From contig JANNVQ010000014.1 of NCBI GenBank assembly GCA_031414535.1, positions 293,961-357,960 on the forward strand: a stretch of DNA of 64,000 nt, in the 5' to 3' direction. This document shows, in pieces, positions 1 through 64,000 of this stretch. The number at the start of each line of letters is the position of its first letter. Position 1 is the first letter of the stretch. The notes beneath the pieces were generated by a model. It was not told the origin of the DNA. It saw only the letters and a program-made list of their open reading frames with translations, and did no database searches. The DNA comes from Gemmatimonas sp. GTDB lineage: Bacteria > Gemmatimonadota > Gemmatimonadetes > Gemmatimonadales > Gemmatimonadaceae. The position numbers were made by a program, and so were the translations under genes.

Positions 1-1
1 C

Positions 2-97
2 CTACACGGCGTCCAAGTGGGCGCCATCAATATTGTGGCGGACAGACCGTGGCCGTTGAAGGCGCTGCCAATCTTGAACGTGGGCGTGAATAGGTAA
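2..97 (+). CDS. 3' end of a gene truncated by the window edge (..LHGVQVGAINIVADRPWPLKALPILNVGVNR*), GxQxGxxN-repeat protein-like
   Basis: Open frame 2 ending at TAA 95-97; GVQVGAIN and PILN motifs. Confidence 0.5.
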   Translation, partial: LHGVQVGAINIVADRPWPLKALPILNVGVNR

Positions 98-99
98 CG

Positions 100-198
100 G
101 GACGGATGACGGATGACGGATGACGTAAGCTGAACGGCGGCGTGGACTTAAAGTCCACGCCGCCGTTTCAGTTAGCATCCGTCATCCGTCTTCCGTCC
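100..198. repeat. Palindromic REP/MITE-like element, family A (GACGGAT heptads)
   Basis: GGACGGATGACGGATGACGGATG ... CATCCGTCATCCGTCTTCCGTCC enclosing the hairpin AACGGCGGCGTGGACTT/AAGTCCACGCCGCCGTT. Confidence 0.9.
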
Positions 199-255
199 AA
201 CATCCAGCACGCCCAATTCGTACATTCAGATAAACCCGGCTAAACGGAGCCCCAA

Positions 256-1251
256 GTGCGCCCCTCCCTCCTCGCGCTCGCCTTAACTCTGCTCGCGGCG
301 GCGCCGCTTCGCGCCCAACTCATCCCCTCCCAAGAATGGCCCATCGAGTGGGGCGGGCGTCCTCGCGATCCATACGTCGCGCCAGATGGCAACGTCTACT
401 TCGCAGGCCAGGCCGGTAATTACGTCGGCCGCCTCGATCCGCGCAGCGGCCGGACGCGTCGCTACGAACTGCCGCCCAACACCAATCCACACACCGTGGT
501 CGTGGGGCCCGATGCGATGGTCTGGATTGCTGGCAATCGCAACGCCACCATCGGCCGCCTGAATCCCGCCACCGGCGACATCCGCTGGTACCCGATGACG
601 GATTCCACGGTGCGCGATCCGCACACGATGATCTTTGATCGTGATGGCAATCTCTGGTTCACTGCGCAGAACTCGAATGCCGTGGGCCATATGAACGTGC
701 AGACCGGTGCGATTCGCTACGTGAAGACCGCCGAGAACTCGCGGCCGTATGGAATTGAGCTCAACTCCCGTGGCGAGGTGTGGTTCAATTTGTTCGGCAC
801 CAACAAGCTTGGCCGCATCAATCCGCGCACGTACGCACTCACCACCTACGATCTCCCGCACGATCGCGCGCGTGGCCGTCGCATCGCCATCACGCCCGAC
901 GATGTGGTCTGGTACACGGACTACACCCGCGGCATGCTCGGCCGCCTCGACCCCACCAACGGCCGCGTCACCGAGATGCCGCTGCCTGGCGGCCCCGCGT
1001 CACTCCCCTACGGAATGGCCCGCGATGCACAGGGCCGAGTGTGGGTGACCGAGTCCGGCCCTAAGGGCGCGATTCTGCAGGGCTATGACCCCAGCACCGG
1101 CCGCTTTTTCGGCCGCACGCTGATTGGCAAGGAAGAGAACAACACCATCCGCCACATGTACTTCGATCCGAAGACGGGACTGCTTTGGTTCGGAACGGAC
1201 GCCGGCACTATCGGACGGGCCGAAGTCTCGCGCGCGCGAACAGCGATGTGA
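256..1251 (+). CDS. Secreted Vgb (virginiamycin B lyase)-family beta-propeller protein
   Basis: Signal peptide; repeated P-x-x-I-x-x-x-x-DG-x-VW and IGRLDP blade motifs. Confidence 0.8.
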   Translation: MRPSLLALALTLLAAAPLRAQLIPSQEWPIEWGGRPRDPYVAPDGNVYFAGQAGNYVGRLDPRSGRTRRYELPPNTNPHTVVVGPDAMVWIAGNRNATIGRLNPATGDIRWYPMTDSTVRDPHTMIFDRDGNLWFTAQNSNAVGHMNVQTGAIRYVKTAENSRPYGIELNSRGEVWFNLFGTNKLGRINPRTYALTTYDLPHDRARGRRIAITPDDVVWYTDYTRGMLGRLDPTNGRVTEMPLPGGPASLPYGMARDAQGRVWVTESGPKGAILQGYDPSTGRFFGRTLIGKEENNTIRHMYFDPKTGLLWFGTDAGTIGRAEVSRARTAM

Positions 1252-1254
1252 ACG

Positions 1255-1346
1255 GGACGGAAGACGGATGACGGATGCTAACTGCAACGGCGGCGCGGAC
1301 CTCAAGTCCACGCCGCCGTTCCGCTTCCGTCATCCGTCATCCGTCC
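1255..1346. repeat. Family A palindromic element, inverted relative to 100-198
   Basis: GGACGGAAGACGGATGACGGATGCTAACTG...AAGTCCACGCCGCCGTT...CCGTCATCCGTCATCCGTCC; lies between convergent genes. Confidence 0.9.
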
Positions 1347-1351
1347 AGTAT

Positions 1352-1906
1352 TCAAACCCACCGCCACCCAAAGACTCCACCGACAACTAGTGAATAGGCT
1401 AACGCATCCACCAGCTGCAACCCATAGCTCGACCACGGCTTACCAAACCAGATGGAATCCGGTACGCTCGCCATCGCGTGAGCCATGAACGCCACCGTCC
1501 CCGTCACCCGAAACACCGTCAGATACTCGGCGCCCGCCGCGAGCGTGTGCGAGGCTATATACGCGATGAACACCGAGACAACGACGTTATAGAGCACGCT
1601 CAGGGCCATCATCTTGCCCATGCTCGGCATGCCAGTCGGCAGCACGGTGATGAACGCGATGGGGCCTTTGGCCATTTTTTCGTTGAGCCCGGGAGACTTT
1701 GCGCCCTCAGCGCCAGCGTGGGGGACTGAGTAGAGGCCCGCTCCGGAGATGCCCGCACGCAGCGCATCGGCCACCGCGTCTTCGTTGGGAAGCTTGTGCC
1801 ACTGACGATTGTGAAACGGTAACGCCGCCCAGCTGATGGCGGAGATTACCCAACAAGCCAGCGCGGAAATCAGGATTGGGACCCACAGATCTACGACGAA
1901 CTGCAT
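1352..1906 (-). CDS. Hypothetical integral membrane protein (about 4 TM)
   Basis: 184-aa ORF with hydrophobic segments. Confidence 0.75.
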   Translation of the reverse strand: MQFVVDLWVPILISALACWVISAISWAALPFHNRQWHKLPNEDAVADALRAGISGAGLYSVPHAGAEGAKSPGLNEKMAKGPIAFITVLPTGMPSMGKMMALSVLYNVVVSVFIAYIASHTLAAGAEYLTVFRVTGTVAFMAHAMASVPDSIWFGKPWSSYGLQLVDALAYSLVVGGVFGWRWV

Positions 1907-1998
1907 GTTGCCCCCGGGAGGAAGGACGCGGCCCCTGAATGGGACCTCGTGACACTACAGTCTGGCCCGAAGGCCTTCCGCGCAATATCCTGCTTGCC

Positions 1999-3174
1999 AT
2001 GCAGTTCACCATCAAGAACGAAACCGAGGCCCTGAGTCGCGCCATCCGTGTCTCTCAGGCGGTCAATCGCGTACGCCAACTTCCCACGGTGTTTCTCGCG
2101 AGCCCGCTGCTCGCGATCTTCATCGCATTGGCGTACTGGGAGCGGGCCGATCACGACTGGCTGATCATATTCGTGGCGATGATGGTTGTGCTCTGGACTC
2201 CGGCCGCGCTCAGTTGGCGGAGGCTCCGCACCCTGCCCAGGCCTACCGACGTCTCGCCGAGCAACGAGACGCGGGCGCTCGCGCTTTCGGTGATTGCGGG
2301 CTTCCTCTGGGCCATCGCCGCTTGGTGGCTGTATCCCACCGGCGGCGCGGAAGAGAAGGCGATGCTGGTGATGATGATGTCCGGGCTCTGCGCCGGCTCG
2401 GTGGCCTTTTTTTCCTCCAGTCCCACGGCCAGCATCGCGTTCTTTCTGCCATTTATGAGCGCGCTGATGGTGCAGGTCTTGCGTTACGACACGGCCGCGC
2501 AGCCCGTACTCCCGGCCGCCGTAGGCGTGTTCATCCTTTGTGCCCTGCTCTTCACGCGCACCAGTTGGCATCAGTTCGTGGAGAACGTGCGGGTCTATGT
2601 GGAACGTGATGAGGCGCTGAAGGCAGCTGGCGCCAACAAGAAGGAGCTCGAGACTACACTCGCGCAGATGCAGGACTTGGCGATGGTGGACCCGCTCACG
2701 GGTCTCAAGAACCGCCGCGCGTTTTTTGATGAGTGTGAGGCCGCCATCGCCGCCAGCCGACGCCGCGAGCAGCCCATTGCCGTCGCCGTGCTCGACCTCG
2801 ACCACTTCAAGTTGGTGAACGACACCTATGGCCACGCTGTGGGAGACGTCGTCTTGAGCGAAGCCGCCCGACGCATTGAGGTCGGCACCCGCGAGGAGCA
2901 CATCGTCGGCCGATTCGGTGGCGAGGAGTTCGTGATCCTTCTCCCCTTCACCACACCGCAACAAGCCCTGATTGCGCTTGAGCGCGTGCGAAAGGCCGTG
3001 GGAAGCACCCCGGTCGAAGTCCCCGGCGGCCAACCCATCGCACTCACCATCAGCGGCGGCATCGCCCCGCTGGAGCCAGATATGCGGATTGTGGTGGCGA
3101 TTGATCATGCGGACAAGGCGATGTATCGGGCAAAGGCCCTCGGCCGAGATAGAGTCGAGGTGTTCGGGGTCTAG
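1999..3174 (+). CDS. Membrane-bound diguanylate cyclase (GGDEF domain)
   Basis: N-terminal TM helices; DPLTGLKNRR, DLDHFKLVNDTYGH, RFGGEEF; ATG 1999 preferred over 1939. Confidence 0.9.
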   Translation: MQFTIKNETEALSRAIRVSQAVNRVRQLPTVFLASPLLAIFIALAYWERADHDWLIIFVAMMVVLWTPAALSWRRLRTLPRPTDVSPSNETRALALSVIAGFLWAIAAWWLYPTGGAEEKAMLVMMMSGLCAGSVAFFSSSPTASIAFFLPFMSALMVQVLRYDTAAQPVLPAAVGVFILCALLFTRTSWHQFVENVRVYVERDEALKAAGANKKELETTLAQMQDLAMVDPLTGLKNRRAFFDECEAAIAASRRREQPIAVAVLDLDHFKLVNDTYGHAVGDVVLSEAARRIEVGTREEHIVGRFGGEEFVILLPFTTPQQALIALERVRKAVGSTPVEVPGGQPIALTISGGIAPLEPDMRIVVAIDHADKAMYRAKALGRDRVEVFGV

Positions 3175-3189
3175 GGCGCGCGACTGTCT

Positions 3190-3331
3190 GGACGGAAGAC
3201 GGATGACGGATGCTGGGGCGCCTTGGTGTTGGGAACGGACGGCGCCCCTCAAAGCTTTGTAGAACATAGACTTACGGAATACCGAGCCGTCCCGATGAAT
3301 GTCGTTAGCATCCGTCATCCGTCTTCCGTCC
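3190..3331. repeat. Family A element with an internal paired IHF-like site
   Basis: Inverted arms GGACGGAAGACGGATGACGGATGCT / AGCATCCGTCATCCGTCTTCCGTCC. Confidence 0.9.
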
Positions 3332-3337
3332 GGTAGA

Positions 3338-3362
3338 ATAGCCGACTAACTTTATTGGCTAT
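3338..3362. promoter_or_regulatory. IscR/Rrf2-type operator upstream of sufB
   Basis: ATAGCCGACT-AACTT-TATTGGCTAT resembles the IscR type-1 box ATASYYGACT-N5-AGTCRRSTAT. Confidence 0.65.
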
Positions 3363-3389
3363 CAAGTCCCACCCACGCACAGCGCCCAA

Positions 3390-4823
3390 ATGAGCTCCTC
3401 GATCGAAGCCCTAGTCAACAAAGAGTACGCCTACGGGTTCGTGACTGACGTCGAGTCAGACACGATTCCGGTCGGACTCACTGAAGACACTGTTCGCCAG
3501 ATTTCGGCCAAGAAGGACGAGCCGCAGTGGCTGCTCGATTGGCGCCTGAAGGCCTTCCGTCGTTGGCAGACGATGACCGAGCCGCATTGGCCCAACGTCA
3601 CCTACGAGCCCATCGACTACCAAGCGCAGACCTACTACTCGGCGCCCAAGTCGGTGAAGCCCAAGCAGTCGCTGGATGAAGTTGATCCCGAACTGCTCGA
3701 GACCTACAAGAAGCTCGGCATTTCACTCACCGAGCAGAAGCGCCTCCAGGGCGTGGCCGTGGACGCGATCTTCGATTCCGTGTCTGTTGGCACCACAATG
3801 AAGCACGAGCTCGAGAAGGTCGGCGTCATCTTCTGCAGCTTCGGCGAGGCGGTGCACAATCACCCCGAGCTCGTACAGAAGTACCTCGGCTCAGTGGTGC
3901 CCTACTCGGACAATTTCTTCGCCGCTTTGAACTCGGCCGTGTTCTCCGACGGCTCGTTTGTCTACATCCCCAAGGGCGTGAAGTCCCCGCTCGAGCTCTC
4001 CACGTACTTCCGCATCAACGCCGCCAACACCGGCCAGTTTGAGCGCACGCTCATCATCGCCGACGAAGGCGCCTCGGTGAGCTACCTCGAAGGCTGCACG
4101 GCGCCCAAGCGCGACGAGCACCAGCTCCACGCCGCAGTGGTTGAGATCATCGCGCTCGACCGTGCCACGGTGAAGTACTCCACCGTGCAGAACTGGTACG
4201 CCGGCGACAAGGAAGGAAAGGGCGGCATCTACAACTTCGTCACCAAGCGTGGCAAAGCGATGACCGACGCCAAGATCTCGTGGACGCAGGTCGAAACCGG
4301 CTCGGCGATCACCTGGAAGTATCCCAGCGTGATCCTCCAGGGCGACAACTCCGTCGGCGAGTTCTACTCCGTGGCCGTCGTGAACGGCAAGCAGCAGGCC
4401 GACACCGGCACGAAGATGATCCACATCGGCCGCAACACCAAGAGCACCATCATCTCCAAGGGCATCAGCGCTGGCCAGGGCCAGAACTCATACCGTGGCC
4501 AAGTGAAGGTCCTCCCCAAGGCCGAGGGCGCGCGCAATTACACGCAGTGCGACTCCATGCTCATCGGCAACGCCTGCGGCGCGCACACCTTCCCGTACAT
4601 CGAGATCGCCAACAACTCCGCGACCCTCGAACACGAAGCCAGCACCAGCAAGATCGGCGAAGACCAAATCTTCTATTGCAAGGCCCGCGGCCTAAACGCC
4701 GAGCACGCCATCAGCCTGATCGTGGCCGGCTTCTGCAAGGAAGTGTTCAAGGAGCTCCCCATGGAGTTCGCCTTGGAAGCCCAGCAGCTCCTCGGAATTT
4801 CCCTCGAAGGGTCGGTCGGCTAA
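3390..4823 (+). CDS. sufB: Fe-S cluster assembly protein SufB
   Basis: [51 protein letters not shown]. Confidence 0.98.
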
Positions 4824-4827
4824 CGGC

Positions 4828-4920
4828 AACTGCTTCACCACGGAGACACAGAGGCGCGGAGAAGTTCACCCGCCTTCCAGCAGTCTCCGTGCCTCCGTGT
4901 CTCCGTGGTGAATAGCAGTT
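4828..4920. repeat. Palindromic element, family B (9-bp period CACGGAGA/CACAGAGG)
   Basis: CACCACGGAGACACAGAGGCGCGGAGA ... TCTCCGTGCCTCCGTGTCTCCGTGGTG between sufB and sufC. Confidence 0.85.
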
Positions 4921-4958
4921 CACCAAACTTGTTGAATACACCGAACCATAGAATCGAT

Positions 4959-5711
4959 ATGCTGAAGATTACCGATCTACACGCCGCCGCCGGCGACAAG
5001 GAAATCCTCAAGGGCATCACCCTCGAGATCAAGCCCGGCGAAGTTCACGCGATTATGGGCCCGAACGGCTCTGGTAAGTCCACCCTCGCGCAAGTGATTG
5101 CCGGCCACCCGGGCTACGAAGTCACCAGCGGCTCCATCGAATACCTCGGCCAGGACCTCCTCGAGCTCGACGCCGAAGAGCGCGCGCAGCAGGGCGTGTT
5201 CCTCGCCTTCCAGTATCCCGTGGAGATTCCCGGCGTGACCAACGCCTACTTCCTCCGCGCCGCCTACAACGAGATCCGTAAGGCCCACGGTCAGGAAGAA
5301 GCCGATCCCATCGAGTTCCTCGACATCATGGAAGAGAAGCTCAAACTCGTCGAGATGGATGCCTCGATGATGCAGCGCTCCGTGAACGCCGGCTTCTCCG
5401 GTGGCGAGAAGAAGCGCAACGAGATTCTCCAGATGGCCGTGCTCGCGCCTAAGCTCGCCGTGCTCGACGAGACCGATTCCGGTTTGGACATCGATGCCCT
5501 GCGCATCGTCGCCGAGGGCGTGAACAAGCTCAAGCGTCCTGACAACGCCACCATCGTCGTGACGCACTATCAGCGCCTGCTCAACTACATCGTGCCCGAC
5601 CACGTGCACGTGCTCGCTGGCGGCCGCATCATCAAGTCCGGTGGCAAGGAGCTCGCGCACGAGCTCGAGGCCAAGGGTTACGACTGGCTGCTCGAGCCCG
5701 CAGGAGTCTGA
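4959..5711 (+). CDS. sufC: Fe-S cluster assembly ATPase SufC
   Basis: GPNGSGKST, FSGGEKKRNEILQM, LDETDSGLDIDAL; start at MLKI. Confidence 0.97.
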   Translation: MLKITDLHAAAGDKEILKGITLEIKPGEVHAIMGPNGSGKSTLAQVIAGHPGYEVTSGSIEYLGQDLLELDAEERAQQGVFLAFQYPVEIPGVTNAYFLRAAYNEIRKAHGQEEADPIEFLDIMEEKLKLVEMDASMMQRSVNAGFSGGEKKRNEILQMAVLAPKLAVLDETDSGLDIDALRIVAEGVNKLKRPDNATIVVTHYQRLLNYIVPDHVHVLAGGRIIKSGGKELAHELEAKGYDWLLEPAGV

Positions 5712-5713
5712 GC

Positions 5714-7033
5714 GTGACCTCCCCGCTAGCTCCTTACGTCGAACAGTTTGACGCCTTCTCCGCCAACGGTGGCGGCGAAGGCCCGTCCTGGTTGCCCGCG
5801 CTGCGCAAGAAGGCCATGGAGCGCTTCACCTCCCTCGGCTTCCCCACCACGCGCGACGAAGACTGGCACTTCACCTCCGTCACGCCGATCGCCGAGAAGA
5901 CCTTCAAGGCCATCAAGCCCTCGGCTACCGCGCTCACACTCTCTGACCTCGAGAACTATCTCGTAGACAGCGAGTGGAATCGCCTCGTGTTCGTGAACGG
6001 CAAGATTGAGCCCCAGCTCTCGCAGTTCAGCGGCCTGCCGGCTGACGTGCAGCTCTCGCCGCTCTCCGACGTCCTCAAGGAAGATCCGGAGTGGGTAGAA
6101 AAGCACCTCGGCTCCCTCGCTTCGTTCGACAAGGCCGCCTTCACTGCCATGAACACCGCGTTCATGCAGGATGGCGTGGTGCTCCGCGTGCCCAAGGGCG
6201 AAGTCGTGGATGTGCCCATTCACGTGCTCTACGTGAATGACGCCAACGCCGCCGGCGCCGCACTGCATCCGCGCTTGCTCGTGGTCGCCGAGGCGCTCTC
6301 GCAGGTGATGTTGGTTGAGAGCTTTGTCGGCATCGGCAATGTGTCGTACCTGACCAATGCGGTGGCCGAGGTGGTGGTGGGTAACGGCGCGCGCGTGGAC
6401 CATTACAAGGTGCAGAAGGAGAGCGAGTCGGCTTTCCACGTTGGCACCACGCAGGTGACGCAGGGCCGTGACTGCATCTATCACAGCTTCTCGTATGCCG
6501 CGGGCGCCGAACTCTCGCGCACCAATGTCTATACCAAGCTGGCCGATACTGGCAGCGAGGCCCGTTTGAATGGCCTCTACGTGCTCGATGGCACGCAGCA
6601 CGGTGATCATCAGACCTTTGTTGAGCATCTCGCCGAATCTTGCGCGAGCCGCGAGCTGTACTGCGGCGTGCTCGATGGCAACTCGCACGGCGTGTTCAAC
6701 GGCAAGGTCTATGTGGACCCCATCGCCCAGAAGACCGACGGCAAGCAGACCAACAAGGCGCTGTTGCTCTCTCCGCAGGCGCGCGTGGACACCAAGCCGC
6801 AGCTCGAGATCTTTGCGGACGACGTGAAGTGCACGCACGGCGCGACGATCGGGCGTATGGATGAGATGGCTCTGTTCTACTTGAAGAGCCGTGGCATCGG
6901 TGCGGACAACGCCCGCTCGTTGCTGACGTATGCGTTTGCCGCCGAGGCGCTGGAAACGATTGAGATTGATGCACTGCGGTTGGGCTTGGAGCGCGACGTG
7001 TTTGAGCGCTTCACGCACTCGCAACTGCTCTAG
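5714..7033 (+). CDS. sufD: Fe-S cluster assembly protein SufD
   Basis: FPTTRDEDW, KPQLEIFADDVKCTHGAT; operon position. Confidence 0.96.
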   Translation: MTSPLAPYVEQFDAFSANGGGEGPSWLPALRKKAMERFTSLGFPTTRDEDWHFTSVTPIAEKTFKAIKPSATALTLSDLENYLVDSEWNRLVFVNGKIEPQLSQFSGLPADVQLSPLSDVLKEDPEWVEKHLGSLASFDKAAFTAMNTAFMQDGVVLRVPKGEVVDVPIHVLYVNDANAAGAALHPRLLVVAEALSQVMLVESFVGIGNVSYLTNAVAEVVVGNGARVDHYKVQKESESAFHVGTTQVTQGRDCIYHSFSYAAGAELSRTNVYTKLADTGSEARLNGLYVLDGTQHGDHQTFVEHLAESCASRELYCGVLDGNSHGVFNGKVYVDPIAQKTDGKQTNKALLLSPQARVDTKPQLEIFADDVKCTHGATIGRMDEMALFYLKSRGIGADNARSLLTYAFAAEALETIEIDALRLGLERDVFERFTHSQLL

Positions 7034-7044
7034 AGGACTTAAGC

Positions 7045-7527
7045 GTGGCTGACGCCGCATTGGACGCGCTGTACCAGGAAGTGATCCTCGATCACAACCG
7101 TCGGCCGCGCAACTTTCATCCGATGGAGCACGCCTCGTGCTCGGCGGACGGGAAGAATCCCAATTGCGGCGATCAGCTCACCATCTGGCTCAAGGTGGAT
7201 GACGAGGTCGTCACTGACGTTTCGTTCCAGGGTCAGGGCTGCGCCATCTCCAAGGCCTCGGCGTCTATGATGACGGATGCCATCAAGGGCAAGACGCGTG
7301 CTGATGTGGTGACGCTGTATGAGAAGGTGCACAAGCTCGTGACTGGCGAGGATCTCTCGTTGGCGAAGGACAAGGAGATGGGCTCGCTGCGGGCGCTGGG
7401 CGGTGTTTCGAAGTTTCCGATGCGTGTGAAGTGTGCGTCTTTGAGCTGGCACGCCATGAAGGCCGCGCTCGACGGCACTGCGGTGGTGAGCACCGAAGGC
7501 CCTGAGGATGCGGGGAGCGCTTCGTGA
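7045..7527 (+). CDS. sufU: SufU/NifU-family Fe-S assembly protein
   Basis: LYQEVILDH, NPNCGD, GCAISKASAS, RVKCA. Confidence 0.95.
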   Translation: MADAALDALYQEVILDHNRRPRNFHPMEHASCSADGKNPNCGDQLTIWLKVDDEVVTDVSFQGQGCAISKASASMMTDAIKGKTRADVVTLYEKVHKLVTGEDLSLAKDKEMGSLRALGGVSKFPMRVKCASLSWHAMKAALDGTAVVSTEGPEDAGSAS

Positions 7528-7919
7528 GCGAGTCCGAGACTGGTTCAGCTAATTCCGCGGCGCCTGAGGGCGCCGTTTTGCTCGCTGGTCTTCTCGCCAC
7601 CGATGTTGAGCCGCAGCAGCTGTATCGCGCGACGATGCCCAATGGGACTGCGCTCTGTGTTGGGCGACACGAGGACTCTTTCTTTGCCGTTAAGGATTAC
7701 TGTCCTCATCGGGAGTATCCGCTGAGCGAGGGCACGCTGTATCCGAATGGTGAGATTGAGTGCAGCTGGCACGGGGCGCGTTTCGGTTGTTTGACCGGGA
7801 AGGTTTCGCGCGGGCCCGCCGAGTCTGATTTGTTGAGCTTTGAAGTGCTTGAGGTTTCTGGATCGCTGTATGTACGCCGCGCTTCTGGTGCGGCGACTGT
7901 GACTGGAGGTGGGACGTGA
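7524..7919 (+). CDS. Rieske [2Fe-2S] ferredoxin
   Basis: CPH...CSWHGARF motifs. Confidence 0.9.
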   Translation: MSESETGSANSAAPEGAVLLAGLLATDVEPQQLYRATMPNGTALCVGRHEDSFFAVKDYCPHREYPLSEGTLYPNGEIECSWHGARFGCLTGKVSRGPAESDLLSFEVLEVSGSLYVRRASGAATVTGGGT

Positions 7920-9154
7920 GAGCTTCGACACCTGTGACGCTGGCGCGCCGCGCGGATTTTCCGCTGCTGGCGGCTCAGCCTGAGCTTGTATACCTCGACT
8001 CGGCGGCGACTTCTCAGAAGCCGGCTGTCGTTCTTGATGCGATTCGCAAATACTACGAGACGGTGAATGCCAACCCGCATCGTGGGGCGTATGCGTTGTC
8101 TGCGGCGGCGACTGAGGCGTATCACAATGCTCGCTTGCGCATTGCTCGGTTTATTGGCGTGGCGGATGCTGACACGGTGATCTTCGTGCGAGGGGCGACG
8201 GAGGGGTTTAACCTCGTCTGCTCATCGTGGGGCCGCGCGAATGTTCGCGCGGGTGACAATATCGTCGTGACGCGGATGGAGCATCACGCCAACTTTGTGC
8301 CTTGGCAGCAGTTGTGTCGTGCTGTGGGCGCGGAGTTTCGCATTGTCGAGCTCGATGCTGCGTCTAACGTTGACCTAGCGATGATGCGCAGGCTGGTGGA
8401 TGCGCGCACGAAGGTTGTTGGGTTTGGGCAGGTGTCGAATGCGCTCGGGACTATCAATCCGGTTGCGGAGATGGTTGCGATTGCGCGTGCGCAGGCGCCT
8501 GGTGCGCTTGTGGTGTGCGATGGTGCCCAGGCGGTGCCGCATCTGTCCGTATCTATAGATGCGCTCGGCGTGGACGCGTATGTGTTCAGCGGGCACAAGC
8601 TTGGCGGGCCGATGGGGTCAGGCGTTGTGGTGGTGCGCCGGCCGGTTCTGGAGAAGATGCCGCCGTATCATTTTGGCGGGGATATGATCGAGTGGGTGAA
8701 TGATCAGGATTCCACTTGGAATGTGCTGCCGCATCGGTTTGAGGCTGGGACGCCTAACGTTGAAGCCGCTGTGGGCTTGGCGGCTGCGTGTGACTATCTG
8801 GAGTCACTTGGGATGAATGCGGTGCGTCAGCACGAGTTGTTGCTGACTTCGGCGGCTATGCGGATGCTTGGGGAGATCGAGGGAGTTACCCTGCACGGGA
8901 CTCCGGCCGCTGAAGGTAGATCAGGCGTGGTTTCGTTCTCTGTTGCGGACGTCCATCCGCACGACGTTGCCACAACGCTCGATGCTGCTGGGGTCTGCGT
9001 GCGCGCTGGGCATCACTGTGCGCAGCCGTTGATGCGCGCGATGGGTGTTGCAGCGACGACGCGCGCTAGCTTCTGGGTGTACTCGACACTTGAGGATGTG
9101 ACGAAGCTCGCATCTGCAGTTCGGGCGACGAGCGAGCGATTCGCCGGAGCCTGA
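7916..9154 (+). CDS. sufS: Cysteine desulfurase SufS
   Basis: YLDSAATSQKP, FSGHK, RAGHHCAQPLM. Confidence 0.96.
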   Translation: MRASTPVTLARRADFPLLAAQPELVYLDSAATSQKPAVVLDAIRKYYETVNANPHRGAYALSAAATEAYHNARLRIARFIGVADADTVIFVRGATEGFNLVCSSWGRANVRAGDNIVVTRMEHHANFVPWQQLCRAVGAEFRIVELDAASNVDLAMMRRLVDARTKVVGFGQVSNALGTINPVAEMVAIARAQAPGALVVCDGAQAVPHLSVSIDALGVDAYVFSGHKLGGPMGSGVVVVRRPVLEKMPPYHFGGDMIEWVNDQDSTWNVLPHRFEAGTPNVEAAVGLAAACDYLESLGMNAVRQHELLLTSAAMRMLGEIEGVTLHGTPAAEGRSGVVSFSVADVHPHDVATTLDAAGVCVRAGHHCAQPLMRAMGVAATTRASFWVYSTLEDVTKLASAVRATSERFAGA

Positions 9155-9424
9155 CCCGGGAAACGACGGGATCCGAGCCCGCGACCCCCTGAACCCCATT
9201 AACGGGTCAGCTCGTGGCACCCTGGCACAGTGTTGAGTTTCGCCCGCCCTCGAGATGCAATGCAAATCATTGCACCGACACCAGTTAGCTGGCGTTTTAA
9301 GCTGCTCCAACATCGGTGAAGCACAGTTCTCGGAATTCTTGGGAGACATCGGAAACAAGCGCATTTCCAGTCGGCTGGCACATTCCAGGCACAGTGCGAA
9401 CGCGATCCGCGCCGGCATCATCGA

Positions 9425-10852
9425 TCAGCGCAGCTTCTTGGAGCGGCTGCAAACGACTAAACGCTTGGCGCCGCGAGTCATTGCGACGTAAAGGTGTTCC
9501 GGCCCCAGAGGATCCGCGTCAAGCACAATCGAGATGTCAGCTTCAAGCCCCTTCAGCAGCAAGGTGCTACCGACCGCTCGACCCGGGAGGGCACGCAAAC
9601 CGAAGCGGGACTCCTCGCGGATCCGTCTCGCAACTTCCCCATAGGATCGTAGTGGTGACTCAGCGCATGTGCGGGCCATCTGCAGGCAAGAGTTCAGCAA
9701 GACCGGGCGGAATACGTGCGAGCCAGACTGCGACTGGAGCGCCGCGAGAAGGAGCGCAATCCGTCCAGGCGCTGCGTCTGCAAGCAGGCTCAGGGCGGCG
9801 CTCTCCACCTCCGAGGTCGGCTTACGTGAGCGACCGTTGACGATAGACTCAATGCGAGCGGCCAGGTCCGCCGGCCGTACCGCAGTCATTACGCTCGCCG
9901 CGAGCGAGGCTGTGAGCTCCAGTATCTCTGTCCCACTTTCCACCTCATCGAGGGACTCGGCGAACTCGATAAACTCACGAAGCTCGACCGTCTCGACTGC
10001 GACTGCCCCTCTGGTCTGGCGTGCAAAATCGTGCTGCAATGCCTTGTTCTTGCTATCGACGAGGATAAGTGCGGTACCGCCGCCACCAGGCAAGCGCCGG
10101 TTCGCAGCACTCAACTGCACAGGAGTATCGTGTGAGGGATCACCCGTGAGGCCAACCCATTGGACCGCATCGGGCGCAGCCGAAAGCTCGATGCCTTCTC
10201 CCGCACTCAGTGGGGATCGAATTCCCAAGAGCCACTCGCCAAGCTCTTGCGCACCGCTGTTCTTCCATCGCCACGGGACGTCCAGCTGAGCTACCATCGG
10301 AAAGTCTCTGAGCACAACATCTCGCCAGCTGGGAAGACGGTTGCCTCCAAATCCGAAAATCGCCTGAAGCGGATCGCCCAGCACAACCGTGGGTAGCGCT
10401 TCAGACAGTCCACGTACCAGTTGGTGCTGGAGCTGGTTGCAGTCCTGGTATTCATCGACCCAGGCCCTGACATAAGTCTTGCGAAGCAGCTCTTCGATCC
10501 CACCTTCAATAATCAGCCTCACCGCAGCGCGTCTTATATCAGGATAGTCATCCCTTGGACTCCGAAGCTCCAGGGCAGCCCGGCGCACACCGGACCTCTC
10601 CGGGAACATCGACACCATCCGAAGCGCCCAGCCATCAAGAGTGAACACCCTGAACGCCTTGGGGTCGACTTTGGACAGCGATAGGCGCCGGCGGAGAACT
10701 GCCACACCGGCGTTAGTGTGCGTGAGGATCAACACTGGTCGCCTATTGCGGATAGCGGCCATCGCATCGACGATCAACTGAGTCTTTCCACAGCCAGCCG
10801 GGGCCTCAACCGAGCCGCGGAGTGCCTCAATCAAGACGTCAGACTGCGGCAT
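9425..10852 (-). CDS. UvrD/Rep-like SF1 helicase (GajB-like)
   Basis: APAGCGKT, VDEYQDC, LGDPLQAIF, KGLEAD, YVAMTRG; overlaps the OLD gene end. Confidence 0.85.
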   Translation of the reverse strand: MPQSDVLIEALRGSVEAPAGCGKTQLIVDAMAAIRNRRPVLILTHTNAGVAVLRRRLSLSKVDPKAFRVFTLDGWALRMVSMFPERSGVRRAALELRSPRDDYPDIRRAAVRLIIEGGIEELLRKTYVRAWVDEYQDCNQLQHQLVRGLSEALPTVVLGDPLQAIFGFGGNRLPSWRDVVLRDFPMVAQLDVPWRWKNSGAQELGEWLLGIRSPLSAGEGIELSAAPDAVQWVGLTGDPSHDTPVQLSAANRRLPGGGGTALILVDSKNKALQHDFARQTRGAVAVETVELREFIEFAESLDEVESGTEILELTASLAASVMTAVRPADLAARIESIVNGRSRKPTSEVESAALSLLADAAPGRIALLLAALQSQSGSHVFRPVLLNSCLQMARTCAESPLRSYGEVARRIREESRFGLRALPGRAVGSTLLLKGLEADISIVLDADPLGPEHLYVAMTRGAKRLVVCSRSKKLR

Positions 10853-12551
10853 CCCGCGCCCACGCCCGAAGCGCTTCGATGACTAAAGCGATGTTCAAGG
10901 CGGACCCGGTCAGTGCTGGACCTAGAATCTCACGGGCCGGAGTCTCCATTTGACTAATCGATTTGAACCAGCCGCTGCCAGCCTTCGCAGCTAGCCCGAG
11001 AACCTTGCGAGCGTCATCAGTGATTGATGCGCGGCAATCGGTGAGGCCAAGAACCCCGTTACTCTTGGACTTGATGTGCGAGTCGATAGCGGCCTCAGAT
11101 TGTAACTCAACCGCGCACTCCAGCAACTGTCTGACTGCCTCCTCTGGGAGCGCAGAGAATAGCGCCTGCTCCGTCGAATGGCCTTCGCTCCACTTGAATA
11201 AATGTCCTCCTGCTTCCACGAAGGCATCCTCGCCCGGGGGCGCAAGCGCGACGTCTGAGTCGCGAAGGATTGCCACCTTGAATCCAAGAGCCTGCAGCGC
11301 TTGAGCCCGACCTCCCACTCGCGAATGGCCATTGCTGTCGATGAAGACAACGCCCACCGAAGCGAGAGTGGGCCTCGCCTGGCTGTCCTCGAACTGATCA
11401 AGACCGCGGAGCAGGCCAACCTCTGTGGAGCCCTCACATACCACAACGGCACGCGCCAATAGGGCCTCTGGGAAGGTGCGCACTGTTCCCTGAATCTCAT
11501 CTGCAGTCCCGACAGGCACACAAAGGTGCGCCTCCTCCGTTGGCCTCCTTAGAATCCACAATGCGTCGCCTGAGAGTTCTCTAATCACGACGGGTGAATG
11601 CGTGGTGAGGAACACCTGAGCCGAGGGCTGTGCCGACTTCGCTCCGAGTGTGTCCAGCAGTCGCGCCACGCGATACGGCTCCAGCCCATGCTCGACCTCA
11701 TCGGCAATGATCATGCACGTGCCGCCCCCCAAGGTCTGCTGCATGCCGGCCGTCAGGAGCCGAACAGAGCCCGTGCCGAGACATTGCAGCGGAATGCCTT
11801 TGCTGGTGTGAAGCGCAATCGTGCCCCTTCCGAGCGATATGGAGTCAGCATCGAGCATCGCTTTCAGGCCGTCCCCGATTTTTAGGCCGAGAAGCACCCC
11901 CTTGGCGGCTATCGCATCGAGGGTGTCCTGTAGATCGGGCGCCGTCTTCTCACCGAATGCCTTCCGCGCTTCACGGGCTGCGGTAGCGAGCGCATTGGAC
12001 GCATTCGGAACATCAGACGTCAGCCGGCTAAGCACGGAACCCTGCCGCCAAGCGAACTGCGAGCTGCTGCTGACTCCGATTCGGATCGGTCCGAGCTTGG
12101 TTCGAATGCCCCAGGGAATTCCCCTTTGCAGTCCCAACTCTCGGGAACGATCGGAATAGAGCGTCCACGTTGGGTCTAGCGATTCGTCGACAACCAGCTG
12201 CAGCGTCACCACGGTCTCCAATCCGACCCCAGCCTCGTCTGCAACCTCCCCCGACTCAGCATCAAATCCTCTGAGGTATTGGCCGTAGGTGTCAATGTCG
12301 AGTAGCTCGTCCGGAAGTTCGCCAATAGTTGCAGCGATCCGGATCGGCTTGCTGTGGTCTAGCTCGAAGAAATCGGCGTCGGAGAAAGCGATCGCTCGCC
12401 GCGCTCCGAGGCACAGGTCTATCGCGTCAAGCACCGTGGACTTCCCCACGTCGCCGGGGCCTAGCAGGCAGTTGAGGCCAGGCTTCGGGTTCCAGTCGAG
12501 GGATCTCATGCCGCGAAAGTTCTCGATCTCCAGCCGTCTGATGCGTGTCAT
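10839..12551 (-). CDS. OLD-family ATP-dependent endonuclease (ABC ATPase + TOPRIM; GajA-like)
   Basis: IENFRG, GPGDVGKST, DEVEHGLEP, TTHSP, VCEGSTE, DSD. Confidence 0.85.
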   Translation of the reverse strand: MTRIRRLEIENFRGMRSLDWNPKPGLNCLLGPGDVGKSTVLDAIDLCLGARRAIAFSDADFFELDHSKPIRIAATIGELPDELLDIDTYGQYLRGFDAESGEVADEAGVGLETVVTLQLVVDESLDPTWTLYSDRSRELGLQRGIPWGIRTKLGPIRIGVSSSSQFAWRQGSVLSRLTSDVPNASNALATAAREARKAFGEKTAPDLQDTLDAIAAKGVLLGLKIGDGLKAMLDADSISLGRGTIALHTSKGIPLQCLGTGSVRLLTAGMQQTLGGGTCMIIADEVEHGLEPYRVARLLDTLGAKSAQPSAQVFLTTHSPVVIRELSGDALWILRRPTEEAHLCVPVGTADEIQGTVRTFPEALLARAVVVCEGSTEVGLLRGLDQFEDSQARPTLASVGVVFIDSNGHSRVGGRAQALQALGFKVAILRDSDVALAPPGEDAFVEAGGHLFKWSEGHSTEQALFSALPEEAVRQLLECAVELQSEAAIDSHIKSKSNGVLGLTDCRASITDDARKVLGLAAKAGSGWFKSISQMETPAREILGPALTGSALNIALVIEALRAWARDAAV

Positions 12552-12692
12552 GTTCTCTCACGGAGGCGTTACTCTTGTCACGGCTCACGATCGAGCCTCG
12601 AATGCGATCGAGAGACGTTCCGACTTGGACCAGGCATCGTCAAGGTGCTCGCCTGGATGACTCCGGCCTAGGCCAGAGGGCGCAGCGCGACG

Positions 12693-13472
12693 CTAGAATC
12701 GAAAGTGCCGTCGTATTGGCGGGAGGAATCGTAGCGAAGCGGCTTGATTCATCGGCCTCTTTGGCCCGACGAGCAGGGGAGGCTCCTCGTAGTGCCCAAC
12801 GAAGGCCCTGAAGTTGTCGATGAGCGATTCAAATCCGTTTCGCCCGGTCTCCGCGAACGTGCGCACAAACTGGGGCCTTGAGACGGGCTGCACATAGGCC
12901 CTGTCCGCGCTGCTATGGGGAAAGACCCACCACAGGTGCCCACCATCCCCGAAATCGAAGAACACGTGAGCGCTGCTACCGAGCCAGTCTCGGAAGAGGG
13001 CACCCGCGGGCCTGAGTATCTGTCGTTTGTTGAAGTTGGGGATGTAAGAGGTGCCGCGGGCCCATTCCTTCGCAAACCTCGCAAGATCACGTTTCCGCCG
13101 CGCTCCATCCACGACCCAGACTAGTCCCTCATAGAACTGCTCCCGTGCACGACGCTCGTCGGGGTCTATGTGGGAATGCTGGAACTCCAGAACCCATCCA
13201 TCCGCCGTCTTCACGTCTGCAATGTGCAACTCGCCGCTCAGGGCTCGGTGGACGACCTCCTGCCAGTCCGGCGGGAAGTGATTCTTCCACGCCCGGTGCC
13301 ACTCGGTCTCGTTCTCCGACCAGGGGTCGCAGGTTCGAGTGCCGGCGTGGGCCCAGTGCCACGTCTTGATCTCCCCGCACTTGGCGATGACAGGCTTGCC
13401 GCAGCCTGGACACTCGGCTACGAGTTTGGGCAGCGCCTCGAGCCGCTGCCCCCCATGCAATGCAAATCTCAT
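12693..13472 (-). CDS. CoiA-like zinc-finger/PD-(D/E)XK nuclease
   Basis: CPGC..KCG..WHWAH, ETEWH..WK, HIADV, LEFQHS. Confidence 0.8.
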   Translation of the reverse strand: MRFALHGGQRLEALPKLVAECPGCGKPVIAKCGEIKTWHWAHAGTRTCDPWSENETEWHRAWKNHFPPDWQEVVHRALSGELHIADVKTADGWVLEFQHSHIDPDERRAREQFYEGLVWVVDGARRKRDLARFAKEWARGTSYIPNFNKRQILRPAGALFRDWLGSSAHVFFDFGDGGHLWWVFPHSSADRAYVQPVSRPQFVRTFAETGRNGFESLIDNFRAFVGHYEEPPLLVGPKRPMNQAASLRFLPPIRRHFRF

Positions 13473-13528
13473 CTGACCGCGGCCTCCCCACGGATGACGT
13501 ACGACTTCAGCGGTTGTTCTGCATTCCG

Positions 13529-13550
13529 ATTCTAGCGCCGGGAACCGACA
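13529..13550 (-). promoter_or_regulatory. PafBC-type promoter 1 (coiA-like/OLD/UvrD)
   Basis: Minus strand TGTCGG-TTCCCGGCGC-TAGAAT, an exact TGTCGG-N10-TANNNT match. Confidence 0.75.
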
Positions 13551-13575
13551 GCGAGGGCCGCCTTCTGTGAACCGA

Positions 13576-13610
13576 GCCGCCAGATCCGAGCGGATCTGGC
13601 GGCCCTTTTT
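13576..13610 (+). terminator. Intrinsic terminator hairpin
   Basis: GCCGCCAGATCCG-AG-CGGATCTGGCGGC followed by CCTTTTT. Confidence 0.7.
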
Positions 13611-14074
13611 GCGTTTCCCTCTTCTGGAATTGGCTCATTCTGGGCGAAGTAGGCTTCCGACCGCACCGCTCGGCTATTCGAGCTGGCGGCCTCACGGAGC
13701 GTAGAGGCCAGTCGATTCGGCCAATCCCACCGCAATCCCACTCGGAATCTTCTTCCAATGCCCCACGCATTAACTCGCCGCGAGGTGAGGGACTCGCGCC
13801 GGAGAGTGGGTATGCGAATTCCGGAATCGTGCCGTTTGCGGGACCAGCTACGTATCCCAGGGCTCTCCATCTCGACTCGAGTTCAGAAGCCCCCGTATCC
13901 GCTCACGAAGACGAGCTCCTGTCCTCAGACACTGGCAAGGCCCCTTACCCACCGCATCCCTCCGCAACAACGGAGTGCCCCGGCGACGAATAGCCGCCAA
14001 AGAAGGAGGCTTAATGCGAGCGGGGCGTGCTACGCACTCCCCGCCCCATCACTGCTCAAACGTCGGCAACCCCG

Positions 14075-17011
14075 TTAGCCACCCGACGTTGTGACATCGT
14101 CCGAAAGTCCGACGTCTCGGAGACCGCTCCGTAGCTCATCAGCCGTGTGCTGGTCCGTAGCAGGCTCGAATGGCATCCGGAACTCAACGCGCACCGTGAG
14201 TCCCGGCTTCGACGCGATGCGGGTGAGCACCTTCATGTAGAACGTGGTCCACTTCTGTATCGGGACTTGACCGGTCCAGCCGAGGGCTCGAGATGTGAGT
14301 TGCAGTTCGCTGTGGCGCTTGACGTTGGGAGACTCGTTCACTGCCACCGACACTTCCGCTTGCGCGGTGATGTCACCCGCAGCCACACGCACGGCGAACC
14401 TCCCGGTCTCCGCTCCAACCACCAGCTGTCCGTCGGGCGAGATTTCGCCCGTGGTTGTCGACCATGAGAGTGCAGGCTTCGACAGCTCGTGTCCGTACTG
14501 ATCGAACGCGCCGATGGTAAACTTGGCCTGCTCACCGGGCTGCAGCACTACGCTGTCGGGGCGCAACGAAAGCAGTGCCAATCGCGGTGGCTCAAGGAGG
14601 CGCTGCGCATCAGCAGACTTCAGGATGAAACAGTCTTCTGCGATTTCGACCTCGTGTTCCGACAGGTCCTCGTTGAATCGAACGAGCACGAGTCGGCCTG
14701 ACGCATCGCGATGCGCATAGCCGAGCAGTCCCTGCGACACGCCAGCCGCTATGCTTCGTTTGACGACCTCGCCGCGAATGAGGCGCGGCAGCAACGGCGA
14801 CGAGAAGAATGCATCCCTGAGCGCTTTGGTGGACCATTCCGTGAACGCGGGTGGCCAGTACTTCAGCAACCGGTTTGCACCAACGGCGTCCGTCACTTCG
14901 TCGTCCTTAATCATTCGATTGAGGATCAGCTCCGAGTGACTTCCCGCCATACTCGACGTGATCTGACCGAGATCTATCTCGCGGATGATGTTGTCTTTGC
15001 CGAGTAGATACAGATAGCGGTAGGAGCGCCACACGGCCTCGCGCAGGTCCTTCTTGGCCCGCTTGAGACTCTCGGTTAGTTGTCGACGCTGAATCTCATC
15101 CAACCGACCCTTGCTCTCATCGTCGTCGTCAACGGCTTCCCATGCGAGCAGACTGCGCGTCGCCTCGACCGCCGTGTTGCCCGGCGCCGGCGCCACAAAG
15201 ATCAGGGCACTCTTGAACGAGCGCGCTGAAGCTCCGGATTCACGGACAATCGTCTCCATGAGCTGGCGAGTCATTGGTTCCCCGGCTGGCGTCTCAGGGC
15301 CCATGATAACCAGTGTCAGCTCCGGCCGGTCGGGAACGTCATTACTCTTCGCCGGCGAGAAGCGGCGTTCGAACGTCTGCTGCCCTTCCTTAAATAGCGC
15401 CTCCGTTTCATCTCGCAATCTTTTCGCAATCACGTCGGCCTTCACCTCGGCTCGGCGCGTGACAAGGATCTGGTTCAGGTTGGGACTGAGGCTGAACCGA
15501 TAGCGGTTCTTGTCGCCACTCAGGTAGAAAGACGACGCGATGAGCTGTTCGAGCACATGGTCGACATCGGCCAGGTTGGTATCGGGCTCACCGACCGCCG
15601 TCTTGATCTCCGCGACGCTGGCTTCCGCCCGTGACTGGGATTGACCACCATTGCTTTCGAAGAAAATCGCTGTCGCAGTCTTCAGATGAAGACGAGACTT
15701 CCTGATCGACTCCGTGGCTTCCTTGTCGAGTCGCGCCGCGTGCGAGTCGTTTCGGCCAGTGATGTCCGAGATGACGGGTACTTCGAGGCGATCAGAGCCG
15801 AGCTGCTCGAACACCGCTGCTCGAAACGTCGGATCGTCGAGCGGAGCGGACCCCAAGGTTATTAGCGGCTCCTTCGCTGCCTGTCGATGCTCCTCCTGAT
15901 ATGCTCGCGCGACCCAAAGGGCGAGCAATCGCAGCACTCCCCGGGTTCGTTGAAAGCGCGGCAATCCTTGCCACTTTCGTTCGAACACCGACAGCACGGA
16001 CGGGTGGAACGGGTACGCTGACAGAAACAGGTCGTAAGCGGACGCGGCGTCGATGCCTGCTAGCTCGCCATTGTGCGCCACGGCCCAGCCGGCGTACTCC
16101 GAGATGGTCTTCTTGGCGTCCACAGAACTCCCGTGCCACTCAAACAAACGACGGCGGATGATCTCGGCGAACTCGGTCTCGGCGCTCATCATGATCGCTT
16201 TTCCGACGCGGTCGAGCAGTTTCTTCAGGGATTCGTGGTCACGCTGATCCTCAGCGTTCATCTCTAGTTCCGATGCGGGGATCGAAACGCAGAGCACCAT
16301 GTTGTCGCGTGCTCGGGCTTCCTCGGAGAGATTCTGGAGAAAGTTGTAGAGCTGGTCTCCGAGCTTGAGTTTCCGCGCACGGCTCACGTAGTTTAGCAAC
16401 TCATCCATCAGGATCAGCACAGGCCCGGCGGGGAGCATCTTTCGAATCACGTCTCCCGCAGGCGCGATCCCATCCGCGTCATGCTTTGCGACGGTCTCGA
16501 ACGCCTTTTCGCCGCCGAGCTGCCAGGCGATCTCCCCCCAAGGAGTGCGACGCTGCGGCTCGCCCTTGCCGCCGCGACCGTCGATCACGTCGAACTCCGT
16601 TCCTACGAATACCGCAACCGCCGCCGTGGGAACCTGTGTCACACCAGCCCGAGAGAGGATGCCATCTACGCCCTTCCACTCGGCTGCCGCCTTGCCGCCG
16701 TTAGCGAGGTGATACAGCGCTGTGAGAGAGTGTGTCTTTCCACCGCCAAACTGCGTGGCCATGTTGAAGACGGCCGACGTCTCGACCTTTATACCGGAAA
16801 GCCGGCGCACGACCTGGCTCGATAAGTCGAGCAGGCTCTTCGTCAGGTAGGTACGGTCGAAAAAGCGCCCCGGTTCCAGATAGTCGGGATGGGCCCGGTG
16901 ATCGCGGATGTGGTCGAGATGTACCGCGAACTCGCTGGCATCGAGCGGGCGGTTGTCGCGCAAATCTTCGCGCGGAGTCACCACCTGGTACCACGGTTTC
17001 AGTTTGGCCAT
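14075..17011 (-). CDS. DUF499-family AAA+ ATPase with a C-terminal Ig-like domain
   Basis: KPWYQVVTPREDL, TQFGGGKTH, LMDEL, YPFHP, FQRTRGVLR. Confidence 0.85.
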   Translation of the reverse strand: MAKLKPWYQVVTPREDLRDNRPLDASEFAVHLDHIRDHRAHPDYLEPGRFFDRTYLTKSLLDLSSQVVRRLSGIKVETSAVFNMATQFGGGKTHSLTALYHLANGGKAAAEWKGVDGILSRAGVTQVPTAAVAVFVGTEFDVIDGRGGKGEPQRRTPWGEIAWQLGGEKAFETVAKHDADGIAPAGDVIRKMLPAGPVLILMDELLNYVSRARKLKLGDQLYNFLQNLSEEARARDNMVLCVSIPASELEMNAEDQRDHESLKKLLDRVGKAIMMSAETEFAEIIRRRLFEWHGSSVDAKKTISEYAGWAVAHNGELAGIDAASAYDLFLSAYPFHPSVLSVFERKWQGLPRFQRTRGVLRLLALWVARAYQEEHRQAAKEPLITLGSAPLDDPTFRAAVFEQLGSDRLEVPVISDITGRNDSHAARLDKEATESIRKSRLHLKTATAIFFESNGGQSQSRAEASVAEIKTAVGEPDTNLADVDHVLEQLIASSFYLSGDKNRYRFSLSPNLNQILVTRRAEVKADVIAKRLRDETEALFKEGQQTFERRFSPAKSNDVPDRPELTLVIMGPETPAGEPMTRQLMETIVRESGASARSFKSALIFVAPAPGNTAVEATRSLLAWEAVDDDDESKGRLDEIQRRQLTESLKRAKKDLREAVWRSYRYLYLLGKDNIIREIDLGQITSSMAGSHSELILNRMIKDDEVTDAVGANRLLKYWPPAFTEWSTKALRDAFFSSPLLPRLIRGEVVKRSIAAGVSQGLLGYAHRDASGRLVLVRFNEDLSEHEVEIAEDCFILKSADAQRLLEPPRLALLSLRPDSVVLQPGEQAKFTIGAFDQYGHELSKPALSWSTTTGEISPDGQLVVGAETGRFAVRVAAGDITAQAEVSVAVNESPNVKRHSELQLTSRALGWTGQVPIQKWTTFYMKVLTRIASKPGLTVRVEFRMPFEPATDQHTADELRSGLRDVGLSDDVTTSGG

Positions 17012-17035
17012 TTGTTATCCGTTCGAAGTCGTAGC

Positions 17036-19966
17036 TCAGAGATTGAAACTCTTACGGCGGGCGAGCAAACCGTCCACCCATCGCTTCTCATCAGTTCCCG
17101 GTGGATACAAGGCCGAAAGCGACTGCGCGACTCGCCAGAATCGAGTATCGGTGCCGGCCCCGTCCTCCGTAAGGAATCGCTTGAGTGCCTCTCCGCGACC
17201 CGCCGAGAACAGCAGCATGCACTGATGGACCTTATCCAAGGTCGTACCAGAAGAAGCATTGTGGCCCACTTCAGAACTGGTAGACGGTGCAGCCTTCGAC
17301 ATCTCAGCCTCGGAGAACAGCGTCCCCTGTGGTCCATTCGTCGACCGGCCTACCACACGGCGCTGCACTTCCGTCGAATCGGTGAACAGCCAACGGGCGC
17401 GCTCGGCGACCGACAAGAGCCGGGCGGTCTCGCCCTTGACCTCGACAAGTGTCCCGAGCTCCTCCAAGTGAGCCCCGAGTCCTTGAGCAATCTTTCTCGC
17501 GGCGTCGAATTCCAGAACGTAGCCGCGAACCGGACTCGACTTTGCGTCGCTTCCGTCGTCCTCATCCGCTGCGTCGTTCTCTGACTCCTCGGTGGCCGTA
17601 CTCGGCCGACCGGCTCCCACCGTCCAAAGCCACATGGCCGTCAAGCGCGCGTCCGGTTCGAGACCTGCAGAGTCGGCACCATCGAAGATGGTGGAGAGTG
17701 CCTCGTTCGCGACCGCTCCCCATACGTGTTCCAAGTATTCGGAAAGCGCCACAACGTCGCCATTGGACTTCTCAACGCGGCTGTATCGGCTGAAGACCTC
17801 CAGTGCCGGCCCGATACATGCGAAGATTGCATCTGCACCCACAATGCCTTCCTTGGCGAGCCGCGGCATCCATTCGTGAATGCGTCCGGGTAACGCTGAA
17901 ATCACGTCGCGCCAGTCACCGACCGAGTCAGTTTCCACTTGCCCGTCTGGGCGCTCTCGTGGGCGGCAAACAAGGAAGATGGACGACTGGAGTGACGCCG
18001 AAGCCTGAGCGCGCGTTCTATTCTGCATCTCTGTGTCGACCGGCCACGACGCAGTCACGACCCATCCGCCTTCGATCACGGCGCGGAGCATTGCCTCCCA
18101 CGCTGTGGTACTGCTGTCGGCAAACACGATACAAGCGATCCCGCTTGGCTTTGTGATCTCGCGCGCTTTCGCCAGCGCTTGTGTCATTCCCTGCGAGAAG
18201 AACTCTTCATCTTTTGGTTCACCCGAAGGACCTGTCGCTGAGTTGGTGACAATCAACTCGCGTTGCTTTGCGACGAGTTCATCTCGAAAGTACGCGGCGT
18301 CGCGTCCGCGAAGCCCACGCTTTAGCCAGACGTAGAACACATCCGACAGGTCAGCGTACGGAATCGCCGCAAAATACGGAGGATCCGTGCAAAAGACGTC
18401 GACTGAATCGGCAGGCAACGGGACAGTTTCGGCGCTCGCACATTCGACGCGACCGGCGTGGTCGAGTATGAGATTCGACTGCAAGACCTTCGCAACCCAC
18501 TGCACAGCCGCCGGCCAACTCGCCATGACGTCATGGGTCGGATTGGATTCAGCAAAGTCCCACAGTATCTGAAGGGCTTGCTTGGAAAAGAGCCCTTCGA
18601 TCTTACTTCCAGTGTTGTTCCAGCGCGAAAGCGACGTGTTCTGCATTACAAGTCGGTCAAGCGCCAAGTGCAGAAGAGTCTCGACCGCGTCGTCCAATGC
18701 CTTGTCGGCTGCGCTCTTCTGGTCCAGAGATGAGTGAATTGCGTCCTGGAAGGCGACGATTGCCACCGCCTGACGAGCCGTGTAGAGGTCCAAGAAGCGG
18801 CGCATGCCAAACCGCGTCACGCCACTGATGCCCCTTGTATTCGCATAGGGACGAGTCGGATTGATAGGCTCCGTGGGAAACACACCCGGTCGGCGCTTCT
18901 GCATATCCGCGTAGGCAGCGGTAGCGGCAGCGACAGCGGCCACATCATTCCTGTTTGGAGCGCGAAACGAACGGGCTCCGTTGTGCTCGACCAAGACCGC
19001 ATATAGGCGCGCCGTGTTCGCTCCTCCGAACACGGCCGTCATCTGCTCCTTTACACGCTTCGCCGACGTCGTGTAGCCGCAGCGCACGCAGGTAGCCTTT
19101 CCACCACTCACGGTGGCTGTAGTTCGCTTTTCAATGCCGCTGACTAGCTCGGTGAGGACCTTGCGCCCAGAGGCGGATACCAGCACGTGCGCGACGGGCG
19201 ACTTTCGCGAGAGCTGGGTAGCGCGCAGCAACGGCAGTTCCACACCGCATCCTGGGCCCTCGCACTGGATAGTACGCGCCCAGAGGTAGGCGATGGGAAC
19301 CGCCTTGTTGGCGTCACGTGGATAGAGCGGCGCGAGCGTCCGTTGCGCCTCCTCAAGCACCGCGTTCGCACGTTCGCGAAGGCGATCGATCAAACGTTGA
19401 CCGAAAGCGGGCAGGTACTCCAGAATCACCTTGTTAAGGAGAACAGGCACCGGGTTAAGGTCGGACGCAAACGCGTCCGCGCCTATCCGCACTGCTTCCA
19501 GAGGTATTGCTCCGCCACCAGCAAAAGGATCAACGACGAGCGGACGAGTCCCCCTCTCGCCCCCGAGTGCTTCGTGGGCCGCGTTCACAAGAGCACGGGC
19601 AGTCTCCAAGAAAATTCGTTCGTCAGCGTGATCCCAGTTTGCGAACTCAGCGATAAAGTCGAGCAGCCCGAGTCGCAGCGCCATCGGATTCCGCCAGTCG
19701 CGTTCCTCTCCGCCTCGCTCATCGCGGAACTTCTTGAGCCATGTTCCGCAAGAATTGACAAAGGACGCTGGACATTCCGGGTCTGCAGGGTCCGGCAAGA
19801 GGGCGCCAAGCAACGCGGCTCGCGCGGACGCAAGCGGACGCCGGGCCCACCAGATGTGGAGCGTCGAGATATGTCCGTGACGTAGAGTCTTCTCTCGGCG
19901 CGATTGATTCGACACCTCTGCAATCGGCAGGTCAACTTCGATGAGGCGCTTAGGGTAGTTGTGCAT
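17036..19966 (-). CDS. DUF1156 zinc-ribbon adenine DNA methyltransferase
   Basis: KRLIEVDLP, LHIWWARRPL, DPFAGGGAIP, CxxxxC..CxxCG, TDPPYF; start at MHNY. Confidence 0.9.
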   Translation of the reverse strand: MHNYPKRLIEVDLPIAEVSNQSRREKTLRHGHISTLHIWWARRPLASARAALLGALLPDPADPECPASFVNSCGTWLKKFRDERGGEERDWRNPMALRLGLLDFIAEFANWDHADERIFLETARALVNAAHEALGGERGTRPLVVDPFAGGGAIPLEAVRIGADAFASDLNPVPVLLNKVILEYLPAFGQRLIDRLRERANAVLEEAQRTLAPLYPRDANKAVPIAYLWARTIQCEGPGCGVELPLLRATQLSRKSPVAHVLVSASGRKVLTELVSGIEKRTTATVSGGKATCVRCGYTTSAKRVKEQMTAVFGGANTARLYAVLVEHNGARSFRAPNRNDVAAVAAATAAYADMQKRRPGVFPTEPINPTRPYANTRGISGVTRFGMRRFLDLYTARQAVAIVAFQDAIHSSLDQKSAADKALDDAVETLLHLALDRLVMQNTSLSRWNNTGSKIEGLFSKQALQILWDFAESNPTHDVMASWPAAVQWVAKVLQSNLILDHAGRVECASAETVPLPADSVDVFCTDPPYFAAIPYADLSDVFYVWLKRGLRGRDAAYFRDELVAKQRELIVTNSATGPSGEPKDEEFFSQGMTQALAKAREITKPSGIACIVFADSSTTAWEAMLRAVIEGGWVVTASWPVDTEMQNRTRAQASASLQSSIFLVCRPRERPDGQVETDSVGDWRDVISALPGRIHEWMPRLAKEGIVGADAIFACIGPALEVFSRYSRVEKSNGDVVALSEYLEHVWGAVANEALSTIFDGADSAGLEPDARLTAMWLWTVGAGRPSTATEESENDAADEDDGSDAKSSPVRGYVLEFDAARKIAQGLGAHLEELGTLVEVKGETARLLSVAERARWLFTDSTEVQRRVVGRSTNGPQGTLFSEAEMSKAAPSTSSEVGHNASSGTTLDKVHQCMLLFSAGRGEALKRFLTEDGAGTDTRFWRVAQSLSALYPPGTDEKRWVDGLLARRKSFNL

Positions 19967-19976
19967 TCGCTCTCGA

Positions 19977-22900
19977 CTAAGCCGGGACTGCGGCTGCGGT
20001 GAGTTGCGACATCGCGAGCCGATAGTGTTCGACGACGACAACCGCCTGCCAGCCAAGGGTCGCGGGGTTGTTGATCAGACGAAGGTCAGGCTTCGAACTG
20101 CAGTTGAACACGACATAGAGCCAATAGTCGCCGCCGAGCCGCTCAGCCGTCCGGTGTTCGTTCGAGGTTAGCGCGACATCGCCGACAGCGGAGCGTCCCT
20201 TCACCTCGATGAAACGCACTTCAGTGAAAGTCTTGACGTCTTCCGGGTGCGGCTTTCGCGAAATCAGATCGAAGCCACGATTCTCGCTCTCGACGCTCTC
20301 GACCACCCAACCGCGAGCGCGTTCGTACGCCATCGCCGTGTCGACCGCGATCCGTTCGACCTCCTCATCGCGAACCATGGGCGCGTACTGTGGCTCCGCC
20401 CGCTCCGGGTGAGGCAACACCCACGCGCGCCCAAGATGCGTAAGATCGCTCACAGTACAGTGCCGCTCCATGTCCAAGTCCTTGCGGCGCGCATCGAGGC
20501 GGTTGTTGAGCGTATCCAGGTGCGTCTCAGCCTGAGCGATAATGCCATCAAGGCCCGGGGTGGTGCGACCGTCCTCCTGACGACTCAGAAACTCCGCGAG
20601 CTGGAGTTGCTGTCGGTCGATGAGCGCCTGAAGACTGATTTCGACGTGTTGCGCGATTCGGTCAACCTCCTGAGAGCGCTGGGTAGCGGTCTCCGCAAGC
20701 CAAGGCGCGAGGCTCTGCGAGTACAAGTGCTCTTCGGAGACTTGGCGTGCCGGCAGCGGCAGGTCCGGCGCAAGCGTCCCCTTAGGCGCTGGGTTTACGT
20801 CGTGAAAGACTGTCGGCTGCCTGATCGTTACCGTGCCGTTCGGAGCTGTCTCAACCACGAACAGTCTCCGGTGCAAGGTGTTGCCGCGCCCGTCCTTGAT
20901 GGAAGCCGCAAAGACGTCCCACAGCGCCGACTCCTTTCGGTGCAAATCAAAGAACACCGTACCGCGGTTGAGATCGTCTGCCGTGCGCTCGGCAATTTCC
21001 GTACGAACTGCCTCGAAGAGCGGATGGCCCGGAGTGACCCATTCGAGCGTTGGGTCTGCTTCCAGCAACTGCTTATCGAAGACGACCTTGCCGAACTCTC
21101 TTCCCAGTCGCCCGTATCGCGGCTCTTGCCGATCACCGATGGCGACGAGCAGGCGCGGAATCTTGCCGATACGGTAGATGTGCGTACTCGGCCCTGTGGG
21201 ATTTGGCGAAAGCCCTGCTTCGGCAGCTGATGCGGTGAAGAAATCTTCGATCACCTCGGGGACGAGGCGACGTTCCTTCGCTTCAACCGCGCGATTGATA
21301 AGCGACGAGAGATTCAGATTACGCCGTGCAAGACCTTCAAGGGCGCTTTCGGTAATTGCTCTGAAACGCTCGGGGTCGACGTCGTGCACAATCCGATCCT
21401 GCACCTGATTCACGTCGAGTTGACGGAGGTACATCTCGCGGAACAGTCGCTCGATAGTTGATGCCGGAAGCACTTCTCCAACGACGTCAAAGACCTGGTC
21501 GGTTCCGAGCTCGTTCCGGATCTCTTTGAGACGATCAAGCAACTTCTGCAGCACGCGTCCTTCGCGCGTGTTCTGCGCAACGAAATTGAAGACGAGGCAA
21601 TCGTGCTCCTGTCCGTAACGATGGATGCGTCCGACTCGCTGTTCGAGGCGCATCGGATTCCAAGGGATGTCGTAGTTCACCATGAACCAACAGAACTGCA
21701 GATTGATTCCTTCCCCCGCCGCTTCCGTGGCGACGAGCACCTGACAGCTTTCTCGGAACTCCCGCTCCGCGTAGATACGGGAACCGGGCGTGTCGCGGTC
21801 TCCGATCTTCATTCCGCCGTGGATCTGTGTGACGGATAGTCCCATGTCGCGGAGACGCCCTACAAGGAAGTCGAGCGAATCTTTGTGCTCCGTGAAAATG
21901 AGCACTTTCATGGTTGGGTCTGAGAACACCCCCTCTTCGGACAGGAGCGTCTTGAGTCGCGTGAGCTTGCTTTCAACCTCGCGTTTCTCGAGGGCGCACG
22001 CTTGGATGATGAGCTTTTCGAGATTGGCGATCTCTTCGCGGAGCGACGTAGGGTCTACTGACGCAACCACGTCCTCGAGTTTCGCGAGAATCTCCTGCTT
22101 TTCTTCGTCTTCGAGTTCGTCAAAGTCATCAGGCACTTGCCGATCGATTTGCGCTTTGCGGTACGCTTCCGGATCCTCAAGTATCAGACTCCGCTTGTCT
22201 TTCATGCGCTCAAGCGTTCGACGCACCGCGTAGACTGTCGACGCCATGCGGCGCTGCAGCATCGCCATGGTGAATCCGACGGCTCGGCCGCGTGTTGCAT
22301 CCTCGCTCGATGCACGAATGCTCTGGTCCTCGACGTAGTGCGTCAACGAGTCGTAGAAATCGAGCTCGTCCCCGTCGAGGTCGAACGCGGCGGTACGCAC
22401 CTCGCGTTTTGTGAATAGCTTGCGCACTTCCCCCGTCTCCGGATCGGGGAAAGTGACTAGCGCTTCCTTGGTACGCCTCAGGTAGAACGGTGCAACGTTC
22501 TTACGCATGGCCTCCTTCAGACTCGCCACGTCGCCGTAGACGTCCTTGTCAAGCAACGCGAGGAAGAGACAGAAGTTCTCCGGGTCTCCTTTATGAGGCG
22601 TTGCTGTCATGAGGAGATAGTGATCGGTCATCGTCGACAGCGACTCGCCCAGACGGTATGCAAGCGTCTTCCGGTCGTCGGCGTACGCCGCCATCTTGTG
22701 CGCCTCATCGACGATCACCAGGTCCCACCGGGATCTGAGCAAGCTTTCGCGCGCATCTTCTATCCGCGACACCCAGGATACCGACGTGATCGCCTGATCT
22801 ACGTCTTGCCACGGATTCTGGCCGTAATTGGCGCGAAGCACATCGCTCCTGATGACGCTAAAATCCTCCCGAAACTTGTCCTTCATTTCGCGCTGCCACT

Positions 22901-23384
22901 GGAACGTCAGGTTGGCCGGTGTGACGATCAGTACCCGCTTCACCAAGCCACGCGCCTTGAGTTCCTTGAGCAGCAAACCGGCCATCACCGTCTTGCCGGC
23001 GCCTGGATCGTCGGCCAGAAGGAAGCGGATTCGCGGGAGTGGTAGGAAGTAGTCGTACACTGCCTCCAGTTGGTGAGGCAGCGGATCTACCCTTGCGATG
23101 GAAAGCGAGAAATAGGGGTCGTATTCGTAGGCGAGGCCAAGTCGAACGGCCTCGACTCCGAGGCGAAACTTCCGCGCATCACCGTCGAACGGATCGCGGT
23201 CGGCCGAGACCGTGAGTTGCGCCAGCTGAGCCATTGTGAGGATCGGATCGCGCGTCAGACCCGTTTCCAGTCCGCGTCCAATCACTTTCACGGCCTGCCC
23301 CATCGGCTGAACCGCAAGCACTTCGATCGGCTCAGGAAGCGTGGGTCCGCGGACGATCATCCCGGGCCGGAGGGGTTCTCTCAT
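19977..23384 (-). CDS. SNF2-family helicase with C-terminal DUF3883 nuclease-like domain
   Basis: LADDPGAGKT, DEAH, MTATPH, WNPMRLEQRVGRIHRYGQ, GFDLIS...IEVKGR. Confidence 0.9.
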   Translation of the reverse strand: MREPLRPGMIVRGPTLPEPIEVLAVQPMGQAVKVIGRGLETGLTRDPILTMAQLAQLTVSADRDPFDGDARKFRLGVEAVRLGLAYEYDPYFSLSIARVDPLPHQLEAVYDYFLPLPRIRFLLADDPGAGKTVMAGLLLKELKARGLVKRVLIVTPANLTFQWQREMKDKFREDFSVIRSDVLRANYGQNPWQDVDQAITSVSWVSRIEDARESLLRSRWDLVIVDEAHKMAAYADDRKTLAYRLGESLSTMTDHYLLMTATPHKGDPENFCLFLALLDKDVYGDVASLKEAMRKNVAPFYLRRTKEALVTFPDPETGEVRKLFTKREVRTAAFDLDGDELDFYDSLTHYVEDQSIRASSEDATRGRAVGFTMAMLQRRMASTVYAVRRTLERMKDKRSLILEDPEAYRKAQIDRQVPDDFDELEDEEKQEILAKLEDVVASVDPTSLREEIANLEKLIIQACALEKREVESKLTRLKTLLSEEGVFSDPTMKVLIFTEHKDSLDFLVGRLRDMGLSVTQIHGGMKIGDRDTPGSRIYAEREFRESCQVLVATEAAGEGINLQFCWFMVNYDIPWNPMRLEQRVGRIHRYGQEHDCLVFNFVAQNTREGRVLQKLLDRLKEIRNELGTDQVFDVVGEVLPASTIERLFREMYLRQLDVNQVQDRIVHDVDPERFRAITESALEGLARRNLNLSSLINRAVEAKERRLVPEVIEDFFTASAAEAGLSPNPTGPSTHIYRIGKIPRLLVAIGDRQEPRYGRLGREFGKVVFDKQLLEADPTLEWVTPGHPLFEAVRTEIAERTADDLNRGTVFFDLHRKESALWDVFAASIKDGRGNTLHRRLFVVETAPNGTVTIRQPTVFHDVNPAPKGTLAPDLPLPARQVSEEHLYSQSLAPWLAETATQRSQEVDRIAQHVEISLQALIDRQQLQLAEFLSRQEDGRTTPGLDGIIAQAETHLDTLNNRLDARRKDLDMERHCTVSDLTHLGRAWVLPHPERAEPQYAPMVRDEEVERIAVDTAMAYERARGWVVESVESENRGFDLISRKPHPEDVKTFTEVRFIEVKGRSAVGDVALTSNEHRTAERLGGDYWLYVVFNCSSKPDLRLINNPATLGWQAVVVVEHYRLAMSQLTAAAVPA

Positions 23385-23615
23385 TCGCTGCGGGTTTCCT
23401 GATGTGGCCCGGCGCGGCGGAAGAATGCCGGGCACGGGCGCATGGATTGAGCAAAGCGTCGTGTTATCGGAAGGAAAACTACCCGCCGGGTCTGGGGCTG
23501 ACGAGTAGTCGTCTGCGGTGATCGCGGCGATGCACGATCCGCACTGCCCTCCCGCCGCTCATCGCAGCCGCTTGACCGCAGCATCGAACGTGGAACTGAT
23601 GTGGTATCGGACACG

Positions 23616-23637
23616 AAGGTACGTTCGCCCTCCGACA
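23616..23637 (-). promoter_or_regulatory. PafBC-type promoter 2 (SNF2-DUF1156-DUF499 operon)
   Basis: Minus strand (T)TGTCGG-AGGGCGAACG-TACCTT, about 230 nt upstream of the SNF2 ATG. Confidence 0.7.
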
Positions 23638-23813
23638 ATCGAGCCGGTAAGTCGTCCAATCTTCATTCCGAGCCAGCTGCTGAGCCGGATTCGCGATCAA
23701 GCTGGCATCGGCTCGTCTCTCTGGCACACTACTGGCACACAAGACAACAATGCGACGCGGTCGCAAGCCACGCGACTGCATTGCAAATTGTTTAACAACA
23801 ATCACTTACAGCA

Positions 23814-23853
23814 TCAGGACGGCGGGATTCGAACCCGCGACCCTCTGAGCCCT
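23814..23853 (-). mobile_element. att-site remnant: 3' half of a tRNA (probably tRNA-Pro)
   Basis: Minus strand GGGCTCAG-AGGGTC-GCGGG-TTCGAAT-CCCGC-CGTCCTG-A gives anticodon 3' strand, T-arm and acceptor strand; the 5' half is absent. Confidence 0.75.
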
Positions 23854-24166
23854 ATGAAGGTTCCCGAGAATCCGCGAGAAATCCGACGCATCCACAAACT
23901 CAATTCGCGCAAGCACTTACGTTGGGCATGACAGCTGTGCGTGTAGCTGCGCCACCGGCCGCAACCTGGAGTTCGCACACGAATGGCACTCTAAATCACA
24001 GATTGTACATATATCGCAAACGGCGTGGCACCCGATGGGACGAGGGCTAACCCACGTGCAGCAGGTTAATCTTAGCGTCCCCGCGAGAAATCCTCGACAA
24101 TCAGCGACCCCGCAGAGCCTTCGATCCGCTCAAAGCAAGCACCGTCTTATTGATTGGACCCGAAGT

Positions 24167-25585
24167 TCAATGAAAACGCTCTCCAGCGGGGAGATCGTCC
24201 ACTTCGATGGTCGACAGCTGCTCATCAGACGGCGAGGCTAGCGCGGCAAGCCGGTTGGACTGACGCGTCAGGCTTCGCTCAAAGAAGTTCCGCACAAGGC
24301 GGCCATTACCGAAATCAGCGCCACGAGTTTCGTGCAGCGCCGTGAGTAGACTGGTCGCCAGCTCACGTGCGGGAGGTGAGATGTTAATCCGAGCAGAGTC
24401 GACCATTCGGGCAAGAATCTCAGTCAGCTCACCTGGCCCGTAGTCTTCAAAATGCATGAACTTGTTGAAACGCGACTTCAGGCCCGGATTCGACTGCAGA
24501 AATTCTGCCATTCGATCCTGATAACCCGCAACGATTACCACCAAATCGTCTCGATGGTCCTCCATGAGCTTCAAGAGGGTCTCGATGGCTTCGCGTCCAA
24601 AATCGGTGCCCCCTCCGCCGGCACTAAGGCTGTAAGCTTCGTCAATAAACAGAACGCCTCCACGAGCGCTCTCAACAACCTCGCGCACCTTTAATGCGGT
24701 TTGCCCAACATAACCGCCAACAAGCCCACTACGATCAGTCTCGACGAGGTGTCCGCGCCGCAGGAGTCCGAGAGCACGGTATATCTCGGCCAGCAAACGT
24801 GCCACTGTGGTCTTTCCCGTCCCGGGATTTCCGGAGAACACTAGGTGCAAGGACACGGGCAACGAGGGAAGTCCACGCTCTTTACGCAAACTGTTGACCC
24901 TAATGTGGTTTACGAGCCCCTCGACGTCCTCTTTGATTCTTGCGAGGCCCACCAGCGCGTTAAGACGCGACATCAGCTCCCCAAGGGTCTGCTGAGGCGG
25001 AGCAGCGCCCGCCATCGCCTGCGCTGGCGCCAGTTCATCCCTGGCTTCGGAGCCACTAGCCGCATAAGCTTCGTCGTCCTCGGAATCGTCGACTGGGAAG
25101 GCGGGGACTGACTTCTCAATCAGGTGAAGGCGCATCACGTGAACGAAGTGCGTGATAGCATCGACCTCGTCAAGGTTCGAGTCGTCAACAGCTGCGAACT
25201 TCAATCCAATCTGTTCGAGCACCGTTACGACGCGTGCCGCCACCGCCGAACCGTTCGCAGCATCGAAGTCGGCTATGTCTTCGACAAGCGATGGCACTCG
25301 TGCGAGAAAATCGGGATCTCCCTCGCGCGCGGCGAGAACTCCTGCGACCACTTCGTGGTATGAGTTGTTCCTTCCGGCAATCTCATTTATCAGCTTGGCT
25401 TCAGCGACGGTGATCTCACCATCTGAGGCAAGAACATGGAAGAGATAATCCGTCATCAAACCGATCGCTGCGTCCTGCGCGTTCGGTGCAGTTCCAAAGC
25501 CCTTCCGGTCCACTAGCTCACTCACCTCGACTAGCACAGCACCTGCTTGCTTGAACGTGTCGGCCAGTTCGCGGATATCAGACAT
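24167..25585 (-). CDS. SpoVK/CbbX-like AAA+ ATPase with a TerB-like N-terminal domain
   Basis: HLVFSGNPGTGKTTVAR, LVGGYVGQT, LFIDEAY, NPGLKSRF, FGNGRLVRN; N-terminal ASDGEITVAE. Confidence 0.8.
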   Translation of the reverse strand: MSDIRELADTFKQAGAVLVEVSELVDRKGFGTAPNAQDAAIGLMTDYLFHVLASDGEITVAEAKLINEIAGRNNSYHEVVAGVLAAREGDPDFLARVPSLVEDIADFDAANGSAVAARVVTVLEQIGLKFAAVDDSNLDEVDAITHFVHVMRLHLIEKSVPAFPVDDSEDDEAYAASGSEARDELAPAQAMAGAAPPQQTLGELMSRLNALVGLARIKEDVEGLVNHIRVNSLRKERGLPSLPVSLHLVFSGNPGTGKTTVARLLAEIYRALGLLRRGHLVETDRSGLVGGYVGQTALKVREVVESARGGVLFIDEAYSLSAGGGGTDFGREAIETLLKLMEDHRDDLVVIVAGYQDRMAEFLQSNPGLKSRFNKFMHFEDYGPGELTEILARMVDSARINISPPARELATSLLTALHETRGADFGNGRLVRNFFERSLTRQSNRLAALASPSDEQLSTIEVDDLPAGERFH

Positions 25586-26080
25586 GTGCGTCTCGCTAAG
25601 GTTTTTCTTGACCGGCGACCAGTTCACGCCGGCGGGGAGAATCAGAGGACGGCGATAAGTATGCACTCCCTCAAACTTCTCACGCTATCACGGTGCCTGC
25701 TTACTAACAGTCGGCCTAGGTCACTCTCCCTCCAAACGACGAATCTTCCTGAATCTCGGCCTCGGTCATTTCACAGTCGTAGCCTCAGGCCGCCATTCGA
25801 AGAAAGCGAAACCCGATTTCGCAGACGGACCTTCGCAACAGCGCGTTCCCTTTCTGCTGGAACCGCTTCTTTGATCACACTTGAATGAAGTCGACGCCCG
25901 GCCCAGTACCTTTGGCAAAAGGGTCAGCTTCTCTTTGGCAGAAGGCTTGCCCGCGCTGCGCGGCGGATTGTCGACATGCGACGCACAGAGGCTCGCCAAG
26001 CCGCTGGGCCTCCGGTTCCTCAGCCGTCCTCAGCGGCTCCAAGGCAGCAAGCGTCGCTCGAGCTGTCCATCGAGAACCAG

Positions 26081-26665
26081 CTAATTGTCTAAGCGTGTGA
26101 GAAGTCGGATAAGGCAGAGGCGTTCGGAGGCTTCTTCGCGAGACTCTGAACACGCCCGAAGTCCTTCTAGTGTCGCAGTGGAGCTGCCGTGCATCGGAGA
26201 GAGCGAATCAGGAAAGGACACAGTCAACTGCCGGGAGAACAGCTGGGCATCGCCATCTCTAATGGCAATCTCTCGAGCCAACATTATCGCGACGAACATC
26301 TCGTCATCCTCGTAGTCGCCGCGAATAGTGAGCGTGTAGCTTCCGCCACGAACAGAGTCTGGCCGAAATGCGCAGCGCTGCGACTTCCCTGCCTGCCGGT
26401 TACCAGTGGCCTCGATATACGCGCACACATCGTTACCGGTCCGAATGTTCGATGCGCTTGGGGCACTTGGGTCGCTCGATCCGGACGCAGATCTCGACGG
26501 CTCGGGGTCAGGTCCGAAAAGTGCGCCGATTGCTAAGAACCCAATGAGAATGGCAAGGAGCTGCTTAGTGCGATCCTTGCGAACCTGCTTCCCACAACTA
26601 GGGCAGGTGGTCGCTGCGGACTCGAACTCCGTTCCGCAGCTTGAACAGCGTATCGGACTGCTCAA
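26081..26665 (-). CDS. Zinc-ribbon + single-TM hypothetical protein
   Basis: CSSCG..CPSCG followed by a TM helix and a Ser/Pro linker; probable TTG start with GGAG upstream (ORF track extends to 26803). Confidence 0.65.
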   Translation of the reverse strand: MSSPIRCSSCGTEFESAATTCPSCGKQVRKDRTKQLLAILIGFLAIGALFGPDPEPSRSASGSSDPSAPSASNIRTGNDVCAYIEATGNRQAGKSQRCAFRPDSVRGGSYTLTIRGDYEDDEMFVAIMLAREIAIRDGDAQLFSRQLTVSFPDSLSPMHGSSTATLEGLRACSESREEASERLCLIRLLTRLDN

Positions 26666-26844
26666 ATCCTGGCTCCGTAGGCATAACGTTTGCTTCTGCT
26701 GCGAGCGCTTCCATAAAATGCGGTTGCGGGGCCGCTGCAATCCTTCCATAACGTGGAGCAGCGGCTCCGCAACCGCTACCACACCTGCGCTCGTCGGCAG
26801 CAAGCTGCGTTAGGTTCCTGCGCGCAAATGAGTGCGCTTGACCC

Positions 26845-28515
26845 CTAGGTCGGGATGCCTTTGCGCGTCGGGTCTCGCATCCACCGGCCAATGCTACCAA
26901 TGAACTCCCAGACGTCACCGTCACCCGGAGTGACGTATCCAGCAGCACTTGGGTCTGACCCGAGAGCCGTCAGCATCTTCTCAAGCCACTGATTCCCGTG
27001 TGATGCCACGTTCAGGTGCTTAAGCCAGCTCTCCGCTTCTCCGAACGGAACTACGAATATGCCGTAGTCAGCAAGTCCAGCAAGAAGCGTCTTCAACTCA
27101 ACTTCTCTGTCGCCGGTAAGAAGTGAGATGCCACCCTTCTTCATATCAAGTGCTCCAGCATCGAAGCTCGCAACTACGTTCCCGCGCAAAGCTTGCCAGG
27201 CTTGCACTAGGGCGCTTGGTACGGAACAGTCGTTTAGGAGGGTCTTGAACTCTTCCTTGACTTTGATGATGTCAAGATCCACGACAACCGCGGCCGGGAT
27301 GCCAAGCTGGCGCAGTGGTTTGGCAAGGCGACCCAGAACACTCTTCGAGTGAGCGTTAGTGAACAGTGCATCGACAGCCGCGTCCTTTCGCGCAACCAGT
27401 AGTCTATGATTGATCTCCTGGTAGAAGGCGCGGTCCGAGTCGGCCTCGCAGACCACGGCTCCGCGATGGAATAGCGCACTGAGCAATCCCGTCGACCGCA
27501 AGAGTGGATCGCGCATAAGGGTTGCAAGATCGTTGCTCGGTAGCCGTCGTGCAGTTGCGGCGTCCGACTCGTATGTCAGGCGCACGACCTGCACGTCCTT
27601 TCCTGACTCGACTGCACCCATCAGGAAGTCTGCCGAGTGCGTAGCCGCAATGACGTGAGCCGACCGCGCAGAGCCGACGTCAGCGAGAGTGCGCCCGAGC
27701 ATGCGCGCCAAAGGGGGGTGCAGAAATGCCTCTGGTTCGTCAACAAGCATCACCCTGAAATCGCTGCTATGAACTGCTAGCACGAGGCCGGTGAAAGCCC
27801 GAACTCCGTCACTGAGTTCTTGAATAAGGGGCGCGGCCGCGTGGAAGTTGCGCGAGCGTTCGTCTAGCGCCTGTTCCTCAACTTCATCCGTCGGAAGTCG
27901 AGAGGACATGCGCACACGCAGCTGCGTCATTCCCGTAGGGTCAACGACGAAGTACCGCCCGAATGCATCAAAGGTGATGCTCCGAATGACTTCACGCGCG
28001 GCCCTGTCTCGAAACAGCGACGCCAGTACGTTGGTGGGCGGAGACTGCATGTCAACAGCCGGCCGCGGATTGACCAGAGTCAGGCGAGTATGTCCATCGA
28101 GTCTAAGCACGAAGAGGCTGAGTATCTGACTCCGCACCCAGTCTGGATTGTTTCCTTTCGTGAGGAATCCGACCGCTTCCGCTTCAGTCATCTCGAACGC
28201 ACGCACTTCGTCAGAGACGGGTGAAACAGAACTCAGGACAATGTGCCCTTCCCGCGCCTGAGCTGTCCGGGTCGCATTGAGCCGGGCATTGACAAGCTCC
28301 CTCGCCTCGCTTTCTGGGATCACCTTGACATCTATCGAGTCAAGAATCTTCCGACCCTGTGGATCTTTGCCGGCAACGACCGCCTCTAGCTCGCGAAGGA
28401 CTAGGCTCTTGCCAGAATTATTTGGTCCAACAAAAACGGTCAGGTGACCCGGCGGAAAACTCAGAGGCTTCGATCCGTTACTCGATCCAGACCTCAAGTT
28501 GATTGACTCAATCAC
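26845..28515 (-). CDS. AAA_21-type ATPase with TOPRIM-like C-terminus (OLD-like nuclease)
   Basis: GPNNSGKS, LSDG, VDEPEAFLHP, ATHS, VCEADSD, VVDLD. Confidence 0.8.
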   Translation of the reverse strand: MIESINLRSGSSNGSKPLSFPPGHLTVFVGPNNSGKSLVLRELEAVVAGKDPQGRKILDSIDVKVIPESEARELVNARLNATRTAQAREGHIVLSSVSPVSDEVRAFEMTEAEAVGFLTKGNNPDWVRSQILSLFVLRLDGHTRLTLVNPRPAVDMQSPPTNVLASLFRDRAAREVIRSITFDAFGRYFVVDPTGMTQLRVRMSSRLPTDEVEEQALDERSRNFHAAAPLIQELSDGVRAFTGLVLAVHSSDFRVMLVDEPEAFLHPPLARMLGRTLADVGSARSAHVIAATHSADFLMGAVESGKDVQVVRLTYESDAATARRLPSNDLATLMRDPLLRSTGLLSALFHRGAVVCEADSDRAFYQEINHRLLVARKDAAVDALFTNAHSKSVLGRLAKPLRQLGIPAAVVVDLDIIKVKEEFKTLLNDCSVPSALVQAWQALRGNVVASFDAGALDMKKGGISLLTGDREVELKTLLAGLADYGIFVVPFGEAESWLKHLNVASHGNQWLEKMLTALGSDPSAAGYVTPGDGDVWEFIGSIGRWMRDPTRKGIPT

Positions 28516-28651
28516 TGTTGCGGCGTGTGGGAGTGAACCTTACTTGGATTATGCTGCAACACTTTCAATCGGAACGCGACGGAAGCGGCCAGCCCTTTCC
28601 GATACGCGCAGCACATGCGCGACTACCCCAAGATCGCGACCATCTCCCGGT

Positions 28652-29989
28652 TCAGCTAGTACGCGGCTGGCGCCCCAACATCTCCCCCACCGACCCCCTC
28701 CCCCGCCCTCTCAAATCACTCTCCCCCCGCCCACTCTTCACCCGCGCAACATACACCTCCTTCATCACCCGCCCATCCATCCGCCCCGACACTTGGCCGT
28801 ACAACAACTCCAACTCCCGCAACAGCCCACTCACCCCCTCCAACCCACGCGCATACCGCTTCATCAGCGTCATCTCCTTCCGCAGCTCCCGCCGCGCCTC
28901 CTCAAACCGCCCCGCCCGGTTCAACTGCAGCGCCTCCCGAATCGCCACACCCTGCCAGGCCGCAAGCGCCGCCACACTCCGCTCCATCTCCCGCTCCTGC
29001 GCGCCGTTCGCCGATTCCTCCGCAAACGTCAGCGTCGCCACCTGAGCCTCGGCCTCAATCACCGCCGACCCATCCGGCAGCTGAGCACTCAAAGCCGCAG
29101 CAATCTCAAAGGCCTGCCCTGCGACCCCGGAATGGCAGAACACACGAATCACGACACGCTTCACCTGCTCCGGCCGCAGACTCCCCACCAGCACCTCCAA
29201 CCGCCGCCCACGCGCCGTCGCACCCCAAGGCCCCACCACCTCGGCGCGCTCAATCTCCGCCGGCAATGCAATGCAAAGCACCGCACGCTCCACCAGCGAC
29301 TCTCTCCCTTCGAGCAGCTCGCCGAGCACCACCTCGTGGATCTCGCTCGCATCCGTAGCATCGTGCAGACGTCCGCCACCAGCCTCAGTCATCGCGGCGA
29401 GCAGGGCTTCGTCATAGTCATCACCAATGCCAACCGCCGAGGTGATGATGCCCCCGCGCTGCGCATCCGCCGTGAACCGCGCGAGCGTCGGCGCATCGGC
29501 GATCCCGATGTTGGCGAGCCCATCCGTGAGCAGCAACACGCGGTGCGACGCACGCGCATCGGCTTCCATCGCCGCAGCCACGCGGCCGGCGGCGAGATCC
29601 CATCCACCAAAGAGATTGGTCGAGCCCTTGGTCTCGAGCCGCGCAATCGCAGTCTTCGCCGCGCGACGACCCGCGGCATCCATCTTCTTCGCTTCAAGCA
29701 GCAGTTCCACATCATCACTGAACGCGATGATGCTGAGGCGATCCTTCGAGGTCAGTGCATCAACCACTTGAGCCGCCGTCGCGCGCGCGGCCTCGAGCTT
29801 CTCACCACCCATCGAACCCGACACATCCACCGCCAACGCGAGATTGAGCGACACACGCTCGGCGGCCTGAAGGACCGTGCCGTTCGCCGAGATGTCGGCG
29901 ACGAGATATCGGACGGACTCGCCGGCTTCCCATACGAGGGCGCGGTCGGGTCCGAAGGTGAGGCTGAGTTGGGGACGCTGGGCAATCAT
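28652..29989 (-). CDS. vWA domain protein (MIDAS)
   Basis: DVSGSM, GSTNL, LLTDGLAN; AGGAG RBS before MIAQ. Confidence 0.9.
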   Translation of the reverse strand: MIAQRPQLSLTFGPDRALVWEAGESVRYLVADISANGTVLQAAERVSLNLALAVDVSGSMGGEKLEAARATAAQVVDALTSKDRLSIIAFSDDVELLLEAKKMDAAGRRAAKTAIARLETKGSTNLFGGWDLAAGRVAAAMEADARASHRVLLLTDGLANIGIADAPTLARFTADAQRGGIITSAVGIGDDYDEALLAAMTEAGGGRLHDATDASEIHEVVLGELLEGRESLVERAVLCIALPAEIERAEVVGPWGATARGRRLEVLVGSLRPEQVKRVVIRVFCHSGVAGQAFEIAAALSAQLPDGSAVIEAEAQVATLTFAEESANGAQEREMERSVAALAAWQGVAIREALQLNRAGRFEEARRELRKEMTLMKRYARGLEGVSGLLRELELLYGQVSGRMDGRVMKEVYVARVKSGRGESDLRGRGRGSVGEMLGRQPRTS

Positions 29990-30029
29990 CGGAGCTCCTG
30001 GGTAGGGCCCGGGATTTGGGCCTAGCCAG

Positions 30030-30051
30030 AAGATCGGGGTGGGGTCTGACA
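30030..30051 (-). promoter_or_regulatory. PafBC-type promoter 3 (vWA)
   Basis: TGTCAG-ACCCCACCCC-GATCTT. Confidence 0.65.
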
Positions 30052-30123
30052 GGCCTAGGTCATTTATATAGAAGTAGACGCCCTTTCTGCCTATATTTCT
30101 GCCTATCTGTAAACGGAGACAGA

Positions 30124-30381
30124 ATGCCACTGAACATCAAGAACCCCGAAGCCGACCGCGCCGTCCGGGAGCTCACCGAGCTCACCGGCGAGAGCATCAC
30201 CGACGCCGTGATCACGGCCCTCAACGAGCGGCTCGAACGGGAGCGCGCGCGGCGGCAGTACGCGCTCAAGGAGCCGGCGCTGCTCCGCGTGCGGGAGCGC
30301 TACTTGGCGATGCCACTGCTCGACGATCGCAAGGCCGACGACATCATCGGCTACGATCGCCACGGACTGCCGGGAGCCTGA
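30124..30381 (+). CDS. vapB: VapB antitoxin (Rv0623/PSK family)
   Basis: MPLNIKNPEADR..TGESITDAV..GYD..GLP; precedes vapC. Confidence 0.9.
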   Translation: MPLNIKNPEADRAVRELTELTGESITDAVITALNERLERERARRQYALKEPALLRVRERYLAMPLLDDRKADDIIGYDRHGLPGA

Positions 30382-30383
30382 GC

Positions 30384-30770
30384 GTGGTCATCGATACCTC
30401 AGCACTCGTCGCCTGGTTTGAACGAGAACCAGCAGCTGCTCGCATCGCCGAGCGCCTTGGGCAAGCCGATGAACTCGGCGTCAGTGCCGTCACGCTTGTT
30501 GAAGCCGGCATCGTGCTCGAAGCGCGTCGTGGCGAAGCCGCGGGACGAGAACTCGATTTGTTCATTCATCGCCTCGGCGTGAAGGTCGTCGCGGTGGACG
30601 AGGATCAGGCCGAGATCGCGCGCGCGGCGTATCGCCAGTTTGGAAAAGGACGCCATGCAGCAGCGCTCAACTTTGGCGACTGCTTTGCGTATGCGCTCGC
30701 CGCGAGTAGTGGTCAGCCGCTGCTGTTTGTCGGCGAGGACTTTGCGAAGACGGATATCGCTGTCGCATGA
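30384..30770 (+). CDS. vapC: VapC PIN-domain toxin
   Basis: VIDTSAL, LNFGDCFAYALA, LLFVGEDF. Confidence 0.93.
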   Translation: MVIDTSALVAWFEREPAAARIAERLGQADELGVSAVTLVEAGIVLEARRGEAAGRELDLFIHRLGVKVVAVDEDQAEIARAAYRQFGKGRHAAALNFGDCFAYALAASSGQPLLFVGEDFAKTDIAVA

Positions 30771-30861
30771 CACACCGTCGTGATGATGATGATCGTGATG
30801 ATAGCGAATAGGATTGCATAAATCTTTGTGAGGCAACAACTTGGCTACTAGTTGTGTTCAT

Positions 30862-30951
30862 AATATTAAGCTATTACTTAATATTGACATTGCTAAAATA
30901 CAGTTATACCTTTATAAAAGTTAACAAAATATTAAGCCATAACTGAATATT
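30862..30951 (+). promoter_or_regulatory. Sigma70 promoter with two palindromic operators for the mobile mystery pair
   Basis: TTGACA(30884)-17-TACCTT; AATATTAAG-N6-CTTAATATT (30862) and AATATTAAG-N6-CTGAATATT (30928). Confidence 0.7.
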
Positions 30952-30965
30952 GTACTGGAGTTTCG

Positions 30966-31409
30966 ATGAACTCGAGAGAACTGCTGCGGCGGCAGCTAGA
31001 TGCGCGTTTGCAGACAATGCAGCGTGAGCAGCCCCCCAAAGGAGGCTGGATTCGCACAATTCGAAGGGCACTTGGAATGACGATGGCCCAACTGGCTAAG
31101 CGGCTCCGAGTTTCAGCACCTGGCATTGCGGATCTTGAGAGTCGAGAGGCGAACGGGTCGATCTCCCTGGCGAGATTGCGGAGCGCCGCTGAAGCGCTGG
31201 GCTGCGACCTACAGATTGCGTTCATTCCTCGAGTGCCACTGGCGGAGATGGTCGAAAGACAGGCGGTTCTCAAGGCAAGCCACGAGAACAGTCGGCTAGT
31301 GCATACGATGAAGCTCGAGAACCAAGACCGAGGAGTCGCGCTGTCACCGGATCTGACTCAGTCGGTGGAGCGATGGATTACAAAGCGCGGGTCGAGGCTA
31401 TGGGACTGA
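30966..31409 (+). CDS. Mobile mystery protein A (XRE HTH)
   Basis: PPKGGWIRTIRRALGMT, HTMKLENQ, RLWD. Confidence 0.9.
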   Translation: MNSRELLRRQLDARLQTMQREQPPKGGWIRTIRRALGMTMAQLAKRLRVSAPGIADLESREANGSISLARLRSAAEALGCDLQIAFIPRVPLAEMVERQAVLKASHENSRLVHTMKLENQDRGVALSPDLTQSVERWITKRGSRLWD

Positions 31410-31413
31410 GGCA

Positions 31414-32019
31414 ATGGAGCTGACTGCGTGGTACGACCCGGAGGACGGGAACACCCCTTTAGATGAAAACGAATCGGAGGGACTGATCCCCGAGCACCTC
31501 ACCAAGCGGGCTGAGCTTAACGAATGGGAAGCCGAGAACATTCGCGCGGCGCTCGCCTCGGTTGGAGTGCGCACACCCGATATGCTGGACGAGAGGGCGC
31601 TTCGAACATTGCACAAGAGAATGTTCGAGAAGACTTGGAAATGGGCCGGAAAGTACCGCACCAGCAACAAGAGCATCGGCCATTACCCCTGGCAGGAAGT
31701 GCCGCGCCTAATCCGCGACCTACTTGCGAACACCAAGGTGCAGTACGAGGCAGCCAAACACTCACCGGATGAGTTAGATGCTGTGGCAGCGAGATTTCAC
31801 CACCAGCTTGTGCTCATTCACCCTTGGCCAAACGGGAATGGAAGACACGCCCGAGAAGCAACAGACATGCTTCTGCGAAAATGGGGGCGGCCGCCGTTCA
31901 GCTGGGGCGCGGCGTCAACGCGCGCAGACAATCAGGAGCTGCGACAGGAATACCTTCGAGCACTGCGGGCTGCTGACGGTGGGAACGTCGAGCCATTGAT
32001 GCGCTTCGTCCGCACGTAA
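31414..32019 (+). CDS. Mobile mystery protein B (Fic domain)
   Basis: GNTPLD, ELNEWE, Fic motif HPWPNGNGRHAR. Confidence 0.9.
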   Translation: MELTAWYDPEDGNTPLDENESEGLIPEHLTKRAELNEWEAENIRAALASVGVRTPDMLDERALRTLHKRMFEKTWKWAGKYRTSNKSIGHYPWQEVPRLIRDLLANTKVQYEAAKHSPDELDAVAARFHHQLVLIHPWPNGNGRHAREATDMLLRKWGRPPFSWGAASTRADNQELRQEYLRALRAADGGNVEPLMRFVRT

Positions 32020-32069
32020 TTGGCGGGGAGGAACCTTTGGTCCTGCTCTTCTAGCGCGATGCCGCGTGC

Positions 32070-32408
32070 CTAGTCAAAAGGACGAAGCGAGATGGAAATG
32101 CCGGCATCGAGCGCAATCGCAATCGCTTGAATCGTGTCGAGGCCTACGTTGCTCCTCGCGGCTTCAATTCGTGCAATGGCCGGCTGCTTGGTCCCAATGC
32201 GCCGCGCGAGTTCCGCCTGAGTCACACCGCGTAGCTGACGCATCGCGATGACCGCTTCGGCGAGTTCGTGCCGCGGAAACCGGGCGTATTCCACCCAGAA
32301 CTCAGGGTTGTCCTCGGGATCCGGAAATCGGGAGCGGGGCGGCTTCGAAGCGACCTGAATGAAGTCCTTCGAGGACTTGCTCACACTTGGCGTTGGAGAT
32401 TTTGCCAT
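32070..32408 (-). CDS. XRE-family HTH protein (orphan HigA-like antitoxin)
   Basis: GVTQAELARRIGTKQPAIARIE; palindrome ATAACG-N4-CGTTAT at 32436-32451. Confidence 0.75.
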   Translation of the reverse strand: MAKSPTPSVSKSSKDFIQVASKPPRSRFPDPEDNPEFWVEYARFPRHELAEAVIAMRQLRGVTQAELARRIGTKQPAIARIEAARSNVGLDTIQAIAIALDAGISISLRPFD

Positions 32409-32505
32409 CGGCCGCCTGGGCGTTCGTTTAGATACATAACGTAACCGTTATATTCGGGAATCGCAAGCATTCGCGTTCTCCACGACAGCGGACTCATCCA
32501 CAAGT

Positions 32506-32569
32506 CGTGAGCTCGACCTGTTCATTCATCGCCTCGGCGTGAAGATCGTCGCCGTGGATGAAAATCAGG
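32506..32569 (+). pseudogene. Internal fragment of a vapC paralogue
   Basis: Encodes RELDLFIHRLGVKIVAVDENQ; matches 30546-30609. Confidence 0.85.
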
Positions 32570-32586
32570 GAGCGTTGTGCGGGAGT

Positions 32587-33033
32587 TTAGACTCTGCGCT
32601 GAACCGCCGCTCCCTCTAGCAGCCGGCGCCGCACCGCGGGCATATCGCGAATCAGGCGTAGCAGCGTGTCGGTGGTACGGTTCTGGAACACCGTCCCCTT
32701 CTCCCAGCGCACGACAGTCTTGGGGCCGACCCCGAGTAGCTGCTCAAACCGGCATTGTGAGAGGCCGAGGTCTTCACGAATTGCTCTGATCTCTGCAGAA
32801 CTGAGTAGCCCTTCGCGCGCGCGGACTACTTCGCTCGCTTTGCGATGAAGCGCGTCTCCCTCGCCGTGTGCGAGGTACACCTCGCCGCAGCGATCGCAGG
32901 TCGCGTAGTTACCGGGAACGGAGACCGGTTCGCGCGCACCGACGCTCACGGACACTGAGCTTTCGCGCCGCGAGACGCTGCCGGGACATTGAACGCAATC
33001 GATTGGATCGGTGTCGGAGATCATCGGTAGCAT
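32587..33033 (-). CDS. MqsA-family antitoxin (zinc ribbon + HTH), no adjacent toxin
   Basis: CVQC...CDRCGE, IRAIREDLGLSQ..LLGVGPKTVVRWE. Confidence 0.85.
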   Translation of the reverse strand: MLPMISDTDPIDCVQCPGSVSRRESSVSVSVGAREPVSVPGNYATCDRCGEVYLAHGEGDALHRKASEVVRAREGLLSSAEIRAIREDLGLSQCRFEQLLGVGPKTVVRWEKGTVFQNRTTDTLLRLIRDMPAVRRRLLEGAAVQRRV

Positions 33034-33074
33034 AATGCTACCACGGTACACTTCGCGCAACCTTCGCGGAGCTG

Positions 33075-33611
33075 CTAGTCCTCAGCCGCCAGCAAGCCCG
33101 CAATCTCCCCGTACGCAAACGTCTGCTGCACCGTCCAAGCAAAGCCCCTGAGCATCCCCACCATCTGCTGCGGCGAGACCCCGTACTGATAGCTCATCGC
33201 ATAATCCGCGCAGACCAGCCCGTCGTTGGCAGAGCGAATGCGCACGACATCGGTCTCGAGATTGGCCAGCCTTAAGCTCTCATTTAGGGCCGCCTCCGGC
33301 ACAAAGGGCTTGAGCGCGCGGAGCAGTAGGAATCGCAGCAGCGAGCTATCGGGCGTGAGGATGATGTGAACTTCCTCTCCGAACACGACCGCGACGAGGT
33401 CATCCTCATCATCGCGATACGAGGCGATGCCCGCCGCGCGGAGCAAGGCCTCAATCTTCTCCTTGTTCACACTGCGCTCTGCGATGCGCCGCATCTCGCG
33501 CAGGGCCTTCGGCATCTCAGCTATCTGCTGCCCCGTGCTGAGATCTAGGATGTGCTCCACTCCGTCCTCGACGGCGAGCGTGATCAGCTCTTGCTGCGAC
33601 TCCTTTGGCAT
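33075..33611 (-). CDS. Hypothetical protein, possible YbjN/T3SS-chaperone-like fold
   Basis: 178-aa ORF with GGAG RBS; fold assignment is weak. Confidence 0.6.
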   Translation of the reverse strand: MPKESQQELITLAVEDGVEHILDLSTGQQIAEMPKALREMRRIAERSVNKEKIEALLRAAGIASYRDDEDDLVAVVFGEEVHIILTPDSSLLRFLLLRALKPFVPEAALNESLRLANLETDVVRIRSANDGLVCADYAMSYQYGVSPQQMVGMLRGFAWTVQQTFAYGEIAGLLAAED

Positions 33612-33638
33612 ATCGTCTCCTCGGGTGGCGATACCTGA

Positions 33639-33660
33639 AGGATAAGGAGGGGGTCTGACA
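33639..33660 (-). promoter_or_regulatory. PafBC-type promoter 4
   Basis: TGTCAG-ACCCCCTCCT-TATCCT. Confidence 0.75.
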
Positions 33661-33700
33661 CTCCCATCGACTCATCCCCGGGTTCGAGTTCGGGGACCGA

Positions 33701-33722
33701 TGTCAGTCACTCAGCGTAGGTT
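33701..33722 (+). promoter_or_regulatory. PafBC-type promoter 5 (near-leaderless)
   Basis: TGTCAG-TCACTCAGCG-TAGGTT, 8 nt before ATG 33731. Confidence 0.75.
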
Positions 33723-33730
33723 GCCCGACT

Positions 33731-33952
33731 ATGACCTACACACCCGAACTTTTGACAGAACGAGAAGAAGGCGAGCTCCTCGGCGCTCTCACGCGCGTGA
33801 AGCACGAGATGGGAGTGGACGCGTACAACGCCTGGGCGGACAAGCTCATTATGCAGCACAAGGCGTATCTGCTGAAGAACGCGAAGGCGGACAATCCTGC
33901 CCTGATCCGTCTCAAGCAGTTGATGCTCATTGAGGAACGCGGGTTCCTGTAA
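33731..33952 (+). CDS. Small hypothetical helical protein (73 aa)
   Basis: Bounded by a promoter and a terminator; protein-like composition. Confidence 0.65.
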   Translation: MTYTPELLTEREEGELLGALTRVKHEMGVDAYNAWADKLIMQHKAYLLKNAKADNPALIRLKQLMLIEERGFL

Positions 33953-33958
33953 GAAAGA

Positions 33959-33990
33959 GAAGCCCTCGGTCCGCTTGGACCGAGGGCTTC
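33959..33990. terminator. Bidirectional terminator hairpin
   Basis: GAAGCCCTCGGTCC-GCTT-GGACCGAGGGCTTC between convergent genes. Confidence 0.8.
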
Positions 33991-34031
33991 GATTCTTCTA
34001 AGAGTCTGCATCCACAACTGCGGAGCACAGC

Positions 34032-34496
34032 CTACCGCTGCAAAGCGCCAATACGCACCCAGGCCGGATCCACCCGCGGGACCATCAGCACATAGATGCC
34101 ATTCGCCTGCAACTCCGTGCCCGCACCCTGACGCGCCAGCTGCGCACTCAACTGCTCCGGCGTGAGGTTGTACAGGCCGCCGCTGATTGCATCCACGGCA
34201 AGTCCGATGATCCCGCCAAAGACGATGTTGCCCCACACCCAGCCTGACACCTTCTTGGTGAGCGTCGCCTCAAACGGCTGATAGCCGTCGAGCTCAATCT
34301 TCACGATGTGGTTGTCACCGCGCGCAAGCTTGGCCACCAACGGAGTCTGGCCCAGCGGCATGTTGTTCACCGTGACGCGGGCGTTGGTGGGGCTACTGGA
34401 AATTCCGATATCCTGCTTTGTGCCGTGCATGATGCTGGCACAGGCGCCGAACGAGAGCGCGGCGGCAAGAACAACGAGTGGACGACGAAACAGCAT
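34032..34496 (-). CDS. PEGA-domain lipoprotein
   Basis: Lipobox FGAC; ISSSPTNARVTVN..GQTP; GNIVFGGIIGLAVDAISG. Confidence 0.85.
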   Translation of the reverse strand: MLFRRPLVVLAAALSFGACASIMHGTKQDIGISSSPTNARVTVNNMPLGQTPLVAKLARGDNHIVKIELDGYQPFEATLTKKVSGWVWGNIVFGGIIGLAVDAISGGLYNLTPEQLSAQLARQGAGTELQANGIYVLMVPRVDPAWVRIGALQR

Positions 34497-34533
34497 GTGG
34501 GACCTCAGAAGGAAGAGTGGGCCTGCAACGCCC

Positions 34534-34555
34534 AATTTCGGTGCCCCCTCTGACA
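34534..34555 (-). promoter_or_regulatory. PafBC-type promoter 6 (PEGA gene)
   Basis: TGTCAG-AGGGGGCACC-GAAATT. Confidence 0.6.
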
Positions 34556-34651
34556 GGCCTTGAATCAGCCATCCTAGTTGCCACTTGTAGTTGCATTAAA
34601 TAATATTATCTTAGTAATTAGAATCAATTTTAGCTATTAACTACTATTATT

Positions 34652-34969
34652 ATGTCGTTTACACTCTACACCCCTCCCGAGATGTCAGCCCAGCTCGCCG
34701 ACCGCGTCCGCCAGGACCGCCTCGCGCGAGGATGGACGCAGGCCGGGCTCGCCGCGCGCTCGGGAATCCCAATCGCCACATACCGCCTCTTCGAACAGAC
34801 AGGGCAGATCAGCCTCGAACGCCTCATCGCCATCTCCAGCGCATTGAGCCGCAGCGCTGAGTGGAGCACCCTCTTCAAGCCGCGCGCAGCGCAGTCCCTC
34901 GACGACATCGACCCGCCGCGCCCCACGCGCAAACGCGGTCGCCGCTCTACTCCAAGCACAAGCCGCTGA
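34652..34969 (+). CDS. HipB-like XRE antitoxin
   Basis: WTQAGLAARSGI..FEQTGQISLERL; TGATG overlap with hipA. Confidence 0.85.
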   Translation: MSFTLYTPPEMSAQLADRVRQDRLARGWTQAGLAARSGIPIATYRLFEQTGQISLERLIAISSALSRSAEWSTLFKPRAAQSLDDIDPPRPTRKRGRRSTPSTSR

Positions 34970-36225
34970 TGTTGAGCACTCCGTGGAAGCCAATCACTCG
35001 CGTCGAGGTTTTCTACCAAGACGATGGCGAGCCACAACTCGTCGGCCGCTTGGCTCTCGACGCGAATGCTGTGGCGTTCTTCCAGTACGAGCTCGCGTGG
35101 ATTGATGGTGGACGTGAACTCTCACCCGTTCAGCTCGCGCTCGCGCTAGGCCGTACCGTTGTCGAAGCGCCAGACAAAGACAAGCTGCACGGATTGCACG
35201 GACTCTTCGCTGACTCCCTCCCCGACGACTGGGGATGGCGCGTCATGAACTCGGCGTTCCTCCGGCACGGCATTCAAGCGAGCAAGGTCACGGCGCTCGA
35301 CCGCCTTGCATACCTGGGCACACGCACGATGGGCGCGCTGACGTACCGGCCGGCGCTCGACTGGCCCGCCGATACGGAGCAAGTGGCCACGCTCGATGCG
35401 CTGGCACGCGAAGCTGCGATGCTCGATGAAGGCAAGCGCGATCTGCAGTCCTCTGCACCATCAGCGATTGATCAGCTCGAACGCGCAGCGGGAACGCCTG
35501 GCGGCGCGCAGCCGAAGCTGCTCTACACCGCGGATGGCAAAGAGTACGTATTGAAGTTCACGCCAGAGCGCGAGCGCAACCGGCTGCGCATGGACTGCGG
35601 ACCAATCGAGCAGGCCTACGCGCAGATGGCCAAGGACGCGGGCATTGATATGCCAGCAACTCGGCTCTTTGCCACAACAGATGGGCGACTGCACTTCGCA
35701 GCACTGCGCTTTGACCGCACAGCAAGCGGAGGACGGCGCCACGTGCACACGCTTGGAGGTCTGCTCGGCCGCGAAGCCAGCGACGACGGTGACTACGATG
35801 AACTCCTGCGCGTGGCAGGTGGACTCACGGGTGACGCTCGTACGTTTGATGCAATTCTGCTGCGCCTCTGCTTCAACCTACTCGTGCTCAACGACGACGA
35901 TCATCTCAAGAACGTCGCCTTCATCTTGGACCCCACAGAAGGGTGGCAGCTCGCGCCGGCCTACGATTTGACGTACTCGCCTTCGGTCCGCGGCGAACGA
36001 GGGTTGAGCGTTGACGGCCGCGGGGCGGACGTCACCTGGAGTACCGTGGAGGCCCTCGCCGCACGGCACCGCGTGAAGCGCGACCGACTGCGTGAGATGC
36101 GCGACGCGGTGGAGCGCTGCATTCGTAACTGGGAGACATACGCCAGCGATGCGCAGGTTCAGCCAGATAGCATGAAGGAACTCGAGAGCGCGTTCAGCCA
36201 GCGGGCGAAGTCACTCGCGCTTTAG
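34969..36225 (+). CDS. hipA: HipA-family kinase toxin
   Basis: DSLPDDWG, GGAQPK, RFDR, NDDDHLKN, LAPAYD. Confidence 0.9.
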   Translation: MLSTPWKPITRVEVFYQDDGEPQLVGRLALDANAVAFFQYELAWIDGGRELSPVQLALALGRTVVEAPDKDKLHGLHGLFADSLPDDWGWRVMNSAFLRHGIQASKVTALDRLAYLGTRTMGALTYRPALDWPADTEQVATLDALAREAAMLDEGKRDLQSSAPSAIDQLERAAGTPGGAQPKLLYTADGKEYVLKFTPERERNRLRMDCGPIEQAYAQMAKDAGIDMPATRLFATTDGRLHFAALRFDRTASGGRRHVHTLGGLLGREASDDGDYDELLRVAGGLTGDARTFDAILLRLCFNLLVLNDDDHLKNVAFILDPTEGWQLAPAYDLTYSPSVRGERGLSVDGRGADVTWSTVEALAARHRVKRDRLREMRDAVERCIRNWETYASDAQVQPDSMKELESAFSQRAKSLAL

Positions 36226-36237
36226 TCTTGCAGCACT

Positions 36238-36750
36238 TCACAGCGGGAATCCCAACCCGCGCGCCGCATCCGCATCCTCAATCCGATGGTACCCACGCCC
36301 CCACGCCAGCCGGCGTAACTCCGGGTCCGCCGAGGCCAGCGTACTCATATACCGATCATCCGGCGCGTTCCCCAGCCGCGACAAATCCAACCGGTCCGCA
36401 TCATAGCAGCACCCAATCGTCGGATCCTTGGAGCGCTTTTCTAAAGTATGCCCCGCGCAGGCCTTCGTCAGCGTCTTGAGGCGCGCCCGCTCCAAGGTGA
36501 TCACCCCCTCGGCGGATAACCGCTCCACAAACTCCGCCGCCCGCGCGCCGTGCTCAAGGTCCTCGTACTCGTCAAAGCGCTGCGAGTCATGGAGTAACGC
36601 AAACAACTCCACCACCTCACGGTCCGCATCCGGCGTAGCATCCGCCAGCGCGAGCCCGTTCGTACGCACCCGCAGCCAGTGCCACACGCCGTGCGTGCCG
36701 CGAAGGTTGAGCCGATACTCACCGAGAATGGACTGAACGATGCGATTCAT
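36238..36750 (-). CDS. HD-domain phosphohydrolase
   Basis: HGVWHW, LLHD, HG, DADRLDL; start 36750 fits a leaderless promoter (alternative 36756). Confidence 0.85.
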   Translation of the reverse strand: MNRIVQSILGEYRLNLRGTHGVWHWLRVRTNGLALADATPDADREVVELFALLHDSQRFDEYEDLEHGARAAEFVERLSAEGVITLERARLKTLTKACAGHTLEKRSKDPTIGCCYDADRLDLSRLGNAPDDRYMSTLASADPELRRLAWGRGYHRIEDADAARGLGFPL

Positions 36751-36758
36751 ATCCATAT

Positions 36759-36780
36759 AAGCTCCGGCAGGGGTCTGACA
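36759..36780 (-). promoter_or_regulatory. PafBC-type promoter 7 (HD gene)
   Basis: TGTCAG-ACCCCTGCCG-GAGCTT, 8 nt before ATG 36750. Confidence 0.7.
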
Positions 36781-36808
36781 TCAAAGATGCGGCAGCCATC
36801 TAGTGCCC

Positions 36809-36830
36809 TGTCACCCCCAGCGCACATCTT
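36809..36830 (+). promoter_or_regulatory. PafBC-type promoter 8 (pafBC autoregulation)
   Basis: TGTCAC-CCCCAGCGCA-CATCTT, 6 nt before ATG 36837. Confidence 0.6.
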
Positions 36831-36836
36831 TGGCCC

Positions 36837-37911
36837 ATGAGCGCCAATCCCACCCAACCCAAGGTCCAGCGCTGGACCGATCTCCTCGCCGCGCTCCTGC
36901 GCCGCAACTTCCCCGTGGACTTCGCCACGCTTCGGAAGGAAGTCCCCGCCTACAGCGAGGACGGCCGCTCGGAAGCCACCACTATGCGAATGTTTGAGCG
37001 CGACAAGGACGACCTGCGCGCGCTCTGCGTTCCCATTGAATCCGTCCCCGACGAAGATGGCAATCTCAGTCGGTATCGCCTCGCGTCCAAGCATTTCTAT
37101 CTGCCGTATCTGCACCTGGCCTCAGAGCGTCCAAAGCAAATCAAGCGGCCGCGCGGCCCTGGCTACCAAGGCCTCTCAACTCTGGCCTTCGAACCCGAAG
37201 AACTCGACGCCGTCGCCCGCGCCGCGCAGCGCGTGGCCGCACTCGGCGACCCTGCACTCGCGCACGAGGCCCGCGTGGCGATGCGCAAACTGGGACACGA
37301 TCTCCCCATCGCCGCCGCATCCACGTCCACCGAACACATCGCACTCGACCAGGCCCCCGCCGCCGCGGTGCTCGATCTCCTCAACGACGCACTGCGCCGC
37401 CGTAAGTCGCTCACGTTCATCTACCGCTCCATGCAGCGCGACGCCGCCGACCAACGCAGTGTGGAGCCCTTCGGCTTGGTATTCCTCTCAGGACACTGGT
37501 ATCTCATCGGCCGCGATACAGTTGCCGATGCGCGCCGGCAGTTTCGTGAGTCGCATCGCCAGTGCCACGGTGAACGACAAGCGTCCGCAATCCACCGACT
37601 TTGATGTCCCCGCCGACTTTGACCTCGCGAGCTACGCACGCTCGCGGCAGGCTTGGGAAATTGGTGATGCCGATCAGCAGGCCGTGGACGTGGAGTTCGC
37701 ATCCGAGAATGCGTACACCGTGCCGGCTATGCAGCTCGGCGCAGCAGTGGATGGTTTTCCAAAGCGCCGACGCTTCCAAGTGCGACGCCCCGACACCTTC
37801 GCGCTTTGGATACTCGGCTACGCCGGTGACGCGCGCATCGTGAATCCGCCGGAGCTTGCACTACGCGTTGCGCAGCTCGCCACGGAGACGCTGGCTGGGT
37901 ACTCGCTATGA
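36837..37911 (+). pseudogene. pafB: PafB-like HTH-WYL-WCX regulator, frameshifted at about 37546
   Basis: RMFERDKDDLR, VEPFGL..WYLIG..RQFR; continuation VSRI..DFDVPADFDL..VNPPEL lies in another frame. Confidence 0.85.
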
Positions 37912-38924
37912 CACCCAGCGACAACGGCAACGCCACCAGTAGCAGTGCCACCAGTAGCAGTGCCACCACAGCCGCTGAGCAACTGCGTCGCCTGCTTCTC
38001 GCGCTGCCCGCGCTCGCGGACGATCAAGTGCATTCGGTGAAGGACATCGCCGAGCGAGTTGGTACCACGGACGAAGTCATCCGACGCGACCTCACCACAT
38101 TGGTGAACCGTGTGGCCGAGGAGCCCGGCGGATTCACCGAAGGCGTCTCACTGCTGCTGGGTGCGGACACCGTGCAGTTCGTCACGCCGAGCGGGCACTT
38201 CAGGCGCCCGATGGCACTGACGCGGACGGAGTTGGAGGCATTGGATCTTGGATTGGCCATGCTCGCGCAGGAGTCTCCTCCGGACGAGCGCGCTGTTATT
38301 GCTCGGGCCCGCGAACGTGTACGCGCGGCGGCAACGGCTATCCCAGCCGATGATCCCGCTGAGGCCACAGATCGCGTGGCAGCGTTAGGGCAGGAACGGG
38401 AGACCAGCGTGGAGATGCGACGTGTAGTGCAGGAGTGCATTCGCACGCGTCACGTCGCGAGCATTCGCTATCTGTCGGCGTCGAGGAATGTTGTGGATGA
38501 ACGCCGCGTACGGCCGCTTGGCTTGGTGTGGGCGAGAGGGAGTTGGTTCATCGTCGCCTTTTGCGAACGGAACGACGGCATCCGTGTGTTTCGCCTAGAT
38601 CGCGTGCAGGCTGTGAAGCGCGAGGAAAGCACGTTCACGCCGCCAAGTGAGTTCTCGTTGGAGTCTGTGCTGCGCGACGGTAAGGTGCTAACCGGTCAGG
38701 AGACGGTACAGATGCGTGTGCGGTACTCGGCGAACATTGCGCGCTGGATTTCGGAGCGCGAGAATGTTGTGGAGGAGGCGGATGGGTCGGTGGTGATGGA
38801 CGTTCCCGTGCTGAGCGAGGCTTGGGCGGTAAGACGGGTGCTCAGGTATGGGCCGGATGCGGTGGTGGAAGCGCCGGAGAGTATTCGGGAGTTGATGCGG
38901 GAGCAGTTGAAGTTGCTTGCGTAA
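37908..38924 (+). CDS. pafC: PafC-like HTH-WYL-WCX regulator
   Basis: LRRLLLALP..IRRDL, RPMALTRTE, RRVRPLGL..WFIVAFC..RVFRLDRV, YGPDAVVEAPE. Confidence 0.88.
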   Translation: MTPSDNGNATSSSATSSSATTAAEQLRRLLLALPALADDQVHSVKDIAERVGTTDEVIRRDLTTLVNRVAEEPGGFTEGVSLLLGADTVQFVTPSGHFRRPMALTRTELEALDLGLAMLAQESPPDERAVIARARERVRAAATAIPADDPAEATDRVAALGQERETSVEMRRVVQECIRTRHVASIRYLSASRNVVDERRVRPLGLVWARGSWFIVAFCERNDGIRVFRLDRVQAVKREESTFTPPSEFSLESVLRDGKVLTGQETVQMRVRYSANIARWISERENVVEEADGSVVMDVPVLSEAWAVRRVLRYGPDAVVEAPESIRELMREQLKLLA

Positions 38925-38949
38925 TGCTTGCGGGATGTCGGGAGTTTGC

Positions 38950-39048
38950 TTGACATCGCAGCGTTTTTTCAGCAACTTTATTGAACTACACCCCCCCTGT
39001 CGCTGCGGCGCAGGGTGCGAGGCCGCCGCAAGGCGGCTTCTGCTTTTG
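38950..39048 (+). promoter_or_regulatory. Sigma70 promoter plus structured leader with a terminator-like hairpin before the NYN gene
   Basis: TTGACA-17-CAACTT; hairpins CCCTG..CAGGG and GCCGCC-GCAA-GGCGGC followed by TTCTGCTTTT. Confidence 0.6.
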
Positions 39049-39062
39049 TGGGACTTCAGAGG

Positions 39063-39686
39063 ATGAAGACCTACGTGTACGTAGACGGCTTCAACTTGTA
39101 CTACGGGGCGTTGCGGGGAACACCGTATCGTTGGCTAGACCTCGAGCGCCTCTGCGCTCTGATGCTGCCGCCTAATGACGTGCAGCGAATCAACTACTAC
39201 ACCGCTAAGGTTGGAGCGCGGGTCGGTGATCCCGACCAGCCGCTTCGTCAGCAATTGTATTTGCGAGCGCTCGGGACATTACCTCGTGTGCACGTGCACT
39301 TCGGCCACTACTTGAGCCATGCCGTCTGGATGCCACTTGCCCAGCCAACCCAAGGTGGGCCGAGGTTTGCCCAGGTTCTGAAGACCGAGGAGAAAGGCTC
39401 CGACGTAAATCTTGCGACCCAGTTAGTCAGTGACGCATACGAGGATGCATTCGATTGTGCGGTGCTGATTACGAACGATTCTGACCTTCGTGAACCCATC
39501 GCTCTTGTGAGAAGTCGGCTGGGCAAGTCCGTGGGCGTACTGAATCCGCGGAAGCACCCAGCCAACGTCCTGATGAGAACGGCGAGCTTTATGAAGCCGA
39601 TTAGATCCGGCGTTCTACAACAGAGCCAGCTGCCGCCGGTGCTTATCGATGCGCGAGGTGCCTTCCTTAGACCTGCAGGGTGGTAA
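39063..39686 (+). CDS. NYN-domain (PIN-like) ribonuclease
   Basis: VYVDGFNLYY, YYTA, EEKGSDVNLA, TNDSDL. Confidence 0.9.
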   Translation: MKTYVYVDGFNLYYGALRGTPYRWLDLERLCALMLPPNDVQRINYYTAKVGARVGDPDQPLRQQLYLRALGTLPRVHVHFGHYLSHAVWMPLAQPTQGGPRFAQVLKTEEKGSDVNLATQLVSDAYEDAFDCAVLITNDSDLREPIALVRSRLGKSVGVLNPRKHPANVLMRTASFMKPIRSGVLQQSQLPPVLIDARGAFLRPAGW

Positions 39687-39759
39687 CGCTGAGTCCTGTT
39701 CATACGTAAACTGTTGTAATACAACGGGTTAGCAACCGTTTTAGTAGAGCTTATTTGAT

Positions 39760-39801
39760 TTACTCAACATATTGAGTAATTTTACTCAATATGCTGAGCA
39801 A
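39760..39801. promoter_or_regulatory. Tandem palindromic operator overlapping the start codon
   Basis: TTACTCAA-CATA-TTGAGTAA then TTACTCAA-TATG-CTGAGCAA. Confidence 0.75.
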
Positions 39802-40996
39802 TTCTAGCGGACAACAATACAGGCGCCCACAGGCCGCCATCCTCTGCGACCGACTCACTGAGCCGCGACGCTTCATTCAGTTCGTCTCCGGCCCGCGCCA
39901 GGTGGGGAAGACCACGCTAGTCCAGCAGGTCTTGGCGGACCTACAGATGCCTTCGCTGTATGTCTCGGCCGACGACGCCGGGGGTCGGGACGCAGCTTGG
40001 CTCGAAAGCATATGGATGGAGGCTCGCATCCTCGCGGGAGACAGTCAAAGCGCGGCAGCCGTACTCGTCGTGGATGAAGTACAGAAGATCCACGAGTGGT
40101 CAGAAGTCGTGAAGCGACTTTGGGACGAGGACAGTCGCCATCAAGTTCCCCTGCGTGTAGTGCTGCTCGGTTCGGCTCCGCTCTTGATGCAACGCGGACT
40201 CACGGAGAGTCTCGCCGGACGATTCGAAACCATCCACGCGGGCCACTGGGGCTTCGCGGAAATGCGCGAGGCGTTCGGATGGGATCTCGAGACCTTCATT
40301 TACTACGGTGGCTATCCAGGCGCAGCATCGCTCATTGAAGACGGTGAACGCTGGAGACGGTACGTGCTGGACTCGTTGGTGGAGACAACCATCGCGCGTG
40401 ACGTGTTGTTGATGGCACGCATCGACAAGCCCGCCTTGCTGCGACGGCTCTTCGAGCTTGGCTGCCGCTACTCCGGACAGGTGCTGTCGTACACCAAGAT
40501 GATTGGCCAACTCCAAGATGCCGGCAACACGACAACGCTCGCACATTATCTCGAGCTACTCGGCGCAGCGGGAATGCTGCGTGGTTTGCAGAAGTTTGCG
40601 GGAGATGCTGCACGTCAAAGAGGATCGAGTCCAAAACTGCAGGTGTTCAACACCGCACTGATGACCGCAACGTCGGGGCTGAGTTTTACAGAAGCGCGAG
40701 CCGATCACGAGTTCTGGGGGCGACTTGTGGAGTCTGCCGTGGGAGCGCAGCTCGCCAATGCTGCAGCGGCGGGAGAGTTTGAGCTCTTCTACTGGCGAGA
40801 GGGGTTGCGAGAGGTGGACTTCGTGGTGGCGCGTGGCGCGACGGTGATTGGCATCGAGGTGAAGAGCGGGCGAGCGACAGTGACGCAGCCAGGGCTCAGT
40901 GCATTTCAGTCTGCGTTCGATGTTTCGAGGGTGATGCTGGTTGGGGGGCCGGGCATGGGGTTGGAGAGCTTCTTCACTCGGCCGGTTCTCGGGTAG
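39791..40996 (+). CDS. AAA_14 + DUF4143 ATP-binding protein
   Basis: GPRQVGKTT, VDEVQK, ESLAGR, GGYP, YWRE..EVDFV..IEVKSG. Confidence 0.9.
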   Translation: MLSNSSGQQYRRPQAAILCDRLTEPRRFIQFVSGPRQVGKTTLVQQVLADLQMPSLYVSADDAGGRDAAWLESIWMEARILAGDSQSAAAVLVVDEVQKIHEWSEVVKRLWDEDSRHQVPLRVVLLGSAPLLMQRGLTESLAGRFETIHAGHWGFAEMREAFGWDLETFIYYGGYPGAASLIEDGERWRRYVLDSLVETTIARDVLLMARIDKPALLRRLFELGCRYSGQVLSYTKMIGQLQDAGNTTTLAHYLELLGAAGMLRGLQKFAGDAARQRGSSPKLQVFNTALMTATSGLSFTEARADHEFWGRLVESAVGAQLANAAAAGEFELFYWREGLREVDFVVARGATVIGIEVKSGRATVTQPGLSAFQSAFDVSRVMLVGGPGMGLESFFTRPVLG

Positions 40997-41125
40997 ACCG
41001 CCGATTTGTCATTTCTATGCGACGCAGATGCGTGTGCGGTACTCGCCGCGGATTGCGCGTTGGATTGCGGAGCATGAGAGAGTATTCTTAAATTACTATA
41101 TGACTTATAAAGTACTTTAAGTTGC

Positions 41126-41154
41126 TTGACAGGCTTTAATGATACTTATAAGCT
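41126..41154 (+). promoter_or_regulatory. Sigma70 promoter of the second hipBA
   Basis: TTGACA-17-TAAGCT in an AT-rich tract. Confidence 0.65.
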
Positions 41155-41181
41155 TATTTATAATACATCAGGAGCCTGCGC

Positions 41182-41514
41182 CTGCCTCGCCTCGATTCCA
41201 CTGCCACCACCGCCGAGATCCTCCAAGAACTCGGCGCCCGTCTCCGGCGCTACCGGCTGCAGCAGAACCGCACGGTCGCCGAGATCGCTGAGCTCAGCGG
41301 CCTCACGCGCGTGACCGTCGCGCGCGCCGAGCGCGGCGAACGTCCCACGCTCGAAAGCGTGGTGCGCATTCTGCGGGCGCTTGATCGCGTGGAATCGCTC
41401 GACGCATTTCTCCCCGCGCCGCTGGTCTCGCCCTTAGAACTCGCACGCCTGAGCGGCCGCGAGCGCAAACGAGCCGGCACCACGCGCAAACGCCGTGGTC
41501 ACACAGATGGCTGA
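41182..41514 (+). CDS. HipB-like XRE antitoxin with a probable CTG start
   Basis: AGGAG 7 nt before CTG; AEILQELGARLRRYRLQQNRTVAEIAELSG is in frame with ORF 41311-41514. Confidence 0.75.
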   Translation: MPRLDSTATTAEILQELGARLRRYRLQQNRTVAEIAELSGLTRVTVARAERGERPTLESVVRILRALDRVESLDAFLPAPLVSPLELARLSGRERKRAGTTRKRRGHTDG

Positions 41515-42787
41515 CATCGTCGCGCAGATTGAGCTGTGGGGACAGCAAGTTGGCGCGGTCGCAGAGCAGCGCGATGGGCGAGTCGTATTTGAGTACGAGC
41601 CGAGCTTCGCGCGCTCGGGGTTGGAAATTTCTCCGGTGCATCTTCCGCTGCGGCTGCGTGGCCCGGTCGCGTTTGCGGAACTCTCGCGACTGCCGTCGTT
41701 TGCGGGACTTCCTGGCGTTCTAGCTGACGCCTTGCCCGATGCATTCGGTAACGCGGTGATCTCACGCTACTTCGCGGCGCGCGGAACGCCCGATGCGGCC
41801 TTCAGTCCCATCCAAAAACTGCTCTATATCGGAAGGCGTGCGATGGGCGCGCTGGAGTTTGTGCCGCCGCTGGAGGTGCCGCGCAGCGCCGAGATGGAGG
41901 ACGCACTAGAGGTCGCGCAGCTGGTGCAGGAAGCGCGCCGAGTAATCGAGGGAGATGTAGAAGTGGCCGTTCCCGCTATGATGCAGTCAGGTGGCTCAGC
42001 CGGTGGCGCGCGCGCGAAGGCGTTGATTTTATGGAATCGCAATCTCTCTCGCGTGAAGTCCGCCTTTGCGAGTCCAGAGGCAGACGATGAGTCTTGGCTC
42101 ATCAAGTTTGATGGCGTGTCGCGCGGCGGCGGCGGGCACGCGTTGGAAGCAGCGTTTGCTGCGGGGCCCTGGGGCCGCATCGAGTACGCCTACTCGCGCT
42201 TGGCGCGCGCGGCTCGCATCACGATGTCGGACACGTATCTGCTGCGCGAGCGCGAGTTCGCGCACTTTATGACCAAGCGCTTTGATCGTGTGGGCAACCA
42301 GCGCCTTCATATGCACAGCCTCGGCGGGCTGCAGCACGTGGACTACAATCTGCGTGGCGCCTACTCGTACGAATCGTACTTGCGGACAATTCGACTCCTA
42401 GGAATGGGGCAGCCGGCCGTGGATGAAGGATTCCGGCGAATGGTCTTCAACTTGGCGACGCGCAATCAGGACGACCACGTGAAGAACCTTGGGTTCTTGA
42501 TGTCACCGAGTGGTCAGTGGAACTTGGCACCAGCGTTCGATCTCACGTATGCCGTTGGCGGGCGCTGGGCGCAGACACATCAGATGACGGCGCGCGGAAA
42601 GGACGATGACTTTACGCGTGATGATGTGCTGGCCGTGGGACGAATGTTTGATGTCGCGCGGGATGGCGCCGAAATAATCGGCGAGGTGGATGCTGCCCTC
42701 GACGAGTGGCCGCGAGAAGCGGCGGATGCGGAGATTGGAACTGATTTGGCGACGGAGATTGCCGGGGCGTTTCGGCGCTTTGCGTAG
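41507..42787 (+). CDS. hipA: HipA-family kinase toxin (second copy)
   Basis: DALPDAFGN, SAGGARAK, KRFDR, NQDDHVKN, LAPAFD. Confidence 0.9.
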   Translation: MADIVAQIELWGQQVGAVAEQRDGRVVFEYEPSFARSGLEISPVHLPLRLRGPVAFAELSRLPSFAGLPGVLADALPDAFGNAVISRYFAARGTPDAAFSPIQKLLYIGRRAMGALEFVPPLEVPRSAEMEDALEVAQLVQEARRVIEGDVEVAVPAMMQSGGSAGGARAKALILWNRNLSRVKSAFASPEADDESWLIKFDGVSRGGGGHALEAAFAAGPWGRIEYAYSRLARAARITMSDTYLLREREFAHFMTKRFDRVGNQRLHMHSLGGLQHVDYNLRGAYSYESYLRTIRLLGMGQPAVDEGFRRMVFNLATRNQDDHVKNLGFLMSPSGQWNLAPAFDLTYAVGGRWAQTHQMTARGKDDDFTRDDVLAVGRMFDVARDGAEIIGEVDAALDEWPREAADAEIGTDLATEIAGAFRRFA

Positions 42788-42795
42788 CGTCTCCT

Positions 42796-42869
42796 CGGGC
42801 GTCAAGAACGTCATCGGCATCAACGGCATGGGCGTGGCTCCGACTGGTGCCACGGCTGACTTCTATAGA
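42796..42869 (+). pseudogene. Short fragment of a gamma-glutamyltransferase homologue
   Basis: GVKNVIGINGMGVAPTGATADFYR versus GLKKVIGINGMGVAPTGATAAYYR at 47336-47409. Confidence 0.85.
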
Positions 42870-43548
42870 CGCGGCCTACTCAGCATCTCCTTCACAGACC
42901 AGATCGCGTCCTGGCGCAGCTCAATCTCCCCACGCGCACTCTTGATACGCGCGACGTACACATCCTTCCGCGTGCGCTCGTGCATCGGCTGCGCAATCTG
43001 CTGGGCGAGTAGCTCCAACTCTTCCAGCGTATCAAGAGCACCCGGCAGCCCTTCGGCGTAGCGCGACATCAAGGAGAACTCGCGTTGCATATACTGCTGC
43101 GCGCCCAACCAGTCGTGCCGCTGGTTCATCTCAAGGGCCCGACGCATCACATCGGACTGCCACGCCTTGAGCGCAACGAGTGAACGCTCGTGGTCTCGCG
43201 GCTGCGCGGAGTTCACGTGCCCTTCGGCGAAGCGGAGTTCCACTTCCTCCTCACGAGAGCGCAACTCGCCTGAGTCATCTGGCATCTGCGCGTGCAGGAC
43301 TGCGCTTGCGCGCACCTGAGCCCCCACTCGGCTCCGCGGACAGAAGACCCGAATCACCACGCGCTTGGTTTGATCCGGTGCCAAGCTTCCCACTTGCACG
43401 GCGAGGGTTCCCATAAGCTCCGTCGCACTCCAAGCGCCCACGACTTCGGCACGCTCGGCGCCCTCGATGCTGACGCGGATGCCTGGGTCCGACGTTGGCC
43501 TGCCCGTCGGTGATGAGGATGACACGATGCGAAGCACGCGCGTGCGCG
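42863..43548 (-). pseudogene. Truncated, internally deleted vWA paralogue
   Basis: ARASHRVILITDGQANVG joined out of frame to AERAEVVGAW..KRVVIRVFC..VYVARIKSARGE; similar to 28652-29989. Confidence 0.85.
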
Positions 43549-43551
43549 GGT

Positions 43552-43734
43552 TCACATACCCCGGTTCCACTGACTGCTCGCGGAATCGCCACGCGAATCT
43601 AGCTGCGCGGTGACGTGAAGAGTGAGCAAGCTCACATCCGCGTGGTCCTCGGGGGGCGAGGTTACCTCATCCGCGCACGCTGAGAGTGCAAGTACAAGCA
43701 CACTTGATGAAAGAATCTTTAGCAATGTTCTCAT
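43552..43734 (-). pseudogene. Truncated lipoprotein N-terminus
   Basis: MRTLLKILSSSVLVLALSAC lipobox; ends at the vWA-remnant junction. Confidence 0.5.
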
Positions 43735-43943
43735 GCGATACATGTGCGTTTTACTAGCGTTTTCTGCCACTAATCGCTCTAGGTCGGGCATTTGGTCCAG
43801 TAATGGCGCAACTTCGCTCGAATAGTCTCGCTCAAGCAAATATGCCACACCACGTCATCTCCTTGACTTACTCCGCGTAGCAGTAGTGATTCACATGGCG
43901 CAGCACCTCGGCCGCGCTCGTCGCGTCCTAATAGCCCTGCGCA

Positions 43944-46937
43944 ATGTTTTCAAAGCTTTCGAGAGCGCCTCGCGCGCTCCTCGCGGTTGTGTTCGTCACC
44001 GCCCTGTCCTGCGCCAAAGATTCGCCCACTGGCCCAGATGTTTTGCCGACACTCCTCACCATCGTTCCTGAAGTCACGAGCGCGACGCCGTCGAGCGCTG
44101 TCACGCTTGTGGTGCGCGGTGCGGTACTCCCTGCTACTGGCTTGAGCGCACTGTACGGGTCCACCGCTGTCATCATTGGTCGTGCCACTGACAGCACCGC
44201 GGTCATCTTGGTGCCGATTGCAGCAGCTGGCACAGCCTCGCTGCGAGTCAGCTTCACGGGCGCCGCAGGCAGCGTCCCCTTCACTATTGTGGACTCGCCA
44301 CCAGTGACAAACCCGGACGCGTTCCTCGATAGCACGACAACAGCACTCGAGGCGCAGATCCCGACGTTCACCGATCTCGACTCAGCGTCTCGCGCTTTTG
44401 CGACCGCACGCTTAGCGAGCATCGATGCCGCGTTAGCAGCGCTCACTCCTGCTCAGCGAGCCAATGCGGCAGTCGCGATTCGTAATGCGGCGGCAGCGCT
44501 GGCGGCAGCCACGGCTACTCCCGCGCTTCGCGAAGCAGACGAAGTCTTGACCGCTGCTACCCTTACGGGCGGCTGCGCTTGCGGCGGCACCGGCAGCACC
44601 CTCGAAGATTGCACAAGCCGGATTCCCGCCCCCGAGTTCGTCGCCATCAAGCTCGGCGTCGGTGCAGCCCTCATCTCCGAGGGCGTCGTGATTGGTAGCG
44701 CGAGCGGCGCCACTGGTTACGGCGCGGCCGTTGGCGGTGCCATCGCAGGACTCGGCATTTTCACGATTCTTAGGACGTACAACGAGGTGATGTGTCAGAC
44801 CACGCAGGCCATCTTCTCAGGTTTTAGTGAAGACCCCGAGTTACGCTCTGACGTGAGCAGCGAGATCATCGGGCTCGGTACCTACTTCAGCGACACGGCC
44901 TACCGCCTTAACGTGAGAGGACGGTACCAGTCGGCGAGCCGCGCTACGGCAAGCAAGAATCTTTTTGCCGCGCGCGTGATGAGTGCGTTGGATTTCCTTG
45001 CAGCCATCTGGGGCGACCTGCGCGCCAAGTTCCCCACGTTGCCAAACTTTGCGGCCATTCCGCAGACACCATCAGTCACACTCGTGCAGCGCATTCCGAG
45101 CCAGTACCTGCAGCTCGGCGCGCGGACGCCCGCTGCGGTCAGTGGAAGCGCCGAGATTAAGCCAGACTCCACGTGGTGGGTGAAGTTCTCGCTGCCGCGC
45201 ATCGGCAACTTCCATCCGTTTCAGTTCGTCGTGAACTACACCGGGCCGGGTGCCACTGACACGCGCACGGACTACAGCGCGACACTGCGCCCAGACACCT
45301 TCCCCGTTGCGACCGTTGAGATTGTTGGGGGCGACGCTGTGATTGGCGTGCGAGTTGACCAGTCGCGCCTGGTCGAAGCCATCATGAAGGACTCAGCGAA
45401 TCGTGTCATCACTGACCGCTTGCCTGTCTGGTCTACAAGCATTCCAGCCACTGCCACGGTATCGAGCACTGGACTTCTCAGGGGCATTCGAGAGGGCGTG
45501 ACGTCACTCTTTGCCGTCGGTGAAACCATTCGCGATGACGCTGTCGTGCTGGTGGGTCCGATTCCTGTAGATACGGTTGTGTTGAGTCCCGATACCCTTG
45601 CTCTGGGACTCGGTGGTGATGGTCGCTTTAACGTCACGCTGCTCGACTCACTGAATCGTGTGCTCGACGGGCGCGTGGTCACGTGGGAATCGCTCAACAC
45701 CAACATCGCGACCGTCAACGCCACGACGGGTCTCTTCACCGGCGTGCTTGGTGGATTCGCAACGATTCGCGCTACCTCTGAAGGCAAATCAACCCTAGCG
45801 ACGGTGAAGGTGATCAACGCCGCGCGCGCACTCTCGGTTGGTCCTGCTTCGTCGCATCAGTGCGCTATCTCCACTGGCGGCGCCATTCTTTGCTGGGGCA
45901 ACAACAGCTCCGGCCAGCTTGGCGATGGTACCGGAACCTCACGCAACGTTCCTGTGCTTTCTACCGCAGCCAGCGTGAACGCCGTTCAGGTGGTGACCGG
46001 CGCCGAGCATAGCTGCGCGCGCTATGCGAATGGCTCTGTGCAGTGCTGGGGTCTGAACGATGCGGGACAATTGGGCAATGGCCGCGAGACTCCGTTTGAA
46101 GTGCCTGCCACACTCGTTACTGGCGGAGTGAACTTCGCGAAACTCGCCGCTGGTCCGAACTCGACCTGTGGCATCTCGACGGTTGGTCAAGCCTATTGCT
46201 GGGGTGTGATGTTTGGCACCAACGCAACGCAGCCCATTCCTGTTGGCGCGGGCACCATCTTCACCGATATCACCACTGGCGGTAATGATGGCGCCTGCGG
46301 TCTCACCTCCGGCGGCAACATTCTTTGCTGGGGTCAGATTGGGTGGGAGTCCGCGACTTCTCCTGCCTACTCCGCATCACCGAGACTCGTCGGTGGCGGT
46401 CGTACGTACTCCAAGCTTGCCGCGTCACGCACTCATCAGTGCGGACTGAGCAGCGGTACGATTTGGTGCTGGGGCCTCGTTGACGCTGAAGCAGCGGGTG
46501 TCACTGCGTACCCGAAGCCGGCGCCAGACTCCACGGACTACACGGTGTTCCGTGGCGTTCCGTTCGCCATCTCTGCCAATGCAACGTTCACTGATGTTGT
46601 CGCAGGTGGCCGCTTTGTTTGCGGACTGAGCACCGGCGGCTCGGTGTATTGCTGGGGCACCCTCACGGCGGACCTTGAGCCAGATGGTTCTGTGCCGGGG
46701 ACCGGCGTGTTGGCTGGCACGCATTTTCCAGGCGATGGCGCCAAGCTCCAGGATGCGGCTGGTGGCACCTTCACCGCACTCGGCGCAAGCCGCAGCACAG
46801 TCTGCGGACTCAAGAACGGCGGCATCCCTTGGTGTTGGGGTTCGAACTATCGTGGGCAGACTGGGCAAGGCAGGGAGACTGGGGTGTTTCGCGGTGTCTC
46901 GCGGCCAGCTCCAGTCGCTGAACCCAACGAGCCGTAA
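43944..46937 (+). CDS. Large lipoprotein with Ig-like (Big_2) domains and RCC1-like repeats
   Basis: Lipobox ALSC; WSTS..ATVSSTG and WESLNTNIATV Ig repeats; multiple CWG(N)..GQLG repeats. Confidence 0.85.
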   Translation: MFSKLSRAPRALLAVVFVTALSCAKDSPTGPDVLPTLLTIVPEVTSATPSSAVTLVVRGAVLPATGLSALYGSTAVIIGRATDSTAVILVPIAAAGTASLRVSFTGAAGSVPFTIVDSPPVTNPDAFLDSTTTALEAQIPTFTDLDSASRAFATARLASIDAALAALTPAQRANAAVAIRNAAAALAAATATPALREADEVLTAATLTGGCACGGTGSTLEDCTSRIPAPEFVAIKLGVGAALISEGVVIGSASGATGYGAAVGGAIAGLGIFTILRTYNEVMCQTTQAIFSGFSEDPELRSDVSSEIIGLGTYFSDTAYRLNVRGRYQSASRATASKNLFAARVMSALDFLAAIWGDLRAKFPTLPNFAAIPQTPSVTLVQRIPSQYLQLGARTPAAVSGSAEIKPDSTWWVKFSLPRIGNFHPFQFVVNYTGPGATDTRTDYSATLRPDTFPVATVEIVGGDAVIGVRVDQSRLVEAIMKDSANRVITDRLPVWSTSIPATATVSSTGLLRGIREGVTSLFAVGETIRDDAVVLVGPIPVDTVVLSPDTLALGLGGDGRFNVTLLDSLNRVLDGRVVTWESLNTNIATVNATTGLFTGVLGGFATIRATSEGKSTLATVKVINAARALSVGPASSHQCAISTGGAILCWGNNSSGQLGDGTGTSRNVPVLSTAASVNAVQVVTGAEHSCARYANGSVQCWGLNDAGQLGNGRETPFEVPATLVTGGVNFAKLAAGPNSTCGISTVGQAYCWGVMFGTNATQPIPVGAGTIFTDITTGGNDGACGLTSGGNILCWGQIGWESATSPAYSASPRLVGGGRTYSKLAASRTHQCGLSSGTIWCWGLVDAEAAGVTAYPKPAPDSTDYTVFRGVPFAISANATFTDVVAGGRFVCGLSTGGSVYCWGTLTADLEPDGSVPGTGVLAGTHFPGDGAKLQDAAGGTFTALGASRSTVCGLKNGGIPWCWGSNYRGQTGQGRETGVFRGVSRPAPVAEPNEP

Positions 46938-46964
46938 TCTGAACGCGTAAGTAGTGAGGCAGGC

Positions 46965-47009
46965 AGAGGGAGCGGCGCCAGCAATGGTTCCGCTCCCTCT
47001 CTGTTTCTT
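46965..47009 (+). terminator. Intrinsic terminator
   Basis: AGAGGGAGCGG..CCGCTCCCTCT followed by CTGTTTCTT. Confidence 0.7.
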
Positions 47010-47055
47010 GTTACGTTCAAGCCATACTCTGCAAACCCACAAACGGTCTATCTGC

Positions 47056-48960
47056 ATGCGTCCGAATTTCGCCGCCACCCTCGCTTTGATCGTAGCGCTC
47101 ATTGGAGCTTCGCTCGCGCCATCGCTCGCGGACGCGCAGCGCACGGAGCGTCCACCACTGCACGGCCAGCACTGGGTAGCCGTCACTGGCAAGCCACTCG
47201 CTGCCACTGCCGGCTCGATGATCTTCCAGCAAGGCGGCAACGCCGTTGACGCTGCCGTCGCAATGCTCGCAGCGGCCTGCACCATGTGGGACACGCTCGG
47301 CTGCGGCGGCGAAACTCAAGCGCTGATCTACCACCCGGGCCTCAAGAAGGTCATCGGCATCAACGGGATGGGCGTCGCGCCCACAGGTGCCACGGCCGCA
47401 TACTATAGAAGTAGGGGTATGCAGTTCCCGCCAGAGTTTGGCCCGCTCGCCGCTACCACGCCAGGCACACCGGGCGCGATGATGGTCATGCTCGCCGAGT
47501 ATGGCACGATGTCGCTGGCCCAGGTGTTGGCGCCGGCGCTGCAGCTGGCTGAGCAGGGTTATCCGATTGAAGCGCAGTTGGCCAACGGCATCAACGCTAA
47601 CGCGCGTCGCATCAAGGAATGGAAGTACTCACCGAGCGTGTTCCTCACGCACCCAGGCGAAGCGCGCGAGGCGCCTTCAGCAGGCGAGATTTTTCGGCAA
47701 CCGGACCTGGCCGCGACGTTCCGCAAGTTGATTGAAGCCGAAGCGCAGGCGCTGCGCCGCCGCCGTCCGCGCCGCGAGGCAATTATGGCCGCTTACGATC
47801 GCTTCTATAAGGGTGACATCGCCGAGGAGATTGTGCGCGCCGTGCAAGAAGAAGGCGGCCTGTTCACGCGCGAAGACTTGGCCAACTGGCAGGTGAAGAT
47901 TGAAGAGCCGCTCTCCACGACGTATCGCGGCGTGACGGTGTACAAGCTGCAGCAGTGGCAGCAGGGCCCGGCGATGCTGCAGGCGCTCAACATCCTCGAG
48001 CAAGCGGACTTGCGCGGTATGGGCTACAACTCGGCGCAGTACATCCACACGATTTACCAGGCGATGAATCTCGCCTTTGCGGACCGCGACTTCTATTACG
48101 GTGATCCGGCGTTTGCGCCGGAAGAACCAATGCAGGGTCTGCTCTCGCGTGAGTATGCACGCGCGCGCTTTGCGCAGATGGACCAGACGCGCAACAACCC
48201 GGCGGTGAAGCCGGGCGATCCGTATCCATTCCAGAACGGCACCAATCCGTACACGGCGCTGCTTGAGCGTTGGAGCACCGAAGGTCCGCGCGCGATGCCG
48301 CGTCCGGGTGCAACGCCGGGCGCAGAGAGCTCAGAAGTACTCCGCAGCGATGACGCGACCTTCGACGAAGCGTTCACGCGCGGCACGACGTCCATTCAGG
48401 CGGCAGACAAAGCGGGCTGGATGGTGAGCATCACGCCATCCGGTGGCTGGGTGCCGGCCGTGATTGCTGGCCGCACGGGCATCGGGCTCTCGCAGCGCAT
48501 GCAGTCGTTTGTGACTGACGCTGAAGACGGTCCATTCAATGTGATTGAGCCCGGCAAGCGTCCGCGCGTGACGCTCACGCCCACGCTGGCGATGAAGGAC
48601 GGCGAACCCTGGATGGCCTTCTCCGTGCAGGGTGGCGACACGCAGGATCAAGATCTCCTGCAGTTCTTCTTAGCGATGGTGGAGTTCAATCAGACGCCGC
48701 AGCAGGCGGCCGAACACCCCGGATTCCACTCGTATCAGATGCGCTCGAGCTTTGGTGCGCACGAGGCGCGGCCGGGGCGCTTACAGCTGAACGAGCGTAT
48801 TCCGAGCTGGGTGCGCGATGATCTGCGTGCGAAGGGATACTCACTTGAGTTTGCCACGCATACATCGGGGCCGATCACGGCGATTATGTGGGATCGTCGT
48901 AACCGGAGCTTCTGGGGGGCGGCGAGCAACTTCGGTGAGGATTACGGCATTGCGTGGTGA
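47056..48960 (+). CDS. ggt: Gamma-glutamyltransferase family protein
   Basis: GGNAVDAAVA, FYKGDIA, GTTS catalytic Thr, PGKRP..TLTP, GGDTQ. Confidence 0.92.
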   Translation: MRPNFAATLALIVALIGASLAPSLADAQRTERPPLHGQHWVAVTGKPLAATAGSMIFQQGGNAVDAAVAMLAAACTMWDTLGCGGETQALIYHPGLKKVIGINGMGVAPTGATAAYYRSRGMQFPPEFGPLAATTPGTPGAMMVMLAEYGTMSLAQVLAPALQLAEQGYPIEAQLANGINANARRIKEWKYSPSVFLTHPGEAREAPSAGEIFRQPDLAATFRKLIEAEAQALRRRRPRREAIMAAYDRFYKGDIAEEIVRAVQEEGGLFTREDLANWQVKIEEPLSTTYRGVTVYKLQQWQQGPAMLQALNILEQADLRGMGYNSAQYIHTIYQAMNLAFADRDFYYGDPAFAPEEPMQGLLSREYARARFAQMDQTRNNPAVKPGDPYPFQNGTNPYTALLERWSTEGPRAMPRPGATPGAESSEVLRSDDATFDEAFTRGTTSIQAADKAGWMVSITPSGGWVPAVIAGRTGIGLSQRMQSFVTDAEDGPFNVIEPGKRPRVTLTPTLAMKDGEPWMAFSVQGGDTQDQDLLQFFLAMVEFNQTPQQAAEHPGFHSYQMRSSFGAHEARPGRLQLNERIPSWVRDDLRAKGYSLEFATHTSGPITAIMWDRRNRSFWGAASNFGEDYGIAW

Positions 48961-48990
48961 ACGCGTTCGACTAGGTGATTAGCTAAGAGT

Positions 48991-50574
48991 TCAGTCTTCG
49001 CCGGGAGTCCACGGGCGCAGTGTCATCTGCATTTCATCAAGCAGATACGACCTGCGCCCGTCGGCTTTTTGTAGCAGCGCGAGGTCAGCCTCGCGGCCAA
49101 GGTCTCGCACAATCCACGTCGGTGTCGTGCTTGGCGGTCCGAGCACATCCCAGAGGGTGAAGTGCGGATTGTACGCGATGTCTCGCCTCACGAAAATCAC
49201 GACGCGGGGGTCTGGCAGCTCACGCACGAGGGCCTGGGCGAGGCGTTGGCGGGCGGTAGGAATGGACTTGAATTCCTTTCGGTTCGGCCACTGCGCGAGA
49301 TTGCCGACAACAATCACAGTAAATGCTACAAGCGCGATTGGCAGAAGTCGGCGCGGGATACGCGATACGACAATCGCCACCGCCGCACCCACAATCGGAA
49401 ACAGCTCCAGATAGTAGATGGTCCAGCCCGGAGTGTGTGGCATCAAGGTGTAGACGCCAAAGAACAGCGCGACTGAACTGGCGAAGAATGCCGCCACCGA
49501 GCCGCCGAGGAGCAAGAACCCGATCGGTGCCACGACGGCGACGGCTCCCGCCCAACTGCCCACAGCGTCTGATCCCGTCCAGGCGCTTCGGTAGAGCATG
49601 TACTCAGGAATCCGCGATGCGCGGTGGTCTTGGTATGGGGCGCGCGTGGCGTTGACGAAGGCCGCGTAGTCAGGCGGCAGCTCTCGACGCGGAGGAGTCG
49701 TATCACGCGTGAAGCCCGGCATGTCCCAGGGGAAGTATTCCTGCGAGTACGCGCTGTAGGGCATTCGTCTCGGGCTGCCCATCGTACGCCAACTCCAGTA
49801 CGGCACAATTGCGCAAATGGCGACACCAACCAGCGCGGCGATTCGCCACCCCGCAAGCTCCCGCATCTTCCACGCGCGGAACAGCAGCACGGCGGCAATG
49901 GGGATTGCGAGCGCGATGCCAGTCACGGGACGAGTAATTCCGAGTACGCCCACGCACGCGACCAATGCTATCAGCGGCCTTGGGCGAGGGCGCTCCAACC
50001 AGAAGTGCAGCGCGAGCAGCGCGCCAAGATATAACGGTGCTGTGGCCGTCTCGGAGAAATAGCTCGCGTGCCAATCCATGGCCGTGGCTGCGCTGGCCCA
50101 GAGCGACCACGCACCAAGTGCGACCCAAGGCCCTGCCACGCGGCGCACAAGAATCACGAGCAGAAACGCAGTGAGCCCTGCGAAGAGTACGGGCATCAGT
50201 CCCGGCAAGCCGAGCATCACGCCGGGCGCTAGCAACAAGGCAAAGCCTGGCGGATACTTGGCAAAGATCGCCGGCTCGACGAAGACGTGCGGCATCTCCC
50301 AAAATATCGGCAAGGGAGGCGCTGGCGCCGTCCAAGAGCCGTGGGCGAGCAAGCGCGCCTGTACGAGGTAAGCGCGCTCGTCGTGAAAGGCGCCCGGTTG
50401 ATCGAGCCCGCCCCACATCCAAGTCACGGCAAGGCAAGTGAGCATCGCCGCCAACAATGGAAACAGCGGGCCCTCGAGGAATGACTGCACTGCAGAGCGA
50501 ATCGGGTGTGTGCGCGCGAATTCAGGCGCGGGGGCGGCACTCTCCCAAGAGCTCACGCGATCAATTGCTCGCAA
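48991..50574 (-). CDS. Polytopic GT-C (ArnT/PMT-like) glycosyltransferase
   Basis: DERAY after the first TM, KYPPG, SE, TRP; many TM helices. Confidence 0.7.
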   Translation of the reverse strand: MRAIDRVSSWESAAPAPEFARTHPIRSAVQSFLEGPLFPLLAAMLTCLAVTWMWGGLDQPGAFHDERAYLVQARLLAHGSWTAPAPPLPIFWEMPHVFVEPAIFAKYPPGFALLLAPGVMLGLPGLMPVLFAGLTAFLLVILVRRVAGPWVALGAWSLWASAATAMDWHASYFSETATAPLYLGALLALHFWLERPRPRPLIALVACVGVLGITRPVTGIALAIPIAAVLLFRAWKMRELAGWRIAALVGVAICAIVPYWSWRTMGSPRRMPYSAYSQEYFPWDMPGFTRDTTPPRRELPPDYAAFVNATRAPYQDHRASRIPEYMLYRSAWTGSDAVGSWAGAVAVVAPIGFLLLGGSVAAFFASSVALFFGVYTLMPHTPGWTIYYLELFPIVGAAVAIVVSRIPRRLLPIALVAFTVIVVGNLAQWPNRKEFKSIPTARQRLAQALVRELPDPRVVIFVRRDIAYNPHFTLWDVLGPPSTTPTWIVRDLGREADLALLQKADGRRSYLLDEMQMTLRPWTPGED

Positions 50575-51526
50575 CAGGGCGCGTCTTGCACTCGTCGAGT
50601 GGCAAGGCCAGCCAGTACCGCCGCAGATACGTCAAGTAGCTGCCTCGCCGCTCGAGCTGCCGGGCCAAGGGATGCGAATTCATCTCCGCATCAGCTCGCG
50701 GGAGATTGTAGTAGGGGATGCCGACCCAGAGATGATGCGCCACGTGATAGTTCATGTTCATCGGCGCCACGAACCAGCGCTCAAGCGCGTTGCTCTCGAA
50801 GGTGACGAGCCGATGCTCATCCGCGCGTAGGTCCGCTTCTGGATGCGAGTGTTCCACGAAAGAGCGAAAGAGATCCGCGAGATACGTGAACACATACACC
50901 GGGAGCAACCACATGAGTGGATATCCCCACCAGCCAAAGGCGAGAGTCAGTCCACCGATGAGCGCGAGCTGCCAACCCCCGAGTATGGCAAGGTCTCGCA
51001 AGGTGTAGCGCTCACCTTTGCTGCGATTGCCGACAAACACATTGCGTGCCGCACGCCAGACGCTGCTCAGTCCCACTAAGAACGCCGCTAGCTCAACCCG
51101 TTCCGTCTTGTTGAAGCAGGCGTGCTTGAAGCGATCGGGATCATCTTCGTTTCCCAAGTTCTGGTGATGTGCGAGATGGTTACGATTGTTGAGTCGCGTG
51201 ATTGCGCCGATCGGACCAAGGATGAAAAGATCGGTGAACCAATCGTTCTGGGCGCGGGTGGGGAAGATGCGACGATGTAAGCCGTCGTGGCCAATGATGA
51301 AGAGGCCATAGTAGCGAGTTCCAACGATGATGGCTGCAAGTACGCAGACCCAAACGCGACCGTCCCAAGCAGCGAGCGTCCAGGCGCCAACAATCAAGAC
51401 CCAACACAGCAGAGTGTCTCGCACAGCGATTGCCGGACGCAACACGCTGAGTTCCTTGACTCGTGCCGGGGGCAGGAGATCGCTGCGGTACGGCTGGTAC
51501 GGGTCTATGGTCTCGCTCTGGGACAT
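50561..51526 (-). CDS. Membrane fatty-acid desaturase family protein
   Basis: His boxes HDGLH, HLAHH, YHVAHH. Confidence 0.9.
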   Translation of the reverse strand: MSQSETIDPYQPYRSDLLPPARVKELSVLRPAIAVRDTLLCWVLIVGAWTLAAWDGRVWVCVLAAIIVGTRYYGLFIIGHDGLHRRIFPTRAQNDWFTDLFILGPIGAITRLNNRNHLAHHQNLGNEDDPDRFKHACFNKTERVELAAFLVGLSSVWRAARNVFVGNRSKGERYTLRDLAILGGWQLALIGGLTLAFGWWGYPLMWLLPVYVFTYLADLFRSFVEHSHPEADLRADEHRLVTFESNALERWFVAPMNMNYHVAHHLWVGIPYYNLPRADAEMNSHPLARQLERRGSYLTYLRRYWLALPLDECKTRPVASN

Positions 51527-51535
51527 ACTTGGAAT

Positions 51536-52474
51536 TTACTCTTCGCGCCGACGCGCCAACACGAGCATCGCCGAAGTCTTTGCGCCCACCATGCCGCGTG
51601 CCAGGTCAAACGCGGTGGCGGCAGCCAGCGGTATCACGTTCCGCATGGGATCAAAGCGATTCGCCAAGGCCGGCCGCGGATGCGGGCCATACCGCAGACG
51701 ATGATGTAACGAATACATCCAGAACGAGTGCCCTGTTTGGTAGCGTAGCGCGAAAGGCTCGAAGCCCTGCGATCGCAACATTTCCTGCAGAGTGTCTGGG
51801 GTGAACAAAGTCCAGTGCCGCGGGAAGTGGTAGCCACCCCACCAGCGATCGTGGAACAGGCGAGCGTCGAGACTGTCGAAGTTGGGGGTCTCCAGCGCCA
51901 GCACGCCACCGGGCGCCAACCATTCCCTCACGCGCCGCAGCACTTCCGACGGTGCGTCCACATGCTCGATTACGTGGAACATCGTGGCGAGATCAAGCGA
52001 ACCCTTTGGAATCTCCGTACAAGTCTCCACTCGGGAGCGGTGCGCCCGATAGCCCTCCGCTCGCAGGCGATCCACCGTCGCTGCATCGAGTTCGAGTCCG
52101 TGGATGTTCGACTTTGCGATGCCGTGGGCGTGCATGGCGCGTAGGTAGCGTCCGGTGCCGCAGCCGATATCGGCGTAACTCCGCACTGCGCGCCCAACCG
52201 AACCGAGGATGCTGGAGAGCTTCCTGCGGTCGAGCAGCTCCTTCGCCTTGCGCGCGAGCCAAGGAATGCTTTCGTACTGATAGGCGTAATACGTAGATGG
52301 ATAAATGGTCCCCAGGGCTTCGACGGCGGGCCGCGGATTCAAGCGCACCAGATTACAACCACTACAGCGAACGAAGTGCCACTCGTTGCGACAAGTGCGT
52401 AGCTCAAAGTCGCGTCCACTCGCGACCGATTCGCTCGCATCGCTCCCACAGTGGTCGCAATGCGGCACGGCCAC
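51536..52474 (-). CDS. Class I SAM methyltransferase with an N-terminal Zn site
   Basis: CDHC..CSGC, DIGCGTG, HVIEH, ETPN. Confidence 0.88.
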   Translation of the reverse strand: MAVPHCDHCGSDASESVASGRDFELRTCRNEWHFVRCSGCNLVRLNPRPAVEALGTIYPSTYYAYQYESIPWLARKAKELLDRRKLSSILGSVGRAVRSYADIGCGTGRYLRAMHAHGIAKSNIHGLELDAATVDRLRAEGYRAHRSRVETCTEIPKGSLDLATMFHVIEHVDAPSEVLRRVREWLAPGGVLALETPNFDSLDARLFHDRWWGGYHFPRHWTLFTPDTLQEMLRSQGFEPFALRYQTGHSFWMYSLHHRLRYGPHPRPALANRFDPMRNVIPLAAATAFDLARGMVGAKTSAMLVLARRREE

Positions 52475-52542
52475 CGTGGATATCGAGGGAATATCCGGCG
52501 CGGAGAATTCCCGGCGCTCGGCCTCGTTCTCGTTCTCGCTGC

Positions 52543-53238
52543 TCAGGGGACCCTCGCCAGCACCATATACTGTCCGCCGATTGGCAGGCGCGACACGAGA
52601 CGTTCCAGGCGCCGCACCATCGTAGCGCTCGATGGCAGAACAAACAGATGATCGGTCCTGAGCGTGCGGAAGCCCGCCTCTCGAAGCAGACGCCGCGTGG
52701 CAGGCGGACTCAACAGATCGGCATCCTTGTCAAACGCTACTCGCGACATCACGAGCCGCGTGCCTGGATTCCACGGGTTGTTCTCCCAGAGTCCCCAGAC
52801 ACCGCCGGGCTCCAGTGCGGCGCGCAATTGCCGCGCCGAATCCAAACGTCCCGCCCGAGGAATATGATGGAACACGCCGTTGCAGTACGCGGCGTCAAAC
52901 AGGCCAAATGAGGGCAAGTCCGCAACCGATGCCCACGTGGCCCAAGGATGCCTTGCTCTCGCGCGCGCGAGCATCGCTGAACTCACGTCCACGCCGACGA
53001 CTTCCGATGCCCCCAATACGTCCCTTAGTGTCGGGGCCGCGTCTCCATCTCCACAACCAAAGTCGAGCACGCGACGCACCGGCAAGCGCCCCAACGCCGC
53101 AAGGCGATCGCGCAGCCATCGCGCACGCTCCTCAGCGTAGTGTTGTTTATTTCCGCCCGTGAGCCTCAAGCCAGCGTCTAAATCCTCATCATACGCACGG
53201 GCATAGGAGTCAAACTCCGGTGTTGGCGACTCAGCCAT
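52543..53238 (-). CDS. Class I SAM methyltransferase
   Basis: FDSYA, LDFGCGDG, VFHHI, ENNPWNP. Confidence 0.88.
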   Translation of the reverse strand: MAESPTPEFDSYARAYDEDLDAGLRLTGGNKQHYAEERARWLRDRLAALGRLPVRRVLDFGCGDGDAAPTLRDVLGASEVVGVDVSSAMLARARARHPWATWASVADLPSFGLFDAAYCNGVFHHIPRAGRLDSARQLRAALEPGGVWGLWENNPWNPGTRLVMSRVAFDKDADLLSPPATRRLLREAGFRTLRTDHLFVLPSSATMVRRLERLVSRLPIGGQYMVLARVP

Positions 53239-54460
53239 CGACTCGACCCAACCCTTCAGGCGAAACGATGCCCTGCGATCCGGCAACTCGCTTCTGCATA
53301 CCCAGAATGCCAAGGAAGAACGAGCCGAAGAAGGCTTGCACGCCCAGCAGGACGAACAGGGCTCCAGGAATCACGCTCCGCAGCGTCTGCGAAATGTCGA
53401 GCTGGCCCCAACTCGCGGATCTCCACTCGAGCACGCTGCCGCCGAGGATGAGGGCGCCCGCGAGCGAGGTGCCGGCGCCGAGGAGCATTCCCGACTCCAA
53501 TGTGAGCGCGCGAAAGGTCCGCAGAAGGCGCGGATCGGCTGGCAGGAGATCTTCGTTGATGGCAAATACTTTCGTGAACACCGCAAAGAGCACGAGCTGG
53601 AATCCCAGCGAAACAAACAAGCTCCCAAACAACATCGTGCTAACGTCAAATGTCGCGAGGCCCACTGACAGGTTCAGGTATCCCGCCGCGAATGTGATGA
53701 TACCCGCCAGCATCAGCGTGATACCGGGCACCAAGAAGAGCCAACGCGGCGACAACAAGAGATAGAAGCGCAGCGTACGCCACCCGTCGCGCCAGGTACG
53801 TAAGTGCGGAGGATGCACCGTGCGCCCATCGCGATGCAAGGTGATGGGAACGTTCGCAATGCGCGCGCCAGACAGCGCCATCTTGAGGACCATCTCTGTG
53901 GCGAACTCCATCCCCGTGCAACGCTGACGCAAGCGCGCCTGATACTCGCGCGAGAACCCGCGAAGGCCGCAGTACGCATCATCCACGTTGGCGTGGAACC
54001 AGTTGCGCGCCATCCACGTGAACATCGGGTTTCCCCACCAGCGATGCAGAAACGGCATCGCTCCCGGTGCAATTTTTCCGCCACCGCTGGGTAGGCGGCA
54101 ACCCTGCACGAGCTCGTGACCCTCCCGCAACTTCTCAACAAAGCGCGGAATCTCGCGGAAGTCGTATGAATCATCCGCATCACCCATGATGACATAGCGA
54201 CCACGCGCAGCCGCGATTCCAGTCAGCAGCGCCGCGCCGTACCCGCGCTCCGCTGAGTGTACGACAGTCGCCCCAGATGTACGCGCCAACTCCTGCGATC
54301 CATCCGTGCTGCCGTTGTCAGCAACGATGACTTCACCTTGAACATTCGCGAGAGCAATTCCCTCCAGCGCCTTCTGCACGCAGACGGCAATGGTCTCGGC
54401 CTCGTTCAAACAGGGGATGACCACCGAGACGTCAGGCCCTGCACTCTCAGGAATCAACAC
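53231..54460 (-). CDS. GT2 polyprenol-phosphate glycosyltransferase (DPM1/ArnC-like) with C-terminal TMs
   Basis: IPCLNE, DNGSTDGS, GYG, MGDADDSYD. Confidence 0.9.
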   Translation of the reverse strand: MLIPESAGPDVSVVIPCLNEAETIAVCVQKALEGIALANVQGEVIVADNGSTDGSQELARTSGATVVHSAERGYGAALLTGIAAARGRYVIMGDADDSYDFREIPRFVEKLREGHELVQGCRLPSGGGKIAPGAMPFLHRWWGNPMFTWMARNWFHANVDDAYCGLRGFSREYQARLRQRCTGMEFATEMVLKMALSGARIANVPITLHRDGRTVHPPHLRTWRDGWRTLRFYLLLSPRWLFLVPGITLMLAGIITFAAGYLNLSVGLATFDVSTMLFGSLFVSLGFQLVLFAVFTKVFAINEDLLPADPRLLRTFRALTLESGMLLGAGTSLAGALILGGSVLEWRSASWGQLDISQTLRSVIPGALFVLLGVQAFFGSFFLGILGMQKRVAGSQGIVSPEGLGRVDG

Positions 54461-55533
54461 AAATGCACCGCCATTGCCTTGAAAGTTGCCACGACCGCGA
54501 GCCCTGGCTCCAACTTGAGCTCCAACACCGAACGCGTGGTGAGCGCCGCCACAAGTGGCACACCTCGAACTTCCACCGTCACACGGGTGAGCGCCCCAAG
54601 CGTCTGCACCTCGATGATGCGCCCCGAAAAACGATTACGCGCCGAGTCAAAGGTCTGATCGCGCGAGATGGTGATCTCCTCGGCGCGAAGGACGGCGTGC
54701 CCAGCACCTGGCGCGAAATCGCCAACGGCGTACAACGTGAGCCCTTCCGTCTCGAACGCAAAGGCGCGATGCCCCTGCGAGTAGATGCTCGGGTCACCCT
54801 CCACCCAGTCGGGCGCGGCCGCACCCAACTCACGCGCCGTACCACCGAACACGTTCTCCGCGCCAAGGAACTCCGCCACGTAGGGCGACGCCGGTTTGCG
54901 AAACACCTCCGCCGGCGTGCCCTGCTGCAACACGCGCCCCGCATCGAGTAGCACCGCACGATCACCCAGCAAGCCGGCCTCGGCAAAATCGTGCGTCACC
55001 TGCAGCGTGGTGAGGCCCCACTCGCGATGCATGGCGCGGACTTCGCGACGCACCAGAGTGCGGCGGCGCGGATCAAGCGCCGAGAACGGTTCGTCGAGCA
55101 ACAGCAGCTTAGGGCGCCGCGCCAGCGCACGCGCCAGAGCCACAATCTGACGTTCACCGCCCGAGAGCGCCAACACATCGCGGCTGTACAGGGAAGCGAC
55201 ATCGAGACGCGCTTCCACTTCGCGCAGCACCGCATCGTCCCTCGCACCGTAGGCGACGTTTTCTCGCACACTTAAATGTGGAAACAGAAACGCGTGCTGG
55301 TACACGAGCGACAACTCACGTTCCTCGGGCCGCATCCTGTGCGCATCACGCCCGCCGATGGTGACGCTCCCACGCTCGGGCGCCAGCAAGCCAGCAATGA
55401 CTTCGAGCATGGTGGTCTTCCCAGAGCCAGCCGGCCCGATCACCACGCCATACTCGCCGGCGGCGAGCGACACCGTGACGTCGCTAAGGTGAAAGCGCCC
55501 CTTACGAGCCGAGACCCCAGAGAGCGCGATCAC
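54454..55533 (-). CDS. Tungstate/molybdate ABC transporter ATPase with TOBE domain (WtpC/ModC-like)
   Basis: GPAGSGKTT, LSGGE, LLDEP, SARNRF..TOBE. Confidence 0.88.
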   Translation of the reverse strand: MIALSGVSARKGRFHLSDVTVSLAAGEYGVVIGPAGSGKTTMLEVIAGLLAPERGSVTIGGRDAHRMRPEERELSLVYQHAFLFPHLSVRENVAYGARDDAVLREVEARLDVASLYSRDVLALSGGERQIVALARALARRPKLLLLDEPFSALDPRRRTLVRREVRAMHREWGLTTLQVTHDFAEAGLLGDRAVLLDAGRVLQQGTPAEVFRKPASPYVAEFLGAENVFGGTARELGAAAPDWVEGDPSIYSQGHRAFAFETEGLTLYAVGDFAPGAGHAVLRAEEITISRDQTFDSARNRFSGRIIEVQTLGALTRVTVEVRGVPLVAALTTRSVLELKLEPGLAVVATFKAMAVHLC

Positions 55534-56342
55534 TTACCACCGCCCGCATCCGTCATCCGTCTTCCGTCCGCGCGCAACGCGCGCAACAGCGTCAGCGGAA
55601 TCAGCGCCAACAACGCCAACACCGCCGCCACCGGCAACGCTTCCTTCAGCCCAAACGACGTGAAGCGGTCATAGCTCAACACACTGGCGACTTTTGGATT
55701 GTATGTCAGGATGACAATGGCGCCAAACTCCGATACGGCGCGCGCCCACATCACCACAGCGCTGGCGAGCAAGCCGCGCGAGGCCAGCGGAAGCGTCACA
55801 CGCCGGAACGCCCGCCAAGGAGCATCGCCCAGTGTGCGTGCCACTCCCTCGTAGCGCGGATCAACCTTCGCAAAGGCCTCACGGGCGCCACTCACAAACA
55901 GCGGCGCTGACACAAAGAGCATCGCCGCGATGATGCCCAGTGGACTCCCAACAATCCTGAGGCCCACATCCAACGCCGCCCCGCCTAAGGCACTCTCCCG
56001 CCCGAGCAACAACAACAGCGCGATGCCCGCCACCGGATGCGGAATCACCAGCGGAAGGTCCAACAGCGCCGCAAGCACCGCACGGCCGGGAAACTCACGC
56101 CTCGCCAGTAGCCAAGCCAGAGGAGTACCGCCGAGCACTCCCAGCAAAGTCGCCGCAGTGGCTGTGAATCCCGTGAGTAAAAGCGACGAGCGCAACTCCG
56201 CGTCAGAGCCAAGCCGCAACAAACCGTCAGCACCACCTTCGGTGACGAGTCGAAGGATGGGCGCCGCGAGAAACACCAGCAGCAGCGAGGCCATCAGCGC
56301 CGCCACTACGCTCAACACCGCGTGCGTACTGCGACTCGGCAT
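55530..56342 (-). CDS. Tungstate/molybdate ABC permease (WtpB/ModB-like)
   Basis: DLPLVIPHPVAG, ARTLG, WARAVSEFGA. Confidence 0.9.
   Translation of the reverse strand: MPSRSTHAVLSVVAALMASLLLVFLAAPILRLVTEGGADGLLRLGSDAELRSSLLLTGFTATAATLLGVLGGTPLAWLLARREFPGRAVLAALLDLPLVIPHPVAGIALLLLLGRESALGGAALDVGLRIVGSPLGIIAAMLFVSAPLFVSGAREAFAKVDPRYEGVARTLGDAPWRAFRRVTLPLASRGLLASAVVMWARAVSEFGAIVILTYNPKVASVLSYDRFTSFGLKEALPVAAVLALLALIPLTLLRALRADGRRMTDAGGGK
55546..55569 (-). repeat. Family A arm inside the permease 3' end
   Basis: GCATCCGTCATCCGTCTTCCGTCC, read as DGRRMTDA. Confidence 0.85.
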
Positions 56343-56379
56343 CAGGACCTAGCGTTGATGGTCGGCATTGGACTCCACA

Positions 56380-57306
56380 TCAGCGCATCGCGTGGAGGGC
56401 CAGTACACCCGCGCTCGCGCGTCCCGTCTCGATGCGCGGCAGGGCAAATACGTCCAAGCCTTCTCGGCGGAGAATCGTCTTGCCTTCCTCCGACACAAGG
56501 AAGGTCACGAAGCGCTGCGCGAGAGCCGCGTTCGGCGCCTTGAGCGGTACGGCAAAGGCATACACGATGGGTTCGCCTCTGAACTCCACGCTCGCACCCT
56601 GAGTCGCGCCACGCACGTTGACCGAGGCGGTGGCGTAAAAGGCTGCCAGCTCTGTGTTGGACAGGTCCACCGAGTCTCCCAGCAACACGTAGCGCAGCCC
56701 TGTGCCTTTCGCCACAGACTCATACGACCAGATGTAGTCAAACTCACCGGCCTCAAGCAGACCCACGAGGTCGGCTTCCTTGGGCCGCACATTCCTTGCC
56801 GGCGCGCGAGCCAAAAGTTGGTCGGCAAGCCCAGCGCGTCCGAGCGAGCGCTCAGCCAACTGCCACACCATCAGCGTGCGATACCCGTTGGGATCCAACT
56901 CAGGATTCGAACGCCCCACTTCCACATCAGCGCGAGTCAGAACCTCAGTCCAGTTCGCCGTGCTCATGTCGCCAGCGTGCTTTGAGCGCTCGGTGTAGGC
57001 GACGACCATGCGATTGTGCGCAAACAGCGTGTACTGCTCCACGAAGCTCGGCATCAGATACCGCGGAAACACCTCGGCGTCCGCCAGCGCGATGAAATCA
57101 GGAATCTTCCCGAGCTCGGTGAGCTTACGCGCACTCTCTAGGGACCCCGCACTTTCTTGCGCAATCGCCACACCCTCACGGCGCGCGAAGGTGTCCAAGG
57201 CCGCCTTCAAGGGCCGGGCCAAAGAGCCGGCGTTGAAGACGGTCAGCGTGGACTCGGGGCTGTGGGGGGCGCAGCCAAGCGCGAGCAGAATCAGCAGGAA
57301 GCGCAT
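56380..57306 (-). CDS. wtpA: WtpA-type tungstate/molybdate-binding lipoprotein
   Basis: Lipobox LGC; NAGSL, SNPELDPNGYR, RPKE, DYIWSYES, PIVY. Confidence 0.8.
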   Translation of the reverse strand: MRFLLILLALGCAPHSPESTLTVFNAGSLARPLKAALDTFARREGVAIAQESAGSLESARKLTELGKIPDFIALADAEVFPRYLMPSFVEQYTLFAHNRMVVAYTERSKHAGDMSTANWTEVLTRADVEVGRSNPELDPNGYRTLMVWQLAERSLGRAGLADQLLARAPARNVRPKEADLVGLLEAGEFDYIWSYESVAKGTGLRYVLLGDSVDLSNTELAAFYATASVNVRGATQGASVEFRGEPIVYAFAVPLKAPNAALAQRFVTFLVSEEGKTILRREGLDVFALPRIETGRASAGVLALHAMR

Positions 57307-57320
57307 GGGTTAAACCTACC

Positions 57321-57382
57321 GGACGGAAGACGGATGACGGAAGCCAAAGACGGGCTGTTCGCTTCCATCATCCGTCATCCGG
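57321..57382. repeat. Family A element between divergent operons
   Basis: GGACGGAAGACGGATGACGGAAGC ... GCTTCCATCATCCGTCATCCGG. Confidence 0.8.
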
Positions 57383-57418
57383 CCTGTATCTTCCCTGCAT
57401 CTCTCCCCCGAGCACACA

Positions 57419-58384
57419 TTGACCCAACTCGCCCTCGAAGTCCGTGGCGTCAACAAACGCTACGCCGAGCATACCGCTGTCCGCGACCTATCTCTGGCCG
57501 TCCCGCAGGGCACGGTCTACGGACTCCTCGGCCCCAACGGCGCTGGCAAAACGACCACCATTCGCATGATTCTGAACGTGATTGCGCCAGATTCCGGTAC
57601 GATCACAGTGCTCGGCAAATCCAATCGCGATTCATCTATTCAGAATCGCGTCGGTTACCTCCCCGAAGAGCGCGGTCTCTACAAGAAGATGGTGGTGCGC
57701 GATGTGCTGCGCTTCCTCGCCGAGCTGAAGGGCGTGGGCCGCAAGGACGCCGACCGCGCGATTGATGAATGGCTGGATCGCCTGACGCTGCGCAGCGCCG
57801 AGAAGGACTGGGGCAAGGCCAAGGTGGATGAGCTCTCGCGCGGCATGCAACAGAAGGTGCAGTTCATCGGCACCCTGCTGCACGATCCCGACATGGTGAT
57901 TCTCGACGAGCCCTTCAGCGGCCTCGACCCCATCAATGCGCAAGCGCTCAAGGACACGGTTGTTGAACTGCGTCGCCGCGGCAAGACGGTGATCTTCTCC
58001 ACGCACCTGATGGACAACGCGGAGCGCCTGTGCGACTCCGTGTGCATCATCGCGCGCGGCGACAAGGTGCTCGACGGCAGCGTCGCCGACGTGAAGGCCG
58101 AGAACGCCGGCCGTACCATTGCACTGGCTCTCGATGGTGGCGCAAATCCCGCCGTGATGCAGGTGCTCGGGGACCGCAGCTTGGTGGAACGCGTAGACGA
58201 CAACACGCGCTACTTCGAAGTCGAACTCACCGCCCACGGCGATTCGCAGCAGTTGCTACAGCGCCTCGTAGCTGCGGGCGCAAACATCGCACGATTCGAG
58301 CGGGTGCAGCCTTCGCTGCATCAGATCTTCCTGCAGCGTGTCGGCGCCACGGGCGTCGAAGAGGGGATGAGCGGTCATGGCTAA
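57419..58384 (+). CDS. ABC-2 ATP-binding protein (NatA/YhaQ-like)
   Basis: GPNGAGKTT, GYLPEERGLY, LSRGMQQK, DEPFSGLDP. Confidence 0.92.
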   Translation: MTQLALEVRGVNKRYAEHTAVRDLSLAVPQGTVYGLLGPNGAGKTTTIRMILNVIAPDSGTITVLGKSNRDSSIQNRVGYLPEERGLYKKMVVRDVLRFLAELKGVGRKDADRAIDEWLDRLTLRSAEKDWGKAKVDELSRGMQQKVQFIGTLLHDPDMVILDEPFSGLDPINAQALKDTVVELRRRGKTVIFSTHLMDNAERLCDSVCIIARGDKVLDGSVADVKAENAGRTIALALDGGANPAVMQVLGDRSLVERVDDNTRYFEVELTAHGDSQQLLQRLVAAGANIARFERVQPSLHQIFLQRVGATGVEEGMSGHG

Positions 58385-59675
58385 GCTCTGGGCAGTCATC
58401 AAGCGTGAGTACCTCGAGCGTGTGCGCACGGTGTGGTTCATCGTGGTCACGGTGCTTGGGCCGCTCTTTTTCGCGACCATCATGATTCTTCCCGGCTACC
58501 TCTCGGTGAAGGGCATGCGCGAGGCGCGGGTCTCCAACCTCACCATCCTCGACGCCACCGGCGCGGGCTTGGGGCAGCGTGTGGCCGAGCGATTGGCCAC
58601 GCCGCAACTCAACTCGGCCAGCGATGCGCAGAAGCTCGCGCGCGTGGACACGGTGAGCAACGCCGAGATCGCCGCAAAGGAGGCGGAGTTCGTCGCCGCC
58701 ATCCAAGCCCGCGAGATGAACGGCGTGCTGATTCTCGACTCCGCCACGATGCAGACTGGCCGCGCCCGCTATTTGGGCCGCGATGCCGGCTCGGTAGGCC
58801 AGGTTGAGGCCATCGAGGGGGCCACACGCACAGCCTTCGTCGCCACGCGGTTAAACAATGCCGGGTTGAGCTCCGAAGTCGCCAACGAACTCTCGCGCCT
58901 GCGCATCAATCTTTCGGCCGAGAAGGTGACGGATAAGGGCAAGGAAGGCAGCGGCCTCGCCTCGACGCTTTTCGGGTTTGGCATCGCCTTCCTGCTGTAC
59001 ATGAGCATCATCCTCTACGGCCAAAACGTGCTCCGCGGCGTGCTTGAGGAAAAGACCACGCGCGTGGCTGAGGTGATCGTCTCAAGCGTCAGCCCCGACA
59101 CGCTGCTGGCCGGCAAGGTGATTGGCGTGGGTGCGGTCGGCCTCACGCAGATGCTGGTGTGGACCTCGAGCGGCATCGCATTCTGGACGCAGCGCAGCCG
59201 CATCTTCGAGGCACTGGGCGTACCGGCCATGCCAAGTTTGGCCTTCCCGAGCATCGATCCGCTCGTCATGGTGGCCCTCCTCCTGTTCTTCATCCTTGGC
59301 TACACGTTTTACTCGTCGCTCTTCGCTGCCGTAGGCGCGATGGTGGGCTCGATGGAAGAGGCCCAGCAGGCTAGCCAGCCGATTCTTATGCTGCTCATCT
59401 TCAGCATCATCTTCGTCCAGCCGGTGATGACGGACCCCACGGGCAAGATGGCGGTGGTCCTCAGCTTCTTGCCCTGGTCAGCGCCGATCATCATGCCGAT
59501 GCGCATGACCGCAACGCCGGTGCCGCCAATGGAGATTGTGGCGTCATTGCTGAGCGTGGCGGTCGCCTGTGCGGCGGCCATCTGGGTCTCAGCGCGCATT
59601 TACCGCGTGGGCTTGCTCATGTACGGCAAGCGGCCAAGCATCAAGGAGCTCGTGCGCTGGATTCGGCAGGCGTAA
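58377..59675 (+). CDS. ABC-2 permease (NatB/YhaP-like)
   Basis: KREYLERVR, EEKTTRVAE, IYRVGLLMYGK. Confidence 0.92.
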   Translation: MAKLWAVIKREYLERVRTVWFIVVTVLGPLFFATIMILPGYLSVKGMREARVSNLTILDATGAGLGQRVAERLATPQLNSASDAQKLARVDTVSNAEIAAKEAEFVAAIQAREMNGVLILDSATMQTGRARYLGRDAGSVGQVEAIEGATRTAFVATRLNNAGLSSEVANELSRLRINLSAEKVTDKGKEGSGLASTLFGFGIAFLLYMSIILYGQNVLRGVLEEKTTRVAEVIVSSVSPDTLLAGKVIGVGAVGLTQMLVWTSSGIAFWTQRSRIFEALGVPAMPSLAFPSIDPLVMVALLLFFILGYTFYSSLFAAVGAMVGSMEEAQQASQPILMLLIFSIIFVQPVMTDPTGKMAVVLSFLPWSAPIIMPMRMTATPVPPMEIVASLLSVAVACAAAIWVSARIYRVGLLMYGKRPSIKELVRWIRQA

Positions 59676-59827
59676 CGGCAACTGTAATCACCACGAAGGC
59701 ACGAAGGGTCCCGAGCAAATCTGAAAATCAGCGCGCCCCCTAAAGTCTCAGAACTTTAGGGGGCGCGTCGATGATGGATCCTGCAGGGAGCCCTTCGTGC
59801 CTTCGTGGTGACGCCGTTCAGCCGTTA
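59673..59827. repeat. Family B palindromic element spanning stop to stop, with an internal hairpin
   Basis: TAACGG..TCACCACGAAGGCACGAAGGG ... CCCTTCGTGCCTTCGTGGTGA..CCGTTA; inner CGCGCCCCCTAAAGT/ACTTTAGGGGGCGCG. Confidence 0.85.
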
Positions 59828-60256
59828 GACGGTAGCCGGCGCGCAATGCTTATCGAAGGCACCCTTGAGCTCATCGGCGATTGCCTCAGCGGAGCGTCCT
59901 TCGATCTGCCAGCGCTCAATCATGTGCACCAACTTACCGTCCTTCAAAACACCAATTGACGGCGAGCTCGGTGCGAAGCCCACGAAGTACGTGCGGGCCT
60001 GGCGCGTCGCGTCCACATCGTTGCCAGCGAACACCGTGAACTTGTGCTCGGGCGTCACGCTGTGCTGAAGGGCCATCGCCACGGCCGGGCGCATGTTGCG
60101 CGCCGCGCAGCCACACATCGAGTTCACCACAAGCAATTGCGTGCCCTTCGTGCCCTGCATGGCGTCGTCTACTGCTTGGGCGGACTTCAGTTCGGCCACG
60201 CCAAGCTGGGCGATTTCTTGGCGCATGGGGCCAATGAAACGTTCGTCGTACATCAT
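59825..60256 (-). CDS. BrxA/BrxB-family bacilliredoxin
   Basis: VNSMCGCAA, TVFAG, PSSPS, ERWQIEGR. Confidence 0.92.
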   Translation of the reverse strand: MMYDERFIGPMRQEIAQLGVAELKSAQAVDDAMQGTKGTQLLVVNSMCGCAARNMRPAVAMALQHSVTPEHKFTVFAGNDVDATRQARTYFVGFAPSSPSIGVLKDGKLVHMIERWQIEGRSAEAIADELKGAFDKHCAPATV

Positions 60257-60284
60257 GTGCGTTCTCCTATGGGGTTCTTGAGGC

Positions 60285-60656
60285 CTATTCGCGGCTCAGG
60301 GCCAGCAACGCAGCCTGAGGGACCACGAGGTAGCGCTCGTTCTCAAACGTGATTTCTACGGCCGCCTTGCGAAAAAACAGGGCGTAGTCGCCCACCTGCG
60401 CCTGCATGGGAATATGGCGTGTGTCCTTCTGACCCGTGATACGCCAGGGCTCGTCCAAATGGTCCGTCACCTCGGGAAGTGGAGTCCCCGGACCCGTCGC
60501 AACGATGCGGCCACCCTGCACCGCCTGGCCCTCCACCGCCGTCGCCGGAAGATACAGCCCCACCTTGGTGCGCTCTTCGCCGTCTTCGAGCTTAATCAGT
60601 ACTCGATCGCCGACGACGATCAGTTCCTTTTTGCCTTTGCGCATTCGACTCATCAA
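60285..60656 (-). CDS. GroES-family co-chaperonin (no adjacent groEL)
   Basis: GDRVLIK, TKVGLYLP, GRIVATGPG, QVGD. Confidence 0.85.
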   Translation of the reverse strand: MMSRMRKGKKELIVVGDRVLIKLEDGEERTKVGLYLPATAVEGQAVQGGRIVATGPGTPLPEVTDHLDEPWRITGQKDTRHIPMQAQVGDYALFFRKAAVEITFENERYLVVPQAALLALSRE

Positions 60657-60657
60657 C

Positions 60658-62052
60658 TCACCGCACCACGAAAAGGTTCGTTTGCCGCTTGAGCGCCCAG
60701 CGCGTGCGCCCGTCGGCCCCGATGATGGCGTCTTCCTCCTGCGCCATCCGTACCGGCTGGTTGCCCCACTCGGGAATCGGCGAGGTCACCTGCAGTTCAA
60801 TCGAGTACCACATGTTGGCAATCACCTTGGGCTCGCCCTGCGGGCCGGTGCCGCCCTGCGCATCCCAGCGGCCGAGCAGGGTGCCGGCGCCATGGCCGTG
60901 CATGCCAATCGGATGTGAATACAACGTGCCATTGAGACCGGCTGCACGCATCCGCGCTAGCGCCGCCGCTAGGACTTCGTTGCCCGAACGCCCTGGCCGC
61001 AGCTCTTCCATCGTGAAATCCTGCAGGCGGTTGGCATTCGTGAGTGCGCGCTGTAATCCAATGGGCGGCATCGTCTCGCCGGGCATCAGCACGTAACCCA
61101 TGTGCTGGGTGTCGGTGTTGAGCCCAAGCGCAGTGATGCCCACATCGCAGTGCAGCACGTCGCCACGCTGGATGATGGGGTCATCGCCCAGCTGCGCCGC
61201 ACTCACGCCACGTCGCTGCACGCTCACGCTCGGCTGAAACCAGGTCCCGAGCCCGCGGTCGTTCACCTGCTGACGCCACCACCACACCAGATCACTCGTG
61301 CGCGTCACACCGGGGGTCACCGCCGCCTCGGAGAACATCCGCTCGGTGAGCTCCCACACCAGCTTTTGTAGCTCGGCGTAGAACTGCGCCTCTTCGGGTA
61401 TGCGCGTGGCGATGAAGTCGAGCGCCAGCGCGTCAATCGAGCGAAAGCGTGCGGTCCAGCGCGCGCCCAGCGCCTCGCTCATGCCATCGCGCTCGCCGGC
61501 CGTGAGGCCGTCAGAGAAGGCAAAGTTTCGCGACACGTTGATAGCCACCACCTTGGGATCGCGCTCCTCAAGCACGGTCTTGAGCGCATTCCACTGCTCG
61601 GCGCCCACGAGTTCCGCCTGCCGCGCCTCAACGCCGGCATCCGCCGCCGCCATCGCGCGGCGAGCCTCGTAGAGCCCGCCCTGCGAGCTGCCGCCGAGCG
61701 CGATGCGCTCTACGCAGCTGCCATCACCCGGATCCGTGCGTCCAGACGCCGCGCACTTATCGAAAAACACGTAGATGGTCCGCCGCCGCGCCGCAAACGT
61801 CTCCGGCGACACTAACGAGGAGAACATCGGATCCTCGTTGTACTCGCGCATAGGAATCACCCAGGCATCAACGCCGTGACGGCGCATCACCGCAGGCAAC
61901 ACCGTCTTGAGCCGCTTTTCTAGCCAAGCCTGTTGAAGCACCGCCTGCTCCCGAAGGGTGCCGAACGGGCGCGTTTGGGCTTCAACGGCGGACGGAAGAC
62001 GGATGACGGATGCCAACAGCAGCAACGCAGTTACCCCAAGCATTCTCCGCAT
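60658..62052 (-). CDS. Secreted M24 (Xaa-Pro) metallopeptidase
   Basis: Signal peptide; HCDVG..TDTQH, SHPIGMHGHG, SIE, EED; start at MRRM. Confidence 0.85.
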   Translation of the reverse strand: MRRMLGVTALLLLASVIRLPSAVEAQTRPFGTLREQAVLQQAWLEKRLKTVLPAVMRRHGVDAWVIPMREYNEDPMFSSLVSPETFAARRRTIYVFFDKCAASGRTDPGDGSCVERIALGGSSQGGLYEARRAMAAADAGVEARQAELVGAEQWNALKTVLEERDPKVVAINVSRNFAFSDGLTAGERDGMSEALGARWTARFRSIDALALDFIATRIPEEAQFYAELQKLVWELTERMFSEAAVTPGVTRTSDLVWWWRQQVNDRGLGTWFQPSVSVQRRGVSAAQLGDDPIIQRGDVLHCDVGITALGLNTDTQHMGYVLMPGETMPPIGLQRALTNANRLQDFTMEELRPGRSGNEVLAAALARMRAAGLNGTLYSHPIGMHGHGAGTLLGRWDAQGGTGPQGEPKVIANMWYSIELQVTSPIPEWGNQPVRMAQEEDAIIGADGRTRWALKRQTNLFVVR

Positions 62053-62095
62053 CGCTCCGTGCCTCCGTGTCTCCGTGGTGATGCCGTTGCAGTTA
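61990..62095. repeat. Family A arm (61990-62013, in the signal peptide) and family B half (62055-62095)
   Basis: GGACGGAAGACGGATGACGGATGC; CTCCGTGCCTCCGTGTCTCCGTGGTGATGCCGTTGCAGTTA. Confidence 0.85.
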
Positions 62096-62102
62096 AAAAG
62101 AA

Positions 62103-62603
62103 TCATGTGTGCGTCACCTCGCGCCCCTTGAGCAGGAGCAGTCGAACAACCGTGGATACCAGAGCAAGCACCACCGCGAAGAGCGTGATGCCCACTACGC
62201 GGAAGAACATCGTGCGCAGCGCCGTCACCTGCCAATCTTCGATGGTCGCTGACATTGAACCGACCACCTCGAGACCCAAGAGGGTCAGCGCCAGCGACAC
62301 GAGCACTTCCGTACTCGCTTCCACCAGCGCAAACATCGGCGCCCGCCACCACCACGCGCGCGCCGGATAGTTGCCCAAGTACAGCGTCGCCATCAAGAAC
62401 AGGAACACGGCGCCACCGATGAAGGTCCCGGCAATCCACAGCCAAGAATCGCTCCATCCGAAGGTCAACACGAAGGCGCGGTACCCGCGCAGCCCTGCGC
62501 CCGTCGCCATGCCCATCGCCAGCATGGACATCCCGAACTTCCGCCAGAAGCCCGGCTCGTCGAGCATCGCGGTCATGACGACCGTCGAGCGCAGCAGCGG
62601 CAC
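62103..62603 (-). CDS. Hypothetical membrane protein (about 4 TM)
   Basis: Hydrophobic ORF within the lepB-ridA run. Confidence 0.7.
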   Translation of the reverse strand: MPLLRSTVVMTAMLDEPGFWRKFGMSMLAMGMATGAGLRGYRAFVLTFGWSDSWLWIAGTFIGGAVFLFLMATLYLGNYPARAWWWRAPMFALVEASTEVLVSLALTLLGLEVVGSMSATIEDWQVTALRTMFFRVVGITLFAVVLALVSTVVRLLLLKGREVTHT

Positions 62604-62620
62604 TTGGGCGTCCGGTCAGG

Positions 62621-63166
62621 TCAGCGGGTGGCGATGCATTCGATTTCGACCCGCGCATTCAGCGCGAGTCCGCTCGTGCCAAACGCCGAGCGGGCGGGCA
62701 GTCGTCCTTCGGGGAAGAACTCGCGGTACACGACGTTCATCCGATCCCACTCCTTCATGTCGGCCATCATCACCGTGCACTTCACGATCTTGTCCATCGA
62801 GGAGCCCACGGCCTCGACCGTCTGCTTGATATTGGTCAGCGTCTGACGCGTCTCGGCTTCGATGCCTCCGGCGACCACAGCTCCGTTGGCAGCTGCGTCC
62901 GTGCCAATCTGGCCCGAGAGGAAGATGACGTCGCCCACACGCACGGCCGGCGAGAAGGGGCGCGTCGGCTTGCCGAAGGGCGTGAGGTACTCGACGTCAG
63001 AAGCGCGGGGCTCAACGAACTGGCCATCGGCAGGCCGGGCCGCACGCTCCGTGACGACGTCCGGCGAATCGCGCTCAGTGGCCCAAGAGAAAATCAGCAT
63101 CGCCGCGATGGCGCCAACGGCAAGCGATCCCACGATGACCTGCTGCGTGCGGTTCGACTCGCTCAT
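62621..63166 (-). CDS. RidA-family protein with an N-terminal TM/signal segment
   Basis: PFSPAV..FLSGQIG, MNVVY, PARS, VEIECIA. Confidence 0.9.
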   Translation of the reverse strand: MSESNRTQQVIVGSLAVGAIAAMLIFSWATERDSPDVVTERAARPADGQFVEPRASDVEYLTPFGKPTRPFSPAVRVGDVIFLSGQIGTDAAANGAVVAGGIEAETRQTLTNIKQTVEAVGSSMDKIVKCTVMMADMKEWDRMNVVYREFFPEGRLPARSAFGTSGLALNARVEIECIATR

Positions 63167-63954
63167 TTGAGTACATGCCCAATGCGCGACCAGCGGATGT
63201 CGGTCAAGAACGGCAACGGCCGGTCGGAGTCGTCGGCGTTCCACGAGTAGTACACGAACAGCGGCCGCCCGCGCACGTTCTCGCGCGGCACGATGCCCCA
63301 GTAGCGCGAGTCCTTTGACTGATACCGATTGTCGCCCATCATCCAGAAGTGCCCCGCTGGGATGACCAGCGGGCCCCAGTTATCCAACGTGGGCCGCTCC
63401 GGTGCCTCGCCAAAGCGCGAGCTGTCGAGCGCAATCTTCCGCTGCCACTCAAACAACGGATGCCAGTCCTCACCCGACGTGCCCGAGCGGTCTGCCGTCT
63501 GAAAGCCCAGCCGCTGTGGCGCACCATTGATGTGCACCACGCCGTCACGCGAGTAGATGGTGTCACCCGCCATGCCAATGAGCCGCTTCACCAAAATCGG
63601 CGTCGGGTCCTCCGGCTGGTCAATCTGCAGCGGCGAAATAAACACCACGATCTCGCCACGCTGCGGCTCGGCGTAGCCTGGCAGGTTGATCTTTGTGAAC
63701 GGGATGTGCGGGCCGTACCGCAGCTTGTTCACGAACAGCCAGTCGCCAATCAGCATAGACGGAATCATCGAGCCCGATGGAATCCGGTAGGCCTCGACGA
63801 GAAAGGTGCGCAGCAGCAGGAAGATGGCGATGGTCGCGGCCAGCGACTTGAACCCCTCCCAGAACTTCCGGGCGTCGAATGCGGACCCACCGCCCCCGCG
63901 GGCAGCCGCGACGACGTTCTTGGGACCAGACTTGGATGCACGTTTTTTGGTCAC
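63163..63954 (-). CDS. lepB: Signal peptidase I
   Basis: IPSGSM, VKRLIG, MGDNR..SKDSRYWG. Confidence 0.96.
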   Translation of the reverse strand: MTKKRASKSGPKNVVAAARGGGGSAFDARKFWEGFKSLAATIAIFLLLRTFLVEAYRIPSGSMIPSMLIGDWLFVNKLRYGPHIPFTKINLPGYAEPQRGEIVVFISPLQIDQPEDPTPILVKRLIGMAGDTIYSRDGVVHINGAPQRLGFQTADRSGTSGEDWHPLFEWQRKIALDSSRFGEAPERPTLDNWGPLVIPAGHFWMMGDNRYQSKDSRYWGIVPRENVRGRPLFVYYSWNADDSDRPLPFLTDIRWSRIGHVLK

Positions 63955-64000
63955 CCCACAAAACTAGAGGGGCGGGCCGGGTTGCGGCCCCCCCAGCCCC

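Follow-up and report, generated by a model that had tools for sequence, protein, structure and literature searches.

Candidate PafBC-type promoters around a pafB-pafC pair of Gemmatimonadota

The closest described system is the mycobacterial regulator PafBC. Sigma adaptation by this regulator is known from mycobacteria and has been suggested to operate in Actinobacteria (PMC8635444), and actinobacterial PafBC promoters follow the consensus tGTCgg-N10-tA-N3-T (PDB 7P5X, 9FND, 6SJ9; PMC8635444, PMC11804915). How far PafBC systems are conserved is treated as an open question in a review (PMC7617703). Our literature searches found no paper linking PafBC with a Gemmatimonad, none joining Gemmatimonad, DNA damage response and WYL, and none joining LexA, Gemmatimonad and SOS box; a study of PafBC outside Actinobacteria was not among the matches listed.

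BrxR and CapW resemble the regulators described here in being HTH-WYL-WCX proteins within defence islands, but they are one-gene repressors whose operators are inverted repeats, whereas here a PafB/PafC pair accompanies asymmetric sites phased to a -10 element. DriD of Caulobacter and DdaA of Moraxellaceae are ssDNA-sensing WYL activators outside Actinobacteria, as the present pair may also be; both are single-gene regulators, while here two paralogues are combined with a -26/-10 promoter. The site of DdaA, which ties the damage response to defence genes, is placed about 50 bp ahead of the start, and sigma adaptation is argued against in its description (PMC12392091). In ARG/ARPP-WYL neighbourhoods, ARPP and ADP-ribosylglycohydrolase genes are linked to a WYL regulator and are proposed to be repressor-controlled and ADP-ribose-sensing (PMC9503650), whereas the genes of this kind found here carry a predicted PafBC-type activator promoter.

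The PafB-PafC pair

The window, which is the whole stretch of 64,000 nucleotides that was analysed, comes from a Gemmatimonadota genome. At 36837-38924 an earlier note on this DNA had recognised a PafB/PafC-like pair, which is indeed present and is the sole WYL pair in the host genome:

36837..37911, plus strand: pafB orthologue (HTH-WYL-WCX), two frames in the window with a frameshift near 37545
37908..38924, plus strand: pafC orthologue (HTH_PafC-WYL-WCX), assigned by Pfam, solved structures and the tree

The genes lie in tandem, each with the HTH-WYL-WCX architecture of PafBC. Pfam finds HTH_PafC in pafC (40.1 bits, cut-off 32) together with WYL and WCX, and in pafB it places WYL within 36837-37604 and WCX within the frame ending at 37911. 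The best solved-structure matches are 6sj9 and the PafC of 7p5x for the pafC product, and PafBC 6sj9, 9fnd and 7p5x for the intact PafB of a relative; DriD-type structures score far below PafC. Neither WYL protein was assigned a family by NCBIfam, and no PafB match was found in the plasmid collection. In relatives, pafB is a single frame. Near 37545, the Logan contigs from two runs, X1 and X2, have two extra bases and are otherwise identical to the window, and run X3, from a related strain, has two extra bases there too; X1 may be the run from which this DNA derives. Because the frame is intact in X1 and X2, the frameshift in the window is probably an assembly error, and the repair of PafB that the earlier note had planned is unnecessary.

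In a quick IQ-TREE analysis (89 of 196 rows, two phyla sampled), Gemmatimonadota PafB forms one clade (98) and groups with actinobacterial PafB against all PafC (100, the SH-aLRT value of the B/C split), with separate orthology of the two genes to actinobacterial PafB and to PafC. The tree, the structure matches and the residues thus bear out the proposal of a non-actinobacterial PafBC pair. As in mycobacterial PafBC, the arginines of the recognition helix are conserved: the PafB residues for GTC reading, R46 and R50, correspond to R51 and R55 in the window, and K5, R8, K52 and R56 to K9, R12, K57 and R61, with the equivalents of R46, R50 and K52 invariant among 8 aligned PafB. Five of the six tested ssDNA-binding residues of the PafB WYL domain are also kept (R181, Y196, R208, R211 and R214; not R204), and PafC keeps the FRLDR stretch of R201/R204.

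Several features are unlike mycobacterial PafBC. The PafC D62 (D/E) position is S in the window and variable among relatives, and the host sigma keeps the equivalents of SigA R416 and R442 and has E in place of S446 in a provisional alignment to SigA, so that the D62/S446 contact appears altered; the host primary sigma is short and without region 1.1. The pair belongs to Gemmatimonadota, where it occurs patchily (51/201 class genomes), and a Pup ligase, and with it a linkage to pafA or the Pup-proteasome, was not found in G000 (98% complete).

Predicted promoters near pafBC and their counterparts in relatives

All eight TGTC[AG][GC]-N10-nAnnnT sites listed in the earlier note are present, intergenic and oriented into a gene. 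The minus-strand sites had been given by their low coordinate; TGTC starts at 13550, 23637, 30051, 33660, 34555 and 36780 on that strand, and at 33701 and 36809 on the plus strand. Six of these sites lie near pafBC and are well supported as predicted promoters:

36809..36830, plus strand: predicted PafBC-type promoter of pafB, leaderless and autoregulatory, 6 nt before the ATG (20.4 bits)
36759..36780, minus strand: predicted PafBC-type promoter of the HD gene, divergent from pafB (21.5 bits)
36238..36756, minus strand: HD-domain protein, 172 aa (weak Pfam HD)
34534..34555, minus strand: predicted PafBC-type promoter with a G-run spacer, before the PEGA gene (12.1 bits)
34032..34496, minus strand: PEGA-domain lipoprotein-like gene (Pfam PEGA)
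33701..33722, plus strand: predicted PafBC-type promoter, 8 nt before the 73-aa ORF (13.5 bits)
33731..33952, plus strand: 73-aa ORF, conserved (81% identity to a G012 homologue) and without a known family
33639..33660, minus strand: predicted PafBC-type promoter before the YbjN-like gene (25.0 bits, the best site of the genome)
33075..33611, minus strand: YbjN-like protein, 178 aa (Pfam YbjN)
30030..30051, minus strand: predicted PafBC-type promoter before the vWA gene (24.8 bits)
28652..29989, minus strand: vWA-domain protein, 445 aa (Pfam VWA)

Four of the six top-scoring sites of the genome lie within 10.6 kb of pafBC. Three sites are 6-8 nt 5' of an in-frame ATG, as had been observed: 36809 (6 nt, pafB), 33701 (8 nt) and 36780 (8 nt, second ATG of the HD gene). 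For the pafB site, 0 matches are expected at other spacers, and it is kept 6-7 nt 5' of pafB in G011, G012, G014, G021, G023 and G035. The site precedes pafB in 26/68 Gemmatimonadota loci (1-3 at other spacers), which agrees with the autoregulation suggested earlier, and in 1/42 actinobacterial loci; mycobacterial PafBC is not inducible (PMC8682763).

The genes behind the other sites differ in their counterparts. Among related vWA genes, a site of at least 18 bits is present in 9/12 pafB+ genomes, and all four PEGA homologues have one (18.7-23.5 bits; loci fetched by motif or pafB), the PEGA-gene site also having a near-identical copy before a vWA gene in G021. In G012, the YbjN-gene site is kept, as are both hexamers and the 8-nt distance of the 73-aa ORF site, with a different spacer; the ORF itself has no Pfam and no Atlas match. 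In contrast to these four recurrent associations, the link of the HD gene to its site is local, since none of the nine HD homologues, found in 9/62 pafB+ genomes, carries one. The motif in relatives recurs before AddB/RecC-type nucleases and before vWA, ARPP-1, ADP-ribosylglycohydrolase and DUF2779 genes (Pfam). Unlike in mycobacteria, recA is not a conserved target, and there are few sites per genome against about 150 genes: a site above 10 bits precedes recA in 1/12 pafBC+ vs 1/18 pafBC- genomes, and a LexA-like box is present at both recA and imuA. In G000, the match before recA was rejected as a target because it is not conserved.

The bipartite motif and its association with pafB

The refined motif, TGTCAS-ACCC-N6-YAnnnT, shares with mycobacterial PafBC promoters a bipartite layout with a 10-nt spacer and no -35, and differs in its TGTCAS-ACCC consensus. 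Host housekeeping promoters read TTG..-17-(T/C)AnnnT (152 vs 29-62), and the second hexamer is therefore the host -10. In the 62-site matrix, which was seeded with the earlier note's pattern, TTG stands at -35 in merely 2/62 sites, G at position 5 in 7/62, and start codons peak 6-7 nt past the site (13/62). The -26 element thus replaces the -35, rather than lying upstream of a complete promoter as for the single-gene activators DriD and DdaA.

This arrangement also bears on whether PafB and PafC could be repressors that, like BrxR or CapW, block ordinary promoters until released by ssDNA. BrxR and CapW typically have just such an autoregulatory position within a defence island (PMC9122601), and the ARG/ARPP-WYL neighbourhoods have been interpreted as repressor-controlled (PMC9503650). 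However, the sites are single, asymmetric, phased to a -10 and without -35, the regulator comprises two paralogues rather than one gene with a palindromic operator, and the two proteins, being orthologous to PafB and PafC, have the recognition helix of the activator, which makes repression very improbable.

The genome-wide motif scan proposed in the earlier note gave a divided answer. The region 13400-39000 has 9 matches at spacer 10 vs 1-4 at spacers 6-14, the ninth, at 33012 on the plus strand, being at chance level (7.7 bits). Genome-wide the loose pattern is not distinctive (335 at spacer 10 vs 139-318; intergenic 34 vs 12-31), whereas intergenic TGTCAG-N10 is (16 vs 2-6, with 14 at spacer 5). 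In upstream regions genome-wide, no spacer-10 excess was found with the first, hexamer-only matrix (10 vs 3-12 at 12 bits), nor below about 16 bits with the second; the regulon is therefore a handful of sites and not global.

In a held-out test, the refined pattern occurred in 25/47 pafB+ vs 7/80 pafB- genomes, with 45 vs 8 matches, or about tenfold more per genome with pafB. Kin genomes are not independent, so that the Fisher p values of the analysis overstate the support. The 45 matches at spacer 10 compare with 3-5 at spacers 8, 9, 11 and 12. The contrast holds inside families f2, f7 and f8 and is absent from f5 (1/8 vs 1/10), and 22/47 pafB+ genomes do not have the pattern. These results support a PafBC-type -26/-10 promoter, predicted from sequence, that tracks pafB across the class.

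We also asked whether the sites could have arisen by chance, be -35 boxes (CTGACA/GTGACA) of divergent promoters read in reverse, or be remnants of transposon ends (Tn3-like, with a GGGGTCTGAC start). The abundance of the loose pattern and the unconserved recA match would fit such an origin, but the constant 10-nt distance to a -10 on the same strand, the hexamers kept while the spacer turns over and the dependence on pafB largely refute it for the six sites between 30 and 37 kb, though not for 13550, 23637 and 33012, and overall we regard it as the least credible explanation. It is also highly unlikely that some other factor, for instance a short sigma-70 paralogue or a regulator not linked to pafBC, uses the motif and that its association with the pafBC locus is a passive one. 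The host does have three short sigma-70-like paralogues, some matches in pafB+ genomes adjoin pafB, and strong sites occur in a few genomes in which no WYL gene was found (G083 and G047, the latter one contig and 99% complete); against this, many of the matches enriched in genomes with pafB are on other contigs, and the motif with its 10-nt spacer is the PafBC consensus, while the GTC-reading arginines are invariant here.

Defence genes and the proposed mechanism

The remaining two sites lie among anti-phage genes of a separate integrated element:

9163..9202, no strand given: tRNA-Pro-like 3' fragment, left boundary of the integrated element (82.5% over 40 nt to 23819-23858)
9425-12551, minus strand: Gabija gajA-gajB (PADLOC GajA E 6e-207, GajB E 6e-161)
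12693-13472, minus strand: CoiA-like gene upstream of gajAB (Pfam CoiA_N)
13529..13550, minus strand: uncertain candidate site, 56 nt before the CoiA-like gene (13.5 bits, 20 expected by chance)
14075..23435, minus strand: Hma anti-phage system HmaA, HmaB, HmaC (PADLOC E 1e-186, 2e-113, 9e-121)
23616..23637, minus strand: uncertain candidate site, 180-230 nt before hmaA (15.2 bits, 8 expected by chance genome-wide)
23819..23858, no strand given: tRNA-Pro-like 3' fragment, right boundary of the Gabija and Hma element (likeness to 9163..9202)

Both tRNA-Pro-like fragments resemble G000:C40:10347-10388. An ARAGORN tRNA-Ser call at 5850-5933 falls within sufD and was disregarded.

In the fuller version of the earlier proposal, PafBC would also drive Hma and the CoiA-like gene with Gabija, and defence would be armed by ssDNA, whether it stems from damage or from invading DNA. 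The two sites both fall between genes, point into the operons and have no -35, the one at 13529 following a hairpin and having a strong TAGAAT -10 with no TTG at -35; the motif in relatives precedes an SNF2 helicase (G221), Cas4 (G036), an HsdS-like gene (G035) and ADP-ribose genes; and the WYL activator DdaA controls defence systems (PMC12392091). Yet both scores are in the chance range, both sites read TGTCGG, with the G at position 5 that is infrequent in the training set, and there was no sign of their conservation: HmaA was not found in 62 pafB+ genomes (E 1e-60), and none of 57 CoiA-like homologues carried a site (of 76 retrieved, after loci that were short or badly placed had been set aside). 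Because the two sites are in the chance range and in a separate integrated element, we regard the proposed wiring across a defence island as doubtful.

Based on orthology, residues, motif, spacing, co-occurrence and targets, all read from sequence, we consider it likely that the sites near pafBC are activator-dependent promoters of a Gemmatimonadota PafBC with a mycobacterial-type mechanism and a small accessory regulon. Its dimerisation, ssDNA sensing, activation, sigma adaptation and inducing stress we infer. As in mycobacteria, a PafB-PafC heterodimer would be activated when its WYL domains bind ssDNA. The PafB HTH would read the TGTC (-26) element, the host's housekeeping sigma would read the YAnnnT -10 element, which lies 10 nt downstream, and PafC would take the place of the absent -35 contact. 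pafBC would belong to its own regulon, with positive feedback and often a leaderless transcript. This regulon would be small and accessory, unlike the mycobacterial one, and across relatives may comprise DNA-end-processing nucleases and helicases (AddB-like, RecC, RmuC, DUF2779, DnaQ-type), genes linked to ADP-ribose (ARPP-1, ADP-ribosylglycohydrolase), a vWA protein and envelope proteins.

Since the predicted promoters precede pafBC and a small accessory set, and not recA, our data suggest that PafBC-type redirection of RNA polymerase has been rewired in a second phylum. More speculatively, sigma adaptation in this phylum might use a short primary sigma that has no region 1.1, together with a changed contact between PafC and sigma, and, having been uncoupled from the SOS core, might have become a self-amplifying ssDNA alarm, which genes, including Gabija and Hma of a newly integrated element, could join via a 22-bp promoter.

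What the mechanism requires could be tested naturally in a second phylum that shares the promoter logic but has a different sigma and regulon. The promoter signature also groups vWA, ARPP-1, DUF2779, YbjN, PEGA lipoproteins and the 73-aa protein, uncharacterised genes of a poorly studied phylum, into one predicted ssDNA-triggered response.

Promoter sites across the defence island

The earlier note had proposed eight PafBC-type sites, TGTC(A/G)(G/C)-N10-nAnnnT, wired across a defence island. All eight match at the places given, which for minus-strand sites were the low end of each site, and by the gene calls made in this analysis all are intergenic and directed into downstream genes. Sites are named here by their TGTC start.

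Features of the island (window coordinates)
9425-12551: Gabija
13550, minus strand: site
14075-23435: Hma
23637, minus strand: site
30051, minus strand: site
33660, minus strand: site
33701, plus strand: site
34555, minus strand: site
36780, minus strand: site
36809, plus strand: site
36837-37911: pafB
37908-38924: pafC

Within 13400-39000, spacer 10 gives nine matches and spacers from 6 to 14 otherwise give 1-4; the ninth match, at 33012, has a chance-level score. Across the whole genome the loose pattern is undistinctive (335 matches at spacer 10 vs 139-318 at others), whereas TGTCAG-N10-nAnnnT stands out, with 16 intergenic matches vs 2-6 at other spacers, but 14 at spacer 5.

We scored sites with a matrix of 62 curated sites, seeded with the earlier note's pattern and trained on none of the window sites, which reads TGTC-A-(C/G)-A-(C/G run)-N-(T/C/G)A-n-n-n-T. 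The six top sites of the 3.7-Mb genome reach at least 19.8 bits, and at 20.4 bits or more other spacers give an expectation of none. Four of them lie in the window (33660, 30051, 36780 and 36809); the remaining two precede a DUF2779 gene (contig C49) and a lipoprotein-like gene (C5), and both links recur in relatives. Despite low scores (13.5 and 12.1 bits), sites 33701 and 34555 are upheld by conservation: the relative G012 retains both hexamers and the 8-nt distance of the former before an 81% identical 73-aa ORF, and PEGA genes, as at the latter, are recurrent targets in relatives. Sites 13550 and 23637 were not confirmed (13.5 and 15.2 bits, with 20 and 8 such scores expected genome-wide by chance); PafBC control of Gabija and Hma is possible, though less likely than not.

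Among the host's housekeeping promoters the commonest arrangement is TTG..-17-(T/C)AnnnT (152 vs 29-62 for other spacings), and the second hexamer of the site therefore corresponds to the host -10. TTG occupies the -35 position in just 2 of the 62 curated sites. Start codons peak 6-7 nt past the site (13/62), the distance that leaderless mRNAs would be expected to show.

Besides Gabija, Hma and the WYL pair, the island contains a CoiA-like gene, an OLD-like nuclease and several toxin-antitoxin pairs. By tRNA-Pro-like fragments on both sides (9163-9202 and 23819-23858), the Gabija-Hma block is a separately integrated element; it carries Gabija, the CoiA-like gene and Hma, and no integrase was recognised inside it. 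Toxin-antitoxin genes (VapBC-like, HTH-Fic, orphan HTH, MqsA-type antitoxin and two HipBA-like pairs) are dense at 30124-32955, 34652-36225 and 41311-42787. Directly 3' of pafC (39063-40996) lie an NYN protein (PADLOC HEC-09) and an AAA-DUF4143 protein (PADLOC PDC-S01), the latter adjoining pafBC also in G011 and G036. At two places, 33639-33722 and 36759-36830, two promoters stand back to back; in run X3, from a related strain, a loose end at 36800 suggests that another divergent sequence adjoins the promoter pair of pafB, a hint that genes are replaced while the promoters in front of them stay. In the host genome, a variant site, TGTCTG-tcccc-TATTTT (14.4 bits), precedes an MmeI-type restriction-modification gene (C14:244466, L332).

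The regulator pair and its sigma factor

The PafB/PafC-like pair proposed at 36837-38924 was borne out, and it is the sole WYL pair of the host genome. PafBC structures are the best solved hits for an intact relative's PafB and for the window PafC. Among the matches listed, the closest relatives of PafB are Gemmatimonadota by title, then Actinomycetota at about 30-36% identity; those homologues of PafC and the sigma factor that bear a name belong to Gemmatimonadaceae. In a quick tree on a subsample of 89 of the 196 rows, PafB of Gemmatimonadota forms a single clade (98) joined to actinobacterial PafB against all PafC (100); as the tree holds only two phyla, Gemmatimonadota and actinobacteria, we claim no donor. 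Actinobacterial PafBC is linked to pafA, whereas no Pup ligase was found in the host genome.

The window pafB is divided between two frames near 37545, where relatives have a single frame. Contigs of runs X1 and X2 are identical to the window there apart from two extra bases, which X3 likewise has. Since X1 is perhaps the source sample and X2 comes from the same study, assembly error would be the simplest reading.

PafB has the residues with which the mycobacterial complex recognises GTC (PMC8635444), and five of the six PafB residues that bind ssDNA (PMC11804915) are kept. In PafC, the acidic side of the mycobacterial contact to SigA (D62, with SigA S446) is not conserved. The likely primary sigma (~288 aa; no region 1.1 among Pfam hits of its homologues) appears to retain both arginines of SigA, with E in place of S446. 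Three short sigma-70 paralogues lack region 1.1 (L326:1492-2391, L327:1324-2214, L328:154-1113), and none reaches the RpoD_Cterm cut-off.

The motif, pafB and target genes in relatives

A search of 201 class genomes for PafB had 51 positives. The pattern TGTCASWCCC-N6-YANNNT, fixed on the first 41 genomes, gave 45 matches in 25 of 47 held-out pafB+ genomes and 8 matches in 7 of 80 pafB- genomes (from 142 negatives); spacers 8, 9, 11 and 12 gave 5, 3, 4 and 5.

Genomes with the pattern by family, pafB+ vs pafB-
f8: 10/13 vs 1/24
f7: 5/8 vs 2/21
f2: 6/10 vs 1/11
f1: 2/4 vs 1/6
f4: 1/3 vs 1/2
f5: 1/8 vs 1/10

Of 68 distinct pafB loci from Gemmatimonadota, 26 have a site at most 250 nt upstream of the gene, where other spacers give 1-3; the count for actinobacterial loci is 1 of 42. 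The site stands 6-7 nt 5' of the pafB start in G011, G012, G014, G021, G023 and G035, and farther upstream in G005 and G006. Counting against the tie, G083 (C125) and G047 (C1:722746) carry strong sites and no WYL gene was found there; the assemblies may have gaps, or the sites may have outlived a regulator that was lost. Several class relatives encode, between promoter and pafB, a protein of ~400 aa whose Pua-like domain is weak (L153:8474-9655, L123:138-1382).

Targets in relatives include AddB-like PD-(D/E)XK proteins (~1000 aa, six loci), RecC, RmuC, DUF2779, a DnaQ-type exonuclease, an RNase-H/helicase fusion, Smr, BRCT, Cas4, SNF2 helicase, ARPP-1 (four loci), ADP-ribosylglycohydrolase (two), Pua-like, vWA, PEGA, M48 peptidase and outer-membrane barrels; many candidates have no Pfam family. 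A vWA subfamily, gathered regardless of motif with a G125 protein as query (the window's vWA falls below the cut-off), occurs in 12/51 pafB+ vs 4/150 pafB- genomes, with a site of at least 18 bits in 9/12 vs 1/4, three of the nine being in the training set. None of nine HD homologues has a site, and the HD link is local only.

Mycobacterial PafBC, which is not inducible, controls recA and the greater part of the damage response (PMC8682763). The Gemmatimonadota system differs in recA, rejected as a conserved target (site in 1/12 pafBC+ and 1/18 pafBC- genomes). Across the order, the direct repeat TTCG-N7-TTCG (often TTCGG..TTCGG) precedes recA (L033-L062), and in the host it occurs twice in front of lexA, of recA and of an imuA-like gene (C37:4395-4435, C32:1265-1320, C5:159685-159735). 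We propose it as a candidate Gemmatimonadota LexA box, on which our literature search found no paper. A second LexA-like protein (C27:4744-4932, L324) has an intact HTH and an atypical C-terminal domain.

A probable PafBC circuit beside SOS

PafBC-like architectures in other phyla are pointed out without promoter analysis in PMC6789036 and PMC7617703; other WYL regulators are described in PMC9122601, PMC12392091 and PMC9503650. Our search of papers outside subscription journals found none on damage responses of Gemmatimonadota that involve PafBC or WYL proteins, though supplementary protein lists may include these homologues.

We conclude that the PafBC-type promoter feature is real and that the system, a PafBC member by orthology and promoter, would work alike. 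Sequence evidence establishes the orthology, the residues, the promoter anatomy, the co-occurrence and the targets; dimerisation, ligand, activation and stimulus would be as in mycobacteria. Most probably, ssDNA would switch PafBC on, and active PafBC would steer the housekeeping holoenzyme onto -26/-10 promoters, amplify its own expression and induce accessory genes for DNA-end processing and conflict, beside an SOS core that would be run by LexA.

Follow-up and report, generated by a model that had tools for sequence, protein, structure and literature searches.

Candidate PafBC-type promoters before Hma and Gabija defence operons in a Gemmatimonas genomic island

In a 64,000-nucleotide window of a Gemmatimonas contig (the whole stretch of DNA analysed here), two bipartite motifs stand in front of anti-phage genes. 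Both are probably PafBC-dependent promoters, from which the pafB-pafC pair of the same window (36837-38924) would switch on, in trans and in response to single-stranded DNA (ssDNA), the Hma system and a CoiA-like gene together with, probably, Gabija. Sequence comparison gives good support to the PafBC reading of these two sites, since pafBC is the genome's sole WYL locus, stands in trans, and the motif is found upstream of pafB, of hmaA and of further defence genes. Activation and damage induction of the two operons we infer from the mycobacterial system. Because the motif recurs at fixed spacing before defence genes in relatives, PafBC likely raises immunity after DNA damage and does not drive recA.

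Two candidate promoter sites and the operons behind them

Both sites lie on the minus strand. The first (13529..13550, TGTCGG-N10-TAGAAT) is located 56 nt upstream of the ATG of a coiA-like gene (13472), and the second (23616..23637, TGTCGG-N10-TACCTT) 228 nt upstream of the likely hmaA ATG (23387). Each agrees with tGTCgg-N10-tANNNT including the exact spacer, both 22-mers recur with zero differences in contigs of read run X1, itself a possible source of this DNA, and neither site has a -35 hexamer, TTGACA being matched at 0-1 of 6 positions (spacers 16-18 checked). The hma and coiA leaders show no unusual structure. Located 26 nt upstream of the 13529 site, a 12-bp hairpin whose T run lies on the plus strand only (13576..13603, +) may keep the two operons insulated from each other. 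The sequence-only reading had reported two perfect TGTCGG-N10-TANNNT matches; both are present, but the window holds three, where 0.21 are expected from shuffles. The third (33012-33033, plus strand) has no gene within 260 nt downstream and is probably a chance occurrence. Across the genome, enrichment is seen for the TGTCAG form (9 at spacer 10 versus 0-3 at other spacers) but not for the TGTCGG form (6 at spacer 10 versus 4-9 at spacers 6-15).

We then scored sites with a matrix built from 31 sites upstream of pafB in other Gemmatimonadota. The 13529 site obtained 18.1 and the 23616 site 15.7, which places them at ranks 6 and 9 among 3240 gene-upstream regions; the third perfect match scored 9.2. 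Higher scores within the window belong to sites before a YbjN-like gene (33639..33660, minus strand, 24.3, the top-scoring site of the genome), a vWA-domain gene (30030..30051, minus strand, 20.2), an HD-domain gene (36759..36780, minus strand, divergent, 19.2) and pafBC itself (36809..36830, plus strand, TGTCAC-N10-CATCTT, 18.4), the last with an ATG 6 nt downstream in leaderless geometry. A divergent site before a 73-aa ORF (33701..33722, plus strand) scored 12.6. The two sites had been called the best-matching ones, which is the case under the mycobacterial consensus only, whereas the lineage-trained matrix ranks them fifth and sixth in the window.

The genes behind the sites, all on the minus strand, can be named more precisely than as a CoiA-OLD-UvrD cluster and an SNF2-methylase-DUF499 operon. 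The 13529 site is followed by a CoiA_N-domain gene (12693..13472; Pfam PF25164, E 4e-9) and then by Gabija, with gajA (10839..12551, OLD-family ATPase-TOPRIM; PADLOC GajA, E 5.6e-207) preceding gajB (9425..10852, UvrD-like; PADLOC GajB, E 5.5e-161). The 23616 site is followed by HmaABC in order: hmaA (19977..23387; PADLOC HmaA, E 1.1e-186), an SNF2 helicase with a C-terminal NOV_C nuclease-type domain in Pfam, whose start was set at ATG 23387 in an open frame beginning at 23435; hmaB (17036..20056, start uncertain), a DUF1156 adenine methylase (PADLOC HmaB, E 1.7e-113); and hmaC (14075..17011), a DUF499 ATPase (PADLOC HmaC, E 9e-121). That the sites head two defence operons stands for Hma and for the coiA-like gene. 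No separate motif precedes gajA, which is 141 nt downstream of coiA, so that the 13529 site can only be presumed to control it.

The pafB-pafC pair and its motif across Gemmatimonadota

The best structural relatives of both pafB (36837..37911, plus strand, wHTH-WYL-WCX) and pafC (37908..38924, plus strand, HTH_PafC-WYL-WCX) are the PafBC entries 6sj9, 7p5x and 9fnd. They are the only WYL genes of the genome, 13 kb away, and they lie outside the attachment-bounded Hma-Gabija block, so that control would indeed be in trans, as the sequence-only reading had proposed. The assembled pafB carries a two-base gap near 37545. We rejected a frameshifted pseudogene, since the missing bases are present at full depth in reads X1 and X2; the frame is intact in the reads and the gap is an assembly error. 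Aligned to 7p5x, helix 3 of PafB (RMFERDK) keeps the two GTC-reading arginines R46/R50, to which guanine reading is ascribed in PMC8635444, and R.FERD is conserved in 51/51 PafB rows. The WYL arginine pair is kept in PafC (R201/R204) as FRLDR, and in PafB (R211/R214) as FRVSR in relatives and, after addition of the two bases from the reads, in the window. On the polymerase side, PafB W70, which faces the polymerase in mycobacteria, is not conserved here, and the PafC D62 position, in a register taken from pairwise alignments, is occupied by Q (36), S (12), T (7) or E (6) among 69. The three short sigma-70 paralogues of the genome keep R442 and have Y at R416 and E/D at S446 by an end-anchored offset; the changed PafC-sigma contact residues are possibly a reciprocal swap.

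In contrast to actinobacterial PafBC, the neighbours of the pair are island genes, with no Pup-proteasome locus alongside. Gemmatimonadota PafB forms its own branch in a quick tree (SH-aLRT 99), is patchy and island-linked (73/200 genomes), and had no relative in the viral contigs searched.

The motif precedes 31 of 77 pafB genes at spacer 10, compared with 0-2 at spacers 7-9 and 11-13, and in 13 of the 31 an ATG or GTG follows 5-7 nt below the last T, as it would at a genuine -10 element. Around pafB, 29 Gemmatimonadota neighbourhoods yielded 19 sites versus 1-3 per control spacer. The consensus is shifted in this phylum to TGTCA(G/C)-a/tCCC, and the first -10 position is T or C. Among hmaA homologues (38-76% identical), 7/19 have a site scoring at least 10 at spacer 10 and 3/114 at six other spacers, against a background rate of 1.3% of all genes; two genomes, G153 and L270, provide further operon-level hma cases with the motif. 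For gajA homologues the count is 0/3, so that the outcome of the suggested search upstream of homologous operons is mixed. CoiA homologues (1/130 genomes) are too rare for a motif test, and two viral contigs with such homologues have no motif.

With a narrow pattern, 25 pafB-bearing genomes gave 54 occurrences at spacer 10 versus 80 summed over four other spacers, and 25 genomes without pafB gave 20, the same as a control spacer. Defence genes lie behind 13 of 53 examined sites in the pafB-bearing genomes versus 0/80 wrong-spacing controls, and behind 0/10 examined sites in pafB-less genomes. The 13 targets comprise HsdM, a Sau3AI-like nuclease, Cas3, Cas5, Cas4-Cas1, SIR2, a DrmD-like gene and two hmaA, plus McrB-like, HNH, ResIII-HNH and AAA_21 genes assigned by Pfam only. 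The compared genomes are kin and several of the sites share a genome, so p-values for such counts overstate. A loose pattern showed a small excess (ratio to a reversed control 0.74 in pafB-bearing genomes versus 0.65), and its genome-wide counts are mostly chance. As for recA, the motif precedes 1/30, at a site 6 nt upstream of a yraN gene that explains it, and a relaxed match in genome G000 scores 7.1; recA was thus rejected as a target. Sites before ruvB, recG, mutS and recQ of G000 score below 4, and AddB-like and RmuC genes were looked for there and not found. The PafBC regulon in Gemmatimonadota appears accessory: it would include end-resection and recombination genes where present (AddB-like, RecC, RecQ, RmuC) and island-borne defence, with recA outside it.

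Attachment ends and alternative readings

The Hma-Gabija block is bounded by two attachment-like ends, both on the minus strand. The right end (23721..23855) comprises a tRNA-Pro(GGG) 3' fragment (23814-23855) and, after it, a direct repeat of TGTGCCA that resembles integrase arm sites in type; the left end (9163..9229) comprises a second tRNA-Pro(GGG) 3' fragment and a TGTGCCA-GTGCCA repeat. In the relative G024, the right-end segment follows an intact tRNA-Pro and is itself followed by type I restriction-modification (RM) genes and an integrase. The Hma promoter lies inside the segment common to both genomes, and its G024 counterpart differs by one change only, the flanks having diverged. 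When the 281-nt attachment segment was used as a query against relatives, nearly all matches were tRNA 3' ends. Arm-repeat scans gave 26 and 22 stretches, most of them integrase arms of no relation, with L270 as the only matching tRNA-Pro end; the motif is present there. Across the island (9163-43600), 8 sites score at least 11 at spacer 10 versus 0-2 at other spacers, its toxin-antitoxin genes have no motif sites, and an Rfam scan of 9000-44000 found no family.

It is tempting to speculate, although we consider it somewhat doubtful, that tRNA-Pro-targeting elements carry the promoter inside their attachment end, that PafBC is an island-wide immune alarm instead of a repair master switch, and that the PafC-sigma interface co-changed with a short sigma-70 (Y416, acidic 446). 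The ssDNA would then turn on whichever defence cargo stands behind the -26/-10 promoter, and incoming systems (Hma in this genome and L270, type I restriction in G024) would come under damage control on arrival, an arrangement that can be likened to the integron Pc promoter.

Several other explanations have to be weighed against PafBC-dependent control. The promoters might only top up expression, with Hma and Gabija mainly constitutive or Gabija unreached from the coiA promoter. For DdaA, a WYL activator of Moraxellaceae, RM transcription depends on the protein and its motif both in the normal and in the induced state (PMC12392091), and the long hma leader, with a sigma-70-like site further upstream (24031-24002), points in the same direction, as do the distance of gajA from coiA and the missing motif before its homologues. 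However, that sigma-70-like site matches at chance level and is separated from the 23616 site by a terminator-like hairpin (23751-23765), neither PafBC-type site has a -35 element, and no consensus promoter or terminator was found in the coiA-gajA interval, so we regard this explanation as unlikely. It is rather unlikely, too, that the motif is a real Gemmatimonadota promoter type read without PafBC, by a short sigma-70 paralogue or another activator, and merely co-clusters in pafBC islands. Five genomes in which no WYL domain was found (G400, G227, G186, G024 and G003; 71-97% complete, four of them fragmented) have the motif upstream of hmaA, hsdM or other genes, the motif before hmaA does not track the presence of pafB (4/12 rows with it, 3/7 without), and both sigma region 4 and the PafC contact residue have diverged. 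On the other hand, pafB-less genomes show the narrow pattern at chance level only and no defence gene behind their examined sites, the motif is the exact PafBC consensus including the spacer, PafB keeps the motif-reading residues, and orphan sites are to be expected because islands move.

It is very improbable that the two matches arose by chance or are dead relics within horizontally acquired DNA: the TGTCGG form is unenriched genome-wide and the third perfect match lacks a downstream gene, yet both sites rank in the top 9 upstream regions by an independently trained matrix, the 23616 site was kept in G024 and hmaA homologues carry the motif independently. BrxR acts as a repressor, and PafBC could in principle repress both sites in the manner of BrxR or CapW until damage releases them. 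The first-described defence-linked WYL proteins are repressors (PMC11662680), but the non-palindromic sites overlap no -35 promoter that could be blocked and have the bipartite form of PafBC-activated promoters (PMC8635444), which makes repression the least credible of these explanations.

Proposed control and comparison with known systems

In the PafBC-dependent model, ssDNA from DNA damage or phage replication would bind the WYL domains, PafB would read the GTC of the -26 element, PafC would take sigma region 4, and housekeeping RNA polymerase would initiate some 6 nt below TANNNT, at around 13522 and 23609. If true, this would extend sigma adaptation beyond Actinomycetota, with an altered polymerase interface, and provide a second independent lineage that ties DNA damage sensing to innate and adaptive anti-phage systems via a trans-acting WYL activator. 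It would also supply a promoter rule for Hma and Gabija, for neither of which we found a regulator in print, PafBC-type control included, and it suggests how newly acquired defence cargo may fall under host control. The surprise is limited, as DdaA and CapW have already shown the general principle.

PafBC of Mycobacterium smegmatis and Arthrobacter aurescens acts by sigma adaptation at tGTCgg(N10)tA(N3)T promoters (PMC8635444, PMC11804915, PMC6789036; PDB 7p5x, 9fnd, 6sj9). The pair described here shares with the mycobacterial one the adjacent genes, the wHTH-WYL-WCX architecture, the RMFERDK recognition helix and the WYL arginine pair, as well as a bipartite promoter with a 10-nt spacer and no -35 element. 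In relatives, the regulon would include resection genes of AddB/RecC type, comparable to adnAB, which is PafBC-dependent in mycobacteria (PMC8682763). In contrast, the host belongs to Gemmatimonadota, the consensus is shifted, the motif precedes pafB itself, recA is outside the regulon, many targets are defence systems, and W70, D62 and two sigma contact residues are not conserved. PafBC is also cited as a regulator of phage resistance in mycobacteria (via PMC12848934).

The sequence-only reading had viewed positive control in trans, and hence damage-inducible immunity, as a different logic from that of known WYL regulators, but this logic is already in print. DdaA is a trans-acting activator of restriction-modification and CRISPR-Cas after DNA damage, whose knockout or motif mutation abolishes phage protection (PMC12392091), and ssDNA sensing by CapW already gives damage-inducible immunity (PMC11662680). 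CapW and BrxR likewise raise immune gene expression after DNA damage through WYL ssDNA sensing, although they are cis-encoded homodimeric repressors of one system and not regulon activators. Hma (PMC11232893) and Gabija agree here in gene content and order with the PADLOC models, Gabija differing from the known form by the preceding CoiA_N gene. DdaA resembles the proposed system as a WYL activator in trans that links DNA-damage genes with restriction-modification and CRISPR-Cas. It is, however, a single protein with a palindromic site (CGWCA-N5-TGWCG), replaced SOS and controls recA, and its control of further defence systems was described as rare, whereas in Gemmatimonas a gene pair, predicted to act as a heterodimer, would use a non-palindromic hybrid promoter alongside three LexA-like genes, with candidate targets that include Hma, Gabija, SIR2 and McrB-like genes.

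Candidate promoter sites and the genes behind them

The window contains three matches to the pattern TGTCGG-N10-TANNNT, where shuffled sequence would give 0.21. Pattern searching recovered two matches on the minus strand (13529-13550 and 23616-23637), which the sequence-only reading had described as perfect matches to the PafBC promoter, and a third on the plus strand (33012-33033), with no downstream gene, which that reading had overlooked. Both minus-strand sites are identical in contigs of sequencing run X1, from which the window DNA may derive, and a -35 hexamer is absent at both. Their placement ahead of two defence clusters was borne out: the 13529 site lies 56 nt ahead of a CoiA_N gene, with gajA 141 nt further on and then gajB, and the 23616 site lies 228 nt ahead of hmaA in a complete hmaABC operon. 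Elsewhere in the window, a second OLD-like ATPase-TOPRIM gene with no UvrD partner (26845-28515), HEC-09 (NYN) and PDC-S01 candidates (39015-40996) and the toxin-antitoxin genes of the island are all without the motif.

At spacer 10, the genome as a whole shows enrichment of the TGTCAG form (9 sites versus 0-3 at other spacers) and none of the TGTCGG form (6 versus 4-9), an early hint that the consensus here departs from that of mycobacteria. Of 77 distinct pafB starts, 31 have the motif at spacer 10 no more than 200 nt away, compared with 0-2 at spacers 7-9 and 11-13, and it occurs 19 times in 29 Gemmatimonadota pafB neighbourhoods (444 kb), compared with 1-3 per control spacer. At 13 of the 31 sites the start codon falls 5-7 nt past the last T, the spacing expected if a genuine -10 element drives a leaderless transcript. 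We conclude that the motif belongs to the pafB-pafC pair itself.

A matrix built from these 31 pafB-upstream sites, with core columns fixed by the selecting pattern, scored the window sites as follows: ybjN-like 24.3, vWA 20.2, HD 19.2, pafB 18.4, coiA/Gabija 18.1, hma 15.7 and the third TGTCGG match 9.2. The coiA/Gabija and hma sites, ranking 6 and 9 among 3240 upstream regions, are therefore strong but, contrary to the earlier claim, not the best-matching. Six of the top 11 sites in the genome lie within the window's island, and two more head an MmeI-type restriction-methylase gene in two ORFs (contig C14, 244551-247871; near-match TGTCTG-N10-TATTTT, score 16.7) and a DUF2779 gene in a second toxin-antitoxin-rich island (C49, 49540-52579; second-best site, 23.9). 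The 380-aa gene above the latter opens with the motif LLTVWNP, as do ORFs close to pafBC at relatives' loci L135, L235 and L382. The motif also precedes the vWA (28652-30051), YbjN-like (33075-33952) and PEGA (34032-34555) genes, which carry it in relatives as well (L123, L235, L382, L329, L408, L332); ADP-ribosylglycohydrolase and ARPP-1 genes are further recurrent targets.

The PafBC pair and its polymerase-facing side

The genome (98% complete) has a single pair of WYL-domain genes, at 36837-38924, whose nearest solved structures are PafBC (6sj9, 9fnd, 7p5x). PafB retains RMFERDK, two arginines of which read the GTC triplet (PMC8635444), and both proteins retain the WYL arginine pair required for ssDNA binding (PMC11804915). 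An apparent pafB frameshift proved to be an assembly error, since full-depth reads of runs X1 and X2 supply two more bases at 37545 and restore the frame. Relatives are Gemmatimonadota. A quick tree of 51 PafB rows placed the 24 that we grouped as Gemmatimonadota, two of them unclassified records, together on one side of a branch (SH-aLRT 99), with the window's PafB beside Gemmatimonadaceae; among 200 genomes from the family, 73 yielded a pafB.

W70 is absent from PafB, and 55 of 69 PafC rows have Q, S or T where D62 would be. All sigma-70-type factors found in the genome are about 290 aa long (C54, 12261-13130; C58, 8416; C34, 163-1047), with no long RpoD among them; by an end-anchored, gap-free offset to M. 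smegmatis SigA, these three short paralogues keep R442, with Y at R416 and E or D at S446. The changed polymerase-facing side may represent a reciprocal swap, or a misregister.

Recurrence in relatives and competing explanations

Among 19 hmaA homologues from 18 other genomes, seven have a spacer-10 site scoring at least 10 within 450 nt, compared with 3 of 114 when six other spacers were tried and with 1.3% over all genes. An operon in which hmaA comes second starts behind the site in genome G153 and at metagenome locus L270. The site precedes none of three gajA homologues (31-36% identical), and coiA homologues were too rare for a tally. Recurrence before homologous operons, a check suggested earlier, gave a mixed result, with the motif at some hmaA homologues and at no gajA homologue. 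Across the analysis, genomes G125, G442 and G483, flagged as unpublished, count towards denominators only, as non-matching genomes, and their sequence supports no claim made here. The closest hmaA homologue (75%; G244, locus L297), in a genome where no pafB was found, is preceded by TGTCAC and a C run but lacks a -10 at spacer 10, and this may be what remains of a decayed site.

We then counted a narrow pattern in 25 pafB-bearing and 25 pafB-negative genomes picked for contiguity. Spacer 10 gave 54 sites with pafB versus 20 without, and four wrong spacers gave 80 sites, about 20 each, in the pafB-bearing set; since some genomes are related or contribute more than once, the nominal p-values overstate the significance. 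Thirteen of 53 examined sites precede defence genes, four by Pfam only and nine by PADLOC or HmaA match (HsdM, a Sau3AI-like nuclease, Cas3g, Cas5c, Cas4-Cas1, a SIR2 candidate, a DrmD-like helicase and two hmaA); the cas5 site was counted though flagged within a called gene, being 47 nt before cas5. Five precede repair or recombination genes (AddB-like, RecC, RecQ, RmuC, YraN), three pafB and 17 other or unknown genes, while 15 lie inside genes or have no gene behind them. A downstream gene was present at 24 of the 80 control sites; by Pfam scan none of these is a defence gene and one is SSB. Of the 20 sites in pafB-negative genomes, 10 were examined, and none precedes a defence gene. A site accompanies recA in one of 30 genomes, there 6 nt before yraN. 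In the window's genome, a TTGACA promoter and TGTTCGG half-sites ahead of recA (C32) and lexA (C37) point to an ordinary LexA box, and LexA-like genes number three.

Taken together, we consider it likely that ssDNA activates Hma, the CoiA-like protein and probably Gabija through PafBC. ssDNA from damage or phage replication would bind PafBC, PafB would read the -26 GTC while PafC engages sigma region 4, and the housekeeping polymerase would start about 6 nt below TANNNT, yielding more of these proteins. The sequence features themselves are observed; activation, induction and read-through to gajAB are inferred by analogy with mycobacterial PafBC. That the sites provide a mere top-up, or do not reach Gabija, is unlikely; the gajA tally speaks for it, as does the 141-nt distance between coiA and gajA. 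A promoter class independent of PafBC is rather improbable. The hmaA sites do not track pafB (4 of 12 rows with it, 3 of 7 without), and no WYL domain was found in five site-bearing genomes, four of them fragmented and the fifth (3 contigs, 93%) with a weak site only (10.6); on the other side stand the chance-level count in pafB-negative genomes and the recognition residues kept by PafB. Chance matches, to which the genome-wide TGTCGG counts would be congenial and the spacer controls at hmaA are not, are very improbable, and PafBC as a repressor is the least probable of all; CapW, a WYL repressor, speaks for it, and the absent -35 hexamers, which leave no such promoter to block, speak against it.

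Island setting and known systems

Hma and Gabija form a 14.7-kb block between two same-strand tRNA-Pro(GGG) 3' fragments, both accompanied by a TGTGCCA repeat; contig C40 carries the intact tRNA-Pro(GGG). As pafBC lies 13 kb outside this block, any control is in trans. In 4 of 11 pafB-bearing genomes, pafB and hmaA share a contig and lie no more than 25 kb apart. The 23616 promoter is part of the right-hand end of the block. In genome G024 the right-end segment, with 21 of 22 promoter bases kept, follows an intact tRNA-Pro and leads into type I restriction genes and an integrase, and at L270 a tRNA-Pro end with the same arm repeat carries a different site, TGTCAC-N10-TAGTTT, then a small gene and hmaA. 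Few as they are, these three loci suggest a promoter built into the attachment end. Beyond the tRNA-Pro fragment, at 23970-24031, an additional GTGCCA repeat hints at tandem insertion of islands there. ARAGORN also called a tRNA-Ser at 5850-5933, opposite in strand within sufD, which is probably false.

Overall, the original observation is partly confirmed and its interpretation partly supported. The proposal of PafBC-type, damage-inducible control in trans retains its pair, its distance and its recurrent motif, with activation and induction conditional; its supposed novelty of logic does not stand, since damage-inducible immunity via WYL proteins is already published for DdaA, an activator controlling restriction-modification and CRISPR-Cas in trans after damage (PMC12392091), for CapW, through release from DNA (PMC11662680), and for phage resistance regulated by mycobacterial PafBC (Rafique et al. 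2025, as cited in PMC12848934); PMC6789036, PMC8682763 and PMC11232893 were also used. Within main texts, with subscription journals mostly missing, we found no account of a Gemmatimonadota PafBC regulon or of PafBC-type control of Hma or Gabija; WYL proteins of Gemmatimonadota might appear in the supplementary phylum tables of PMC6789036. What appears new is a probable sigma adaptation of the mycobacterial type in Gemmatimonadota with a regulon rich in defence and without recA.
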